A stretch of 64,000 bases of DNA from an uncultured delta proteobacterium (GCA_963834795.1 CAWIDL010000032.1:168769-232768), one strand, 5' to 3'. Positions 1 to 64,000 are shown, numbered from the stretch's first letter. Numbers and translations are program-made. The notes: a model not told the origin generated them from the letters alone.

Positions 1-1208
1 ACGGCCTGGAGCTGCTGCAGAAGGCCAGGGAGATGGACCCGGACCTGCCGGTAATCATGATCACCGCCTATGCCGGGGTCACCCAGGCAGTGGCGGCCAT
101 GCGGGCCGGGGCCCACGATTATCTTGCCAAGCCCTTCCAGCACCGGGAGGTCATCCGCCTGCTGCACCGGGCCCTGGGGGAGCGGCAGCGCCGGAGGGGG
201 ATCGAGGTCGGGCCGGATAGAGATAGCGGTTGCTGCCTCAAGGAGTCCATGGGGCCCAGCGATGCCGTCGGCAGGCTGATCACCGAGGTCAACCGGGTGG
301 CCCACTCCGATTTCTCCGTGGTAATCCTGGGCGAGACCGGCTCCGGCAAGGAGTTGGTGGCCGCAGCCATCCACCGGTATAGCCCGCGGGCAGCCGGCCC
401 CTTTGTGGCGGTGGACTGCGGCGCCATCCCCGAGGCCTTGTTGGAGAGCGAGCTGTTCGGCTATGAGAAGGGGGCCTTCACCAGCGCCGACGCCAAGAAA
501 TTAGGCAAATTGGAGATAGCCAGGGGAGGAACCCTGTTTTTGGACGAGATCTCCAACCTGCCCCCGGGCTCCCAGGCCAAACTGCTCCGGGTCTTGCAGG
601 AAAAGACGATCCAGCGGCTGGGAGGCAACATCCCCTTGAAAGTGGACATCCGGCTGCTGGCCGCCACCAATCAGGACCTGGAAGCGGTGGTGGCGGCTGG
701 CGCCTTTCGGCGGGACCTATACTACCGCCTGAATGAATTCAGCATCCACCTCCCGCCTCTCCGGGACCGGCGGGAAGACATTCCCTACCTGGCCGGGCGG
801 TTTCTTGACAAGACCAACGCCGAACTCCACAAGGAAGTGAAAGGGTTCTCCGGCAGCGCCCTGGAGGCCCTTTCCTCTTACCTTTGGCCGGGCAACGTCC
901 GGCAGTTGCGCTCCGTCATCCGCCGGGCGGTACTCCTGGCCAGGGACCTCATCACCCCGGGCCATCTTAATATCAATGGGACCGGGGCGCCTGCGCAGTC
1001 CATGCCTCCCCGGGCGCCGGAGGCCTCCTGGCGAGACGGCTCCCTCAAGGAGATCGTGCGCCTCAATGTGGACCGGGTGGAAAAGGAGGTTCTCACCCAG
1101 GCGTTGCAGCAAACCCATGGCAACAAGGCCAAAGCCGCCCGGATGCTTTCCATCGATTACAAGACCATGCACCTGAAAGTCAAACAGCACGGCATCAATT
1201 ACCTCTGA
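1..1208 (+). CDS. Sigma54-dependent NtrC-family response regulator (GvrA-like), 5' end outside window
   Basis: Frame open from the window start. End of a receiver domain (VIMITAYA..AHDYLAKPF), Walker A GETGSGKE, GAFTSA loop, WPGNVRQL, C-terminal Fis-type HTH (GNKAKAARMLSI). Confidence 0.93.
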   Translation, partial: GLELLQKAREMDPDLPVIMITAYAGVTQAVAAMRAGAHDYLAKPFQHREVIRLLHRALGERQRRRGIEVGPDRDSGCCLKESMGPSDAVGRLITEVNRVAHSDFSVVILGETGSGKELVAAAIHRYSPRAAGPFVAVDCGAIPEALLESELFGYEKGAFTSADAKKLGKLEIARGGTLFLDEISNLPPGSQAKLLRVLQEKTIQRLGGNIPLKVDIRLLAATNQDLEAVVAAGAFRRDLYYRLNEFSIHLPPLRDRREDIPYLAGRFLDKTNAELHKEVKGFSGSALEALSSYLWPGNVRQLRSVIRRAVLLARDLITPGHLNINGTGAPAQSMPPRAPEASWRDGSLKEIVRLNVDRVEKEVLTQALQQTHGNKAKAARMLSIDYKTMHLKVKQHGINYL

Positions 1209-1216
1209 GGGGGAAC

Positions 1217-1735
1217 ATGACCAAAAAGGAAGAGAGCCCGAAAAGGGAAGCGGAATGGGGCACCGGCGTCGGCAGCATGTTCAAGGGCCTGGCGAACCTG
1301 GTGGAAAAGCTGGGAGACCTGGCTGAAAAAGGGGAACAATTGAAAAAATCCGGCCAATTTGAGACCAAAGAGGGCCTCCGGGGAATTTATGGCTTCAACG
1401 TCCGGATGGGAGGGCTCAAGGGCGAGGAAGTCCGGGTGGAGCCCTTTGGCAACCTGCGCCGGGATACAAAGTCCGGAGAAACCGTGGTTCAGGAGGTACG
1501 GGAGCCGGTGGTGGATATCTTTCAAGAGAAGGACCACCTTCTGATCATCGCCGAGATGCCCGGCATCCGGGCCGGGGACATCCGTCTGGAGGCGCAAGGC
1601 GATCTCCTTACCATTGTCGCGGAAAGAGACGAGAAGAGGTACCGCAAGGAACTGCTCCTGCCCGAGATCTATCCCCGGGACAAGATGAAGATCACCTGCA
1701 ATAACGGCATCCTGGAGATCAGATGCCGGAAGTGA
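1217..1735 (+). CDS. gvpH: Hsp20/alpha-crystallin family gas vesicle protein (GvpH-like)
   Basis: EPVVDIF..IIAEMPGI..NNGILEIR alpha-crystallin motifs; lies inside the gvp cluster. Confidence 0.8.
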   Translation: MTKKEESPKREAEWGTGVGSMFKGLANLVEKLGDLAEKGEQLKKSGQFETKEGLRGIYGFNVRMGGLKGEEVRVEPFGNLRRDTKSGETVVQEVREPVVDIFQEKDHLLIIAEMPGIRAGDIRLEAQGDLLTIVAERDEKRYRKELLLPEIYPRDKMKITCNNGILEIRCRK

Positions 1736-1897
1736 TGCAGTTTTGCGGTTTTCGGTTTCCGGTCCGCGGAGCAGATTAATGAGCCTTGACTGATCGCCCA
1801 TCGCCTGCTGTCGAGGTCAGGTTAAAGGAATTAGAGACGATGGGATCATCCCCATGGCGATTCTGTAGATGGTTTCAATTCATCAAGGAGAAGATGG

Positions 1898-4018
1898 ATG
1901 CCTGAACCTAAGGAAACTCCCCTGAAACTGAAGGTGGCCGAAGCCCTGAGCAAGGACGTGGGACGGGCTATGGCTCGCATGGGGCCGGAAGACCTGGAGA
2001 GACTGGGGGTGGCTATCGGAGACCTGGTGGAGGTGGCGGGGAAAAGGCAGACCGTATGCAAGGCCATGCCCGCTTACCAGGAACTCCGGGGCCAGTCCCG
2101 TATCCAGTTGGATGGGCTGAGTCGGGAAAACGCCGGGGTGGGGATCGATGAATCCGTCCGGGTAAGGCCGGTTCCCTTTAAAGCCGCCGCACGGGTGCTC
2201 CTGACCCCCATGACCATTACTCCCGGGGAGCGGGATCTGAAATACATCGGCAGTCTGTTGGACGGTCTGCCCCTGGTGGCCGGGGACCGCATCCGGGCGG
2301 TGCTCTTCGGCAGCCGTTGGGCCGACTTCAAGGTGGAGAGCACCTCCCCCCAGGGGCCGGTGATGATCAACCCCACCACCACCCTGGTAGTGGGTAAGGA
2401 GCGGGTGGAAGAACGGCCCCAGGCCATTTCCTACGAAGACATCGGGGGACTGCGGCCCCAGTTGCAACGAATCCGGGAGATGATCGAGCTGCCCCTGCGC
2501 TACCCGGAGGTCTTCGCGCGCCTGGGGATCGACCCGCCCAAAGGGGTGTTGCTCCATGGCCCACCAGGATCCGGGAAGACCCTCATCGCCCGCGCCATTG
2601 CCCACGCCACCGAGGCCAACTTTTTTTCGGTGAGCGGTCCGGAGGTGATTCACAAGTTCTATGGAGAGAGCGAAGCCCACCTGCGCAAGATCTTTGAAGA
2701 AGCCTCCCGCAAGGGCCCCAGCATCGTCTTCCTGGATGAAGTGGACGCCATCGCCCCCAAGCGGGAACAAACCGTCGGGGACGTGGAGAAAAGGGTGGTG
2801 GCCCAGCTCCTGGCCTTGATGGACGGCCTTAACCGGCGCCAGAACGTCATCGTCATCGCCGCCACCAACATTCCCAACGCCTTAGACCCGGCCTTGCGGC
2901 GGCCGGGCCGCTTCGACCGGGAGATCTCCATCCCCATCCCCGACCGCCACGGCCGCCTGGAAATCCTGGAGATTCACAGCCGGGGCATGCCCTTGGCCCC
3001 GGACGTGGACCTGAACCATCTGGGGGAAATCACCCACGGTTATGTGGGCGCCGATCTGGAGGCCCTGTGCCGGGAAGCCGCCATGATCTGCCTGCGCCGG
3101 ATCATGCCGGACATCGATTTTGGCCTGAGCAGTATCCCCTACGAACAGATAGCCAAACTGGAGGTGACCCGGGACGATTTCCAGGCGGCCTTGCGAGACG
3201 TGGAGCCCTCGGCCATCCGGGAGGTGTTTGTGGAAATCCCGGACGTCCGCTGGGAGGACGTGGGAGGTCTGGAGACGGTGCGGCAGCGTCTCCAGGAGGC
3301 CATCGAGTGGCCCCTGAAATATCCCCAATTTTTCGAGCAGGCGGGAATCCGGCCTCCCAAGGGCATCCTCCTCTCCGGGCCTCCGGGAGTAGGCAAAACC
3401 ATGCTGGCCAAGGCCTTCGCCAACGAAAGCGGGGTGAACTTCATGTCGGTAAAAGGGCCGGCCTTAATGTCCAAGTATGTGGGGGAATCGGAGCGGGGGG
3501 TGCGGGAGGTGTTCCACAAGGCGAGGCAGGCAGCCCCTTGCATCGTCTTCTTTGACGAAATCGACTCCCTGCTGCCCATCCGCAGCGCCGGGAACAGCGA
3601 TTCCCATGTGTCGGAACGGGTGCTGAGCCAGTTTCTAGCGGATTTCGACGGCATCGAGGAGCTGAAGGGGGTATTGGTGCTGGGGGCCACCAACCGTCTG
3701 GATATTCTGGACCCGGCGGTCCTAAGGCCGGGACGCTTCGATGAGATCATCGAACTGCCCCTTCCCGACGAGGCGGATCGCCGGCAGATCTTCCAGGTGC
3801 ACCTGCGGGGGAAGCCATTAACTCCGGGAATTGACCCGGCCGGGCTGGCGGCTCGTACCGAAGGCTTGAGCGGCGCCGAGATCGGGGGAATTTGCCACCG
3901 GGCCGCCCTCAGGGCGGTGCGGCGAGCGGTGGCCGCCGCTCCGGGCCGGAAGGCGGCCACCCCAGCGGTCCTGATCACTCCGGAGGATCTGGAGGCCGCC
4001 CTGAGCGAGGTCCAATAG
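1898..4018 (+). CDS. Cdc48/VCP-family double AAA+ ATPase (GvpZ-like)
   Basis: CDC48-type N domain, two AAA modules (GPPGSGKT/FLDEVD and GPPGVGKT/FFDEID), two RPGRFD arginine-finger motifs. Confidence 0.93.
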   Translation: MPEPKETPLKLKVAEALSKDVGRAMARMGPEDLERLGVAIGDLVEVAGKRQTVCKAMPAYQELRGQSRIQLDGLSRENAGVGIDESVRVRPVPFKAAARVLLTPMTITPGERDLKYIGSLLDGLPLVAGDRIRAVLFGSRWADFKVESTSPQGPVMINPTTTLVVGKERVEERPQAISYEDIGGLRPQLQRIREMIELPLRYPEVFARLGIDPPKGVLLHGPPGSGKTLIARAIAHATEANFFSVSGPEVIHKFYGESEAHLRKIFEEASRKGPSIVFLDEVDAIAPKREQTVGDVEKRVVAQLLALMDGLNRRQNVIVIAATNIPNALDPALRRPGRFDREISIPIPDRHGRLEILEIHSRGMPLAPDVDLNHLGEITHGYVGADLEALCREAAMICLRRIMPDIDFGLSSIPYEQIAKLEVTRDDFQAALRDVEPSAIREVFVEIPDVRWEDVGGLETVRQRLQEAIEWPLKYPQFFEQAGIRPPKGILLSGPPGVGKTMLAKAFANESGVNFMSVKGPALMSKYVGESERGVREVFHKARQAAPCIVFFDEIDSLLPIRSAGNSDSHVSERVLSQFLADFDGIEELKGVLVLGATNRLDILDPAVLRPGRFDEIIELPLPDEADRRQIFQVHLRGKPLTPGIDPAGLAARTEGLSGAEIGGICHRAALRAVRRAVAAAPGRKAATPAVLITPEDLEAALSEVQ

Positions 4019-4019
4019 C

Positions 4020-4895
4020 ATGGAGATGATTCTGGAAAAAAGCATCCTAACCGGCGAACTTGCGGTGGGGGCGCCAGCGGCCCTTAACCAAAAATCCGGC
4101 GGTGAAGCCCTGTACCTCTTTTGCCTGGTTCCCGCCACCTATTTGCTGCCCCTGGAAGGCGCCGGGGTGGACGGGCTGCCGGCCCTGGCGGCAGAGCGCT
4201 TCCGGGAGATCACCGCCATCCTGAGCCCCGTGGCCCTGGAGGAGTTCTGCGGCCCCGGGGGAGAGGCCAACCTTCAGGACCTCTCCTGGCTGGCTCCCCG
4301 GCTGGCACGCCATCAAGAGGTCATCGGCGGCCTGATGCGCCACTCTCCGGTCTTGCCGCTGCCTTTCGGCACCCTGTTTTCCTCCCGGGATAGTCTGGCT
4401 CAGTGCCTGGCGCGGCACCGCCAGGCCATCCGCGGCTTTTGGGACGCGGTGGCTGGCAGGGAGGAATGGGCGGTCAAAGGGTTCCTGGATCGGGACCGGG
4501 CCCGGCAGCGCCTCTTTTCCCAGGCCCGCACCGGGCAGGGAGCGGAGCTGGACGCCCTGCCTCCCGGGGCGCGATATTTCCGGGAGCAGCGGCTCCGGGC
4601 CGACCTGGAGAGCCAAATGCGCCCCTGGCTTAAAGAGGCGCTGGGGCGAGCCCGGACGATTATCCGGGAAAGCGCCACCGCCTCTTGCCCACGCCGGTTG
4701 CTGCCCCGGGAAACTACCGGGCGGGAACAGGAAATGGTGGCCAACTGGGCCTTTCTGGTGCCCCGCCCTCAACTGGCCGCCTTCAGGGTGCGGCTCAAAC
4801 GGGCCAACCGGATGGGCGCCTCTTTCGGGCTGATATTCACCAGCACCGGTCCTTGGGCGCCCTTCAGTTTCGCCCCGGCCCTCAGCCGCGACTGA
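4020..4895 (+). CDS. GvpL/GvpF family gas vesicle protein
   Basis: LYLFCLV, H..VI...PVLPLPFGTLF, EWAVK and C-terminal TGPWAPFSF signature. Confidence 0.9.
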   Translation: MEMILEKSILTGELAVGAPAALNQKSGGEALYLFCLVPATYLLPLEGAGVDGLPALAAERFREITAILSPVALEEFCGPGGEANLQDLSWLAPRLARHQEVIGGLMRHSPVLPLPFGTLFSSRDSLAQCLARHRQAIRGFWDAVAGREEWAVKGFLDRDRARQRLFSQARTGQGAELDALPPGARYFREQRLRADLESQMRPWLKEALGRARTIIRESATASCPRRLLPRETTGREQEMVANWAFLVPRPQLAAFRVRLKRANRMGASFGLIFTSTGPWAPFSFAPALSRD

Positions 4896-4931
4896 GCGCC
4901 GCCACCACCAGAGCCACCCGATATCGACGTT

Positions 4932-5669
4932 ATGGAACTGTTGCTCTACTGCATCTTTCCTGGGGCCGGGCTGGCCGTTCCCTCATTCCTGACCGGAGTG
5001 GGCGGGCGTCCCCTGATGACCATCGGCCGCGCTTCCCTGCACGCCGCGGTATCCCACTGCCGCCGCGCCGACCTGAATCCGGACCGCGAGACCTTGCAAA
5101 CCTACGGGCGCATCATAGAATGGTGCCACAACCATTATACCGCCATCCCCTTCCGCTTTGGCTATCTGCTGCCGGACGCCTCCCAGGTGGAGCGCCTGTT
5201 GACGGAGCGCCGCACCCACTTTGAGGCCCTCCTGGAAGGACTCCAGGGCTGCGTGGAGATGGGGGTCCGCATCTTTCTGCCCTGGGGAACCCCGGGAGGA
5301 CCCGCCGAGGAAGACCGCGCTGCAAGCGCTGAATCAGGTCTGGCTTACCTGAACGCCCGCAAGCGGGGCTTTGCCCGGGAAGACCGGGAGGACCGGGAAG
5401 CAGACCGCCTGGCAGAGAAGGTTTGCCTGGCTCTGACTGGACTTTATCGACGCCATTGCAGAGAATCCCGGGGGCTTCCCCAAGGCCGGTTGCTATCCAT
5501 GTATTTCCTGGTCCCCAGACCGGCGCAGGGCGCCTTTCGGGAGGTCGCCCGTGGCCTAAGCGCCCAAGGCCCGGGCGCGGTTCTGCTCAGCGGCCCCTGG
5601 CCCCCTTACAACTTCGTGCTGGCGGCCCCGCCGCTTAAGAGGCCCACTTCAGGTCTGGAGGAGCAATGA
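4932..5669 (+). CDS. GvpL/GvpF family gas vesicle protein
   Basis: LLLYCIF, AIPFRFG, EMGVR and SGPWPPYNF signature. Confidence 0.9.
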   Translation: MELLLYCIFPGAGLAVPSFLTGVGGRPLMTIGRASLHAAVSHCRRADLNPDRETLQTYGRIIEWCHNHYTAIPFRFGYLLPDASQVERLLTERRTHFEALLEGLQGCVEMGVRIFLPWGTPGGPAEEDRAASAESGLAYLNARKRGFAREDREDREADRLAEKVCLALTGLYRRHCRESRGLPQGRLLSMYFLVPRPAQGAFREVARGLSAQGPGAVLLSGPWPPYNFVLAAPPLKRPTSGLEEQ

Positions 5670-7135
5670 TGCCCGAGGTAAACGACGCTCCCTGCAAAGA
5701 CCGCTACCAGAAGCTCTACGCCATGCTGCTGGACGCCATCCCCTCGTCGGTGCTCCTCATCGACCGGGATCTTCGCATAGTTTCCACCAACCGCAATTTT
5801 TTGGAAAGGAGCCGCCTCTCCCTGGCGGATACCATCGGCCGGCGCCTGGAAGAGGTCTTCCCCCCGGTGATTCTGGATTACATGGACATCTCCCGGCGCA
5901 TGCAGCAGGTGTTTTTAGGGGGGGAGCCCACCGGCGGGGAGCGCCTGACCTACCGGGCGCCCGGCATTCCCCTGCGCATCTATTATTACCGCATCCTGCC
6001 GTTCACCTGGAAGGCGAAGGTGGAGAATGTCATGCTGCTCATGGACGACATCACCGAGCAGGTGCGGCTCAGTGAAGAGGTGCGCCGGGTGGAGCGGCAC
6101 CTGGCCAGCGTGGTGGAGAGCGCCAGCGACATGGTGCTGTCCGCCGACATCGAAGGGCGGATCCTCACCTGGAACCCGGCGGCTGAAAAGATCTCCGGAT
6201 ACGCCTTCGAAGAGGTGTCGGAATCCCCCTTTCTCCAGTTCTTCATCGAGGACCACCGGGAGGAGGTGCGGCAGACGTTATCCCACCTGCGCTATACCAG
6301 CAGCACCAGGTTGGGGTCCTGGGAACTCCTGAAAAAAGACGGCTCCCGCTTGCAGGTCTCCTGGGTCTGCTCACCCATGAAAAACGACCTGGGCCAGGCG
6401 GTGGGTATGGTGGCAGTGGGCCGGGACCAGACGGAGCAACGGAAGCTGGAGGCGCAACTGATGCAATCCCAGAAGCTGGGTGCCCTGGGAGTCATGGCCG
6501 GGGGCATCGCCCATGAAATCCGCAACCCGCTGGCTATCTGCTCCTCTGCCGCCCAGTTCCTCCTGGAGGAAGGCCTTACCCCGCAGTTTATCCAGGAATG
6601 CGCCCAAAGACTGCAAAGTGGCATTCACAAGGCCTCCAATATTATTGAAAATCTATTGCGCTTTGCCCGCCCCTCGGAGCCCCCGGAAACTGCCCCCGTG
6701 GATCTGGCCGCCACCCTGCAGGAGCCCCTGGCGCTGGTGGCTAACCAGGCCAGGCTGCAAAAAGTGGCCATAGAGCTCCGCCTGCCCCGGGAGCCCGTGA
6801 TCAGCAACGGGGTCGCCAGCCTGCTGCAGCAGGTTTTCATGAACCTTTACCTCAACGCCCTCCACGCCATGCCCCAGGGGGGAGCTATAACCGTTACCCT
6901 CGAAAAAGGGGAGGGAGAGGCGTTGGTACGCGTGGCCGATACCGGCCGGGGCATTGCCCCGGAAGACCTTGGCAAGATTTTCGACCCCTTCTATACCCGG
7001 TCGCCTGTGGGCCGAGGGATCGGGCTGGGGCTTTCCATCACTTACTCCATCGTACAGCAGCACTTCGGCGCCGTCGAGGTGGAGAGCCAGGTGGGCCGGG
7101 GGAGTACCTTCCTGGTGCGGCTGCCCCTCGGCTGA
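5666..7135 (+). CDS. Cytoplasmic two-PAS sensor histidine kinase (GvrB-like)
   Basis: Two PAS regions, H-box GIAHEIRNPL, N-box NLYLNALHAM, DTGRGI and GIGLGLS. Confidence 0.92.
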   Translation: MMPEVNDAPCKDRYQKLYAMLLDAIPSSVLLIDRDLRIVSTNRNFLERSRLSLADTIGRRLEEVFPPVILDYMDISRRMQQVFLGGEPTGGERLTYRAPGIPLRIYYYRILPFTWKAKVENVMLLMDDITEQVRLSEEVRRVERHLASVVESASDMVLSADIEGRILTWNPAAEKISGYAFEEVSESPFLQFFIEDHREEVRQTLSHLRYTSSTRLGSWELLKKDGSRLQVSWVCSPMKNDLGQAVGMVAVGRDQTEQRKLEAQLMQSQKLGALGVMAGGIAHEIRNPLAICSSAAQFLLEEGLTPQFIQECAQRLQSGIHKASNIIENLLRFARPSEPPETAPVDLAATLQEPLALVANQARLQKVAIELRLPREPVISNGVASLLQQVFMNLYLNALHAMPQGGAITVTLEKGEGEALVRVADTGRGIAPEDLGKIFDPFYTRSPVGRGIGLGLSITYSIVQQHFGAVEVESQVGRGSTFLVRLPLG

Positions 7136-7144
7136 GGTGGGAGA

Positions 7145-7540
7145 GTGAAGGTGGCCCAGGCAACCCCAGCGCTTACCTTGATCGTGGACGATGAACCCGA
7201 TATGTGCTGGGCCCTGACGCGCCTCCTGGATAAATACGGCATCTCCTCCAACCAGGCCTTAGGAGCCCTGGAGGCCTTGCAATACCTGCGGGTGGCCGAC
7301 TCCTACCAATTGGCCTTCGTGGACGCCAAGCTGCCGGACATGGACGGCCTGGAGCTGGCCCGGCGCCTCCGCCAGCTGGTCCCGGGGATACGCATTGTCA
7401 TGGTTTCCGGGTATTTCTATCGGGACGATGTGGCGGTGCAGGAGGCGATGGCCGAAGGGCTCATCTGCGGCTTTGTCGCCAAGCCTTTTGATCATCAGGA
7501 GATTCTTAAATTTCTGGATGGTATGGCAAGGATTCCCTGA
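7145..7540 (+). CDS. Single-domain response regulator (GvrC-like)
   Basis: IVDDE, D-AKLPDMDG, VSG and KPF receiver motifs; GTG start. Confidence 0.88.
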   Translation: MKVAQATPALTLIVDDEPDMCWALTRLLDKYGISSNQALGALEALQYLRVADSYQLAFVDAKLPDMDGLELARRLRQLVPGIRIVMVSGYFYRDDVAVQEAMAEGLICGFVAKPFDHQEILKFLDGMARIP

Positions 7541-7650
7541 ACTAGGGAGCGCCCTCCATAGAAACCGCGCATATAAATGGGGATAGCGAGATCCTGCCAC
7601 ATTTTAACTTGTAATTACAGTATGTTATCCGGCATGATTTTTTAGCCTGC

Positions 7651-7666
7651 TGGCATGGAAATCGCA
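7651..7666 (+). promoter_or_regulatory. Sigma54 (-24/-12) promoter of the gvpA operon
   Basis: TGGCATGGAAATCGCA = GG-N10-GC about 60 bp before the gvpA start; a sigma54 activator is encoded in the same locus. Confidence 0.8.
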
Positions 7667-7680
7667 ATCCCTATAGGCAA

Positions 7681-7699
7681 GCCGGCAGACGCTGCCGGC
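7681..7699 (+). promoter_or_regulatory. 5'-UTR hairpin of the gvpA transcript
   Basis: Perfect 8-bp GC-rich stem GCCGGCAG-ACG-CTGCCGGC between the promoter and the AAGGAGG RBS. Confidence 0.5.
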
Positions 7700-7726
7700 A
7701 AAATCTAAAGAAAGGAGGACCTCTCC

Positions 7727-7945
7727 ATGGCAAAGGTACAGAAATCCACGGATTCCTCAAGCCTGGCGGAAGTGGTGGACCGCATTCTGGACAAGGGTAT
7801 CGTCATTGACGTTTGGGCCAAGGTGTCGCTGGTGGGGATCGAACTGCTTTCCATCGAGGCCCGCGTGGTCATCGCCTCGGTGGAGACCTACCTGAAGTAC
7901 GCCGAGGCCATCGGTCTAACTGCCAGTGCGGCTGCTCCCGCTTAA
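7727..7945 (+). CDS. gvpA: Major gas vesicle shell protein GvpA
   Basis: [49 protein letters not shown] is the canonical GvpA sequence. Confidence 0.98.
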
Positions 7946-8052
7946 GAAGGCCTGGCCCTGATCCCGGGTGGGGCGGCGGGTGCCCCCCTCCCGGGGAAGG
8001 GGTTAAGCTCTTGTCAGGGAGCGACCGCAGAAAATTCTTAAAGGAGCCCCAT

Positions 8053-8670
8053 ATGGGTAATCTGACCCAAGACATGACCAGGCTTTGCCAGGAGATCGGA
8101 GGCTGGCGCCAGGATCGCGGGCATCTGTGCCGGAAGCTGGCCCGAGACACCAGGACCCTGAAGGCCGTGGTGCAGAAGCTGAGGACGGAGACGAAAAAGG
8201 CGCAGACCCACCTGGCCAAGATTGCCAGGGCGGACCGCCTGAGCTTCGTAACCGATCTCAAGTACCGGGTGTTTCATCTGCGACAGGGGCATCGTCAGGC
8301 CTTGCAGCAGATGGGCGCGGAGAACGGCGCCCTGCGGCGGGCCTTCGTGGGCGAGGTGCAGGGCCGGGTGGGCAATCTGCAGGCCACTTTCCGGCGCAGC
8401 CATGCCGAGATGGCCAGGAAGGGCCGGACGATCCGGCGACAGTTCCTCTCCCATCTGGAAAACACTGTCAGTGCCCTGCGGCAGGAAACCGCCGACGACT
8501 TAAACGGGGCCCGCCGGGCCTTTTTTGGGCCGTCACTGGCAGAAAAAACGGAGAAGGCCGAGGCGGAGCGGCTGCACCGGGAAAAGCAAGAAGCCCAGCG
8601 GCGGGCCGCGGCCCTGGCCGAAGTGGAACGCCGGGCCAAGGAAGCGAAGAAACCGGAAAAGGGAAAATAA
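8053..8670 (+). CDS. gvpC: GvpC-like scaffold protein with 33-residue repeats
   Basis: ATG at 8053 after AAGGAG. Three helical 33-aa units (RTETKK..VFHL / RQGHRQ..VGNL / QATFRR..VSAL); directly follows gvpA. Confidence 0.75.
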   Translation: MGNLTQDMTRLCQEIGGWRQDRGHLCRKLARDTRTLKAVVQKLRTETKKAQTHLAKIARADRLSFVTDLKYRVFHLRQGHRQALQQMGAENGALRRAFVGEVQGRVGNLQATFRRSHAEMARKGRTIRRQFLSHLENTVSALRQETADDLNGARRAFFGPSLAEKTEKAEAERLHREKQEAQRRAAALAEVERRAKEAKKPEKGK

Positions 8671-8692
8671 TCAGGGGAAGGAGGTGGCGCCG

Positions 8693-9016
8693 GTGTTATT
8701 GCCAGAAACTCCCTGCGCCTTCTGTGGCGGTCACGGTAAGGATCCCTTCGGGATCATGTCCTGGCAGTCCACCTGTTGCGTCTGCGGGGGCCGGGGCTGG
8801 GTGCGGCAGCCCGCACCCTCCTGCCCGTGCCGCCATTGCCGGGGGACCGGGGCGGTGAAGACCCTCACCTGCACTGTTTGTGGAGGCAAAGGGATGGTGG
8901 CGGCCCCCCGGGGCCCCACCCTCCCCTGTCCCACCTGCCGGGGGTCGGGAAATGATCCCTCGGCGGCGGCCATGGCCTGTCTCACCTGTCGTGGTCGTGG
9001 TTGGCTGGAAGATTGA
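8693..9016 (+). CDS. Stand-alone DnaJ-type cysteine-rich zinc-finger protein
   Basis: GTG start after AAGGAGG; six CxxCxGxG motifs; no J domain (no HPD). Confidence 0.8.
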   Translation: MLLPETPCAFCGGHGKDPFGIMSWQSTCCVCGGRGWVRQPAPSCPCRHCRGTGAVKTLTCTVCGGKGMVAAPRGPTLPCPTCRGSGNDPSAAAMACLTCRGRGWLED

Positions 9017-9089
9017 CCCGGGGCGGTGCTGGTTCGTCTGCCTGAGCCACTCCGGGTCCCTTCAATTTCCTTAAAGGAGCGCGGCAACC

Positions 9090-10064
9090 ATGAGTAGGGA
9101 TGAACTGCAGGGTCTGGCCCTGGCGCCGGTGGTGCGGGTCCAGCCCCAGGAAGACACCATAGTCCCGGAAGCCAGTGAGGAGTTTGTCCAGACCCCTTAT
9201 GTCCAGGAGATAAGCCGGCGGGCCCTGGCCTACCTGGAGGTGGGCTATCCCGTGCATTTCTGCGGCTCGGCGGGCACCGGCAAGACCACCCTGGCCTTCC
9301 ACGTGGCCGCTCTGCGGGGCCAGCCGGTCACCTTGCTCCACGGTGACGCCGAGTTCGGCAGCTCCGATTTGGTGGGCCGGGACGCCGGCTACCGTAAATT
9401 TAAACTCATCGACAACTACATCCACTCGGTGATGAAGAGCGAAGAGGAGATGAAGTCCATCTGGGTGGACAACCGCCTCACCACCGCCTGCCAGAATGGT
9501 GACACCCTAATCTACGACGAGTTTACCCGGTCCCGCCCAGAGGCCAATAACGCCCTCCTCAGCATTTTTTCGGAAAAGATTCTTAACCTCCCGAGGTTGC
9601 GCCGTTCCGGGGAGGGCTATATGGTGGTCCATCCCAATTTTCGGGCCATCTTCACCTCCAATCCCGAGGAGTACGCCGGCATCCATAAGACCCAGGACGC
9701 CTTAATGGACCGGCTCATCACCCTCAGCCTGCATCATTTCGATCGGGAGACGGAGGTCCAGATCACTGTGGCCAAATCAGGGATTCCCCGGGATGAGTCC
9801 GAAACCATCGTGGAGGTGGTGCGGGAGTTGCGGGAGGTGGGGGTGAACAACCACCGGCCCACCATCCGGGCGGCCATCGCCATCGCGAAGATGCTGGTCC
9901 ACCATAAGTCCGAGGCCCGGCTGTCGGACCCGATCTTTGTCCAGACCTGCCTGGAGGTGCTGAATATCGACACCGCCAAGGTGACCCGGGCAGGCCAGTC
10001 CCTCATGCCCGACAAGGTCATGGAAGTGGTGAAGCGGGTGTGCCAGTCCCGGGGCCGTAACTAG
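9090..10064 (+). CDS. gvpN: Gas vesicle AAA+ ATPase GvpN
   Basis: GSAGTGKTT, DNRLTTAC, YDEFTRSRPEANN, FTSNPEEYAG.HKTQDAL.DR are GvpN motifs. Confidence 0.96.
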   Translation: MSRDELQGLALAPVVRVQPQEDTIVPEASEEFVQTPYVQEISRRALAYLEVGYPVHFCGSAGTGKTTLAFHVAALRGQPVTLLHGDAEFGSSDLVGRDAGYRKFKLIDNYIHSVMKSEEEMKSIWVDNRLTTACQNGDTLIYDEFTRSRPEANNALLSIFSEKILNLPRLRRSGEGYMVVHPNFRAIFTSNPEEYAGIHKTQDALMDRLITLSLHHFDRETEVQITVAKSGIPRDESETIVEVVRELREVGVNNHRPTIRAAIAIAKMLVHHKSEARLSDPIFVQTCLEVLNIDTAKVTRAGQSLMPDKVMEVVKRVCQSRGRN

Positions 10065-10113
10065 GCCGGGGATATTAAAGAGTTAGAGAAAGTTAGCCGA
10101 AAAGGAAATCGAG

Positions 10114-10404
10114 ATGGCCGATGTTAGAAAGGGTCTCAGGGACATTCCCACCCTGTCGGGGCGGGTGGACCGGGTTTCCCTGCCTTACCGGGCCTTCCTC
10201 AAGATCAGTTGCCTGGAGATGGAGAAGGTCCGGCGGACCCGGGAGCGGGTCGCCGCCCTGAAGACCATGGAAAAGATCGATATCCGGTTCCAGGAGATCG
10301 AGAAGGAGAAGGCGGCGTTGCTGCTCATGATGGAGCAGCCCCCCGGGGTGGCTGTCCCCCTCATGATCGCCAAGATGCGGGGTGGCCAGAAGATCAGGTA
10401 TTAA
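10114..10404 (+). CDS. Small coiled-coil gas vesicle accessory protein (GvpV-like)
   Basis: KGLRDIPTLSG, LEMEK.R coiled coil, C-terminal IRY; follows gvpN. Confidence 0.65.
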   Translation: MADVRKGLRDIPTLSGRVDRVSLPYRAFLKISCLEMEKVRRTRERVAALKTMEKIDIRFQEIEKEKAALLLMMEQPPGVAVPLMIAKMRGGQKIRY

Positions 10405-10436
10405 GGATAGGGCATCCGGCCAAAGGGGGTGAAGGG

Positions 10437-10727
10437 ATGGTAACGGTGAAGGACTCCGGCCAGGTACGTCGCAGCCTTAACGTCAAAGGGTTCCGTTCCC
10501 TGGCCTGTTGCACCGGGGTTTCCAGGGTGTGGCAGGACGCCTGCCGACTCCAGGGGGAGGCGGAAAGGCTGGCCGGCCGTCGGGAATGTCATGGTCGGCG
10601 GCTGGCGGCGTGGCAAAGTCACTTTCTCTGGGCTGCGGGGCCGTGCCGGGTGCTGCCGCCCCAGGCCAGGGTGCGCCTGGCGGTGAGGTGTTCATGGAGT
10701 ACGCCCAGGAGGTCCTGGCCCGGTTAG
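10437..10727 (+). CDS. Hypothetical protein, possible diverged paralogue of the preceding GvpV-like gene
   Basis: ATG after a purine-rich tract. KGFRSL..RLQGEAERL loosely echoes KGLRDI..LEMEKVRR; the 3' part looks unreliable. Confidence 0.35.
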   Translation: MVTVKDSGQVRRSLNVKGFRSLACCTGVSRVWQDACRLQGEAERLAGRRECHGRRLAAWQSHFLWAAGPCRVLPPQARVRLAVRCSWSTPRRSWPG

Positions 10728-11062
10728 CCAAGATTGAGGGCCGCCAGGGCCGGCGACTGATATTTTTGGAAACGGTCACCTGCGGCTACTGCCGGGGGAC
10801 CGGTTTTGACCCCAAATACGGGGAGCCTGGCCGCTGCCCGGTGTGCGCCGCCGCTGGGCGGGTAAAGGTGAAGCCGCCGGTGGTCACCTGCCTCGAATGT
10901 GGCGGCAACGGCTGCGCCCGCGGCGACCTGCGCTGTCTGGCCTGCAACGGGGTGGGAGTGGTGTCGGTGCGTCCCGGGGCCGGTCCCTGCCCCCGCTGCC
11001 GGGGGACCGGGAAAACCGGGGTGTTCTATTGCAATCACTGCAAAGGGCAGGGGATCATTTAA
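10694..11062 (+). CDS. Second stand-alone DnaJ-type zinc-finger protein
   Basis: ATG at 10694 after GAGGTG; six CxxCx(G/A)xG motifs (CGYCRGTG through CNHCKGQG). Confidence 0.8.
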   Translation: MEYAQEVLARLAKIEGRQGRRLIFLETVTCGYCRGTGFDPKYGEPGRCPVCAAAGRVKVKPPVVTCLECGGNGCARGDLRCLACNGVGVVSVRPGAGPCPRCRGTGKTGVFYCNHCKGQGII

Positions 11063-11088
11063 ATCGTTAGAAAAAAGGAGAAGCGAAC

Positions 11089-11283
11089 ATGAAGATCAAT
11101 TGCCTGGAGTGCGGCTTCAACTTCGACATCGACGAGGCCTACGAGGATTATGAAGGGGAGATCAAGTGTTACGTCTGCCACCATCTCCTGCTGCTCAAGA
11201 CGGTGGAAGGCCACATCAAATGCGTAAAATCGGCGATCCCGGGTCCCCCGGCAGTTAACCGCCGACCGGAGGCCAGGGTCTAA
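11089..11283 (+). CDS. Small zinc-ribbon protein
   Basis: Strong AAGGAG RBS; CLEC and CYVC pairs with an acidic linker; in-operon position. Confidence 0.7.
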   Translation: MKINCLECGFNFDIDEAYEDYEGEIKCYVCHHLLLLKTVEGHIKCVKSAIPGPPAVNRRPEARV

Positions 11284-11315
11284 CCCGGCCGCCGCCCCCG
11301 AAGAGGAGATCGTCC

Positions 11316-12134
11316 ATGAAAGCTGAGTCCGCCACGGCCCGGAAGATTCGCAACCACCAGCCCCAGGAAGCCAACCCCCAAGATGGAAGTCTGCGGGGCC
11401 GATATCTGTATGCGGTGGTAACCGCCGCGGCAGCCAGGGATTACGGGCCCTGGGGGATCAACGGCGGCCTGGTTTACCCCCTGGCCCATGGGCCGGTGGC
11501 CGCGGTGGTCAGCGATGTGCCCCCTCGGAGGATTCGCCCGGAGCGCGCCAACCTGGCCGCCCACCAGCTAGTGCTCAAACGCCTCCAGGAGGCCGGAGCC
11601 ATGCTGCCCATCTCTTTCGGCGTCATCGCCGGCGGCGACCGGGCCATCCGCAACATGTTAGCCCGCCACCAGGTCGTCCTGGTGAAACAGTTGCACCGGC
11701 TGGCCGGCAAGCTGGAGATGGGGCTGCGGGTCGTCTGGGAGGTGCCCAACATCTTCGAATATTTTGTCAGCAGCCATCCGGAACTGCGGGCCCTGCGGGA
11801 TGAATTTTTTAGCGCCAACCGGGAGGCGACCCAGGAAAACAAAATTGAGATTGGCCGCCTGTTCGAGCGTCTCCTCCATGAGGATCGGGAAGCCTGCGCC
11901 GACCAGGTGGAAGAGATCATGGCTCCCTGTTGCTTTGAGAGCAAGCGCAACCGCTGCCGGCAAGAACGAGAGGTGCTGAACCTGGCCTGCCTGGTGGGGC
12001 GTGAACCCGAGGCGCAGGCCAGATTCGAGGCCGGGGTTTTCGAGGCCGCCTCCCGGTTTGATCACAATTTCGCTTTCGATTACAGCGGTCCCTGGCCAGC
12101 AGCCAGCTTTGTAAACCTCAACCTCAAACTTTGA
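11316..12134 (+). CDS. gvpF: Gas vesicle protein GvpF/GvpL
   Basis: YLYAVV, AHQ.VL, LPISFG, IEIGRLFE, SGPWPAASFV; sits directly before gvpG. Confidence 0.9.
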   Translation: MKAESATARKIRNHQPQEANPQDGSLRGRYLYAVVTAAAARDYGPWGINGGLVYPLAHGPVAAVVSDVPPRRIRPERANLAAHQLVLKRLQEAGAMLPISFGVIAGGDRAIRNMLARHQVVLVKQLHRLAGKLEMGLRVVWEVPNIFEYFVSSHPELRALRDEFFSANREATQENKIEIGRLFERLLHEDREACADQVEEIMAPCCFESKRNRCRQEREVLNLACLVGREPEAQARFEAGVFEAASRFDHNFAFDYSGPWPAASFVNLNLKL

Positions 12135-12143
12135 GGCCAGCAA

Positions 12144-12401
12144 ATGTTCTTACTGGATGATATCTTGTTGTCCCCGATTAAGGGGATCATGTGGGTGGCG
12201 GAGAAGGTGCGCGACGCCAGCCAGGAGGAGTCGGCCCGGGAAGGCGACCTGATCACCGCGGAGTTGCGGGAACTCTATCTGATGCTGGAGTCCGGCAGGA
12301 TTGCCGAAGAGGAGTTCGATGGCCGGGAACAGCAGCTCCTGGACCGACTGGAGCGGCTTCCGGAGCGGCGGACCTTCATCGGGGCCGACGAGGAGGAGTG
12401 A
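12144..12401 (+). CDS. gvpG: Gas vesicle protein GvpG
   Basis: MFLLDDILLSP.KG, L.ELY..LE.G.I.EEEF..RE..LLDRL signature. Confidence 0.92.
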   Translation: MFLLDDILLSPIKGIMWVAEKVRDASQEESAREGDLITAELRELYLMLESGRIAEEEFDGREQQLLDRLERLPERRTFIGADEEE

Positions 12402-12679
12402 TGAGATCAACCGGCTCAGGCGAGAAAGGTTCTGCCACCCGGAGACCTGCAATAAGACCGGAGAGCAGGCCGAGGTCCGGGTCGGCCTGGGAAGAGGAGG
12501 AGGAGCATCTCTCCCTGTGTGAGGCCCTGGATCGGATTCTCACCAAGGGAGCGGTGGTCTCCGGAGAAGTGCTGGTCTCCGTGGCCGACGTGGATCTATT
12601 GTATCTGGGCCTGCAGCTGGTAATCACTTCCATTGAGGGGGCCCGGCGGCACATCTTCGTCAAGGAGCAGATTCATTGA
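12401..12679 (+). CDS. GvpA-family minor protein (GvpS/GvpJ/GvpM-like)
   Basis: ATG overlaps the gvpG stop; LCEALDRILTKGAVVSGEV.VSVADVDLLYLGL. Confidence 0.88.
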   Translation: MRSTGSGEKGSATRRPAIRPESRPRSGSAWEEEEEHLSLCEALDRILTKGAVVSGEVLVSVADVDLLYLGLQLVITSIEGARRHIFVKEQIH

Positions 12680-13065
12680 AGAACGAACCGACCAGGGTCT
12701 CCGGACCCTCTCAGGTGGAATGCGCCTCTCCCGGCATCTTTGCCCGGCTGCTGGCGCCCCGGGAAGGCGAATGGCCGCCAGGGGCTGAAACCTCCCCGTC
12801 CCGCCTAAACCTGGATAAAGACCAGGTGAAACATGGGCTGGGGCGGCTGGTCCTGGCCCTGGTGAAACTCCTCCACGAACTCCTGGAACGACAGGCCATC
12901 CGCAGGATGGAAGCCGACCTCCTCAGCCCCGAAGAGATTGAACGGCTGGGCGATACCCTGATGCGCCAGGCTCAGGAAATTAACCGGCTGCGCCAGGAAT
13001 TTGGCCTGGAGGAAGCAGACCTCTCACTCGACCTGGGTCCCCTGGGCCGGCTGTTCAAGGAGTGA
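12676..13065 (+). CDS. gvpK: Gas vesicle protein GvpK
   Basis: GLGRLVLALVKLLHELLERQAIRRME..EIERLG..L.LDLGPLG signature. Confidence 0.95.
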   Translation: MKNEPTRVSGPSQVECASPGIFARLLAPREGEWPPGAETSPSRLNLDKDQVKHGLGRLVLALVKLLHELLERQAIRRMEADLLSPEEIERLGDTLMRQAQEINRLRQEFGLEEADLSLDLGPLGRLFKE

Positions 13066-13069
13066 AGCC

Positions 13070-13378
13070 ATGGCACGCCAGGCAGTCATCACCCACGCCA
13101 TGCAATCCAGCACCCTGGCGGACCTGCTAGAGCGGATCCTGGACCGGGGCATTGTCATTGCCGGGGATATCAAGATCAAACTGGTGGACGTGGAACTGCT
13201 CAGCTTGCAGATCCGCCTGGTAATTTGCTCGGTGGACAAGGCCCGGGAAATCGGCATCGATTGGTGGACCGGCAATCCTGCCTTCCAGGCGCCTTCCCAA
13301 ATAGGGCCGCCGCCTCACGCCTCCTTCTCCTGTTTGGAGGAGCGCCTGAGCCGCCTGGAGGCCTCCATGAAAAAGTGA
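13070..13378 (+). CDS. gvpJ: GvpA-family minor protein (GvpJ-like)
   Basis: TLADLLERILDRGIVIAGDI...LVDVELL...RL.I.SVDKA.E.GIDWW signature. Confidence 0.85.
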   Translation: MARQAVITHAMQSSTLADLLERILDRGIVIAGDIKIKLVDVELLSLQIRLVICSVDKAREIGIDWWTGNPAFQAPSQIGPPPHASFSCLEERLSRLEASMKK

Positions 13379-13385
13379 CCTCCGT
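13344..13385 (+). repeat. 42-bp segment (3' end of the gvpJ-like gene) repeated in inverted orientation at 63636-63677
   Basis: GCCTGAGCCGCCTGGAGGCCTCCATGAAAAAGTGACCTCCGT matches the reverse complement of 63636-63677 with 2 mismatches. Confidence 0.9.
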
Positions 13386-13960
13386 GCCTGCCAAGCTGTG
13401 ACAAGACTTCCTATCGCGGCAGCGCCTGATGATCCGGTGAGTTTAAGCAATTGAAATTAGAGATACTCAGTAGTCACCCTGCTCAGCCGCAAAGGGCCCT
13501 CACCTCTCAAGAATTGTCTGATAAAAATTCCCCAGGCTAATCCTAAGTTTGTCGCATAAATTCCCTTGTCCTAAGGGTGATTTTTGGTTAGATAAATTGT
13601 ATCCTGTGCCTTGCTTTAAGTTTTGCCGCCGCAGGCTTTCCAGCCTAAGCCGGTGCAGGGTTTTGGTTTTTGGTTTTTTTTGTAAGAGGCCCTGCGGCTA
13701 CATTTGCCTTTTTCGGTTGCCCGTCTCCGCGTCCTCTGCGTCTCTGTGGTGAACGCTTGGGCCCGGCGGCTACATTTGCCTTTTTCAATTGCCCGGTCTA
13801 TGCATAATCTTTGACGGACACTCCTGATATGTAATATTCTTAATGGGAGAATCTTATATGGGGTCCCTTATTTATCCCCTCTCCCCCGATGGGGGAGAGG
13901 GTTAGGGTGAGGGGGAAGATAATCTCATTTACGCCCCCATTAATAATCAGCGACCCTCTC

Positions 13961-14544
13961 ATGGCAGACTTGAATAACCCTAAAAGCAGGTTTTTTGACT
14001 ATTTGCTGGCAAGCAACCAACCTCTGATGGACGGTTTTGATCATTGGCTCTTCCAGGCGGGGATGTTGTTCGGCTCCTGGGAAAAATGGTGGGGTGATGG
14101 GAAGAAGAGAGCCATGGCCCACGAAGGCCTGGACCTCTGCGGTTTTCAAGATTCCCTGGGCGCCGCTAAAGTGGTGGACCTGAGTCTAAAGATACCTGCT
14201 GCCTTTGCCGGGAAGATCGTAAAGATTGCCGGCGATTTTCTGGGAAAATCAATTTATCTCAGCCATGAGATCTTTTCTGAAGACAGCCTCCAGCTCTATA
14301 CCATCTATGGCCACACTGAGCCCCTGGCATCCATGGCCCCCTCCCAAGAAGTGGCGGAAGGACAGATAGTCGCCACCCTCTCCCGGTCCTTTGGCAAAAA
14401 CCCCACCATTCCTCCCCACTTGCACGTCACCTTTGTCTGGCTGCCTGCTCCCCTGCCCCCCGCGGGTTAACCTGGCAAAACCTGAGCCATGATCCTGCCA
14501 TCCGGTTCATCGATCCCCTGACCGTTTTGTCGCCCCCCGCCTGA
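13961..14544 (+). pseudogene. M23-family metallopeptidase, copy A, frameshifted near the 3' end
   Basis: Near-identical to 20829-21413 but lacks one C near 14465 (GCGGGTTAA vs GCGCGGTTAA), giving a premature stop. Confidence 0.75.
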
Positions 14545-14727
14545 AGTCTCGCTTTCTCCAGCCAAGCGTATGGTCACGGATGGGGCATATTGACCAAAGG
14601 TGGAGGGAGTCCAGGTCTCCGGGGTTCCCCTTTTCGACTCTAAACCTGGGCAGGGACCACAGGGGGCGAGCCCCCAGGCCAGTCGTGGCGAGGATGCAAG
14701 GGTGGGCGGCGAGTGGCCTATGGAGAA

Positions 14728-14924
14728 GAACCTATCACCCAGGGCCGTCGACGCTGGTGGTGCGCCTGCCCTCTGGGAGCGATAAGCGTGGAAACTTTAC
14801 CCCCACGGGCGTGGGGACAATGCAAGCCGAAAAACGACAGAGAAAGCGGCGTGGGCGGTCACCAAGAGCACATAAATTATGGATATGGGAAGTTTTTGGC
14901 CCTGTGATAAGTGTCGGATCATAG
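14728..14924 (+). repeat. Junction module R, copy 1 (others 21597-21793, 32366-32562)
   Basis: About 197-bp conserved block from GAACCTATCACCC to CTGTGATAAGTGTCGGATCATAG, containing a CCCCAC-GGGC-GTGGGG hairpin. Confidence 0.9.
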
Positions 14925-14994
14925 GAGTGAGTTTGCAATGGGCGATTTTTGTTATATACATATTGTGTAAACTTGCTGGTCCCTATTTTTTGCC

Positions 14995-15273
14995 ATAGGG
15001 CGGGAAAGTGAAACGCATCCCGCCTTGAGCAATTGGGTAAGGCCTAACGTATGCCGCAATATATTCGCGCCTTTGTTCCTGGCGGCACGTTCTTCTTCAC
15101 GGTCACTCTGCTGGAACGCCGCCGGAAACTCTTGACCGAAACCTATTTAAGCTTTCACCGATACGTGGAATGCGACATTTATATAACGTAAGAATGGGCG
15201 GCAGATGATAACGTTCGAAATATAGAGATGAGATAATGCTAAAGGCGGGATGCGCTACGCTTTCCCGCCCTAC
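14995..15273 (+). mobile_element. Internally deleted REP-associated tyrosine transposase (RAYT/TnpA-REP) flanked by inverted REPs
   Basis: Inverted 30-bp REPs at 14995-15024 and 15244-15273 (GTAGGGCGGGAAAG..CATCCCGCC). Between them, MPQYIRAFVPGGTFFFTVTLLERR (from 15051) is joined to an SFHRYV-type C-terminal remnant. Confidence 0.8.
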
Positions 15274-15472
15274 GGGCTGTCAATGAAGCTTGGTAGCCGC
15301 AGGATTTGCACTGATATAAGTGGCGCGTGCGGTGAAAATAGGCTTCCGCATGACCACAGCGAGGGCACTTGAAGCCTTCGGGCCAACGCAACCGAAACAA
15401 TTGTTTCTGACAGGCTTTTTTGGTACCAAACTTTTTTTGAAATTGTAGCAGACTGAGCGTTTTCTGTTGCAT
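15274..15472 (-). pseudogene. IS1595-family transposase N-terminal zinc-ribbon fragment
   Basis: F..KFGT..AC...L...RWPEGFKCPRCG..LYQCKSCGYQASLTA; similarity stops at the REP. Confidence 0.85.
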
Positions 15473-15672
15473 GAGTTTGCTCCAATTCGCTATATATTTT
15501 AATTAATTATAGCATATTGATCGGAGCAAAATCAATAAGCGTTATATTCTATTTGCTTCCTACCTTCGGTCTAACAACGTATCGCAGCAGGAAGGAAGAC
15601 ATCTAATACTTTGCAAGGATGAGGGCCGGCACCAAGCCCAAAACCCATAGTTAGCGGGCATTATCGGGAAGT

Positions 15673-18171
15673 TTATTCTATGGCGCTCTTCGCGAGCTCC
15701 CGGGCTTCCTCGACTTTTCTCTTATCCTCGGAACTGAGCTTTTCCGGACCGATGTCGATGACCACTTTCTTGAGGGTGCCGGTGAACTTGAAGGGCATCT
15801 TCGCGGCGTAGTCCTCAGAGACCGGGGTGCCGGTGTCCTCGCCGATGTCCAGCGTCTCATCGAGGGAGATGCGGAACGGCAGCGTCCGTTCGATGCGGCC
15901 TGCTGCGGCTTTCTGGCCGTCCACGGTCAGGGTGGCCATGCCGCCCTTGCCGATGCCGCCGCCGTCATACTTGAAGTCCAGCATGATGGTATGCTTGCCG
16001 GCCGGAAGCTTGTCCCTGCCGGCGACCTGGTAACGGGCCACCCCGGCGAGGTTATAGAGAAAGACGGGCTTGTCGTCCAGCAGGTAGAGGCCGTAGCCGC
16101 TAAAACGGCCGCCCTGGGTCACCAGCATTCCTTGGGCGCCGCCTTCAGGAATCTCCACTTCCGCGGTGAGCCGGAAAGACTTGTTTTTAATGTCCGGTGC
16201 GGCGCCTTCCGGAATACGCACCATCCCCGGGAAGTAGGTGAATTCGCTGCGCCCCCTGGTGAGGCTGGGCCGAATCGCCGTATCAAAGCGCTCAAGCATC
16301 GAGGTCTGGATCGGGTAAACGTTGTACTTCCACGCTTCCCGGTCAAACAGCGCCTTCAGTTCCTTGAGTTTGGCCGGGTACCGGGCTGCCAGGTTGTTGG
16401 CCTGGCTGAAGTCCTTGGTCACATGATAAAGCTCCCATTTAAAATCGTCGGGGTTAGGCTCCGGGCCCGGTACCCAGTTCAGAGCCAGGGGGGTGGTGCT
16501 GGCCATCCAGCCGTCATGATAAATGCCGCGGTTGCCAATGATCTCAAAATACTGCGTTTTGTGCCGGCTGGGGGCCCCCGGGTGGTCGAAAGTGTACATC
16601 ATGCTCACGCCCGCCAGGGGCTTCTGTTTCACGCCATTCAGCATCGTGGGAAACTTGAGGCCCGTGGCTTCCATGAGGGTAGGCACGATGTCAATGACGT
16701 GGTGGAACTGAGAACGAATGCCGCCCTTGTCCTTGATGCGCGCCGGCCAGGAGATGACCATGCCGTTGCGGGTGCCGCCGAAATGGGAGGCGATTTGTTT
16801 GACCCACTGCAACGGCGTATCCAGGGCATGGGCCCAGCCTACGGGATAGTGATTGTAGGTCAGGGGCCCGCCGAGATCGTCCATGCGGCGGAGCACTTCA
16901 TTGAAGTCTTCAGGGATGCCGTTCCAGAACGTCATCTCATTTAGCAAACCCTGCAGGGTGCCTTCGGAGCTGGCGCCGTTGTCGCCCTGGATGTAGATGA
17001 TCAGGGTATTGTCCAGCTCGCCCAACTGCGCGACCGCGTCAACAACCCGGCCGATCTGGTAATCGCAGTGCGCCAGGGCCCCGGCATACACTTCCATCAT
17101 GTGGGCGTATAACCGCTTATGGCCGGCGTCCAGGGTGTCCCACGCCGGGATCGACTCTGGCCGCGGCGTCAGCCTGGTGTCGGCGGGGATGAGGCCCAGT
17201 TTTTTTTGCCGCTCAATGGTTTCCTCGCGCAACTTATCCCACCCCTGGTCGAACTGGCCCTTGAACCTGGCGATCCATTCTTTCGGCGCATGAATTGGAG
17301 CATGGGTCGAACCCGGGACATAGTAGGCGAAGAAGGGCTTGTCGGGCGCCAGGGCGTGCTGCTCGCGAATCCAGGCGATGGCGTGGTCGGCCAGATCACG
17401 GTCCAGGATGTAGGTTGGATCATTATATGGAGGCTCTATCGGTCGGGTGTTCTCGACGAGCGCCGGGTGCCACTGGTCGGTTTCGCCGCCGATGAAGCCA
17501 TAAAAGTATTCGAACCCGAGACCGGCGGGCCAGAGATCGAAGGGCCCAGCCTGGCTGCCTTGCCAATCGGGCACGTTGTGGTCCTTGCCGAACCAGGAGG
17601 TGTTGTAGCCATTCTGCCTCAGCACCTCGCCGATGCTGCCGCAACTCTTGGGCAACAGGGTATTGTAGCCGGGATAGCCGGTGCCCGTCTCCATGACTAA
17701 TCCGGTGGCGCAGGTATGATGGTTCCGCCCGGTGAGCAGCGCCGCCCGGGTGGGCGAGCAGAGGGCGCAGGTATTAAACTGTGTAAAGCGCAGGCCGTTG
17801 GCGGCCAGCCGGTCCAAGGTCGGGGTGGGGATGGGCCCGCCGAAGGTGCTGGCGGCGCTAAAACCCACGTCGTCCGTCATGATCAGCAAGATGTTGGGCG
17901 CTCCCTTGGGGGCCCGCACCTCCTTGGGGAAATCCGGTTTGGAGTCCTTGGTAGTGCGTCCGATCTTGCCGCGGAACGGCGGCTCCGGCCGCGGCAAAAC
18001 TTCCTGAGCGGCCTTGGCGGCTTCGGCCTTGGCGGCTTCGGCCGGCGACTGCGGCGCGACGAGGGCTCCCACCGTGCCGGTCCCAACGGCAAGCCCGGTA
18101 AGTCCCACGGTCTTCACGAAATCCCGGCGGGTAAATCTTGTACCTTTCGGATTCGGGCTCATGGTAACCAC
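15673..18171 (-). CDS. Tat-exported Cys-type arylsulfatase
   Basis: TRRDFVK Tat signal; PNILLIMTDD, CSPTRAALLTG (CxPxR), GKDH and GDNG motifs. Confidence 0.95.
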   Translation of the reverse strand: MVTMSPNPKGTRFTRRDFVKTVGLTGLAVGTGTVGALVAPQSPAEAAKAEAAKAAQEVLPRPEPPFRGKIGRTTKDSKPDFPKEVRAPKGAPNILLIMTDDVGFSAASTFGGPIPTPTLDRLAANGLRFTQFNTCALCSPTRAALLTGRNHHTCATGLVMETGTGYPGYNTLLPKSCGSIGEVLRQNGYNTSWFGKDHNVPDWQGSQAGPFDLWPAGLGFEYFYGFIGGETDQWHPALVENTRPIEPPYNDPTYILDRDLADHAIAWIREQHALAPDKPFFAYYVPGSTHAPIHAPKEWIARFKGQFDQGWDKLREETIERQKKLGLIPADTRLTPRPESIPAWDTLDAGHKRLYAHMMEVYAGALAHCDYQIGRVVDAVAQLGELDNTLIIYIQGDNGASSEGTLQGLLNEMTFWNGIPEDFNEVLRRMDDLGGPLTYNHYPVGWAHALDTPLQWVKQIASHFGGTRNGMVISWPARIKDKGGIRSQFHHVIDIVPTLMEATGLKFPTMLNGVKQKPLAGVSMMYTFDHPGAPSRHKTQYFEIIGNRGIYHDGWMASTTPLALNWVPGPEPNPDDFKWELYHVTKDFSQANNLAARYPAKLKELKALFDREAWKYNVYPIQTSMLERFDTAIRPSLTRGRSEFTYFPGMVRIPEGAAPDIKNKSFRLTAEVEIPEGGAQGMLVTQGGRFSGYGLYLLDDKPVFLYNLAGVARYQVAGRDKLPAGKHTIMLDFKYDGGGIGKGGMATLTVDGQKAAAGRIERTLPFRISLDETLDIGEDTGTPVSEDYAAKMPFKFTGTLKKVVIDIGPEKLSSEDKRKVEEARELAKSAIE

Positions 18172-18425
18172 CTCATAGACTTATGGTTAATGATTATTAA
18201 AATTTAGCCCAATCTAAATCCGGTTTTTATTATAATGCAGGGCAGGACCGCCGGCTTAACCGCCAGGCTCCCGAAGAGGCGTTCATGGTGTCCTCCTTTA
18301 ACGGTGGGGCTATTGACATCCTTTTGCCAATTAATTCCTAAACTTTATCCTTTCCATGGAGATTACCTTAAGGCTCCTATGTGCGTAGTCAAGGGCACGT
18401 ATGCGCCAGATGCTTGTGTTGCTCA

Positions 18426-18477
18426 CTTGCCACTAGCCGCTCTCCTGAGATCTTTGCATATGATTCGAATATGGAAA
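18426..18477. repeat. Diverged copy of junction motif P with a near-perfect palindromic site
   Basis: CTTGCCACTA..ATCTTTGCATAT-GATTCGA-ATATGGAAA; arms at 18453-18461 and 18469-18477. Confidence 0.7.
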
Positions 18478-18740
18478 TCTGTTAAAATGAAAAAGCCCTG
18501 GGTCGAAATCCCCAGGGTTGCAAATGAACTTTTACTTGATTCAAACTCTCAAATTTGAAATCATACTGGCAAAAATACATGGCGAAATTTTCGCCATTTT
18601 ATGTCAACTCGCCAAGGGGCCTTCTGTCCAAGCCCTTGAAATTATCAGGCATGTAGATGCCTGTTTTGACAGGAAAAAGTCCCAGTGGGTCTCGATCCGC
18701 AGCTGCCGGTAGCCATCTTCCAGGGAAGCCATTTCCCACT

Positions 18741-20051
18741 TCATCGCGGCTTCTCCGGCCGCCAACTCGAAGCCAGGAGGCTGCGGGCCTCCTTTACCAC
18801 CGGAGCGCCCAGGCTGCGGACGATTCTCTGGATGTAGGGATCGATATGGGAAAAGAATTGCTTCCAGCCCCGGCACAGGTAGTTCAGCCCCGGCTCGCCC
18901 TCGGGGGTCTTTAGGAAGCGGTTCTTGGGGCATCCGCCGAAGCAGGCAAACTCATACTCGCAGCGCCGGCAGTATTCGGGGAGGGTTCCTTCCTTGCCCT
19001 TGCCGAAGCGCTCCTGGCCCTCTGAATAGGCCAGGTCTTCCAGGGGTTGTTCGAGGATATTGCCCAGGCGGTACTCGGGATAGACGTAGTGGTCGCAGGC
19101 ATAAACCGAGCCGTCGTGCTCCAGGGCCAGCCCCTTGCCGCACATGGGGGCCTGGGTGCACAGGGGCGAGATGTGTCCCATCCAGGTCTCCACCGCGGCC
19201 TCGAAATAATGCACGTAGATCTGTCCCAGGTCCTTCCGGTACCACTCGTCGAAGATACGGCAGAGAAACTCGCCCCAGTCATCCGGATCGACGCACCAGT
19301 CCTCCACGATGGACTCGGGATGGCCGGGCCGTGCCTGGGGAGAACCATCCAGCGGCAGGAGCCGCTGGCCCCCGTACTGCGGCGGCGTATACCAAAAGCC
19401 CACGGGCTCGACGATGGGAATGAATTGCAGGCGTTTGGCGCCCACCTCATCCCGGAGAAACCGATAGACCTGGAGCGGCTGCCTGGCGGTCAGCCGGTTC
19501 ACGCAGCTCAGGGTGGCAAAGTTGACCCGGTGTTTTTTAAGCAGCCGGGCCGCCCGGAAGACCCGGTCGAAGCTCCCTGCCCCCGTCTTGTCCTTGCGGT
19601 AATGGTCATGCAGTTCTTTGGGGCCGTCGAGGCTTAATCCCACCAGGAAATTATGCTCCCCCAGGAACTCGCACCAGGCCTCGTCCAGGAGGGTACCGTT
19701 GGTCTGGAGGTCGTTCTCACAGCGGACATGGGGCGGGCAGTAGCGCTGCTGCAACTCCACAACCCTACGGAAGAAGGACAGGCCCAGCAGGGTGGGCTCT
19801 CCCCCCTGCCAGGAAAAGACAACCTCCTGGTAGTTTTGGCCCTGGAAATATTGGCGGATAAAGGCCTCCAGAATTTCGTCGGTGATGCGCCAGCGGTTTT
19901 CCGTGGTGAGCAGGACCTGCTTGGAGAGATAATAGCAGTAGGTGCAGTGGAGGTTGCAGAGCGGCCCCGTGGGCTTCACCATCACGTGCATACGCCGCAC
20001 GGGCTTGCCCCGCCAGAGACGGGCCTTGAATGCTTGGGGCTCTCTTCCCAC
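18741..20051 (-). CDS. Anaerobic sulfatase-maturating radical SAM/SPASM enzyme (anSME)
   Basis: KPTGPLCNLHCTYCYYL, WQGGEPTL, QTNGTLL, YACDH and C..C.....C.GGCPK SPASM motifs; adjacent to the sulfatase. Confidence 0.95.
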   Translation of the reverse strand: MGREPQAFKARLWRGKPVRRMHVMVKPTGPLCNLHCTYCYYLSKQVLLTTENRWRITDEILEAFIRQYFQGQNYQEVVFSWQGGEPTLLGLSFFRRVVELQQRYCPPHVRCENDLQTNGTLLDEAWCEFLGEHNFLVGLSLDGPKELHDHYRKDKTGAGSFDRVFRAARLLKKHRVNFATLSCVNRLTARQPLQVYRFLRDEVGAKRLQFIPIVEPVGFWYTPPQYGGQRLLPLDGSPQARPGHPESIVEDWCVDPDDWGEFLCRIFDEWYRKDLGQIYVHYFEAAVETWMGHISPLCTQAPMCGKGLALEHDGSVYACDHYVYPEYRLGNILEQPLEDLAYSEGQERFGKGKEGTLPEYCRRCEYEFACFGGCPKNRFLKTPEGEPGLNYLCRGWKQFFSHIDPYIQRIVRSLGAPVVKEARSLLASSWRPEKPR

Positions 20052-20245
20052 AACTATCTTCTCGCCCCGCCTTGCCTGTGGACCTGCCGCGTTATCGTGA
20101 TAGGCCTCTCTTCAAGAATTTTTCTAACTGATGGGTTAATTAATGCTAAGAACTCCTCCCTGAGTGTCAATCGTTTGTCTTCAGAATGCTTTCCCGAAAA
20201 CGATTTTTCCTGGGCTATTGAAAGGTGAATTAAAAGCGTCACTAA

Positions 20246-20400
20246 CTTGCCACTATACGCCCTTCCGCTAATCTTTCCATATGATGCGTATCTCAGAAAC
20301 TTTTGTAAATGGAATTTGGATTGGTAATTTTAAAAGATTGAAAAATTTTCAGGGAGATCATATTGACCAGGGGGGACGGGACTCCAATCCCCGGGGTTGC
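20246..20400 (+). repeat. Junction motifs P+Q (155 bp, near-identical to 44494-44648)
   Basis: CTTGCCACTATACGCCCTTCCGCTAATCTTTCCATATG through GGGACTCCAATCCCCGGGGTTGC; 2 mismatches seen between the copies. Confidence 0.95.
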
Positions 20401-20461
20401 TTCCCTCCAATTTTCGTCCCCTCCGGTCCACCCAAAATCATTTGAGAGTGTTAACAATAGA

Positions 20462-21793
20462 CGGCTACATTTGCCTTTTTCAGTTGCCCGTCTCCGCGTC
20501 CTCTGCTTCTCTGCGGTGAACGCTTGGGCCCTGCGGCTACATTTGCTTTTTTCAGTTACCCGGTATATACATAATCTTTGACGGACTCTCATGATATTAA
20601 TCGGAGCGTGAAATAGATTAATTTTTCACAGTTACACTCAAGGGAGATGGAATTTTGGGAAATCCAAGGTTAATCAATTTTTTGCTCTGAGTAATATATA
20701 ATGTTATTAATGGGAGCATCGTATATGGGGTCCCCTCTTTATCCCTCTCCCCCGATGGGGGAGAGGGTTAGGGTGAGGGGGAATTTAATCTCTTTTCCGC
20801 TTCCGTTAAAATAATTAACGACCCTCTCATGGCAGACTTGAATAACCCTAAAAGCAGGTTTTTTGACTATTTGCTGGCAAGCAACCAACCTCTGATGGAC
20901 GGTTTTGATCATTGGCTCTTCCAGGCGGGGATGTTGTTCGGCTCCTGGGAAAAATGGTGGGGTGATGGGAAGAAGAGAGCCATGGCCCACGAAGGCCTGG
21001 ACCTCTGCGGTTTTCAAGATTCCCTGGGCGCCGCTAAAGTGGTGGACCTGAGTCTAAAGATACCTGCTGCCTTTGCCGGGAAGATCGTAAAGATTGCCGG
21101 CGATTTTCTGGGAAAATCAATTTATCTCAGCCATGAGATCTTTTCTGAAGACAGCCTCCAGCTCTATACCATCTATGGCCACACTGAGCCCCTGGCATCC
21201 ATGGCCCCCTCCCAAGAAGTGGCGGAAGGACAGATAGTCGCCACCCTCTCCCGGTCCTTTGGCAAAAACCCCACCATTCCTCCCCACTTGCACGTCACCT
21301 TTGTCTGGCTGCCTGCTCCCCTGCCCCCCGCGCGGTTAACCTGGCAAAACCTGAGCCATGATCCTGCCATCCGGTTCATCGATCCCCTGACCGTTTTGTC
21401 GCCCCCCGCCTGAAGTCTCGCTTTCTCCAGCCAAGCGTATGGTCACGGATGGGGCATATTGACCAAAGGTGGAGGGAGTCCAGGTCTCCGGGGTTCCCCT
21501 TTTCGACTCTAAACCTGGGCAGGGACCACAGGGGGCGAGCCCCCAGGCCAGTCGTGGCGAGGATGCAAGGGTGGGCGGCGAGTGGCCTAGGGAGAAGAAC
21601 CTATCACCCAGGGCCGTTGACGCTGAAGGTGCGCCTGCGCTCTGGGCGTGATAACCGTGGTTACATTGGCCTCCCGGGCGTGGGGACAACGGTAGCCGAA
21701 AAACGACAGAGAAAGTGGCGGGGCCGGCCTCCAAGAGCACATGTATTCTGGATATGGAAAGTTTTTGGCTCTGTGATAAGTTTCGGATCATAG
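20462..21793 (+). repeat. Long direct repeat, copy B
   Basis: Partner of 13695-14924, with about 100 bp of extra sequence near 20590-20700 and a more diverged R module. Confidence 0.95.
20829..21413 (+). CDS. M23-family metallopeptidase-like protein, intact copy
   Basis: HEGLD (HxxxD), YGH and PHLH (HxH) motifs. Confidence 0.8.
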   Translation: MADLNNPKSRFFDYLLASNQPLMDGFDHWLFQAGMLFGSWEKWWGDGKKRAMAHEGLDLCGFQDSLGAAKVVDLSLKIPAAFAGKIVKIAGDFLGKSIYLSHEIFSEDSLQLYTIYGHTEPLASMAPSQEVAEGQIVATLSRSFGKNPTIPPHLHVTFVWLPAPLPPARLTWQNLSHDPAIRFIDPLTVLSPPA

Positions 21794-21807
21794 CAGGTAT
21801 ATTGAAC

Positions 21808-24459
21808 TCATCCCTCGCCGTGCAAGATAAGTCCCGACCAGAAGTAGGGATGGGGTTCTTTGGCCCGCACTTCCTGGCGGGCGACCTTCAGAGCCTCGCT
21901 CTTTGATTTCCCCTCTTTCAAGGTTTTATAAAAGGTCTGGTAAAACTTCAGGGACTCGTCCACCGGGATATTCCACAGGGCCACCATGACGCTGCGGGCC
22001 CCGGCCTGTTGGAAGGCCCGGGCGAAGTTGAGCACGCCTTCCCCCTGCATCACCCGGCCCACCCCGGTCATGCAGGCCGCCAGGGTGACCATGTCGGCGT
22101 CCAGTTTCAATTGCAGCACCTTGCTGAAGCTCAAAAAACCGTCATCGGGAGGCTTATTCTCCACCTGGGTCAGCACCAGGGTGGGTTCCTGCACCCCGGA
22201 CAGCTTGTCCGCCAAAAACCCGTGGGTGCCGAAAAACAGGTAACGATACTGGCTCAAAGTCGTTTGGCGCACCCTGGTTTCGGTGGCGTTGACGTCCAGG
22301 AGCACCTGGGGCGGCTGGGGCTTCTCCTGGAAGAGGGCCGCCAGTTCCGTTACGGTCTGGCGGGTCTCGGGGAGCGGCGGGAACTCCAGCCGGCCCCAGC
22401 CCCGGTCGGTGGCCGCCATGGTCATGGCCTTCTCGGGCCCGGCATGCTTGATCTCCCCCGCCTTTTCCTTCCCCGCCTTATAGGCCAGATAGCGGCTGCT
22501 GTCCTTGTCGTAGATGCAATCACCCAGGCCAAAGAGTGATTGAGTGGCGCGGGTCGTCCCCAAATGACGGTTCAGGGCCAGGATGGCGGCGGATTGGGAA
22601 TAGGTGACAGGCCAGCGGTCCCCCACCAAGGTGCATTTACCCCAATCCGATCCCGCCTGCACCACCAGGGCCTCGAAGGGAAAGGCCCCCAGGGCGCCGT
22701 CCGGCACGATGATCAGTTTGGTGCCTGGATTCACCCCGGCCAGGGCCGGGGCCAGGATTTCCTGATACAGGGCGGCGGCATCGTTTATGGAAAAGCGGGA
22801 TAAATCTTCGCGCCGCAGGACGCTCTGGCGGAAGGGCGCCAGCATGGCGCCCAGGCGCTTCTCCAGGGCCTCCTGGTTCACGGCCAGATGGAAGACCTGG
22901 GTCTTGCCCCCGGGCTCCACCCGGAATAAATAACTCTCCTTTTCCGCCAGTGCGTATTCCAGCAGCACCTCTCCCGGCTTCAGGGGCAGCTCCTGGGCCT
23001 TATACGGTTGGGGGTAGGCCATGGCGGCGTAGCGAGGCTCCCGGCGGCGCAGCTCGGTGACAAACCCATCGATTTCCCGTTGCAGGGCCTCCTGTTTTAA
23101 CTGGAATTCCAGGACGGGCTCCTCTTTTCGGTCACGGAACCCACGTTCCTGCATCCGTTCCAGCCTTTGTCCTTCTAGCTCCTGCAGGTTTTCCTGGAGA
23201 CTCTTTTCTTTTGCTGCCAAGTCCGGGGGCAACTGGGAGGCTACCCGGGCCGCCCCGGCGGCCAGGGCCTCCAGCATCGAACGGGCCTTGATGGCCTCAG
23301 AAAAATAGAAGGCCGCGGCCGCGGGGTCCTGTCCATAAGTTTGCAAGCCCGAAGGGGCAGGCTCGCCTTTTAGGGCCATCTCCCCCAAAACCTCCGTCAT
23401 ACCCCGATAGGCCCGAAAATAGCCGCCCATGAGGCCGGACTCGAAGAAACTGGTGCGTTCCCCCGAAGTTCGAGACCGCAGCCCTTCGATATTCTTAATG
23501 GCCTCCAGGAAGGCGGCAAACGCCCCGGGCCGGTTTCCTAACCCCTTGAGAGCCAGCCCCTTTTGCGTGTAATACTGCGCCTGGTATTGGGCCCGGTTCC
23601 AAGCCATGGGAGTAAGTTTAGAAGTCAAGAGGCTCAGTGCTGAATCGTACTTGCCGGTAGCCAAGTAGAGTTCCACCATCCCCAGGTCGCCTTGCCTACC
23701 CTGGGCCCGGCGGAAAGTAGATTCCGCCTGGCCGTAATCTTTCTTGGCCAGATAGAGAAATCCCAGGTTCCTGAGACTCACATTGGTCCAGAGGTTTTCC
23801 GGTCCCAACGCCTTTTCCCTGATCTCGGCGGCGCGCCGGGCCAGGGGCAGGGCCTGGTCATAGGACCCCATCTGGGTATAAAGGGTCGCCAGGTTGTTCA
23901 GGGCGGCCGCGGTCTGCGGGCCTTCCGGCCCCGAGACCTTCTCGCTGATCTGCAAAGCTCGCTGGCTCGGGGCCAGGGCCTTGTCATGCGCCCCCATCTG
24001 CCCATAAACAAAGGCCAGGACCATCAGGCTTTGGGCGGTCCGGGGATGTTCCGGCCCCAAGGCCTTCTCGCTGCGCTGCAGGGCCTGCTGGGCCAGGGGC
24101 AGGGCCTGGTCGAAGGAGCCGAGCTGAGAATATAACCAGGCCAGACGGGCCATGCTGGCGATGGTGAGGGGATGGTTCGGCCCCAGAGCCGTCTCGCTGA
24201 GCTTCAAGGCCTCCTGGAACGGGCGGAGGGCGCGTAAGAACATACTACTGTCCACATAATTATTGCCCTCTTTAAGCAGTTCCTTGACCTTGGCCGCCTC
24301 CGGCTTCTGGCCGGCGGCGGGCATTTCTTCATCCGCGGCAGCCTGGGTGGCCGGAGCGGCACCGGGACCTATTTTCGCGGCATAGCCAGGAGGTCCCATT
24401 AACCCCAGGAGCGTAAGGCAAAGGCAAACAGAGATGATCCAACGCATATTGTCCTCCAT
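21808..24459 (-). CDS. Secreted TPR-CHAT (caspase-like) protease
   Basis: N-terminal signal peptide, about 42-aa TPR-like repeats (ALGPEHP.TA.SL), CHAT motifs IVPDG, FFGTHG, LAACMTG, HPYFWSG. Confidence 0.93.
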   Translation of the reverse strand: MEDNMRWIISVCLCLTLLGLMGPPGYAAKIGPGAAPATQAAADEEMPAAGQKPEAAKVKELLKEGNNYVDSSMFLRALRPFQEALKLSETALGPNHPLTIASMARLAWLYSQLGSFDQALPLAQQALQRSEKALGPEHPRTAQSLMVLAFVYGQMGAHDKALAPSQRALQISEKVSGPEGPQTAAALNNLATLYTQMGSYDQALPLARRAAEIREKALGPENLWTNVSLRNLGFLYLAKKDYGQAESTFRRAQGRQGDLGMVELYLATGKYDSALSLLTSKLTPMAWNRAQYQAQYYTQKGLALKGLGNRPGAFAAFLEAIKNIEGLRSRTSGERTSFFESGLMGGYFRAYRGMTEVLGEMALKGEPAPSGLQTYGQDPAAAAFYFSEAIKARSMLEALAAGAARVASQLPPDLAAKEKSLQENLQELEGQRLERMQERGFRDRKEEPVLEFQLKQEALQREIDGFVTELRRREPRYAAMAYPQPYKAQELPLKPGEVLLEYALAEKESYLFRVEPGGKTQVFHLAVNQEALEKRLGAMLAPFRQSVLRREDLSRFSINDAAALYQEILAPALAGVNPGTKLIIVPDGALGAFPFEALVVQAGSDWGKCTLVGDRWPVTYSQSAAILALNRHLGTTRATQSLFGLGDCIYDKDSSRYLAYKAGKEKAGEIKHAGPEKAMTMAATDRGWGRLEFPPLPETRQTVTELAALFQEKPQPPQVLLDVNATETRVRQTTLSQYRYLFFGTHGFLADKLSGVQEPTLVLTQVENKPPDDGFLSFSKVLQLKLDADMVTLAACMTGVGRVMQGEGVLNFARAFQQAGARSVMVALWNIPVDESLKFYQTFYKTLKEGKSKSEALKVARQEVRAKEPHPYFWSGLILHGEG

Positions 24460-24486
24460 TGGGGGGCGGGTGATGGGGGCCCCTGA

Positions 24487-25239
24487 CTATTTTCCCCTAG
24501 CCGCTTGAGACCGGACACAGGCCTTAAGGTCCTTCAGGGCGGCATCCCCCGGCCGTTTTTGCAGCATGGCGTCCACCACCTTGGCCATTTCCGGAAACTG
24601 CTTATACTCGGCCAGAACCCCGAAGAAATACAATTCCGGGGTGACATCATCGGCCGCGGCGCCCTTCTTTAACTCCTGGTAAAGCATCTCCGCTTCCTTG
24701 ACCTTCCTCTGGGACTCTCCGGAGAGCGGCGCCGGGGCCGCCGCCTTTTCCGGTGCGGGGCAGGTGGGTGCCATGGTCTGGATGACCCCGGATTTGCTGA
24801 GGCTGGCAGGAAGCAGGACCGGCGGCGCCCCCGCCATCTGCCGGCTCGCCTTGACCGGTAGGATCTTTACTTCCGGCGGGGACGGCGGTTGCTGGCCGCC
24901 GGCGGCGGCACTCTCCGTATCTCCGGCAATTAAAGTTCCCGGCCCCTTCCAGGTCTCCTGGCGGCCGCTAGCGAAGTACAGCAGCGTGAGCGACCCCGCC
25001 TCCGGAAGCATAAGTCGGTCCCCCCGGCGGACCTTCATAAAGGCCTGCACCTTGACTGGCTCTTTGTTCTCGGTTTTATTCGAGAACGTGACTTCACCGG
25101 AAACTTTGGTGATCAGGCCCACGTCGGGCAAGGAAGTTTGGGCAGCCGCGGTGGCCGCCAGAAAGACGGTCAACACCGTCAGGCACAAGAGACCGCTGAG
25201 TTTAATTCTGCTTTTGGCCTTCATCATCGCTCCCTCCAT
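24487..25239 (-). CDS. Exported protein with a FecR-like beta-rich N-terminal region (paralogue of 27854-28604)
   Basis: Signal peptide ending AAA; GLITKVSGEV..FMKVRRGD..YFASGRQETW.GP..TPELYF.GVLA.YKQ shared with the paralogue. Confidence 0.75.
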   Translation of the reverse strand: MEGAMMKAKSRIKLSGLLCLTVLTVFLAATAAAQTSLPDVGLITKVSGEVTFSNKTENKEPVKVQAFMKVRRGDRLMLPEAGSLTLLYFASGRQETWKGPGTLIAGDTESAAAGGQQPPSPPEVKILPVKASRQMAGAPPVLLPASLSKSGVIQTMAPTCPAPEKAAAPAPLSGESQRKVKEAEMLYQELKKGAAADDVTPELYFFGVLAEYKQFPEMAKVVDAMLQKRPGDAALKDLKACVRSQAARGK

Positions 25240-25712
25240 CGTGGAAGGCTATAATTTTTTTAAGTAATCACTTTTTTAACAAATTCCAGGCATAGCAGAC
25301 CAGGCAGACACCGCGGGTGATGGTGCGCCAGAGAAAACCGAAAGCCACGTGCACATTCCACCTTCAGGCCAGTATCAGCCAACTTGAAGCCTTCATACTT
25401 CAGCATTAGCACAGTAATTGTCCCACATCTTTGCGAACAGCGTAGCAATAAAACGAGCAAGGCACCGGATATAAAGCTCCATCCTCGGCCCATGATTGGT
25501 TCCTTTTTCCTAAAATAACAGCCTACTAAATCGGGACTATGGAACGGCTGGATCTCGTCTACCCTACGTCAAGGCTCCGGGTCCTTTCCCTGAACCTCAG
25601 ACCCAAGACGCCATCCATGTCGGCGGCCTTCCTCCTCTTGGTCAGCATGATAGCATAAACCCGAATTGCCTTCCTGGTGGCTATTCTTTGATGGCAATCT
25701 GTCTGCGGTTAA

Positions 25713-27123
25713 TCATTGCACTGGCAAGGTGAGCACTGGTGTTCCTTGTGTGGTGCCGGTCTCAAACATGGATAAGATTACTTCTGTTGAAGTAAAAATA
25801 TCTTTAGAATCATAGTCTGTGTTTTTGATATAGAACCAATAGTCGCCATGCTTCACAGCGACAAAGGCATCACTAGGGCGATGTTTATTAGAGTAAATGA
25901 TGAACATTTTCTGGTTTACTTGTCCATTCAATGATTTTCCAACCAATTTACTCAGGCTCGCACGGTGTTCATTTTCATTGGCCGGACGGTCCTCAAGGGG
26001 CACATCGATGAACATGGAGAGCATATTGAGGGTTTCGTAAATTGAGCGAGTTTGCATGACAATTTTTTCGCAGTCTGGGTATGATTGCGGAGGGTTTTGG
26101 TTTCCATCGATGATTTTGTATACTTCGTATCTTCCACAGGTAAGTTTAATCAGGGGTGGATGATTGGACCACAGGAGGTTCTTGAATCGTTGTATTTTAT
26201 GTTGAAATTTTTCATTATCTTTTTTGTCCTCTTCAGTCAAGTAATAACCGGGATTTTTATCCATCTCGTCAGCCGCGCTGCGTATCTAACACCAACTCAC
26301 CAATCGCGCTATCGTTCGTTCCATCACCGATCTCGCTATCCTTCGTTCCATTATCTTTCTTACGCGTCGCCTCCCCAGTCTCCTTCCCCTTTTTGGGTCT
26401 GTTGCCGGCCTTCATGGCCGGTTCCTCTCCGCACACGATCTTATCCTGCCCTTGCCCGGTCATATGCAGGGTGACTTCATATTTTTCCGGCACTTTCGTT
26501 ACCTTTGGGTCCACCGGTTCCTTGATAGTGATCCGAATGACCCCATATTTCTTGAGATATTGACATAGCTCAACAAATTCAAAAAATTTAGGGTCCTCTT
26601 TAATATTTCCTGATGAGCTGCGGTTTCGAAGATCATTGATGGCTTTGACGCAGCAGGGGAAGATGTAATCCGCTAACCAGCCGGTCTGGAGACTTTTTAA
26701 AAGTTTGGAGGGGGGTATCGGCTCGATCATGGTTTTCGCTAGCGCCTCGCCCCTGATGGGGCTGTAGGCGATTGAAGGATGATCTTGGTAAGTAACATTG
26801 CCGCCGAGCGTGACCGCATTGCGCCATCCACCCGTCCAATTACTTTGCGGGTACGTCGAATGGAGGAAATTCCAGAGCACCGGATAATTAGCGGATAATT
26901 GAGAATCCAGGGCATAAGTCGTGTTGATGGAGGTCATTTCGAGGGTGGTCAAGGTGTCGCCGTAGCGCAGTTTAACCAGATTGGTGAGGAGCTGTTCCTT
27001 CCAGGAGGTGGAGACGGCATCAAGATAATTTTCCCGGTCCATGGGGAGTTTCCGGGGAGGTACAAGAGCGCAGCCAGCGCTGGCCAGGACGATCAGTAAA
27101 AGGACAAGAGCTCGTCTCCACAT
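25713..27123 (-). pseudogene. Lipoprotein of unknown function split by a 1-bp frameshift
   Basis: ATG at 27123 with lipobox LASAG-C. Removing one base at 26273-26274 joins the 26269-27123 and 25713-26264 frames (..QRADEMDK..). Confidence 0.7.
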
Positions 27124-27272
27124 AATACGCTCCTTTTTTTGATGTGCAAGTGGTATTGGTTTGCTGAGGTCCCTCAATAAGGCACTAAGGCCCTGGGGCC
27201 GGGTATTCAACCCCAACAGCAGGGCCGGAGAGTCTGAAAGACCTTTCTGCAAGATACCGGTGCGTTTGGATC

Positions 27273-27599
27273 CTATTCCACTTGTCCCATAGTTTTTATC
27301 TTTTCTTTCTTCTGATGTTCCATTTGTCCTTCAGTTTTCATCTCTCCGGATTCTTTCTTCTGATGTTCCATTTGTCCCCTAGTTTTTATCTTTTCTTTCT
27401 TCTGAGGTTCCATTTGTCCTTCAGTTTTCATCTCTCCGGATTCTTTCTTCTGAGGTTCCAATTGTCCTTCAGTTTTCATCTCTCCGGATTTCTTGAGTTC
27501 CCCTGCCTCATCTTTGCCCTGGCCCAGCGCGGGAACCACCAGCATAGCACTCAATATAGTACAGAGTGCCACCAGCTTGAAATTGAACTTACTGCTCAT
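27273..27599 (-). CDS. Small secreted protein made of tandem 14-16-aa repeats
   Basis: Signal peptide, then alternating KKESGEMKTEGQMExQ and KKEKIKT(R/M)GQ units; matching DNA repeats; GGAG RBS. Confidence 0.8.
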   Translation of the reverse strand: MSSKFNFKLVALCTILSAMLVVPALGQGKDEAGELKKSGEMKTEGQLEPQKKESGEMKTEGQMEPQKKEKIKTRGQMEHQKKESGEMKTEGQMEHQKKEKIKTMGQVE

Positions 27600-27853
27600 T
27601 TTTATCTTCTCCTTTGGCCTGAGATTATGCGGCAGCCTTCGCTACAGCAGTCAAAAACCGGGTTTTCGGACCTCTTTCACCGATTAACCCCGGCACGTTT
27701 CCTCTTTTGTAGCCAAATTGTCTTGTGGGAGGCAGGATAGCACAAATTTTCCTCAAAATATATTTTCTTGTAGCTTTTTAACATACCAACTCCTTGGTTC
27801 GCAGATTCTGGGGGTGGAAAGAAACGAGCCACTCTCATGACTTAGGGGGTGGC

Positions 27854-28604
27854 TTATTTGGATGACACAGATTGGGAGTGGACCCAGTCTTTCAGATCCT
27901 TCAGAGCTGGGTCTCCTGGTCTTTTTATCTGCATGGTATTAATTAGCTTCTCCATTTCTGGGTATTGTTTATAATCCGCCAGTACCCCCAGGAAATACAG
28001 CTCCGGAGTGAGGTCATCGGCCTCCACTCTCTTCCTCAAGTCCTGGCAGATTTTTTCTGCTTCCTTTATCTTAATCCGGTCTTCAGTAGAGAGGGGCGGC
28101 GGTGCCAGTCTTTTCTCCGGGCCCGGGCACTTAACGCCCCTGACGGTGGTGCCCCCCGAAGACGACAAGTTCGAACGGGGGAGTGGGAGCGACGCCCCCT
28201 CTATATGTTTGGTAACTTTGGTGGATAACATCAGCACCTGCGGTTGGGGCAACGGTTTTTTATTACCCGCGGCGGCGCTCTCCAGATCTCCGACAATTAC
28301 GGTTGCCGGGCCTTCCCAGGTCTCCTGCCGGCCGCTGGCAAAGTAGAGCAGTTGCAGCGAGCCCGGCCCTAGCAAGCTTGAGGTGATCGCCCTGGCGCAC
28401 CTTCATAAAGGCCTGGGCCTGGGTTGGTTGCTTGTGGTCGTCTTTATTCCAGTAGGTGGCCTCACCGGAGAGTTTGGTCACCAGCCCCATATTGGGAGAT
28501 GAAGTCTGGGCCGGCGCGGCCGCGGCACTCAGAAGGAGCGCGGGCGCCACGAGCCAGACGGATCCTTTTGGGAAAAAGCTCATTTTAATGGTGGTCGTCA
28601 TCAC
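27854..28604 (-). pseudogene. Exported protein paralogous to 24487-25239, frameshifted
   Basis: Two overlapping ORFs each match part of the paralogue; one extra base in the C-run at 28362-28364. Confidence 0.8.
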
Positions 28605-30480
28605 TCTTTCCTCCGTAATAGAATTTCCCCTCGCTACTTTCGACCTCTTCCAGGCCTTTCACCTCCAAGACCTCTATGGGTTCCTGACGGCCCTTAACCT
28701 GAAGAGTTTCTCGACGACCGGTCACCACTCCCGGGCCCGCCGCTTCGATGGTAGCGGAGCTGGCAACAATGGTCCATCCCAACTTTTTAGTCAGGCCCTC
28801 CAGGCGCGAGGCCGTGTTCACCGTATCGCCAATGGCCGTGAATTCAAATCGTTGGGGCGAGCCGATGTTACCCACCACAGCTTCCCCCGTGTGGAGGCCG
28901 ATGCCGATGCTGAAGTCCAGCAGCCCGCGGTCAGGGAATCGGCCTTCCATCCAGGCGCGGAACTCCCGAGCCTTCTCGGCCACGGACAGGGCCGCCCGGA
29001 TGGCCCGCCGGGCCTGGTCCGGGTGGGACGCCGGCGAGCCAAAAACCACCATGACCGCATCGCCGATAAACTTATCCACCGTGCCCCCTTGCTCCAGAAT
29101 AGGCTCGCACACCCGGCTGAAATAGGTGTTGAGAACCTCCACCACTTCATGGGCACTCAGAGACTCTGACATCGTGGTGAAATTCCGGATATCGGAAAAG
29201 AGGACGGTCACCTGGAGGGCTTCCCCTCCCAGGTCAGGCTGCCTTCCCGTGGCCAGCAGCTTCTCCACCACTTCTTCGGAGACATAGCGCCCGAAGATTT
29301 GCCGCAATCGGGTCCGCTCCCGTTCTTCGCCGGTGAGCCTCAACCCCATCACCCCCAGGTAGCCAATCAAGAGGCCCAGCTGTAGGCTAGCGGTGGGAAG
29401 CAACAGATTGCTGAGGAAAAGTACGAAGGCGCAGACTGCGATGCTCACGGCCAGCAGCGCCAGGGCCGCCAGTCCCGGCCCGGGGGCTAATCTGAAAAAC
29501 AGTACGGTCCCCACGGTGAGAACCGTTATCAGATAAACCAGCCGATAAGGGGTGGCAACCGGCCGGGGGACGCGACCCGTGAGCAGGGTCTCCACGATGT
29601 TGGCGTGCACTTCCGCTCCGCTCATCAAGCGGGCCGGGATATTCAGAAACCCCCGGGCATAAGGGGTCTGGTGCATATCCTGAATTCCGGAGGGCTCATA
29701 GGCAATGATGATCACCTTGTCCTTGAGATTCCTGATCTGCGGATCCTGCTCCGCCCCGGGTAAGAGCAGACGCCGGAATGAAATCCGGGGGATGGTGCCC
29801 GGAGGGCCGCTGAAACCGATGAAAGAAAGGGGAGGATAATTCCGGCCGGCGCCACCGGCTGCCACCCGCTCAGCCAAGAGCTTGCCAAAGGTGACCCACG
29901 CCTCACCCTCAGCCGTGGGAATGGCCGTTAGCATCCGGCGTATCACCCCATCAGGATCGTTGAAGAACTTGACCAAACCCACATCGTCCAGTTTTTCCGG
30001 CAGAGCCCCCCAGTAATCGGGGAGTGGCAGGAGGGCCTTTTCTTTACCGTCGGCGTCGAAGGCCAGGTCGCCAGCCAGAATCACCTGCCCCGAAGCCAGT
30101 TGCTCTCGCAAGGGCAAGTCATAGGTGCGGCTCTGTTCGCTTTCGGACAATTTCAGCCTTTTCAGCCAAGATTCAGCGCTGACGGAAAAAAGAAAATCCA
30201 ATCCGATGACCCTGGCCCCGGCCTGTCGCAAGACCGCAATCGCCCGGGCAAAGTGGGGGCTCCAAAATACCAGAGGCTCATCCTGGTGTTCCAGCCGCGT
30301 CTGGTCATCGATGGCCGCGATAACTACATGCCGGGGCTCATATCGTCGACCAGCTAATTGATGGCAAAGGTCATAATACCAGTCCTCCGGCAACCTCAGC
30401 CATTCACCCCGGATTGCCATTTCGGTTCCTACCCCTAAAAGAACAACCAGCAAGATGCCGTAAAACAACCTTTTTCTCAC
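28585..30480 (-). CDS. CHASE2-domain class III adenylate/guanylate cyclase
   Basis: VVIAAIDD, GARVIGLD, D.DG.IRR, MSGAEVHA (CHASE2), three TM helices, then LFSDIRNFT, DKFIGDAVM, GDTVNTASRLEG. Confidence 0.95.
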   Translation of the reverse strand: MRKRLFYGILLVVLLGVGTEMAIRGEWLRLPEDWYYDLCHQLAGRRYEPRHVVIAAIDDQTRLEHQDEPLVFWSPHFARAIAVLRQAGARVIGLDFLFSVSAESWLKRLKLSESEQSRTYDLPLREQLASGQVILAGDLAFDADGKEKALLPLPDYWGALPEKLDDVGLVKFFNDPDGVIRRMLTAIPTAEGEAWVTFGKLLAERVAAGGAGRNYPPLSFIGFSGPPGTIPRISFRRLLLPGAEQDPQIRNLKDKVIIIAYEPSGIQDMHQTPYARGFLNIPARLMSGAEVHANIVETLLTGRVPRPVATPYRLVYLITVLTVGTVLFFRLAPGPGLAALALLAVSIAVCAFVLFLSNLLLPTASLQLGLLIGYLGVMGLRLTGEERERTRLRQIFGRYVSEEVVEKLLATGRQPDLGGEALQVTVLFSDIRNFTTMSESLSAHEVVEVLNTYFSRVCEPILEQGGTVDKFIGDAVMVVFGSPASHPDQARRAIRAALSVAEKAREFRAWMEGRFPDRGLLDFSIGIGLHTGEAVVGNIGSPQRFEFTAIGDTVNTASRLEGLTKKLGWTIVASSATIEAAGPGVVTGRRETLQVKGRQEPIEVLEVKGLEEVESSEGKFYYGGKSDDDHH

Positions 30481-30620
30481 GTTTTGTAACCTGTAGATCC
30501 TATCTCGAAGTGCTCATCTGACCTTGGCTGGGATTATGCCGCATCTATAGCTGTTTCTGTCACAACGAAGTTTTCGGGACCATTTGCCCCGAGGGAAGGC
30601 TTCAAAACGATCCTCTTCTC

Positions 30621-30931
30621 GAAGCCAAATTTTCTCGTCGAGGGCATGATAGCGCAAATTTGGGCGGAAAGTCAATTTTCCCCAGAGTTCGGGCATACAA
30701 ATCCCTCGGCGACCAGATGCTATCTAGCTGATAAGCCTAAGGACCCCAGGCCAGCACTGATCGGTAGTGGTGCGATAGAGGAAAAGCCGAGGCCACATGT
30801 ACGTACCACCTTCGGCCGTGGGAAAAAGCCCTGGCTCCTACCCCTAGCGTATTGATGTTGCGCTGAAGAGGGCCTACCAAGAATAGCGACTGGCTTGCCA
30901 CTATACGCCCTTCCGCTAATCTTTCCATATG
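30621..30931 (+). repeat. Junction motifs S, T and P (also at 44138-44531)
   Basis: TCTCGTCGA.G.CATGATAGC block; perfect 26-mer AGCCTAAGGACCCCAGGCCAGCACTG at 30734 and 44248; perfect 38-mer P at 30894. Confidence 0.9.
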
Positions 30932-31134
30932 TAATAGGCGATTGTGAGAATCGCGCAGCGCATTCTCATAATCGTCACCATGTCGGAAAGCCTTTCAAAA
31001 ATCGCCTCTCAAAAAATGTGTGACGCATTTGCAGAGGTGTTCCTACGGGCATAGATGCCCAGCCTATCGGGGAGAATTTTTCATCAAAATTTTGGTCCGG
31101 GCCCATACCAGGGGGGGCTGAAAAAAGAAATTAT

Positions 31135-31250
31135 GAAAAATTTGGCGGACAAGGCATTGACTACGGCGGGGCGGTAGGAGTCCCACCGCGGGTTTGCCTT
31201 TCAGGGCCGAAAATCCTTCAGGCTGGTGGCGGCGCCGGGGGGGGACCGCG
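31135..31250 (+). repeat. Junction motif Q, diverged copy
   Basis: AAAAATTT..GGAGTCCC..GGTTTGCCTTTTCAGGGCCGAAAATCCT..GGCGGCGCCGGGG. Confidence 0.7.
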
Positions 31251-31403
31251 GCAGGCGGCTGACCCCTGATGGATGCCAGGGGCCGGAGGCGACGGGGACG
31301 GCGGCGGGTTAACGGAAAAAGGATACAGAAACCAACCTGCGGGGATACTGTCAAATCAAGTCTGATTCAGGACATCAAAATAAAATCATTGTTGCCATTT
31401 CTT

Positions 31404-31835
31404 TCAGAGCCGAGAATTGATTAGCTCAATCAGCTTTCCTCTCCTCCACACTACAAACTTATAATTGATATCCCCTTTTGTTCGAATTAACAAGCCATTA
31501 GGTATGATTCCCATTGTGTTTAGCTTGCTGACCTCTGTTATATCATTTGAAAGGATTTCTGCAGGTTGTTCCTGAAGGTTAATTTCACTAGCAAGGATTT
31601 CTGCAGGTTGTTCCTGAAGGTTAATTTCACTAGCTTCGAATAACACACGGCGGCTTGTGATTTTCAATCTCCCACCGACGACCTCAATTCCTCGAAAAAA
31701 ATTTGCAGCGACATCTGCAAGGATTTCCTCGCCATGATCCGGACTGCTTGAGCTACCCTCGAGCATGCTGCCGCAGTGTTTGCATTTAATCGCCTCATCC
31801 TGTATCTCCTCAGCACAATAAGGGCATTTCTTCAT
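31404..31835 (-). CDS. Zinc-ribbon plus GRAM/PH-like domain protein with a 14-aa tandem duplication
   Basis: [35 protein letters not shown]; perfect 42-bp duplication at 31551-31634. Confidence 0.75.
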
Positions 31836-32179
31836 TATCGATGTCTCCTTAAACCAAAACTGGATAAACCTTTCACCCTGGAGCCGGTTAATGGTTGGGG
31901 AAACAAAAAGCCGAGCCACCTCTCTCCAGGCAACCCGACTATCCACGCAAAAACAGAACTATGGCTCCCCTCCTGGGGATAGGGGTAGCTTGTTCCAGAT
32001 ACTCTCCATTTAATAATAGGGGTAAGGAATGTCAAGCGCGCCAGGGAGTATTTGACATTCACAAGGCTCTCCCGGCGTCAGACCAAACTTTTCCAATAAA
32101 ATTGTTGGGGTTGGGTCCCATCACCGGGGGGGACCTGCTGCTATTTTTCCCTGATCAAAGTCCGGAAAAAGTATTTTGG

Positions 32180-32562
32180 GAAAAATTTACGGACGGAGCT
32201 TATTAGACAGGGGGGGGCATGGGACCCATCCCGGGGTATGCCTTCCAGGGCCGAAAAATCCTCAAGGGTGTGTGGCGGCGCCGGGGAGGGGCCACGGCGA
32301 GCGGTTGCTGCATGGTGGACGCCGGGGGCCCGGGTCGGGGATGGCGACTGCTGGCCGAGGGAGACGAACCTATCACCCAAGGCCGTTGACGCTGAAGGTG
32401 CGCCTGCCCTCTGGGAGCGATAACCGAGGAAACTTCACCCCCATGGGCGTGGGGACAACGGTAGCCGAAAAACGACAGAAAAAGCGGCGTGGGCGGTCAC
32501 CAAGAGCACATAAATTATGGATATGGGAAGTTTTTGGCCCTGTGATAAGTGTCGGATCATAG
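32180..32562 (+). repeat. Junction motifs Q+R
   Basis: GGGACCCATCCCGGGGTATGCCTTCCAGGGCCGAAAAATCC followed by the R module ending GGATCATAG. Confidence 0.9.
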
Positions 32563-32841
32563 CAGCTAGTGAAAGTCCTAAAGGCGGACTTTGTGCTCCG
32601 GGCTGTAACGCTTCCTGCTCATCCCCTTGCCTCCCATTGGTCCATTACTCTAATTTAACATGTGGACCAGTTTTTTGGGGGGCAAGTTATCGGACCCACG
32701 ATAGATTCTCCTTTTGCCGCCTATCTCAGGCGTAATCTATAGCGCAGTAGACGCCTCAACGTTTGGGCCGGGAAAGGTGCCATCAAAAGCCGGGAACTGG
32801 CCAGGCCTTGGGCTGGTTCCTGTATGCCGGTGCTCCCCCGG

Positions 32842-33012
32842 TTATTTCTCCAATGCCGAGTCCAAAATGACGGAGGTGGACAGGCCCGAACTGAGATAGG
32901 TCTTCCGGGCCTCCGTCACCGTGCGTATTGTGTTTACCAGTTCTTCCAGGGCGCAGTCCTTCAGGAGGTAGCCTGAGGCTCCTGCCTTAAGCATGTTCAA
33001 GACAAAGAGAGT
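32842..33012 (-). pseudogene. Internal fragment of a NarL/LuxR response regulator
   Basis: Translates LFVLNMLKAGASGYLLKDCALEELVNTIRTV..KTYLS, closely matching the protein at 35364-36098; no start codon, no HTH. Confidence 0.8.
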
Positions 33013-34335
33013 CTAAAACACAAAATAGATCCGACATGCCCGATCCATATTTTCCCGAGTGAGTTCGGGCTCAAGTTGATAGAAGTTGGAATAATCAATA
33101 ATCTGTTCTACTAGATCACGAGGATGACAGGCTACAAACGAACGTTTGCCTCCATCATATTCCTTGGTTAACAGGTATTCGACTGCCTCCCTGTCAAACT
33201 CCAGCTGATTTTGCCTACAAACAATGCGGAAAATCTCAAAAAACTGCTCCCGATCCACATAGTCAACCTTAACCTTAGACCGGATACGTCTTAAGAACGC
33301 CTCCTCCAATAGGGTGCGTGGCTCCAAATTGGTGGCGAAGACTATGAATTGATCGAAGGGGATGGCGAACTTTTGCCCGGAATGAAGGCACAAGAAATCC
33401 TGTCGATTCTCCAAAGGAATTATCCAACGGTTGAGCAAATCCTGGGGTGGAATCTTCTGGCGACCGAGATCGTCCACAAGGAACATGCCATTATTGGCCT
33501 TTAATTGGAGAGGAGCCTCATAATACTTTAGATCGGAATTGAAGGTCAGTTCAAGCTTATCCAGGGTGAACTCGCCACCCACTACGACGACTGGTCGCTG
33601 GCAGCGCACCCAGCGGGGATCGGACCTCGTTCCCCCTGAGGGCGGGAGCTCCGTAGGACGATGAGTAATTTCATCAAAAACCCGAATCACATTACCTTCT
33701 ACCAAGATGGCATAGGGCACTAGGATGGCGTCATTCCATATCTGGCCAAGCCTGAGGGCCATGGTGGTTTTTCCATTACCTGACGGCCCGTAAAGGAATA
33801 GAGGTTTGCCACTAACCGCTGCCGGTCCGAGCAGTTCCATAATTTCCGAAGAAATTACTAGATCATGAAAGACTTGATTCATCCGTTCAGGAGTTAGCGT
33901 GGTCAACCTGATGGACTGTCTCGCGACTTGATTCCAGTAATCTTCCAGAGTTACCGGCACCGGACCAACGTAAGCGTCGTATTCTAAAAGTTGCGCTGCA
34001 CGCTTCTTGCCCCCATCCGTTAGGGAATATCTAGAGAAAAAGCTAAAGGAACTACCTGAAGGTTTGAAAGGATCTGCACCCCGCATTTCCACATACTTTT
34101 CTTTGTGGAGATATTCCAAAAGATGGGTCAGGATATTGGCTGAAAGCTTTAACCGTTCGACCATATCAGACAGAGAAAAGAGATCAAGATAAAAAGAGTG
34201 CTTTAATATAAGATTAGCAAGGAAAATCTCAGGCAAACCCAGATCCTTGAGAGACTGGGGTTGCAGCAGAAAGTCGGCCTTGCCTTCGGGCTCGAATTTT
34301 TCTTGGGTTACTTGCTTTAAATGGATTCTTGACAT
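33013..34335 (-). CDS. AAA-family ATPase of unknown function
   Basis: Walker A GPSGNGKTT, ANNGMFLVDDLGRQ, FATNL, AFLRRI. Confidence 0.85.
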   Translation of the reverse strand: MSRIHLKQVTQEKFEPEGKADFLLQPQSLKDLGLPEIFLANLILKHSFYLDLFSLSDMVERLKLSANILTHLLEYLHKEKYVEMRGADPFKPSGSSFSFFSRYSLTDGGKKRAAQLLEYDAYVGPVPVTLEDYWNQVARQSIRLTTLTPERMNQVFHDLVISSEIMELLGPAAVSGKPLFLYGPSGNGKTTMALRLGQIWNDAILVPYAILVEGNVIRVFDEITHRPTELPPSGGTRSDPRWVRCQRPVVVVGGEFTLDKLELTFNSDLKYYEAPLQLKANNGMFLVDDLGRQKIPPQDLLNRWIIPLENRQDFLCLHSGQKFAIPFDQFIVFATNLEPRTLLEEAFLRRIRSKVKVDYVDREQFFEIFRIVCRQNQLEFDREAVEYLLTKEYDGGKRSFVACHPRDLVEQIIDYSNFYQLEPELTRENMDRACRIYFVF

Positions 34336-34524
34336 ACACAGATACCCTTTGTGAAATAAGGTGAATGGGGAGATTTATGTAAATTAGGCAATCCTTTCAC
34401 CCCTCCTATTTGCCATCACCAGATCCTTAGTAGTGGAATCCACGTCGATGATCAGGCGCCGCTTGTCTTCCTTCGCAATAAGGCATCAGTTGGCCGGAGG
34501 CCGCATCCAAGGCCACCAGCCCAT

Positions 34525-35265
34525 TTAGGCCTCCTTGCTCTCGGGGATATCAAAAAAACCGCTTATATAATCAACCCTGCCATCTTTATCACAGAATATC
34601 TCTGCCCTTTCTTCTATCCAAATAACCTTTACCCCTATATCTTTTATCCTATATTCTCTCACGTATCTCTTGTTGTCTTTAAGAGCTTCCATAAACTGCC
34701 TCTTTACTTCGTTGAGATCCTCTCCTATGATGACGTCAGACCATTTAATTTTCTTAGAATTGAAGTCGTCCTTTTTGTAGCCGGTAATAGTCTCAATCCG
34801 GTCATCATAGAAGTCAACCGTCCAGTCGACGTAGCCTTTAAAAACAATGGCCGGGATTTGGGTTACAAGCAACCTGTATTTCTCTTCACTCCTCTGTAAA
34901 CTTGCCAAATCCGCCTCAAAGCGCTTGTGGGCCGCGATTTCATGACGTAAGTTATTGTTGGCGTGTCTGAAACTTGCCCCTTTCATGTCAAGGCAGTGTG
35001 TCAGGTTACTCACGAGTAACTGGTGCTTGCGCAATATTAAATATGCGACTATATTGATAGCCATACAAGAAGCAAGAATTGTAGTGATTTCATCACTCGA
35101 GGGGGTTACATTTGATGAAAAGAGATGGATTATTAATTTACATGCAAAAATAATCATTAATGTTATTAACGTTATTGATATCAGGTTCAGAACTTTGTTG
35201 GGCCTCAAGCCTGCGATCATATCTTCGATTTTGATGATAGGCATAACAATATTTGCCATTTTCAT
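34525..35265 (-). pseudogene. Membrane-anchored PAS sensor, probably a truncated kinase
   Basis: Two hydrophobic helices, SEEKYRLLV linker, one PAS/PAC domain, then an abrupt end with no output domain. Confidence 0.6.
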
Positions 35266-35363
35266 CCCTCATTATATCATATAGTTATGCTTATTTCAGG
35301 CAATTCTTGCGCATAATCCAGGATTATGGCAACCCTCTAGTAAAAAACTCGGTCCCCTCGGAC

Positions 35364-36098
35364 TTACAAGGTGGTTAATCCCTGGCAGACAGCATATTTC
35401 GTGAGGCCAGCTACGTTGTGAATCCCCACCTTGGTCATGATTTGTTTGCGATGACTCTCTACGGTCCTCAAGCTTACGTGAAGACTGTTAGCGATTTGAT
35501 TGGTAGTGTTGCCTTCGGCCAAAAGTTGCAGTACTTCCCGTTCCCGGACTGATAGGATGGAAAAACCTGACGGAATGTTATTCCACTGGCTAACAAAGCT
35601 GCTGATCACTATGTCGGAAACTCCGGGACTGAGATAAGTCTTCTTGGCCACTACCGTGCGAATGGCTTTAATTAGCTCTTCCACCGAGGCGCCATCTTTC
35701 TGCAGGTAGCCCTTTGCTCCCGCCTTCAGCATGTTTAAGACAAAGAGACTGTCAGAATGCATCGACAAGGCTATAACTTTAACTTCGGGAGATTCGGCCA
35801 ATATCTGGCGCGTGGCCTCGATGCCGTTCAGATTAGGCATGGAAATGTCCATGATCACCACTTGGGGCTTGAGCTTCTGCACCAGTCTCAGGGCGGCGCG
35901 CCCATTGTCTGCTTCGGCTATCACTTCCATATCACGTTCCGCCGCCAAGAGAGCGCGAAGGGCCTGGCGAACGATAAGATGGTCATCGGCCAGAATGATT
36001 TTGATTGGTTTATCATTCTCGCAGGCTGTTCCCTTTGCCCCTGGGCAGGTTTTATTGCCTGGCCTCATCGATTCCATATTAAGCAAGCCTCCTTCCAT
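35364..36098 (-). CDS. NarL/LuxR-family response regulator
   Basis: LADDH, MDISMP, LSVREREVLQLLAEG..IA..L.VS..TV..HR. Confidence 0.93.
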   Translation of the reverse strand: MEGGLLNMESMRPGNKTCPGAKGTACENDKPIKIILADDHLIVRQALRALLAAERDMEVIAEADNGRAALRLVQKLKPQVVIMDISMPNLNGIEATRQILAESPEVKVIALSMHSDSLFVLNMLKAGAKGYLQKDGASVEELIKAIRTVVAKKTYLSPGVSDIVISSFVSQWNNIPSGFSILSVREREVLQLLAEGNTTNQIANSLHVSLRTVESHRKQIMTKVGIHNVAGLTKYAVCQGLTTL

Positions 36099-36404
36099 AA
36101 GTGATCTCGGACCCTGCTTATAGTAGCCAGCCGGTTATAGTTGATTAATCATGGCTCGATTTTAAGACTAAAGAAATTTAATGACAATTGGTAGGAATAC
36201 TTATTTAAATTGGTAGTGGTTACTTACAAGAATATACTATTCATGGCAATCTTTATTGTTTTTAAATCGAATCCATAACAGCCTAAAAACCTACTTAAAC
36301 AGGAGATTTACTTCGATGGGCATGCACTAACGGGAGTAGAAATACCTGGGTGGAAATACGTAAGATTGCGTAGGGATAAGAAGGCCCGCGGGGTCTAAGG
36401 GGGA

Positions 36405-37076
36405 CTAGGGGTTAGGAGAGGTATATCCTTTACTAAGAGCGTATTTTGCCAGGTCAACGCTTTTATGGAGGTGCAATTTCTGCATAATATTATACCGGTG
36501 TTTTTCGACAGTACGGGGGCTAATAAATAGGAGCCCGGCGATCTCTTTGCTCGTTTTTCCCTCAGCCACAAGCTTTAAGATCTCTCTTTCGCGGGTAGTC
36601 AGGGTTTCTATCGGGAGCTTGGCGCCCTTTTCCCGGTATTTTTTGAAAAGAAGACCCTGTGATTCTGGTGTAAGAATAGTGGATATATAATTTGCACCGC
36701 AGCGAATTGTCTCAATGCTAAAAAAGAGCTCTTTGGACGCATCTTCTTTAACCAGGTAACCATCAACGCCGGCAGATAGCGCTTGCTCCAAGAATTCCAT
36801 GTCCTTATGCATGGTCAGCATCAGCACCTTGAGCTTTGGATAAGACGTTTTTATCTCTTTGGCAGCTTCTATGCCTCGAAGATTTGGCATGGCTATATCG
36901 AGAATGACCATATCAGGAGAAACCCGCTTTAAGAGTTCCAGAAGTTCCAAACCATCGCGGGCTTCTCCAATTACTTCAAGATCTTTAGCCTGTTCTAGGA
37001 GGGCTTTTATTCCTTGACGTACCAAAACGTGATCATCGGCCAAGACAATCTTATAATGGTTCATTGGTTTTCCCAT
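36405..37076 (-). CDS. NarL/LuxR-family response regulator
   Basis: LADDH, LDIAMP, LTTREREILKLVAEG..ISPRTVEKHR. Confidence 0.93.
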   Translation of the reverse strand: MGKPMNHYKIVLADDHVLVRQGIKALLEQAKDLEVIGEARDGLELLELLKRVSPDMVILDIAMPNLRGIEAAKEIKTSYPKLKVLMLTMHKDMEFLEQALSAGVDGYLVKEDASKELFFSIETIRCGANYISTILTPESQGLLFKKYREKGAKLPIETLTTREREILKLVAEGKTSKEIAGLLFISPRTVEKHRYNIMQKLHLHKSVDLAKYALSKGYTSPNP

Positions 37077-37106
37077 CGCAAATAATGTGGTTTAAGTCTT
37101 CGCTAG

Positions 37107-40100
37107 CTATCCAGCCAGCACCTCTCGCACTTTCCTCAGGAGTTCTATTACGGTGAAAGGCTTATGGATAAAGTTAATATCTGGATCTAAAACCCCATGA
37201 TGGACGATGGCATTTTCGGTGTAGCCTGACATAAAAATCACCCTCATCTCCGGATGCGAACGCGATAGACGTTCCGCCAACTCGCGCCCACCCATTTTAG
37301 GCAACACGACATCGCTTAACAACAGATCCAGTGGCTTTTCATGCTGTTCCCCGGCCCGCAGGGCTTCAGAACCATCACGCGCCTCCAGTACCTTGTACCT
37401 GTGCATTCCCAAGGTCTCGCAAATCAAATCCCGCAACATATCTTCATCTTCCACCACTAAAATTGTCTCCAAGCCCTGTAACACTTTTGTCGGGGCTTTC
37501 CTCTCCCTCAGGGGCTTAACTGTTCCTTCGACCCTCGGGAAGTAAACCTTAAACGTGGTTCCCTGCCCGGGCTCGCTATCAACCCAGATATAGCCGCCGC
37601 TCTGTTTGACGATGCCATACACCATGGCCAGGCCCAGCCCCGTACCCTTCTCATCCTTCTTGGTGGTAAAAAAGGGCTCAAAAAGGTGGCTGCGGGTTTC
37701 AGCGTCCATCCCTATCCCATTGTCACTGGCTACCAGCAATACATAGTTGCCGGGAACCACTTCCAAGTGCTTATTGGCATTGGCGGCATTTAAATAAACG
37801 TTCTCCGTCTCGATGGTGAGGTTGCCGCCGCGGGGCATGGCATCCTGGGCATTGATCGCCAGGTTCATAATAACCTGCCCCATCTGCGCGGAATCGGCCT
37901 TAATGGCCCATAACTCCGGGTCAAGAACCATCGCTATGGCGATATCTTCGCCAATCAAACTCCTGAGCATTGGTTCCATATCTTTGATTACGACATTGAG
38001 ATCCAAAACCTGGAGTTCCATGACCTGTTTACGGCTAAAGGCCAGAAGCTGGTTGGTCAGGGCTATGGCCCGGGTGGCCGCTTGCAAGATTCCTTTAGCA
38101 TGGCCATGGATGGGATTTCCTGCTTTAGTTTTATTGATAATGGAGTCGCTGTACCATCGGACGACCGTCAACATATTATTGAAATCATGGGCCACACCTC
38201 TCGCCAGTCTCCCCACAGCTTCCATCTTTTGTGCGTGCCGAAAGTGGTCTTCAAGTTGCTTCTGTTCAGTGATGTCAATGAAAGATCCCAGGGTGGCTGT
38301 CTTCCCCATGTATTGGATTTTAACGACCGTCTCCATAATCCACTTGATTTTCCCGCCTTTTGCAATGACCCGGTATTTGTATGGGATAGAGGTCTTTCCC
38401 CGTAACATCTTCAAGGTGTTTGCTCTGACTGCCTCGCGGTCTTCGGGGTGGACTAAATTCCAAAAGTTAAAATTTAATAATTCTTTTTCATTATAGCCGA
38501 TGGCGTTTTGGAACCAGTGGTTGACAAATTTAAACTTTTTATCCGCGAGGATGTAAATTCCAACCGGCGACCACGACATTAGATTCCGGGATAATTCTTC
38601 GGCCTCACTCTGTTCGGAGACGTCTTTAAAAGTGACCACGCCTCCCTTGACTTCACCATTTTCAAGAAGGGGGGCGAAAGAGCACTCCGCAGGAAAGCTA
38701 GTGCCATCTTTTCTCCAGAAAATCTCCTTTCGGCCATGATAAGCCTCACTCTTCCGAAGGGCAGCATAGACCGGACACTCCTCTTCTGAAGCAGGAGTGC
38801 CATCGGCTTTTGAGTGATGCCAAACAAGGTGACTATGCCGGCCTAGAAGCTCTCCTACTTCATAACCAAGCATCCTGGCGGCTGTAGGATTAACAAAGGT
38901 GTGGTTCCCGGTCAGGTCCAGGGCGATAATCCCTTCCCAGGTTGAGTTTAAAATTAGTTCCTGCTGACGACGTAGCCGTTGGAGTTCTTCTTTCGCCTGC
39001 TTGCGCTCCTCCTCCACGCCAATAGCGGCAGCGATAATGCCCAAGAAAAGCAAGTCGTTTGGCGCCGGCTCGATATCGGCCTGGTAGACCACGCACATGG
39101 ATCCCACCGCGACTTGCTGACAATGGACCACAGCCCCGATATAAGTCTCTAAGTTGTACCGCCTCACATTAGGGTCAGTTTGCGCGTAATGACTTGCCTG
39201 CAGGTTTCGGACCACCAAGGGGTTATCGGCCCTTTTACAAATAACATCAAAACAAACGTGTCCTTTCGCGACATCCAGCGCCTGATAATCCGCCGGTGTC
39301 TGCCACTGTCCCACGGAGAAGAGTTTATCACCCTGGAGACGGTTGTAAAGCGCGCAGGTTCCCCCCAAAAGATTGCCCCCAACTTCCACCAACTGTTGGA
39401 TGTTTGCGTCGAAATTATTACCGAAACCAAGGAAGCAGACGTTGAGTCTGGCCAGCCTTGCCTCAACCTGCTTCCGTTCGGTGATGTCGGTCCCATAAAC
39501 GTTGAGGTAATTCCTTTCATTGATGGGATGTAACATCAGCGAGTAAACGATATTATCGCAAATTACCTCGATCTCTTTCTTCAGACCAGAAGCCAGACAT
39601 TCCAAGGCAAACTTTTTGGGATCATCCGCCAGTTGTTGGCCGATCTCACAGCCCCAAAATTGCAGTAGTTGTGAACTGCTTTGATTAGCAAAGAGGATTT
39701 TTCCATCTCGGGCGATTCGCAACACCGGGTTCGGGTTTTCACTGGGGAAGTTTGCCAGATTTACAAATTTCTGAAAGACCTCTCTTTGTTCCCGATAATT
39801 CTCAACCTCCCGTAAGGCGCGTTGCATTGCTGGTACCAGGCGGGTTAACCGATCTTTCAAAATATAATCTTTAGCCCCAAGCTTCAGCGACTCAATCGCC
39901 TTATCTTCGCCCACGACGCCGGAGATGAAAATAAAAGGTATTTCCGAGTGATTCTCCTGAACATAAACCAGGGCTTTCAGACCATCATAGGAAGGCAACC
40001 GGTGATCGCCGATGATCAGATGGGGTTTAAAATGGTCAAGCGCTGCAACAAACGCTTCTTCGGTTTGTACCTGTTTTAAAGTGTAGGTTAATTTTGCCTT

Positions 40101-40175
40101 GCGCAGTTCATACTCCATTAAGGAAGCATCAGTGGCCGAATCTTCAAGGAGCAATATTCTCATTGCCCTTTCCAT
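37107..40175 (-). CDS. Hybrid histidine kinase REC-PAS-GAF-PAS-PAS-HisKA-HATPase-REC
   Basis: N-terminal receiver (LLLED), AHDFNNML, FFTTK..GTGLGL, C-terminal receiver. Confidence 0.93.
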   Translation of the reverse strand: MERAMRILLLEDSATDASLMEYELRKAKLTYTLKQVQTEEAFVAALDHFKPHLIIGDHRLPSYDGLKALVYVQENHSEIPFIFISGVVGEDKAIESLKLGAKDYILKDRLTRLVPAMQRALREVENYREQREVFQKFVNLANFPSENPNPVLRIARDGKILFANQSSSQLLQFWGCEIGQQLADDPKKFALECLASGLKKEIEVICDNIVYSLMLHPINERNYLNVYGTDITERKQVEARLARLNVCFLGFGNNFDANIQQLVEVGGNLLGGTCALYNRLQGDKLFSVGQWQTPADYQALDVAKGHVCFDVICKRADNPLVVRNLQASHYAQTDPNVRRYNLETYIGAVVHCQQVAVGSMCVVYQADIEPAPNDLLFLGIIAAAIGVEEERKQAKEELQRLRRQQELILNSTWEGIIALDLTGNHTFVNPTAARMLGYEVGELLGRHSHLVWHHSKADGTPASEEECPVYAALRKSEAYHGRKEIFWRKDGTSFPAECSFAPLLENGEVKGGVVTFKDVSEQSEAEELSRNLMSWSPVGIYILADKKFKFVNHWFQNAIGYNEKELLNFNFWNLVHPEDREAVRANTLKMLRGKTSIPYKYRVIAKGGKIKWIMETVVKIQYMGKTATLGSFIDITEQKQLEDHFRHAQKMEAVGRLARGVAHDFNNMLTVVRWYSDSIINKTKAGNPIHGHAKGILQAATRAIALTNQLLAFSRKQVMELQVLDLNVVIKDMEPMLRSLIGEDIAIAMVLDPELWAIKADSAQMGQVIMNLAINAQDAMPRGGNLTIETENVYLNAANANKHLEVVPGNYVLLVASDNGIGMDAETRSHLFEPFFTTKKDEKGTGLGLAMVYGIVKQSGGYIWVDSEPGQGTTFKVYFPRVEGTVKPLRERKAPTKVLQGLETILVVEDEDMLRDLICETLGMHRYKVLEARDGSEALRAGEQHEKPLDLLLSDVVLPKMGGRELAERLSRSHPEMRVIFMSGYTENAIVHHGVLDPDINFIHKPFTVIELLRKVREVLAG

Positions 40176-40271
40176 GGGTCATCTCGACTTTAAAAAAAAT
40201 TACATTCTTATCCCATTTTTCAATAGCAGGGATCTTTTATCTCAGATGTCACTACAAATCGTAACGATTGC

Positions 40272-43200
40272 CTATTCCTTTCCAGTGAGGACGTCGTTTA
40301 ATACTTTACCCAGTTCTGCAACGTTATAAGGCTTGGCAATAACAGCAGTAAACCCATATTTCTGGAAATCAGCCATAATCGGGTCATCTGAATAGCCGCT
40401 TGAAACTATAGCCTTCACCTGGGGGTCGATCTTAAGAAGCTCCTTTATGGCCTTCTTGCCTCCCATGCCCCCGGGAATGGTTAGATCCAGGATTACCGCA
40501 GCAAATGCCTGATGGGTCTCCTGCGCTTTGACATATTTTTCTATTGCCTGAGATCCATCGCTGGCAAAATCTACCTCATAGCCCAACCGGTTCAACATCC
40601 CGCCTAAAACTTCTCTGACCATTTCTTCATCGTCCATTACCAGGACTTTCCCTTGCCCCATAGTCGGTTTTACCGTTTCCGGTTCAGCGGCAGGAACTCC
40701 TTTGTCTGTGGCTGGGAGGTAGATATAAAAGGTGGTGCCAACTCCCACCTGGGACTCTACTTGTATGTGCCCGGAATGATTTTTAATAATTGAATAAGCC
40801 GTCGCTAGGCCCAATCCGCTTCCCTTTTGTTTGGTACTAAAATATGGGTCAAATATTTTATCTAAATATTGTGGGGAGATGCCAACCCCTTGATCAACGA
40901 TGGCCAACTTAACATATTTACCCTTTGATATAGTTAACTTCGATTTGGCTTTCACTAAAATATTTTCCGCTTTTATCTTGATAATTCCACCCTCTGGCAT
41001 GGCCTGATCAGCATTTATTAGCAAATTGCCAATAACTTGATTGATCTGTGCTATATCGGCTTCCACTAACCAGAGATTGTCAGGGATGGACACTTCACAG
41101 CGAGACTTGGAACCGGATAACGATAGACTAGCTGACTCTATTATTAAATTAGCAATAGAAACAATCTTTTTAATCGGTGCCCCACCCTTAGCAAAGGTGA
41201 GCAGTTGCCCAGACAAGGCCTGTGCCCTTTGGCAAGCCTGTTCTGCCTTCGCCAGCTTATCTTGAGCCTTAGGCCCTATCTTGCTATACAGCATGGCCAG
41301 GCCAATATTCCCAAGTATGACAGTAAGAATATTGTTGAAGTCGTGGGCTATGCCGCCAGCCAGGGTAGACAGGGATTCCAGCTTGCTGAACCTTAAACGT
41401 TCTGCTTCGGATTTCTGCCGCTCGCTGATATCTCGAAAGATCCCTTGCATCATAGTTTTGCCGCCGAATTCAACCCTCCGGCCGCTTATCTCAACCGGGA
41501 CCTTTGTCTTGTCTTTGCGCAGTATCATAGTGGTTGAGACATCAGGACCGCCTTCCCGCGCCACTTTTTGAAAGTCAGCCATTAATTCCTGCAAGTCTTC
41601 TTCCGGGTGAATTTGGGACATGTTCATGCATAAGAGTTCTGCTTTGCTGTAATCCAGTAACTCCTCAATTTTTCGGTTCGCCTCCACGATGTTGCCGTCG
41701 AGATTAGCCAGGATAATCCCGTCACTGGCGTTATCGATCAAGGAGCGGTACTTGGCCTCTGATGCCCGGAGGGTCTCTTCAGCCTGCTTGCGCTCGGTGA
41801 TGTCGATAATAGTCCCTTCCAGGATCCCCTGTTCCCGGTAAAGCACCAGGGACGTAATACAGTCCCTTACTCCTCCCTGTTTGTCCAGCATTCTAAATTC
41901 AAGCTCCGACACGCGGCCATTTGCAACAAGCCTTCGGACCATCTCGTCGCGCTCTTTTTGCTCTTCCCATAATATTACCGAGGGCGTTCCTTGCGTCTCC
42001 GCCCGAGTCCTTCCTACAATCTCCAGAAACTTCTCGTTAATGTCCAAGGTCTCCCATCCGTCAAGCCTTGTCCTGAACATGGCGACTCCGGAGTTGTTGA
42101 AAAGGTTCCGGAACTTCTCTTCGCTCTCCCGCAGTGCTTTCTCATCCCGCTTCCGGGCCGTGATGTCGTGGCTCACCACCGCGGCGTAAGCCACCGTCCC
42201 GTCCCCATTAAAATATGGTCTGTAAAAGACATTAAAGCACCCCCTGCCCCTCTTCCCGAATTCAAACCAGCCTTCGGATTCCACCGTCTGGCCGGTAAAA
42301 CATCGGTCAAGATATCCTTTGATGTTATTTTTAAATCTATCTTCCTCCCAAATGTTGGCCACGCTGGTTCCCACCACTTCTTCCCGGGTCTTGCCGTGCG
42401 CTTGGCAAAAAGCGACATTGGCCGCCTCATAAATGTAATTGGGGTTGATCAACGTCATGTAATCTTTGGAGGTGTTAGCTATGAACTCATATTTAAGTAA
42501 AGCCTCCTCCACCCGCTTGCGATCGGTGATGTCGATCATCACAGCCACCAACCCGGCCAGATTGCCATCAGCAGTTGAGTAGGTGGCTTTGTGAAAATTG
42601 ACGTCACGTCTGGTGCCATCCGCACGGTCCATAGAAAAATCGTAGATCTGAACCCCAGGCTGCCGGAATAAGGCCGCATCCATTTCAGAGTACTTGTCGG
42701 CCAGATCTTTAGAATATACGTCATAAAGCGACTTGCCAATGATCTCTTCTTTTGGCAAACCTAAAAAATCACTAAGTGCCTTGTTACATCCCAAATATAT
42801 CCCTTCGACATTCTTATAGAAAATGGGACTTGGGATGGTATCGATCAAGGTTTGCAAGAAATACAAATGCTCCCGTAGCGCTTCTTCCGCCCGCTTACGC
42901 TCTTCCTCCACGCTAATGGCGTTGGCGATAATATTTAAGAGATACAAATCGTTTTGGTTCGGATCGATGTCGGCCTGATAAACTACACAAATCGCCCCCA
43001 CCGCGACTTGCTGACAATGAACCGCGGTCCCAATATATGTCTGTAACTTAAACCGCATCACATTAGGGTCACTTTGCGCATAATGACTTTCCTGAAGGTT
43101 GCGGACCACCAAAGGCATATCAGGGCTCTGCCGTATGACATCAAAACAGATGCGTCCTTCGGCGAGATCCACCGCCTTATAATCCGGTGGTGTCTGCCAC

Positions 43201-43850
43201 TGGCCCAGAGAGAAGAGCTTGTCATCCTGGAGGCGGCTGTAAAGAGCGCAATCTGCTCCTAAAATCTCACCTCCTACTTCCACCAGCCGTTGGATGTTTT
43301 TGTCTGAATCATTTCCAAAACCAAGCAAACAATCATTGAATCTGGCCAGGCTTTCTTGGCTCTTGCGCAATGCCTCTTCCGCCCGTTTGCGCGCCGAGAT
43401 ATCCCGGCTCACTCCCTGGATGCCCACCGGGCGCCCTTGAGAATCCCGCAGGAAGGTGGCCTTGGCCTCAGTCCAGATGAGAGAGCCATCTTTGCCAATA
43501 TGTTTCAGTTCCAAGGTCAGCGAGCGCTGGGGGTCTTCACCCTGTTGTTCTAAAGATAACTCTTCAGCCAAAGTCTTCTTGGCCAACTCCAGGGAGGCCG
43601 AGGTCAGTAGCTGCTCCAAATTCATGGCCATGACTTCCTCAGGGGGGTAACCCGCCATAAGTTTGGAGGAGGGGCTGACATAGGTAAATTTCAGGTCCAG
43701 ATCCGTAGTCCAGATGACATCTGAGACATTCTCGGCCAGGAGGCGGTAACGTTTCTCGCTTTCCTGTAAAGCCGCCTTTGCCTGCTTGCGGGCGGCGATG
43801 TCCACGTGCGTGCCTGTATTTTTCCCTTCCCGGGTTTTATTCTTCTTCAT
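40272..43850 (-). CDS. Multi-PAS/GAF hybrid histidine kinase
   Basis: Several PAS-PAC units (DIT.RK..E), one GAF, AHDFNNIL, GSGLGL, C-terminal receiver (VMDDE). Confidence 0.93.
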   Translation of the reverse strand: MKKNKTREGKNTGTHVDIAARKQAKAALQESEKRYRLLAENVSDVIWTTDLDLKFTYVSPSSKLMAGYPPEEVMAMNLEQLLTSASLELAKKTLAEELSLEQQGEDPQRSLTLELKHIGKDGSLIWTEAKATFLRDSQGRPVGIQGVSRDISARKRAEEALRKSQESLARFNDCLLGFGNDSDKNIQRLVEVGGEILGADCALYSRLQDDKLFSLGQWQTPPDYKAVDLAEGRICFDVIRQSPDMPLVVRNLQESHYAQSDPNVMRFKLQTYIGTAVHCQQVAVGAICVVYQADIDPNQNDLYLLNIIANAISVEEERKRAEEALREHLYFLQTLIDTIPSPIFYKNVEGIYLGCNKALSDFLGLPKEEIIGKSLYDVYSKDLADKYSEMDAALFRQPGVQIYDFSMDRADGTRRDVNFHKATYSTADGNLAGLVAVMIDITDRKRVEEALLKYEFIANTSKDYMTLINPNYIYEAANVAFCQAHGKTREEVVGTSVANIWEEDRFKNNIKGYLDRCFTGQTVESEGWFEFGKRGRGCFNVFYRPYFNGDGTVAYAAVVSHDITARKRDEKALRESEEKFRNLFNNSGVAMFRTRLDGWETLDINEKFLEIVGRTRAETQGTPSVILWEEQKERDEMVRRLVANGRVSELEFRMLDKQGGVRDCITSLVLYREQGILEGTIIDITERKQAEETLRASEAKYRSLIDNASDGIILANLDGNIVEANRKIEELLDYSKAELLCMNMSQIHPEEDLQELMADFQKVAREGGPDVSTTMILRKDKTKVPVEISGRRVEFGGKTMMQGIFRDISERQKSEAERLRFSKLESLSTLAGGIAHDFNNILTVILGNIGLAMLYSKIGPKAQDKLAKAEQACQRAQALSGQLLTFAKGGAPIKKIVSIANLIIESASLSLSGSKSRCEVSIPDNLWLVEADIAQINQVIGNLLINADQAMPEGGIIKIKAENILVKAKSKLTISKGKYVKLAIVDQGVGISPQYLDKIFDPYFSTKQKGSGLGLATAYSIIKNHSGHIQVESQVGVGTTFYIYLPATDKGVPAAEPETVKPTMGQGKVLVMDDEEMVREVLGGMLNRLGYEVDFASDGSQAIEKYVKAQETHQAFAAVILDLTIPGGMGGKKAIKELLKIDPQVKAIVSSGYSDDPIMADFQKYGFTAVIAKPYNVAELGKVLNDVLTGKE

Positions 43851-44137
43851 CGCGCCATCCTCTTGGTTAAAGGATCGGGGAGATTTCTTTCGGCATTCCG
43901 ATTTTCATTAGAGATCTGGACGATTTTAGCAAGAAAGTGAGCAGACATAGGAGCAAGAAATCAGCCTGGGAAGCTTCATGGACATGACCGGCCTCAATAC
44001 AGTCCTTGCCCAACCGGAGGACACCTCATCAAATATATTTTAAAATGAGATTATGCGGCAACCTGGGCCGCCGCAATCCAAAAATGGGTTTGGGGAGCTC
44101 TTTGCCCAGGAAAAATCCCCCAAAATTTTTGTTCTTG

Positions 44138-44700
44138 AAGCCGAATCCTCTCGTCGACGCCATGATAGCACAAGCTTCCTTAAAAAGGAATTTGTTAAAA
44201 ATTTGAGCATACCACACCCCCAGAACCAAGATACCTCACTGCTGGGGAGCCTAAGGACCCCAGGCCAGCACTGCTCGATAATGGGGAGCCAGGAAGAAAG
44301 CAGAAATTTCCGGTATGGTCTGAACAGCTAACTTGCCAAAGCTATTTCCTATGTGCAAAGTCAAGTTCCTAAAAAGCCCCTGGTGTTCGTTTTCGCTGAA
44401 AATCCAAGCCAGTCTCCTATTCGTGGTTCCCCTCGCAGGTGGTACCGCAAGTAAGTAATCCGAGGGGGCAAGATGAAGGTCGATGCGCACTAGCTTGCCA
44501 CTATACGCCCTTCCGCTAATCTTTCCATATGATTCGTATCTCAGAAACTTTTGTAAATGGAATTTGGATTGGTAATTTTGAAAGATTGAAAAATTTTCAG
44601 GGAGATCATATTGACCAGGGGGGACGGGACTCCAATCCCCGGGGTTGCCTTCCAGGGCCGCAAATCCTCCAGGCTTGGGGGGGGCTGGGGAGGGCCGGGG
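44138..44700 (+). repeat. Junction module S-T-P-Q (most complete copy)
   Basis: Contains the S block, 26-mer T, 38-mer P and Q motif in the same order as 30621-31250. Confidence 0.9.
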
Positions 44701-45059
44701 CCTAGCTGACCGTTGCCAGATGGCCAAGCTGGATGGAGTGGGGCGCGCCATGCGGAGGACATTACGCATGCTGGACCCCAGGACCGGGGGCAGAGTGGTG
44801 GGAACTCCCCAGGGCCAAGGGTAGGAGAAGGGCAACCATAAATAAAAGAGGCTCAATCTAAATAGATAGATCAAGCCTCTTTTGCCATGCTTCGCCTTGT
44901 CAAGCCTAAGACGCCGCAAGATGCCACGCCTTGACTGGACGAGCAGCGATCAACCCTGCCTCCCTAAATCCTGTCATGGCCCAGTAATTTAGCTTTATCG
45001 GCAAGGCAAATCATGATTTTATCTTAACATGATTTTAATGAGATGGCAAGGTTTTTTTG

Positions 45060-45593
45060 ATAGGTTATATCCGGGTCTGCCTTGATACCTGCCACCTGGC
45101 GGTAGAGTTTGAAGACCCCGGGGCGGCCCTGGCGGCCTGGGCCGATAATGGCATCCAGGTGGGCAAGGTCCAGATCACCGCGGGCCTCAAGGTTCTGCTC
45201 CCCCACGAGTCCCAGGAGCGGGCGGACCTGGCCCGGCAACTGGAGCCCTTTACCCGGTCCCCCTATCTCCATCAGGTCATTGCCCACCGTGGCCACAGGT
45301 GCCAGACCCAATTTCGGGATCTGGCCGCCGCCCTGCCTTTGCTGTCCCCTTCGCCGGACCGGCAGTGGCGCATCCATTACCACATGCCCCTTTTCGTGGA
45401 CCGGTACCAACACCTCGCCTCCACCCACGATGAAACCCGGGCGGTCCTGGCGTTGCTCCAGGAAAATAAATTCACCCGGCACCTGGAGATCGAAACCTAC
45501 ACCTGGGAGTGGCTGCCCCCGGGACTCAAGGCCGACCTTCTGGACTCCCTGCACCGGGAGTACTTGTGGGTGCTGGATTGCCTGGGGATGTAA
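45060..45593 (+). pseudogene. eboE: C-terminal half of an EboE-like (xylose-isomerase-fold) protein
   Basis: VCLDTCHLAVEFE, GKVQI, YLHQV, WRIHYHMPLF, HLEIETYTW; no N-terminal half, abrupt shift from AT-rich DNA. Confidence 0.8.
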
Positions 45594-45625
45594 GGCGGGA
45601 ACTCAAGGATAAGTTCAGTGTGGTG

Positions 45626-46234
45626 TTAAAGCGGAAAATCCCGTAAAACCTTAAAGAGCTGCTCCTCGGCCCCGTCGAAGAAATGGTCGGCTCCGGCAAT
45701 GACCTTGAGCTCCGGCGGCGTGCCCCGGCTTTCCCGGAGCCGCGCCTGCAAATCTGCCAGCGGACAGAGTTCGTCCCGGTCCCCCACCACAATGAGCCTC
45801 AGTGCCGGCACCTCCGGTAAAAAAGCCAGATCCATAAACGCGATGGGAGGGGCAATCAAAAGGACTCCATCGGCGTTAAGACCATTTAGCATGGCCCGGG
45901 CCGCCACGAAGGCCCCGAAGGAATAGCCCACCACGTAATGGGGCCCGGGAGTTCTGGTCTTCAGAAAATCCAGGGCCGCGGCCAGGTCCGCCACCTCCGC
46001 CAGGCCGCCGCCATAATTGCCGGTGCTGCGCCCCGCCCCCCGGAAATTAAAACGCAACGTCGTCCACCGCCGCGCCGCAAAGGCGCGCCCTGCGGTCCAG
46101 ACCACATTGTTATCCATACTCCCGCCAAACAGGGGATGGGGATGGGTGATGACCACCCCCCCGCCGCCGTCTCCCGCCAGCAGCCGGCCTTCCAGGCTTG
46201 CTTCCGCCCCGGCAATGCTTACTTCCTCTTCCAT
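45626..46234 (-). CDS. Alpha/beta-fold hydrolase
   Basis: HPHPLFGGSM.N, RFNFRG.G.S.G, GYSFG nucleophile elbow, GADHFF. Confidence 0.9.
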   Translation of the reverse strand: MEEEVSIAGAEASLEGRLLAGDGGGGVVITHPHPLFGGSMDNNVVWTAGRAFAARRWTTLRFNFRGAGRSTGNYGGGLAEVADLAAALDFLKTRTPGPHYVVGYSFGAFVAARAMLNGLNADGVLLIAPPIAFMDLAFLPEVPALRLIVVGDRDELCPLADLQARLRESRGTPPELKVIAGADHFFDGAEEQLFKVLRDFPL

Positions 46235-46327
46235 TTACGATTAAATTACTTTAATGCAACGGGCCTGACAAGACTATTTGCTTCGAGGTGAAAGTAACCG
46301 TCTCAGGACGGCTTGCCGTGGTGGTGG

Positions 46328-46356
46328 TTGACAGCCCCGCAACCTTCGGATATTTT
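46328..46356 (+). promoter_or_regulatory. Putative sigma70 promoter of the liv/ior operon
   Basis: TTGACA-N17-TATTTT about 70 bp before the ATG at 46426. Confidence 0.5.
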
Positions 46357-46425
46357 AGAATTTTTAAGAACCGGCCTCGGCGCCCGAACGCCCCCTAGGG
46401 GGTGCACCTTCTTCGAGCCTTAACC

Positions 46426-47299
46426 ATGGGGACTCTCAGCGACCTCGTGCAGTTCATCTTTGCCGGATTGACCGGCGGGGCGATTTACGCCTTGGTGGCC
46501 CTGGGCTTCGGAGTGGTGCATAACACCATGGGGATCGTCAATTTCACCCAGGTGGATTTCGTCTCCCTGGGCGGCATGCTGCTGTTCAGTGCCCTGTTTG
46601 CCGCGGGGCTGCCCATGGCCGCCGCCCTGCCCGTTGCAGTGGCGGGAGTGACGCTAATAGCCTGGTGGGTCGAGGTCCTGGGCCTCCAGCCATCCCGCTC
46701 CCAGAGCCGCCTGGTGCTGATCTTCCTGACCATCGGCCTCTCCATCATCCTGCGGGGAGTCATGAAGCTCATCTGGGGCAAAAACCGCATGGCCGTGCCG
46801 TCGCTGTCGGGAGAAGAGCCGGTCCGCTGGCTCGGCGCTACGATCCTCCCACAAACCTTATGGATTCTGGCGCTTACTGCCGTGGCCATCGTCTGCCTGG
46901 TTCTGTTCTTCCGGAAGACCTCTTTGGGTTTGGCCATGCGGGGAGTGGCGGCCAATGCCGAAGCCGCGGCGGTGGTGGGCCTTAAAGTCGGGCAGGTCAA
47001 GGCCCTGAGCTTTGCCCTGGCCGGCGCCCTGGGGGGCCTGGCCGGTTGCCTGGTGACCCCCATCACCACCTTGAGCTATGACGTGGGGGTGCTGCTGGGA
47101 CTCAAGGGATTCGCCGCCGCCATCCTGGGTGGGTTCGGCTCCTTTCCCGGGGCTATTGCCGGCGGGCTGCTCCTGGGGCTCCTGGAAAGCCTGGGCGCCG
47201 CCTATATCAGCAGCGCCTATAAGGGACGTCATCGCCTTTGTCGTGCTCCTTTTGGTCCTGTTCATCCGCCCCCGGGGTCTGCTGGGGGGAGAGGCCTAA
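46426..47299 (+). pseudogene. livH: Branched-chain amino acid (HAAT) ABC permease, LivH-like, frameshifted near the 3' end
   Basis: G.IYALVALG, KGFAAAILGG.GS. One extra G at 47223-47225; the corrected end reads YKDVIAFVVLLLVLFIRPRGLLG. Confidence 0.8.
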
Positions 47300-47425
47300 C
47301 CGGCACTTTAAAGGGGACAACTCATCACTTTTGACCGCGGGCCGGGGAGAAGAAACGCCAGGAAGGCCATGTTAAGCAAGCCTTCCATTGATATGTGTGT
47401 TTAACTTAATGATTGACGCGGAACT

Positions 47426-49270
47426 ATGGCTACGCAGCAGAACCCCGAACGCATCCTCATGGGCAACGAAGCCATCGCCCGGGGGCTCATCGAGGCCGGC
47501 GTCACCCTCGTGGCCTCCTATCCCGGCACCCCGGCTTCCGAGATCCTCTCCGCGGTGGTGGCCTTTGCCAAAGAGACCGGCGCCCCGGTGCACGCCGAGT
47601 GGTCGGTAAACGAAAAGGTGGCCTATGAAGTGGCCCTGGCCAATTCCTACACCGGCCGCCGCTCCGCGGTCTCCATGAAGCAGGTGGGCCTCAACGTGGC
47701 CTCGGACCCCTTTATGCGCTCCGCTTACCTGGGCGTCAAGGGCGGCCTGGTGGTCATCTCCGCCGACGATCCCGGCCCCCACAGTTCCCAGACGGAGCAG
47801 GACAGCCGTTTCTTTGCCATGTTCGCCAAGGTGCCGGTACTGGACCCCAGCAGCCCGCGGGAAGCCAAAGAGATGATTCGCCGGGCTTACGAAATCTCCG
47901 AAAAATACGAGCTGCCGGTGATGCTCCGCCCCACCACCCGGGTCTGCCACGCCCGCCAGAATGTGCCCCTGGCCGCCCCCGAGCCCCTGGCGCGGTCGGC
48001 CCGCTTCGAGAAGAATCCCCGACGCTGGTGCGCCACCCCCCAATACCTGCGGGAACTGCACCGCCTCCTTAATAAAAAAATCCGGCAGCTCGCGGCCGCA
48101 GACGAGTTTGCCCCCATCCTGACGCCCGGGGACGGCTCCCATGCCGGAACTTGCCTCATCGCTTCGGGCGTGGCATTCGCCCACGCCTGGGATGTCCTCA
48201 TGGAGCTGGGGCTCTTGGGCCGCATCGATTGCTATCAGGTAACCCTGCCCTATCCCCTTAACCGGGGCTTTATCCAACAGATTGACTCCGGTTACCAAAA
48301 GGTCCTGGTCCTGGAAGAGACCTATCCGGTCATCGAAACCCAATTGGCGTGCGCCGCGGTCCAGGGAAGGGGCTCTCAAGCCGTACCCAATGAAGGGGAA
48401 CTCACCCCCGAAGTCATCCAAGCCGTCCTGGAGCGCGCCCTTTCGCTGCCGCTCAGTCCGGCCCTGGGCGGCCCCCAGGGAGAACTCACCCGGCCGACCC
48501 TGTGCGCCGGGTGCGCCCACCGGGCCGCCTTCTACGCCATCCGGGAGACTTTCCCCCACGGCATCTTCCCCAGCGACATCGGCTGCTACACCCTGGGGAT
48601 GAACCTGGGCGCGGTGGACACCTGCCATTGCATGGGCGCCGGCATCAGCCAGGCCGCCGGCTTTTACCACGCCTACGCCGCGGCTGGTGACGACCTGCCC
48701 ACCATCGTGGCCACCATCGGGGACTCCACCTTTTTCCACGCCGGCGTCCCGGCCCTGATTAACGCCGTGTTCCACCGGGCCCGCTTTATCCTGGTCATCC
48801 TGGACAACGCCACCACCGCCATGACCGGCCACCAGCCCACCCCGGAGCTCGGCCTCACCGCCATGGGCGAGCCGGCGACCCGGGTTTTCATCGCCGACCT
48901 GGTGCGGGCTAGCGGCGCCCGCTTCTTACAGGAGTGCGACCCTTACGACCTTAAGGCCTTCGCCTCCCATTTAAAAGACGCGGAGCAGTATTGCCGGAGC
49001 GAAGCGGGCGGGGTGGCGGTGCTCATTGCCCGGCATCCCTGCCTCCTGGACAAAGACACCAGAAAAGCCCAGCCGGCTTACGAGATGTGCGTCACCGAGG
49101 ATTGCACCGGTTGCCGGCACTGCCTGGACGATTTTGAATGTCCCGGGCTGGCCCTGAATGAGGCCACCGACCAGGTGGTCATCGACGGCGAGCGCTGCAT
49201 CGGTTGCGGCTTCTGCGTCTACGTCTGCCCGGCCGGGTCCATCACGGCTTCCCCCAAGGACCGGCCATGA
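47426..49270 (+). CDS. iorA: Indolepyruvate:ferredoxin oxidoreductase alpha subunit
   Basis: MGNEAIARG, YPGTP.SE, KQVGLNVA.D, SSQTEQD.R, LCAGC.HR, GDSTFFH, C-terminal 2x[4Fe-4S] motifs. Confidence 0.95.
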   Translation: MATQQNPERILMGNEAIARGLIEAGVTLVASYPGTPASEILSAVVAFAKETGAPVHAEWSVNEKVAYEVALANSYTGRRSAVSMKQVGLNVASDPFMRSAYLGVKGGLVVISADDPGPHSSQTEQDSRFFAMFAKVPVLDPSSPREAKEMIRRAYEISEKYELPVMLRPTTRVCHARQNVPLAAPEPLARSARFEKNPRRWCATPQYLRELHRLLNKKIRQLAAADEFAPILTPGDGSHAGTCLIASGVAFAHAWDVLMELGLLGRIDCYQVTLPYPLNRGFIQQIDSGYQKVLVLEETYPVIETQLACAAVQGRGSQAVPNEGELTPEVIQAVLERALSLPLSPALGGPQGELTRPTLCAGCAHRAAFYAIRETFPHGIFPSDIGCYTLGMNLGAVDTCHCMGAGISQAAGFYHAYAAAGDDLPTIVATIGDSTFFHAGVPALINAVFHRARFILVILDNATTAMTGHQPTPELGLTAMGEPATRVFIADLVRASGARFLQECDPYDLKAFASHLKDAEQYCRSEAGGVAVLIARHPCLLDKDTRKAQPAYEMCVTEDCTGCRHCLDDFECPGLALNEATDQVVIDGERCIGCGFCVYVCPAGSITASPKDRP

Positions 49271-49785
49271 AACAGCAGATCATCGTCAGCGGCCTGGGAG
49301 GGCAGGGTGCCCTCACCCTCACCCGCCTGCTGGCGGAAGCCGCCTTTGCCGCCCACTTCCCGGTCCTGACCTCCGAGACCCACGGCATGGCCCAACGCGG
49401 CGGCACCGTCATCTCCATGATCAAGGTGGGTCCCTTCCGGGGGTCCTTGATTCTGGCCGGCGCCGCGGACGTGGGGCTCTTCCTCACCTTGAAAAACCTA
49501 GCCGTCCACGGTTTCTACCTGAAGCCGGACGCGGCGCGCTTCGTCAATTCCGACACTCCAGGCGATTACTGGCACCTCGATGCCCGGACCATGGCGCAGC
49601 AACTGGGGGCGCCCGTGGTGGCCAACCTCATCCTCCTGGGATACGCCGTGGGGCAAGGGGCCCTGTTCTGCGACCCCCAACTCATGGAAAAAGTCATCAC
49701 CGACAAGTCCCCGGCCCGTTTCCGGGAATCGAACTTCCGGGCCTTTGGCGCGGGGGTGGAGGCAGCGCGGCGTGCCAACCCTTAA
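49267..49785 (+). CDS. iorB: Indolepyruvate oxidoreductase beta subunit
   Basis: SGLGGQG, SETHGMAQRGG.V, AN.ILLG; ATG overlaps the iorA stop. Confidence 0.92.
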   Translation: MKQQIIVSGLGGQGALTLTRLLAEAAFAAHFPVLTSETHGMAQRGGTVISMIKVGPFRGSLILAGAADVGLFLTLKNLAVHGFYLKPDAARFVNSDTPGDYWHLDARTMAQQLGAPVVANLILLGYAVGQGALFCDPQLMEKVITDKSPARFRESNFRAFGAGVEAARRANP

Positions 49786-50767
49786 GACCATCAAAACCTT
49801 CGTCGTTCGCCACCGCACCGGCCTGCTGGTCTGTCTCCTCTCTCTGGTCCTGGTCCTTACCCCCCTGTTGGTCCGCAACCCATACAACCTGGGCATCCTC
49901 AACCTCATCGGCCTCTATGTCATCGTGGTCCTGGGGCTGAACCTGTTCACCGGCTATGCCGGCCAGATTTCCCTGGGGCACGCCGCCTTCTTCGGCCTGG
50001 GGGCCTACGGTTCCGCCATCCTCACCGCCACCTATCATTTCTCGCCCTGGCCCGCCATGGCGCTCACTGCCGCGGCCGTGGCCCTGGTGGCGCTGATCCT
50101 GGGCGTTCCCACCCTCAGGCTCTCCGGCCATTACCTGGCCATGGCCACCCTGGGTTTCAACTATGTCATCAGCAGCATATTGGTGCAGTGGGATGAGGTC
50201 ACCGGCGGGCCCAGTGGCCTCTCGGGCGTGCCGTCGCTATCCCTTTTCGGGGTCTCGTTCAACAGCGACCTCAAGTTCCACTACCTGGTCTGGACCTTTG
50301 CCCTGGTGGCCCTGACCTTATGCCTCAATCTGGTGCGCAGCGGGGTGGGACGGGGTTTGGCCGCCCTGGCCCAAGACGAGGTGGCCGCCGCTTCCTTCGG
50401 GGTGGATGTGAAACGGGAGAAAATCCGGGTCTTCATCCTCTCCGCGGTCTTTGCTTCGGTGGCTGGCAGCCTCTACGCCCATTATTTCGGCTACGTCAAC
50501 CCGGACGCCTTCAGCATCTTCAAATCCCTGGACCTGGTCATCATGGTGGTGGTGGGCGGCATGGGTTCCATCTGGGGCACCCTCTTCGGGGTGGCGTTCA
50601 TCACCCTCCTGCCCCATTTGTTGGACTTCTTGGAAACCTACAACGACATCATCCACGGCGTGATCCTGGTCATAATTCTCCTTTTCCTGCCCCAGGGATT
50701 TGTTTCCGGGTTGCTGGATCTCATCAAAACCCGTCTGGCCCGTCGCCATCTGGCGGCCGGAAGCTAA
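49772..50767 (+). CDS. livM: HAAT ABC permease, LivM-like
   Basis: GYAGQISLGHAAFFGLGAY, LRLSGHYLAMATLG, TGGPSG, VVVGGMGS; GTG start inferred. Confidence 0.9.
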   Translation: MPTLKTIKTFVVRHRTGLLVCLLSLVLVLTPLLVRNPYNLGILNLIGLYVIVVLGLNLFTGYAGQISLGHAAFFGLGAYGSAILTATYHFSPWPAMALTAAAVALVALILGVPTLRLSGHYLAMATLGFNYVISSILVQWDEVTGGPSGLSGVPSLSLFGVSFNSDLKFHYLVWTFALVALTLCLNLVRSGVGRGLAALAQDEVAAASFGVDVKREKIRVFILSAVFASVAGSLYAHYFGYVNPDAFSIFKSLDLVIMVVVGGMGSIWGTLFGVAFITLLPHLLDFLETYNDIIHGVILVIILLFLPQGFVSGLLDLIKTRLARRHLAAGS

Positions 50768-50801
50768 TATTTGAAAATTGTAAGATATTCACCCCGGTGT
50801 C

Positions 50802-51608
<807 letters not shown>

Positions 51609-51854
51609 GGTCATCTTAAACTGCAGGAAATATGGCCTGGTTCCGAACTGCTGGGCCCCTCTCCCTTAAGAAACTCGGCTTCCGCCGCGCCCCGGGATCA
51701 TCCTGCCATTCCCACTGGCTTACTGGATACCAGTTTTCGGCACTTTTCTTCAAGGCTAAAATGCCCAGCCCGCCAACCCCCTCCCGCTCGAAACGCGGGC
51801 GTCAAGAATCTCCCTGGTCAAGTGGCCGGGATTCATCTATAATTCTATAGTGCT

Positions 51855-53966
51855 ATGACCGCTACAACCCCAGCCCCCTTGCTCCGCATCGATAACCTGA
51901 CGGTGCACTACGGCGCCGCCCAGGCGCTGTTCGGCCTGGATTTGCAGGTGGCCCCGGGCGAGACCGTGGCCCTGGTGGGCGCCAACGGCGCGGGCAAGAC
52001 CAGCCTGCTCAAGGCCATCATGGGCCTCGTCCCTCCTTCCGGCGGCCGCATCTTCCTGGACGCTCAAGAGGTCACCGGCAAGTCCCCCGCGGCCATGGCC
52101 GCCCTGGGGGTGGCCCTCTGCCCCGAGGGCCGGGAGATGTTCGGCGACCTCACCGTCCGGGAGAACCTGGAGCTGGGCGCCCTGGCTTTACGCCTCGGCC
52201 GCCCGGAAATGGCCCGCCGCCTGGAGGAAGTCTTTGCCCGCTTCCCCCCTTTGGGCGAGCGGGTCAACCAGCACGCTAATACGCTTTCCGGCGGGGAGCA
52301 GCAGATGGTGGCCATGGGCCGGGCCCTCATGGCCAAACCCCGGCTCCTGTTGCTGGACGAGCCTTCCCTGGGTCTCGCCCCCCTCATCACCGACGAGATT
52401 TTCGACATCATCCACCGGCTCTCCCGGGCCCACGTGACTATCCTCCTGGTGGAGCAAAACGCCGCCCGGGCCCTGACCGCCTCCGGCTCCGCTTATCTTT
52501 TGGCCAACGGCCGCATCGTGGGCCAGGGCCAAAGTGAGCAACTCCTGGTGGACCCGGAACTGCGCCGCGCCTTTCTGGGCGCGGATTCCGCCCACAACCC
52601 GGCGGCGTCCCGCTTGGGCGCCGCGGGATTCACCAATATCAGACTGGAGAAACCGAACTTGAGCAAGCAAACCTTTATGCCGCCGTTTAAAACCGTGGAG
52701 GAGCTTAAGTACCACCAGCTCGCCGGCCTCAAGTGGACCGTGCGCCACGCCTATGAAGGTTCCAGCTTTTACCGGGCTCACCTGGACGCGGCCGGGGTCT
52801 CCCCCGCCGATATCCGGGAACTTTCTGACCTGAGCAAGCTGCCCCTCACCACCGGGGACGACCTGCGAGACGGCTACCCCTTCCCCTTCCGGGCCGTGCC
52901 CTTTGAGCAGATCGTGCGCATCCACGCCTCCAGCGGCACCACCGGCAAGCGCAAGATCCTGTGCTATACCCAAAAAGACGTGGACGACTGGCGGCATTTC
53001 TTCGCCCGCTGCTACGAAATGGCCGGCGTCACCCCCCTGGACCGGGTGCAGATCGCGGTGGGCTACGGGGTCTGGACCGCGGGCGTGGGCTTCCAGGCCG
53101 GGGTGGAGCAGCTGGGGGCCATGACCGTGCCCCTGGGGCCGGGAAACGTGGACATGCACTGCGAATTCCTGGTGGACCTGCAAAGCACCGTGCTGTGCTG
53201 CACCGCCTCCATGGGCCTACTCATGGCCGAAGAGGTCAACAAGCGGGGCCTCGCCGACCAGATCAACCTCAAAAAGGTCATCTACGGGTCGGAAAGATCG
53301 TCCGTGTCCATGCGGCGCAAGATTTCCGAACTCTTCGGCGGGGTGGAGCTCTTCGATATCCCCGGCATGACGGAGCTCTATGGGCCCGGCACCGGCATCG
53401 AATGCCCCCACCACGACTGCATCCACTACTGGGCCGACTACTATATCCTGGAGATCCTGGACCCCGACACCTTGCAGCCGGTGCCCGAAGGCGAGTGGGG
53501 CGAAATGGTGGTCACCACTCTGAGCAAGGAGGCCGCGCCCCTGATCCGCTACCGCACCCGGGACATCACCCGCATCATCCCGGGGCCGTGCACCTGCGGC
53601 GCGGTTCTGCCCCGGCACTCCCGTATCCGGGGGCGCACCGACGACATGTTCAAGTTCCGGGCGGTGAATATTTATCCCTCCAGCATTGACCGCATCCTCT
53701 CGGAGATCCCGGGTTTGGGCTCCGAGTACCAGATCCACCTGACCCGGGACGAAGCCGGCCGGGACCATATGCACTTGAAAGTGGAGCGGGGCGAGAGCGT
53801 GGAGGCGGGCCGGGCCGACGAGTTGGGCCGGGAGGTCCGTTATGTTATCCGGCACAAGCTTATGGTCACCCCCGAAGTGGAATTGGTGGCTTACGGCGCC
53901 CTGCCGCGCTCGGAGCGTAAAAGCCAGCGCGTCTTTGATACCCGGATCACCGATTCGGTGGTTTGA
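51855..53966 (+). CDS. Fusion of a LivF-like ABC ATPase and a phenylacetate-CoA ligase (PaaK-like)
   Basis: N-terminal GANGAGKT, LSGGEQQM, LDEPSLGLAP, VEQN; C-terminal IHASSGTTGK, PLIRYRTRD, GRTDDM; one continuous 703-aa frame. Confidence 0.9.
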   Translation: MTATTPAPLLRIDNLTVHYGAAQALFGLDLQVAPGETVALVGANGAGKTSLLKAIMGLVPPSGGRIFLDAQEVTGKSPAAMAALGVALCPEGREMFGDLTVRENLELGALALRLGRPEMARRLEEVFARFPPLGERVNQHANTLSGGEQQMVAMGRALMAKPRLLLLDEPSLGLAPLITDEIFDIIHRLSRAHVTILLVEQNAARALTASGSAYLLANGRIVGQGQSEQLLVDPELRRAFLGADSAHNPAASRLGAAGFTNIRLEKPNLSKQTFMPPFKTVEELKYHQLAGLKWTVRHAYEGSSFYRAHLDAAGVSPADIRELSDLSKLPLTTGDDLRDGYPFPFRAVPFEQIVRIHASSGTTGKRKILCYTQKDVDDWRHFFARCYEMAGVTPLDRVQIAVGYGVWTAGVGFQAGVEQLGAMTVPLGPGNVDMHCEFLVDLQSTVLCCTASMGLLMAEEVNKRGLADQINLKKVIYGSERSSVSMRRKISELFGGVELFDIPGMTELYGPGTGIECPHHDCIHYWADYYILEILDPDTLQPVPEGEWGEMVVTTLSKEAAPLIRYRTRDITRIIPGPCTCGAVLPRHSRIRGRTDDMFKFRAVNIYPSSIDRILSEIPGLGSEYQIHLTRDEAGRDHMHLKVERGESVEAGRADELGREVRYVIRHKLMVTPEVELVAYGALPRSERKSQRVFDTRITDSVV

Positions 53967-53967
53967 T

Positions 53968-54191
53968 TTTCACCACGAGGACACCAAGAGCGCCAAGAAT
54001 CTCTGTGTCCTCTATGCCTCTGTGGTAAAGGAAAATATTAGGAAAATGGGGAGCAAGGAAAGAAGTCCCACTGACCAACCTCACCACCGAGACACCAAGG
54101 GAAATTCTTCCCAGAGACCCAGAGGAGCAAAGAGAATAATGATTTTTCTATTGTTACTTTCCTTTGTGCCCACCGGGTCTCTGTGGTAAAT
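53968..54191. repeat. Degenerate miniature inverted repeats (CACCAC..GACAC / CTCTGTGGTAAA type)
   Basis: Two imperfect IR pairs; related to CTCTGCGTCTCTGTGGTGAA near 13735 and 20500. Confidence 0.5.
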
Positions 54192-54362
54192 GAAAATATG
54201 TACCCGCCACCAGGATTCTGTGGTATAGGTGAACAATTATCATTAGTTGTAGAGAGGGGGAACCAAGGGTGCCGCCCCCTCCCCAAGAGATATTCTCATC
54301 CGGGGTAGGAGTCTGCTCCAGGCCGAAGCTGCAAACCTAACCCCTGAATCAGAAGGAGCACA

Positions 54363-54662
54363 ATGTATATCAGCAGACTGGCCAAGGCCGCCATCTTTGG
54401 CCTTTGTTACTATCTTATCCTAAACGTTTATTTATATTATGCCCTTGCCTTCAAGGATGTACACACCGGCATTTTGGCCAATAAAATAATTTCCACGCTG
54501 GTGTATGGCTTCGGATTCATTATCACCCTGCCATTTGTTTATCTTTCCTGGAAATACGAAATAACCCGGCTGGGAAATATCTCATTAATCCTTAATGCAG
54601 TTTTTTGGAGTATTGTCTTCTACTGCATTTTGTTGCTTATGGCGCGGAAAAAGAAAGCTTAA
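54363..54662 (+). CDS. Small AT-rich membrane protein
   Basis: AAGGAG RBS, three hydrophobic segments, basic tail. Confidence 0.65.
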   Translation: MYISRLAKAAIFGLCYYLILNVYLYYALAFKDVHTGILANKIISTLVYGFGFIITLPFVYLSWKYEITRLGNISLILNAVFWSIVFYCILLLMARKKKA

Positions 54663-54765
54663 CGTTACCCAGACTCAATAGAGTGTTAATCAAGAGCAGT
54701 TGAATTGATCTAAAGACCCTAAAACTAACCATGGTTGCTTCCAACTCCAAGGAGGAAAAGGGCTC

Positions 54766-55935
54766 ATGAAGAATAGACTGGCAAGAATTTTCCTGGTTGC
54801 GGCTTTGCTTTGCCTTATGCCCCTGTGGACCCAGGCCGCGGAGCCCATCAAACTCGGCGCCTTCTTCGCCCTCTCCGGGCCCGCCGCCCACATCGGCACC
54901 CCCACCAAACTGGTGGCCGATATGGTGGTGGACCAAATTAACAAGGGAGGCGGCATCAACGGCCGGCCTATCGAGTTGATCATCGGCGACACCGAGAGCG
55001 ACCCGGCCAAAGCGGCCACCATCGCCAAGAAATTCATCTTCACCGACAAAGTGGCGGCCATCATCGGGCCCACCTCCACCGCCGAAGGGATGAACGTCAA
55101 GAAGATCGTGGAGGAGGCCAGCGTGCCCACTTTCATGACCGTGGGCGGCGATCCGGTCATCATGGGGGGAGAAAAGTTGGGGTCTTTCAATTATGTCTTC
55201 AAGTCGCCCCAGCGCTCCTCCACCGCGGTGAAGAAGCTTTTTGGCTATCTCAAGGATAAGAAGCTGACCAAAGTCGGTCTGCTCACCGCCTCCGACGCCT
55301 TCGGCAAGGACGGCCTGGTGTGGCTGGAGAAGCTGGCGCCGGATTTCGGCATCACCTTCGTGGCCAAGGAGTCCTTCGGCCCCAGCGACACCGATATGAC
55401 CGCGCAATTGACCAAGATTAAAAACGCCGATCCTCAGGCCCTTGTGGTCTGGACCATCGGTCCCGCCGGAGCCATCGTGGCCAAGAACAAAGCCCAGTTG
55501 GGCATCAAGGTGCCCCTGTTCCAATGCCACGGCCAGCCGGATCCCAAGTACATCGAACTGGCCGGCAAGGCTTCCGAAGGTGACCGCATGCCTGCCACCA
55601 AGTTAATGGCCGCGGCCCAGTTGCCCGACTCGGACCCCCAGAAAAAGGTGATCCAGGAATTCATCCGTCTGTATAAGGACGTGTATCATTACGACAACCA
55701 GTTCCCCATCAACACCCACTCCGGATATGCCTGGGACGCCATCTATATCGTGACCAACGCCATGAAAAAGGCCGGTACCGACCCCAAGGCTCTGAGAAAC
55801 GCCATCGAACAAACCAAGGGCTATGTGGGGGTTTCCGGGATCTATAATCTGACTCCCGAAGATCACAACGGCCTGGGCGTGGATTCCATGGTTATGGTCC
55901 AGGTGAAAGACGGCAAGTTTGTCCTGGCGGAATAA
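54766..55935 (+). CDS. HAAT ABC substrate-binding protein (LivK/LivJ-like)
   Basis: Signal peptide, IKLGAFFALSGPAA..G, INKGGGINGRPIEL, GVSG.YN. Confidence 0.93.
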   Translation: MKNRLARIFLVAALLCLMPLWTQAAEPIKLGAFFALSGPAAHIGTPTKLVADMVVDQINKGGGINGRPIELIIGDTESDPAKAATIAKKFIFTDKVAAIIGPTSTAEGMNVKKIVEEASVPTFMTVGGDPVIMGGEKLGSFNYVFKSPQRSSTAVKKLFGYLKDKKLTKVGLLTASDAFGKDGLVWLEKLAPDFGITFVAKESFGPSDTDMTAQLTKIKNADPQALVVWTIGPAGAIVAKNKAQLGIKVPLFQCHGQPDPKYIELAGKASEGDRMPATKLMAAAQLPDSDPQKKVIQEFIRLYKDVYHYDNQFPINTHSGYAWDAIYIVTNAMKKAGTDPKALRNAIEQTKGYVGVSGIYNLTPEDHNGLGVDSMVMVQVKDGKFVLAE

Positions 55936-56036
55936 CCGGGGCCTTATGGGCTGTAATGGCCTGGGCCAGGGGCCTGGTGTGAAGCCAGGCCCCGCTTGAC
56001 GACGCAGGTCAACACCAGGGTACAATTTATCAGTCA

Positions 56037-56490
56037 ATGGGCAACCTGACTTCCACCCTCTCCTGGCGTTCGGCTCCACCGCCTTTGTTCTCCAAACAGA
56101 ATCTTCCCCGGAAGATGCAGTGGCTGGATCTGGGGCTCAAGTTGCTGGTGCCAGTCATCTTGCTGGTGTTTCTGGCGATCTCCCTTAAGTTGGGCTCCTT
56201 GACGGTCTATTTCCGGCTTCTCAACCGCCAGAGCTATGCTTCTTTGGTGCCGGCCCTGGGAGCTGCCTACACTTTGCCGGTGCTGCTCTTTCAGGTGTTC
56301 CGCACCATCCTCTGGGCGCGCTATAAGCCGTATCCCCTTTCCCCGTCCTTGCCCTCCGCCACGGTCATTATCCCGGCTTACAATGAGGGGGCCATGGTGG
56401 AAAAGGCCATCTATTCGGTGATTGCCTCCGAATACCCTGCGGACCGGCTGGAAATCATCTGCATCGATGACGGTTCCCAAGATGATACCA
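56037..56490 (+). pseudogene. N-terminal fragment of a GT2 (hyaluronan-synthase-like) glycosyltransferase
   Basis: TM helices, VIIPAYNEG, EIICIDDGSQDDT; similarity stops near 56490 and the frame runs to a stop at 56582. Confidence 0.85.
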
Positions 56491-56679
56491 GGTGTCAATC
56501 ATGGCCATGTCCAACTAACTTGGGCGATTATCAACCTACCCCCCTTATAGCACAAAACCACGGGAATTTCCGCTTCTCTTGACAGGTCGATTTCAGCTGA
56601 TCCCGGGGTGAGGAAGATGGGCCTCTATAAATGGGCCTTCTATAATTGGATATTTTATGCGACCGGTTCAGGGCCACAG

Positions 56680-56750
56680 AGTGTAGGAGTCCCGTCCCCG
56701 GGGTTGCCCTCCCGGGCCGAAAATCTATGGGTCCGTGGGGCGGCGCCTTG
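56680..56750 (+). repeat. Junction motif Q, diverged copy
   Basis: GTAGGAGTCCCGTCCCCGGGGTTGCCCTCCCGGGCCGAAAATC..GGCGGCGCC. Confidence 0.75.
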
Positions 56751-57450
56751 GCCGGGCCGGGTCAGACGGTTGATGGTGGGGGCTGAGCCGGGTGGCAAGA
56801 TCACGGCTGTCCGGAGAAGGGGCCGAGGCGGTCAGGCAGGAAAAATTTGCCCTTAAAGTTTAGACCACATGGCGGACGACATGATGCATGCCAAAATTCA
56901 GCTTCTGTAAATTATTTTGTACAAGTGACATAACCATAGAATCGTGCTTTAAGTGCAAAGCAGAAACAGACCGAGAGCATTTCCCAAAGGAACTGGCAAG
57001 GATGCCATATCCTCGAATTGCTGGTCATTTTGCCGGCAGGCCATCATACCTGTTCCCCCGGTTTTGCCTTTTTGCCCTCCTGCCATATCTCCTGCTGCCC
57101 CTGATATCTTATGGGCATCTGACCCAATCTTCGTTTCCCGCCACCTTTGAGTACCCTGCATCCAACAATACAGTAATTTTATTCTGGTCGGTGATCAACG
57201 TTAACTAATTGTATCTTCTAATTAATTACAGGAGGATACACCATTCTCTCCGCAAAAATTAGGATTATTTCCAGCCTTCCCGAGCCTTTTCCCAATTGCG
57301 CTAGGCTCAAGCTTTCAGGATTATGGATTATATTCTTGGCCACAGGCTTCGGAATGCGCCACCCGAGTTTGGCTAGTTGCCTTTATCAGCTCCAATCCCG
57401 GCATTGCCAACTCGGACTTTTTGGTCCCGAATCTGGAAAGGAAGGGGTTC

Positions 57451-58227
57451 ATGGAAAATGAATCGAAGTGGACATCTTGGCACACCGCCGCCCTCTGGGT
57501 CTTGATGGCGGGAATCTTAATAATCGGCTGGAAACTTACTCCCATCTCCGGATTATGGGCTTGGATTGTCATACTGGTCCTCATGGGGTTGGTTTTCATA
57601 ATCATCGGTCTGGGCGTCACCGGTTCGGCCTCCGGGTTGCTCATTGACAACCGTAATAAGATGAGCCTCTCCCGGTTCCAGATGACGCTTTGGACGTTGG
57701 TGATCCTTTCAGGATACCTCGCCGCCGCCTTGGTTAATATTTTCAAAGGTTCGCCCGATCCCCTGGCTATTGCGCTTCAGCCGGAATTATGGATTCTCAT
57801 GGGCATCAGCACCGCCTCCCTGGTCGGCTCGCCCCTCATCAAAAGCACCAAAGAAACCAAGCAACCCAAGGAGGAAGAAAAGACTCGCACCTTCAAGTTA
57901 CTCGCTACACAAAGAGGTATAGCAGATTTCGGGACCAAGGGATTAATCGTGGTCAATACTAAACCTGAGAACGCCAGTTGGTCAGATTTGTTTGGGGGAG
58001 AGGAGACCGGCAATGCCGCCTGCCTCGATCTGGCCAAGGTCCAGATGTTCTTCTTTACGATTATCCTGGTTCTTACATATGCGGTAGCCCTCGCTAAAAT
58101 GTTTTACACCATGCCAGACGTCATCAAAGATTTGCCTAACTTAAGTTCAGGTATGACGGCGCTGCTGGGGATCAGCCATGCTGGCTACTTGACCAACAAA
58201 GGAATTCCCCATAGCGAGACGCAATGA
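57451..58227 (+). CDS. Multi-pass membrane protein of unknown function
   Basis: Several TM helices; SLSRFQ..LWT / LMGIS and DLAKVQMFFFT / LLGIS form an internal pseudo-repeat. Confidence 0.8.
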   Translation: MENESKWTSWHTAALWVLMAGILIIGWKLTPISGLWAWIVILVLMGLVFIIIGLGVTGSASGLLIDNRNKMSLSRFQMTLWTLVILSGYLAAALVNIFKGSPDPLAIALQPELWILMGISTASLVGSPLIKSTKETKQPKEEEKTRTFKLLATQRGIADFGTKGLIVVNTKPENASWSDLFGGEETGNAACLDLAKVQMFFFTIILVLTYAVALAKMFYTMPDVIKDLPNLSSGMTALLGISHAGYLTNKGIPHSETQ

Positions 58228-58843
58228 AGAATTCTTGTACTTAACCGGGCATCGTGAAGCGGATAGCGGAACACTACCCAAAAGGCCTCATAACCACAAT
58301 AAAGGAGAAATGTTTGACAAGTTAAGATGGTGATTTCAGCGTTAATTATAGAATGAATCCGGCACTGTTAATGTTCCGATCCAGCAGCAGCCGACAGATG
58401 AGCCTATGGAGAGCCTAATAGCGAATCGGAGACGCAGACTATTACTATTATGGCTCCCACTTTTCCGTTTACAATTCCGGTTAATAATTTATTCTGGATT
58501 ATGCGGCGCAATTTGATGGAAATATGGACAACTACTTGATATAGGGGGGAATAATTAGCAAATTGGGGGTCTCCAGGATACTTGCTAGTGGTGAAAGCCA
58601 AAAAAGGTGATCCGGCCGGATTTTAACCGGGCCATCCTGATCGATTTCCAGGGCGCCCAGGTCACTTCAGACACAGGTTTTATCCTGCTACGAGAGCTCG
58701 ATGACCGTTTCAGAATCATCGCTCCCCTGGGAGATTGCCTGGAAGACTTGAGGTCACTTGTACATTAGCCCTCAAAGCTACCGCATAATTTTGATTAGGT
58801 TGCCTTAAAGTTTACTAAGAAAATCCCAAATAAGGAGGCTACG

Positions 58844-59356
58844 ATGACAACTAGTGCGGAAAAGAGAAGAAATGCAGTAATTCTTCTGATCATTTTAACC
58901 GTGGTTGCGATATGCATAGGAACTGGTTGGATAATTTTATATTCGTTGCAGGCAGAAAACTGGACCCAACGGTTACCAATAATTGGCGTTTCTGCCACGC
59001 TTGCCGGCGCCTTTCTCATCAGTGGGCTTTTGCTTGGTTTTATATTCGGCGTTGCCAAACCTGAAGAAGCGGGAAAGAAAAATATTAGCACAAATCTCGA
59101 ACAAATATCCGACTGGCTTACCAAGGTTATTGTGGGGGCTGGTTTGGCCCAACTCGCCTCGTTGCCAGCTTCATTAACAAATTTCGCTGCATACGCTAGT
59201 CCCCGCTTAGGAAACTTCAAAAACGGGGAGATTTTTGCGATAGGAATATTAATCTACTATCTAACATGTGGGTTCTTGAGTGGATATTTATTGACTAAAT
59301 TATATTTTCTTGGGTTACTGGAGAATGGTTCAAGCGCAGCCGAGACTGCGGCATAA
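58844..59356 (+). CDS. Membrane protein of unknown function
   Basis: AAGGAGG RBS, four hydrophobic segments, GFIFGV and TNLEQISDWLTK.IVG.GL. Confidence 0.8.
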   Translation: MTTSAEKRRNAVILLIILTVVAICIGTGWIILYSLQAENWTQRLPIIGVSATLAGAFLISGLLLGFIFGVAKPEEAGKKNISTNLEQISDWLTKVIVGAGLAQLASLPASLTNFAAYASPRLGNFKNGEIFAIGILIYYLTCGFLSGYLLTKLYFLGLLENGSSAAETAA

Positions 59357-59378
59357 TCTTGGTTTATAGGAGGACGCA

Positions 59379-59849
59379 ATGCGAATCAAAAGGTTGGCAG
59401 GATTGCTGGTAATTGTCTGTGCGGTCGGTTTATCGGGTTGTGCTCGGCTTGCATTCTATTCTGATCCTAAACTCGAAGGCCCTGAGACTGGGGTTAAATT
59501 CTACTATTCTAAGCCTTACCTGCTTGTTGCTCGAACTGAAAACAAGGATAAGCCGGTGGAGGTTTCAATTCAATACTTACCAGACTTATCAAAGCCTGTC
59601 TACGCCAAGTTAAAGAGCGGTTATGGAAGCGCCGACCTTTCCCTGGCTTTCAAAGATGGCATCCTGACAAATATCGGCCAAAAAACCGACACCAAGATTC
59701 CGGAAACCATTAGTGCTCTTAGCGGCATGGCAACAGCGGCGGCAGGTTTGAAGGGGGTGGAACCGGGGAAACAACCCCCTCCGACGGTCACGCTTTATGA
59801 AATTGATAACAGTTCTGGTACTACTATTGTTAAACAGGTTTTCCCTTAA
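59379..59849 (+). CDS. Lipoprotein of unknown function
   Basis: AGGAGG RBS; lipobox LSG-C. Confidence 0.8.
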   Translation: MRIKRLAGLLVIVCAVGLSGCARLAFYSDPKLEGPETGVKFYYSKPYLLVARTENKDKPVEVSIQYLPDLSKPVYAKLKSGYGSADLSLAFKDGILTNIGQKTDTKIPETISALSGMATAAAGLKGVEPGKQPPPTVTLYEIDNSSGTTIVKQVFP

Positions 59850-60056
59850 TCTACGAGCGCAGATGCAAATCCGAGATTAGGTTTTCGGCACGGACAAGCA
59901 TAAGTGCGGCTCTTCTGAATATAGTCGGTGCAATGATGTGCAAGCGAGGTCTTAATCAGATCAAACTCAACAATAGCTCTATGCATGGTTCTTTAATTGT
60001 TTTTTGACAAACGTGGCCATGGTTGCCGCATAATCTCAGGTCAAGGAGGATTAACA

Positions 60057-60827
60057 ATGATCCGCAAAATTAAACATTATGGATGGATCCCTGATTTGCC
60101 AGATCATCGGGATCACATGTATGCTGCCTCATTAAGAGGTTTGCAAACCCTGCCGACAAGTGTTGATCTTCGTCCTCAATGCCCAAAAGTCGTCTATGAT
60201 CAAGGCCAACTGGGCAGTTGCACGGCGAACGCCATTGCGGCCGCCATTGAGTTTGACCGGATAAAGGAGAACTTGTCGGATTTCATCCCCTCTCGTCTGT
60301 TCATTTACTACAATGAGCGGGCAATGGAAGGCACTGTGGACTCCGATAGCGGCGCGTCCATCCGGGATGGAATAAAGAGTGTGGGAGACCAGGGGGTTTG
60401 TCCTGAGACCGAATGGCCCTACGACATTTCACAGTTTAACGTGAAGCCGCCGGATAATTGCTACCAAGATGCGGTAAAAGATAGAGCAGTGCAATACAGC
60501 TCGTTAACCCAGGACCCCAATCAGTTGAAAGGGTGCCTGGCCGAAGGCTACCCGTTTGTCTTCGGCTTTTCAGTTTATGACAGTTTCGAAAGTCAGGCCG
60601 TGGCGAACACAGGAATCGTTCCGATGCCCAACCCGGCGACGGAGACGCTGCAGGGAGGCCATGCGGTGCTGGCGGTAGGTTACGACGACAGCCAGCAGCG
60701 TTTTATCGTGAGGAATTCCTGGGGGGACGGTTGGGGGATGAAAGGCTATTTCACTATGCCTTATGGCTACCTGACTGATTCCAATCTTAGCGATGATTTC
60801 TGGACCATTCGACTGGTCAGTCCATGA
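60057..60827 (+). CDS. Papain-family (C1A) cysteine peptidase
   Basis: YGWIPDLPD.RD short pro-region, QGQLGSCTAN (Gln/Cys), GGHAV (His), RNSWG (Asn). Confidence 0.95.
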   Translation: MIRKIKHYGWIPDLPDHRDHMYAASLRGLQTLPTSVDLRPQCPKVVYDQGQLGSCTANAIAAAIEFDRIKENLSDFIPSRLFIYYNERAMEGTVDSDSGASIRDGIKSVGDQGVCPETEWPYDISQFNVKPPDNCYQDAVKDRAVQYSSLTQDPNQLKGCLAEGYPFVFGFSVYDSFESQAVANTGIVPMPNPATETLQGGHAVLAVGYDDSQQRFIVRNSWGDGWGMKGYFTMPYGYLTDSNLSDDFWTIRLVSP

Positions 60828-61036
60828 GTTCATAGCTAATAGGCTGTTGCCAGTTTACCATGGAGGGCTGGGCGAAGCGGAGCTTAAATGTCCCGGGGAG
60901 GCAGGGCGGGTTCCAGACCAAGGTTCTGCCCCGGGGTCGCCAATATAAGGCCGCGATAGCCCCGAATCTGTCCCTGCTGATTCTGGCCGGAATCAGCAGC
61001 CGCTGCCCAGCCTTCCATGATAGAGAACATCTAAAA

Positions 61037-61360
61037 ATGTCTATTCTGAAACTAAACCATAAAGATAATGATAGTACGATTGAAGCCCGGCGAGGTGACC
61101 TAATCACGGTCAGTCTCCACGAGAACCCCACCACTGGTTACAGGTGGGTAGTTGATAATATTGATCGGAAGATCCTGGAATTTCAGAAAGCGGAATTTCA
61201 TCTGGCCCCAAAAGCCAGCGTAGGTGGAGGTGGAATAAGAATTTTTAAGTTTCAAGCCATTAGCGCTGGTAGTTTTAACCTTGCTCTGAAGCTGCGGCGG
61301 GAGTGGCAGGGTGATGCCTCGATCATCGAGCGCTATCATATATCCATTAAGGTCTTGTGA
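61037..61360 (+). CDS. Chagasin-family (I42) cysteine peptidase inhibitor
   Basis: ENPTTGYRW, VGGGG and RREW loops. Confidence 0.9.
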   Translation: MSILKLNHKDNDSTIEARRGDLITVSLHENPTTGYRWVVDNIDRKILEFQKAEFHLAPKASVGGGGIRIFKFQAISAGSFNLALKLRREWQGDASIIERYHISIKVL

Positions 61361-61365
61361 TTTCT

Positions 61366-61535
61366 TCAATACGTCTTCGGGGTGTTTGTTCCTGGAAACA
61401 ACCCGACGTGGGACGGCCCGTGGGATTGTGCTGAGTTCGCCTCCTGGCTCGTCTACCAGGAAAGCCAAACTCTCGTTGCGATTCCGACAACGCAATCCGC
61501 TGCACGCTCACGCTTATACAGGCGACTATGAAAGA
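61366..61535 (+). pseudogene. Fragment of an NlpC/P60- or CHAP-like cell-wall hydrolase
   Basis: QYVFGVFVPGNNPTWDGPWDCAEFASWLVYQ followed by ..AYTGDYERD in a disrupted frame; no start. Confidence 0.5.
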
Positions 61536-61564
61536 GATACCAATATTAGGGGAGGGTGAGGGGC

Positions 61565-61948
61565 ATGGGAGACATGGCGCCTAACTTTAATCGGTCTGAG
61601 TTTGCCTGCCATTGCGGGTGCGGCCTGGACTCAATCCATCCCGATACCGTGGCGGCCTTGCAAAAGTTGCGGGATTTAGCCAAGGCCCCGGTGGTGATCA
61701 CCTGCGGTTGCCGGTGCGCAGCCCATAACGCTGCGGTGGGCGGGGCGGCTCACAGCTTCCATCTACCCGACCAAGACTGCCGGGCCTCAGACTGGCAGAT
61801 TGCCGGGCTGAGCATCGACCAGATGTACGCACTGGCGGAGCAGATCCCGGAGTTCTACCACGGCGGGATCGGGAGATATTATCGCAGCGGCTTTATCCAC
61901 AGCGACACCAGATCCTATCAGTCCAGGTGGGCTGATCGGGAGGTTTAG
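61565..61948 (+). CDS. Peptidase M15A-like (D-Ala-D-Ala carboxypeptidase / endolysin type)
   Basis: NF..SEFAC.CGCG, GCRC..HN..VGGA..S.H....A.D, FIH.D.R. Confidence 0.88.
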   Translation: MGDMAPNFNRSEFACHCGCGLDSIHPDTVAALQKLRDLAKAPVVITCGCRCAAHNAAVGGAAHSFHLPDQDCRASDWQIAGLSIDQMYALAEQIPEFYHGGIGRYYRSGFIHSDTRSYQSRWADREV

Positions 61949-62190
61949 CATTAGGGGTTCGGGGCAGGATGATGTCTCGATCATTGAGCGCTATAGCGTA
62001 TCCATTAAGGTGTTGTGATTTCTCCCTAGGACAGCGTGAGAAATCGCCTTTGAGGCTGGGACCCGACGGCGCGCCACCACGCCCGGCCTCTTCGAATTGC
62101 TGGTTATTTCGCCGACAGGCAATAGGGTTTCCCCGGTAGAAATTAAAGCCACGATTGAGATATTCCTATCAGTCAAAGGGAGGAAAGGCC

Positions 62191-63441
62191 ATGAAATTAC
62201 AAGACTTCTTGTTAAAGCTTGCCACCGATCCCGACATGTTAGCAAAGTTCAGGGTTGAGCCAAATACCATCATGATCGAAGCAAGCTTGTCGGAATCTGA
62301 GTGTCAAGCCGTCATGGAGGGTAATGTGCCGAAGCTGCGGGGGCACCTTTCTAGAGAATCCCATTCTCAGGAGGCTTTTACTGAGTATGAAGTCTCCCAA
62401 GTACCTCCGACACAGTCCCCCCCGCCTCAAGAGGAACCTCATCAGGAACCTCCTCAAGAGGAACCTCCTCAAGAGGAACCTCATGAACCATCTCAGTACG
62501 AGCCCCCCCCTGAGGAGGAGCCGACGCAACAGATTATTGAACCTCCTCCAGAGGTGGACGCCGAGGCCCCGATTGGCGCCGCGCTGTCCAACTGGCATAT
62601 TTGGGATCTCCGAGAGCCTGCACGCTTATGGGATGCTACCGGCCTTACAGTTGTGGGCTTGGGGATTCGTGGAGGGCTCCAGACCACACCTGAGGCCCGG
62701 GTGTGTATCAAGCAGGCCTCGAAAGTTCTTTATCTTGTCGCCGATCCAATTTCAGAATCCTTGGTTCGTATGCTAAATCCAACTGCAGAGTCGATGCATG
62801 GTTTCTACCAAAAGGGCAAACGCCGCCTGGAAGCTTACAACGCAATGGTGGAGCGGATTCTATCGTGTCTTCAAGAGAGTGGGGATGTCTGTGCCGTTTT
62901 TTATGGTCACCCCGGTGTGTTTTCTTACCCAGCGCGAGAATCGATCAGACGCGCCCGCCTTAAAGGGGTCAGTGCTAGGATGTTGCCGGGAATCTCGACT
63001 GAGGATAACTTAATCGCAGATTTGGGAATTGACCCAGGACCTCTGGGTCTGCAAAGCTATGAGGCCACTTCATTCCTTCTCTATAAATACCGATTCGATA
63101 CGTCCGTAGGGCTAATCCTCTGGCAGGTCGGCGTCCTGGGTGAGACTATCTGGGCCCCCCCTCATAAGGCCGCCCGTGATCGCTTAGATATTTTAGCTGA
63201 TTATCTGATAAACTATTACGGTGGAGACCACGAGGTTGTTTTCTATCATGCGCCTGAGCTCCCAGCCGGTCAGCCGGCCATAGAACGGTTGCGGCTGTCC
63301 GAACTTCCCCATGCTCAACTTTTGCACATCTCGACCCTGTACATTCCTCCCAAAGGGCGTCCAAGCTACGATTACGAGATGGCAAAAAGACTTGGCATGG
63401 AATGGCCGGCGATGTCTCCTGTGGCGGAAGGAGGAGGATAG
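62191..63441 (+). CDS. Borosin-type alpha-N-methyltransferase fused behind an N-terminal helical binding domain and a Glu/Pro-rich putative core
   Basis: N-terminal LQDFLLKLATDP..LAKF..EP..SLSESE..A bundle; QEEPP repeats; LTVVGLGI, Y-x5-R-x3-Y (YQKGKRRLEAY), FYGHPGVF, MLPGIS.ED.L.ADLG.DP, EAT.FL, LWQVG. Confidence 0.85.
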   Translation: MKLQDFLLKLATDPDMLAKFRVEPNTIMIEASLSESECQAVMEGNVPKLRGHLSRESHSQEAFTEYEVSQVPPTQSPPPQEEPHQEPPQEEPPQEEPHEPSQYEPPPEEEPTQQIIEPPPEVDAEAPIGAALSNWHIWDLREPARLWDATGLTVVGLGIRGGLQTTPEARVCIKQASKVLYLVADPISESLVRMLNPTAESMHGFYQKGKRRLEAYNAMVERILSCLQESGDVCAVFYGHPGVFSYPARESIRRARLKGVSARMLPGISTEDNLIADLGIDPGPLGLQSYEATSFLLYKYRFDTSVGLILWQVGVLGETIWAPPHKAARDRLDILADYLINYYGGDHEVVFYHAPELPAGQPAIERLRLSELPHAQLLHISTLYIPPKGRPSYDYEMAKRLGMEWPAMSPVAEGGG

Positions 63442-63635
63442 AGAGTTTGAATCACTTTAATAGGGAAAACTGGGAAATGTTTGTGGAGTGACCATGATTA
63501 CTATCTGAGGGAGCTGAGGAAGCTTTAGGTTTAGCCTGGGGGAATTTTTTCAGACAATTTTAGGAGGTGGCGGCCCGTTGCGGCTGAGCAGGGTTCCTTA
63601 TGATAGTTCATTAATTTCAATGAATTAAGCTTGGA

Positions 63636-63677
63636 ACGGATGTCACTTTCTCATGGAGGCCTCCAGGCGGCTCAGGC
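63636..63677 (-). repeat. Inverted copy of the gvpJ-like gene 3' end
   Basis: Reverse complement matches 13344-13385 at 40 of 42 positions. Confidence 0.9.
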
Positions 63678-63799
63678 ACCCGGTAGGGGGCAGGAGCTCC
63701 AGTCCGCGGTTTTCCACTTTTCGCCTTTATGGAACATTCCCATTTACCTCAATTTCGGCAGATTATGTGGGGAATAGTGTGGCGAATGGATTTCTAAGC

Positions 63800-63835
63800 A
63801 AAAGAAAAGGGGCTTAGAAATTCATCTAAGCCCTT
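63800..63835 (-). terminator. Intrinsic terminator downstream of tRNA-Asp
   Basis: GGGCTTAGA/TCTAAGCCC stem followed on the minus strand by TTTTCTTTT. Confidence 0.7.
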
Positions 63836-63844
63836 AAATTTACT

Positions 63845-63921
<77 letters not shown>

Positions 63922-64000
63922 GCTGGGGTGTGCAAAGTTCAAAGTTGAAAGTTCAAAGTCAAGGAATCTATTCCGCAGCATGCAACCAAACTTTGAACCT

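Follow-up and report, generated by a model that had tools for sequence, protein, structure and literature searches.

The gene blocks in this 64,000-nt stretch of DNA (the window) from an uncultured delta proteobacterium are best read as separated by composite junctions. These consist of ends of IS1380-family and IS1111-type insertion sequences (IS), a motif named Q and the ends of a small tyrosine-recombinase element, whose enzyme, acting in trans, probably reshuffles one-way arrays of gene blocks. The initial annotation described a single conserved junction module built of motifs S, T, P, Q and R, and all five are present where it placed them. The 38-mer P has exact copies at 20246, 30894 and 44494 and a diverged one at 18426; genome-wide, six copies are exact. 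Q is found near 14590, 20350, 21460, 31140, 32190, 44600, 56685 and, as a weak copy, 63685. The S/T stretches at 30616-30770 and 44132-44284 are 70% identical, and the R copies at 14714, 21583 and 32352 are 87-93% identical. The recurrence of R is real, except that the copy at 14728 lies within a duplication of about 1.2 kb, in which 13695..14927 (plus strand) repeats part of 20462-21796 (M23 peptidase gene, Q, R and right arm) at 91-95% identity. R at 14728 and Q at 14590 both fall in this duplication and so cannot be counted as independent. In run X1 the M23 block common to the two parts has a read depth of 63 vs about 30 for the contig, about double.

The motifs are not specific to the window: nhmmer finds every one of them across the genome (G000). 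There are 116 matches to the IS1380 right end and 20 to the left end, 47 to the left arm (XL) and 24 to the right arm (XR) of the recombinase element, 11 to P, 26 to Q, 19 to O, nine to U, and eight to the middle of R, one of which is the CRISPR array. Nor is the junction a single unit. S, T and the block preceding P correspond to the ends of known IS families; the initial annotation had named such a match as a finding against its proposal, and it applies to these three parts. In the R middle there are solitary copies of the genome's CRISPR repeat, at 14793-14821 (24/29) and 32431-32459 (25/29). The open reading frames (ORFs) that overlap P, Q and R have no Pfam match, and a coding role for them was set aside. 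At the Rfam gathering threshold the tRNA alone is found, and P, Q, O-Q and R fold as DNA no better than shuffled sequences. The interval is variable, and the stretches of G009, G007, G005 and G014 that follow the gvp genes contain neither the sites nor the window cargo.

Within the window, the duplicated part holds a truncated Q (14577..14631), the phage terminase-upstream motif by profile match, an R middle (14714..14872) and an XR (14873..14926) ending in CATAG-NAG|NTAN, all on the plus strand. A sulfatase gene follows (15673..18171, minus strand; Pfam), which in G006 (L214) also lies to the right of O-Q-R-XR. P', a left-end variant that starts from the CTTGCCA core (18423..18692, plus strand), is a 270-bp block with other flanks in other genomes. 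Between P' and P is a radical SAM/SPASM gene (18741..20051, minus strand; Pfam), likely a sulfatase maturase because it neighbours the sulfatase gene. The next plus-strand features are P (20243..20362, profile match), starting NTAN|CTTGCCA, two truncated Q copies (20352..20410 and 21446..21500) and R with its middle part and XR (21583..21796; XR at 21744-21796). The minus-strand cargo at 21808..30480 (Pfam) comprises a CHAT/TPR gene, unknown genes and a CHASE2 adenylate/guanylate cyclase, and the end of the CHAT gene adjoins XR in G002, G011 and G004 as well. On the plus strand there follow P (30892..30935), O-Q blocks at 31074..31240 and 32086..32280 (profile matches) and R (32352..32565), which includes the second CRISPR-repeat copy and XR (32511-32565). 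Two NarL regulators, a hybrid PAS kinase and a multi-PAS protein (35364..43850, minus strand; Pfam) precede the last P (44491..44612) and its Q (44600..44690, profile match), both on the plus strand. The gene fragments reported beside junctions are borne out by domain matches: a NarL-type response regulator fragment (32845..33012, minus strand), the C-terminal half of eboE (45057..45593, plus strand; NF035939, positions 208-378 of 379) and a GT2 glycosyltransferase gene that ends after Pfam position 42 (56037..56500, plus strand), which is followed by a partial Q (56676..56750, plus strand; profile match). The genes to the left of the three P copies are all on the minus strand, as the initial annotation held, and it was also correct about the recombinase: none is matched by Pfam among the 58 ORFs scanned in the window.

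Together, S and T make up the right terminus of an IS of the IS1380 family. This IS is complete on contigs C1 and C21, where PF13701 (DDE_Tnp_1_4 transposase) scores over its cut-off, and the transposase frame on C1 is intact. T matches residues 404-437 of the C1 transposase, with 79% identity over 33 aa (residues 404-436) for the copy at 30528..30841. Both full copies are bounded by related GATTATGCGG-type repeats, and S begins at the right repeat. Read by eye, the target duplication is 4/5 bp at C21 and none at C1. On the minus strand of the window, this family has left a 3' fragment (25300..25370; DNA profile only, with no protein-level match), a right end S (27619..27833; profile match), the S+T piece at 30528..30841 (right inverted repeat, 3' untranslated region and transposase C-terminus), an internal fragment (34386..34523; profile and protein match), a left end (35251..35326; profile match) and a second S+T piece (44046..44300; right end and transposase C-terminus). 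On the plus strand are a left end with the transposase N-terminus (58494..58790) and a right inverted repeat (60000..60039), 19 nt before a papain-family protease gene.

The IS1380 right ends likely supply promoters to the cargo. A putative outward promoter, TTGACT-18-TATCAT, lies at 30675-30646 in the IS1380 3' untranslated region. An ORF start with a ribosome-binding site occurs within 150 nt outward of 35/90 IS1380 right repeats vs 28/184 hairpin-repeat controls (p 2.7e-5). Random genome positions (77/400) are a poor control for this comparison because they are mostly in-frame internal starts. The ORF-start result suggests that about 90 IS1380 ends are kept as promoters.

The block between T and P at 44344..44488 (minus strand), named U, is the right end of an IS1111-type IS of the IS110 family (3' non-coding region and terminus) and abuts the P core. 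At L036 (with one frameshift) and L042, frames that we take to be transposases by their IS110-type motifs stop about 200 nt inside the terminus; PF02371 has no match in the genome. At L036, by eye, CTATG(A)TGCAAAG is present at both ends with a 3' region of about 200 nt, and the two halves of a junction promoter are TTGACT (right end) and TATGAT (left end). The left ends adjoin the recombinase core in three independent places (C20, L036 and L029=L173), and most of the 27 right-end flanks terminate in a core-like TAN-C. The element targets the NTAN|CTTGCCA core. U is present in 13 of 14 g1 genomes. A reading of the recombinase right arm as the IS110 left end was dropped because the true IS110 left end was found beside the left core.

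The initial annotation called for a search for a full element with an integrase, and such a unit occurs in two places with different flanks. It is about 1.05 kb long (left arm, recombinase, right arm) and lies at C14:6925-7965 and C24:115340-116381; the two copies match at 1054/1091 aligned columns and diverge at both cores. P is read as the left end, and the right third of R (XR) as the right end, of this element. Its only gene encodes a Xer-like tyrosine recombinase of about 280 aa with the catalytic R-K-H-R-H-Y motifs. The gene on C14 reads through only with a frameshift in an A8 run, and that on C24 carries one additional A immediately after its start; most copies contain a slippery A-run. 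Of 38 near-full homologue loci, 30 have the left core motif upstream (control 5/152 windows) and 19 have the right one downstream (control 19/152 windows). The recombinase scores 47 bits against TIGR02249 (IntI; cut-off 265), and a 255-aa part of it falls short of the cut-offs of the housekeeping Xer families (XerA 119 vs 220, XerC 54 vs 335, XerD 49 vs 330). The family comprises 5283 clusters at E<=1e-40 among 7224 candidates, and the listed names are generic (integrase/XerD). A resolvase site was rejected as a candidate, the genome having no PF00239 gene.

Several observations, the frameshift and the extra A among them, count against the main reading. The full arm profiles match 10 (left) and seven (right) of the 38 homologue loci, and both in four; P is never beside the recombinase gene; an XL profile trained without P does not match P; and the recombinase is found by query in 4/15 genus genomes, against 13/14 g1 genomes for U. 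P is tied to the element by a shared core, shared flanks and a by-eye resemblance to the ends in L126, L127 and L159, and would be a substrate of this recombinase or of a sister subfamily.

The 73 sites of the element cluster and share orientation. Neighbouring sites are on the same strand in 22/22 pairs within 3 kb and 29/31 within 6 kb, and the 31 close pairs compare with a random mean of 8.4 and maximum of 19 (2000 draws). Left ends (57) outnumber right ends (24), and runs of up to five left ends are found on one strand. Where flanks are duplicated, the sequence joined to them changes precisely at the NTAN|CTTGCCA core. In three blocks duplicated within the genome, identity is 97-99% across the 200 columns to the left of this core and 35-57% across the 60 to its right. 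The left flanks of P at 30892 and 44491 are 97% and 99% identical to C32:132833 and C14:125095, respectively, and a different arm follows at each counterpart. The CHAT gene end joins R-XR here and left-arm-type sequence plus XR in three relatives. All 22 left-end pairs with homologous outside flanks carry different insides, although these pairs represent only seven flank groups, counted after removal of exact duplicates (115 to 101), and two of the groups are explained by IS targeting alone because they are IS1111-derived ends. The earlier proposal is supported as regards co-oriented sites that mark breakpoints between unrelated cargo and a recombinase supplied in trans. Cargo orientation relative to the sites is only biased (31 antisense vs 16 sense, p 0.04, heuristic gene calls), which counts against the main reading. 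A strict pattern for tandem right arm-left arm junctions has four matches, none with a full right arm. Neither an excised circle nor a joint exactly at the cores is found among the listed joints for 13300-33299, which come from contigs of four runs (rare forms dropped), three of them at low depth, and leave 22 joints outside the listing.

Q matches the motif upstream of phage terminase genes in 5/10 viral matches and in five viral contigs directly precedes a small gene and terL; these come from a looser viral scan, two strict scans having given one match (the host flank of a prophage) and none. It is upstream of 2/11 terL relatives of L178. In the family, Q/O is antisense and downstream of terS-like genes in 5/22, and hence has no constant placement with respect to the small subunit. 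In this genome Q is an orphan 26 times. The weak Q, paired direct repeats and hairpin at 63680..63830 (plus strand), before the 3' end of tRNA-Asp (63845..63921, minus strand; Rfam), are likely integrase arm sites of a lost prophage. Relatives have the same arrangement, in which Q is often directed at the 3' end of a tRNA, with paired repeats and a hairpin in between. No paper on Q was found in the literature.

As one origin of the whole pattern, the initial annotation offered satellite-like elements that integrated again and again at tRNA-Asp and left their ends stacked there. The phage derivation of Q, its orientation towards tRNA 3' ends in relatives and a tRNA-Asp island in G020 (L168) with an integrase, a helicase and several O-Q copies agree with this. 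The tRNA 3' end, however, has no second copy at 14, 18 or 25 nt in the whole genome, and the sites are on many contigs, so these are not stacked satellites at tRNA-Asp. The 58 ORFs scanned in the interval include no integrase, primase or terminase gene. The phage idea survives for Q alone; the other parts (S, T, U, P and the R end) derive from elsewhere. As an account of the whole module the satellite reading is refuted and overall extremely unlikely; only in the final 200 bp ahead of the tRNA does it still hold. The alternative origin that was offered was an integron-like array served in trans. A classical integron, or a CALIN, whose attC sites are atypical is barely credible. One-way arrays of unrelated genes and a C-terminal integron-integrase fragment at C14:10141-10503 recall one, but the genome has no IntI over the cut-off, attC boxes are found in 0/6 whole sites tested, a folded single-strand site (z below -2) is found in only 1/12 strands, and the blocks are multi-gene with their own promoters. 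It is refuted because the defining features are missing.

Transposition units of IS1380, whose transposase would pair its repeats with look-alikes as ISEcp1 does and so move P, Q and R, could be suspected from the 116 right-end matches and the intact transposase frame on C1. Duplicated blocks also start exactly at the right repeat, and the P-O-Q block at C26:75409-76161 is bracketed by two right ends. These blocks nevertheless end at the recombinase core rather than at an IS-like repeat, an IS1380 piece is beside only 17/57 left ends, and IS1380 ends alone are much less co-oriented (18 vs 9). IS1380 units as the sole cause are largely refuted and very unlikely, although IS1380 transposition may explain the multiplication of S-T blocks. 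A simpler history, in which cargo never travels as a circle, is somewhat unlikely: a plain small transposon would prefer targets that resemble its own ends and decayed IS ends, with one-way clusters and partner switches arising as it inserts time and again and as sequence between cores is now and then deleted or rearranged. One and the same inside is often found between different flanks, as with any transposon, fused arm-only mini-elements occur, the listed joints include no circle, and the rest of the junction is all debris. The excess of left ends with their same-strand runs and the recurrence of the same cargo ends at cores across genomes and places are set against it, yet fit both models.

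Under the preferred reading of reshuffled gene-block arrays, the recombinase, whose gene lies in other parts of the genome, likely breaks and reseals DNA at the short core and would be responsible for the partner switching at NTAN|CTTGCCA. A full left arm may pair with a minimal TAGC-like half-site, so that the intervening block is excised as a circle, which could re-enter at another core. The IS1380 right ends would act as promoters for cargo that mostly reads towards the left arm, and Q would be a remnant of a packaging region and a passive passenger. An improbable extension is integron-independent gene capture in Desulfobacterota, in which a frameshift-throttled recombinase would excise and insert multi-gene cassettes at its own end sites, IS1380 would provide promoters, an RNA-guided IS1111 element would sit on the site, and the phage terminase-region motif on some cassettes would allow packaging and spread by helper phages.

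Most of the module first described is ordinary IS and phage debris. If the recombinase shuffles blocks, relatives of sulfate reducers have an integron-like means of gathering accessory genes, one that is overlooked by integron and IS finders. The element ends and crossover core are mapped finely enough for a direct plasmid assay. A simple recombinase whose core is relaxed could serve as a tool, as could an IS1111 guide directed at that core.

Each component can be compared with a known system. Like phage packaging regions, Q in viruses adjoins terminase genes and is a putative pac site or promoter element; unlike them, Q here is an orphan without terminase genes beside it. S+T is the right end of an IS1380-family member with PF13701 and NF033539. 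In the available text of PMC12589106, the outward promoter site of ISEcp1 (IS1380 family) faces blaCTX-M, and S+T likewise has an outward -35/-10 site facing downstream genes. Unlike in IS1380/ISEcp1, there are about 90 right ends without their own transposase, many cut at or near the recombinase core. Like IS4321/IS5075 and the IS1111-attC group, as covered in the available text of PMC11187229, the IS of U has an IS110-type transposase, a long 3' non-coding region and subterminal repeats, and like the IS1111 group it carries half a promoter at each end and has its fixed target in the recombination site of a different element. It differs in that its target is the recombinase left core, a site unnamed in that text.

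No paper on the recombinase element was found in the literature; the supplements of PMC8138268 may list members under Xer. Like Tn554 (TnpA) and RIT elements, as described in the available text of PMC8138268, it is a small mobile unit with defined ends and a recombinase of binding and catalytic domains only, and its catalytic residues are intact between defined ends in several places. Unlike Tn554/RIT (TnpA/B/C, RitABC trio), it has one gene of about 280 aa in about 1.05 kb, a slippery A-run in most copies and dozens of gene-less ends. IntDes was rejected as belonging to a different family; it has an arm-binding domain and is limited to Desulfovibrio (PMC8138268, available text). Like integrons and CALINs, the system has co-oriented repeated sites between unrelated genes and a tyrosine recombinase able to act in trans, and an IS1111-type element parasitises its sites, much as ISKpn4 and ISPst6 do with attC sites (PMC11187229, available text). 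Unlike them, it has no IntI, attC boxes or folded single-strand site, the recombinase gene forms a mobile unit enclosed by its own pair of sites, and the blocks are up to 13 kb, multi-gene and mostly read towards the left arm from internal promoters.

The junction motifs in the window (C32:168769-232768) are not confined to it. A genome-wide search of the 3.43-Mb assembly (32 contigs) finds all of them elsewhere, and one Q-R set belongs to a ~1.2-kb duplication. The initial annotation described these sub-motifs, gene fragments of eboE, NarL and GT2 and the absence of a recombinase from the window. The sub-motifs and the three fragments are all present where it placed them, and none of 58 scanned ORFs is a recombinase. 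The fixed order S-T-P is kept genome-wide in 16 of 17 cases in which an IS1380 3' piece lies beside a left end of the recombinase element described below.

In alignments, S and T match the final 250-350 bp of IS1380 elements on contigs C1 and C21. These carry the two near-full-length transposases (C1, open frame; C21, one stop) among 13 genomic matches in a PF13701 search. T codes for the C-terminal end of the transposase (79% over 33 residues), and other fragments of this IS are located at window 27619, 34386, 35251, 58494 and 60000. In a profile search, the genome contains 116 right-end and 20 left-end matches. S includes an outward-facing TTGACT-18-TATCAT site. Of 90 intact right repeats in the genome, 35 are followed on their outward side, within 150 nt, by the start of an ORF that has a ribosome-binding site and encodes at least 100 aa, versus 2 of 18 left repeats; the same test in control directions of hairpin repeats gives 28/184. 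The right ends are probably used as promoters in this genome. ISEcp1, of the IS1380 family, provides a promoter of this outward kind (PMC12589106). At window 59997-61360, an IS1380 right repeat is immediately followed by a papain-family protease gene and then a chagasin-family inhibitor gene.

Between T and P, at window 44344, is a 145-bp segment, U, with nine copies in the genome and representatives in 19 of 51 genomes searched. At two loci in other genomes (L036 and L042), a reading frame with IS110-type motifs, presumably a transposase, stops about 200 nt inside the U terminus. No PF02371 match occurs anywhere in the source genome in a Pfam search. The left end of the U element is also visible in L036, where its subterminal repeats match those at the right end. 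This arrangement of transposase, 3' region and subterminal repeats is the IS1111 layout (PMC11187229). Left ends of the element adjoin CTTGCC in three independent places, and of 27 right-end flanks, some of them duplicated, most terminate in a core-like TAN-C; the element therefore has one insertion site, which forms one of the ends of a two-armed unit of ~100 bp. A recurring GCTGTCGAAAAAG end, presumably IS1182-like, lies directly at right or inner cores (C22:141475, C26:77924, C24:119990), and its IS may also target the recombinase site.

The two-armed unit has 68 profile matches in the genome, which comprise whole units and separate left or right halves. Two units, on C14 and C24, have a tyrosine-recombinase gene between a left and a right arm; they are near-identical copies in different flanking DNA. 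Relatives of the recombinase occur at 66 loci, mostly labelled Deltaproteobacteria or Desulfobacterota, and in 5283 clusters at the protein level. In 30 of 38 near-full loci the left core motif is found ahead of the gene (control 5/152), and in 19 the right motif is found behind it (control 19/152); the full arm profiles match only 10 (left) and 7 (right). The conserved stretch is bounded by NTAN|CTTGCCA at its left edge and CATAGCAG|NTAN at its right edge. The enzyme falls under the cut-off of every NCBIfam model scanned. A start of its gene is recognisable in 31 of 36 loci (five gave none); it is out of frame in 24, and in 21 of those the shift falls at a run of 8-9 A. Of the two copies in the source genome, one requires a frameshift and the other has an extra base. 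The right arm is the last 55 bp of R. P is probably a sister type of the left end, because it shares the core and flanks and differs in the arm.

After merging, the genome contains 73 sites of the element. Close site pairs number 31, against 8.4 expected, and neighbours share a strand in 22/22 pairs within 3 kb, 29/31 within 6 kb and 34/37 within 12 kb. Of 47 genes lying between sites, 31 point towards the left arm, and Q, when near a site, is on its strand in 10/10. Window cargo matches dispersed places in the genus. The stretches examined from four relatives contain neither the sites nor window cargo beyond the gvp genes. On C14 (10141-10503), a C-terminal integron-integrase fragment is present as cargo beside a left arm.

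Phage-linked sequence accompanies the junctions. In relatives, P-O-Q is often aimed at a tRNA 3' end via a hairpin and paired repeats. The same arrangement, with a called tRNA no more than 1.2 kb away, is seen for 5 of the 26 Q copies in the source genome. Ten viral contigs match the Q pattern. Five contain the longer AAATTT-type form, which in each case precedes a small gene and a terminase large subunit on the opposite strand by a few hundred bases. Of the other five matches, one is host flank and the remaining four, two of which are identical, are without the longer form; no terminase is among the scanned ORFs of these four. Lesser support for the proximity comes from 2 of 11 terL and 5 of 22 terS-like loci. 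The position upstream of terminase genes suggests that Q is a remnant of a prophage packaging region, with a putative pac role. A tRNA-Asp island in a related genome (L168, G020:C6:92000-108777) has an integrase, an excisionase, a DnaB helicase, a Clp/head protease and several O-Q copies, and is a candidate parent of the Q remnants. The middle of R contains one degenerate copy of the host CRISPR repeat (23-25 of 29 positions in three copies, 14-21 in four), as at window 14793-14821 and 32431-32459 and C26:77790; the array itself, with 21 exact repeats, is at C24:202904-204210. These copies are reminiscent of the solitary repeats that occur in phages (PMC10651486). They could be an RNA anti-CRISPR or a captured array end.

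Several other features of the window were observed. A gas-vesicle cluster (1217-13378; three GvpL/F, GvpK, two GvpA/J, AAA ATPases and a two-component system) is present in this sediment or soil organism. The 3' end of its last gene with downstream DNA (13344-13546) has an inverted copy (81-93% identity) 50 kb away at 63525-63677, just inside the tRNA-Asp end, and no other in the genome. An inverted-repeat element at 14993-15275 is repeated many times, including a tandem run of four at C21:17867-19236; it carries the start of what is presumably a REP-associated tyrosine transposase. REP-like hairpins at 13860-13945 and 20743-20809 have about 92 genomic copies. A 440-aa P-loop ATPase (33013-34335, minus strand) has only a weak MoxR-type Pfam match and a paralogue on C27. 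A tetrapyrrole-methylase-family protein (62155-63441, plus strand) with an N-terminal acidic proline-rich repeat is presumably a putative borosin-type peptide N-methyltransferase. A small secreted-type ORF (27276-27503) contains tandem 42/48-nt repeats.

The favoured explanation is that the recombinase acts in trans at a relaxed core. It would move its own arm-to-arm unit. It likely also pairs a minimal half-site with the left arm, which would allow core-to-core blocks to be excised and reinserted in one direction. The IS1111-type element targets the core, IS1380 ends cut close to it would be retained as promoters, and phage remnants would be carried along with the blocks. The main rival, in which the element is a plain transposon and its debris clusters with no cassette traffic, is less probable. 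It is consistent with the frameshift or extra base in the two enzyme copies and with the lack of a circle among the joints listed for contigs of four sequencing runs over window 13300-33299. Among 101 distinct left ends (115 before removal of duplicates), 22 pairs have homologous outside flanks, and the insides differ in every one. The pairs fall in seven flank groups, of which two are IS1111 ends and need no recombinase, whereas three duplicated IS1380-derived blocks of 270-450 bp (two in the window), with 97-99% identity as far as the core and 35-57% past it, do need exchange at the core. Misassembly could exchange partners but could not generate two different partners for one block. On the right side, the end of a CHAT gene follows R and the right arm in the window, and left-arm-type sequence and the right arm in three relatives.

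No published description of the recombinase element was among the papers listed in literature searches. The window adds the division of the junction into four origins, partner switches at base level, a core-targeting IS1111 element and the phage origin of Q. The initial annotation suggested an integron-like array. The array would work like an integron, yet it is not one by class: no IntI exceeds the cut-off in the genome (the enzyme of the recombinase element also falls below it), and attC boxes are present in 0 of 6 whole sites tested. The recombinase element is similar to Tn554/RIT-type units (PMC8138268) but has a single gene.
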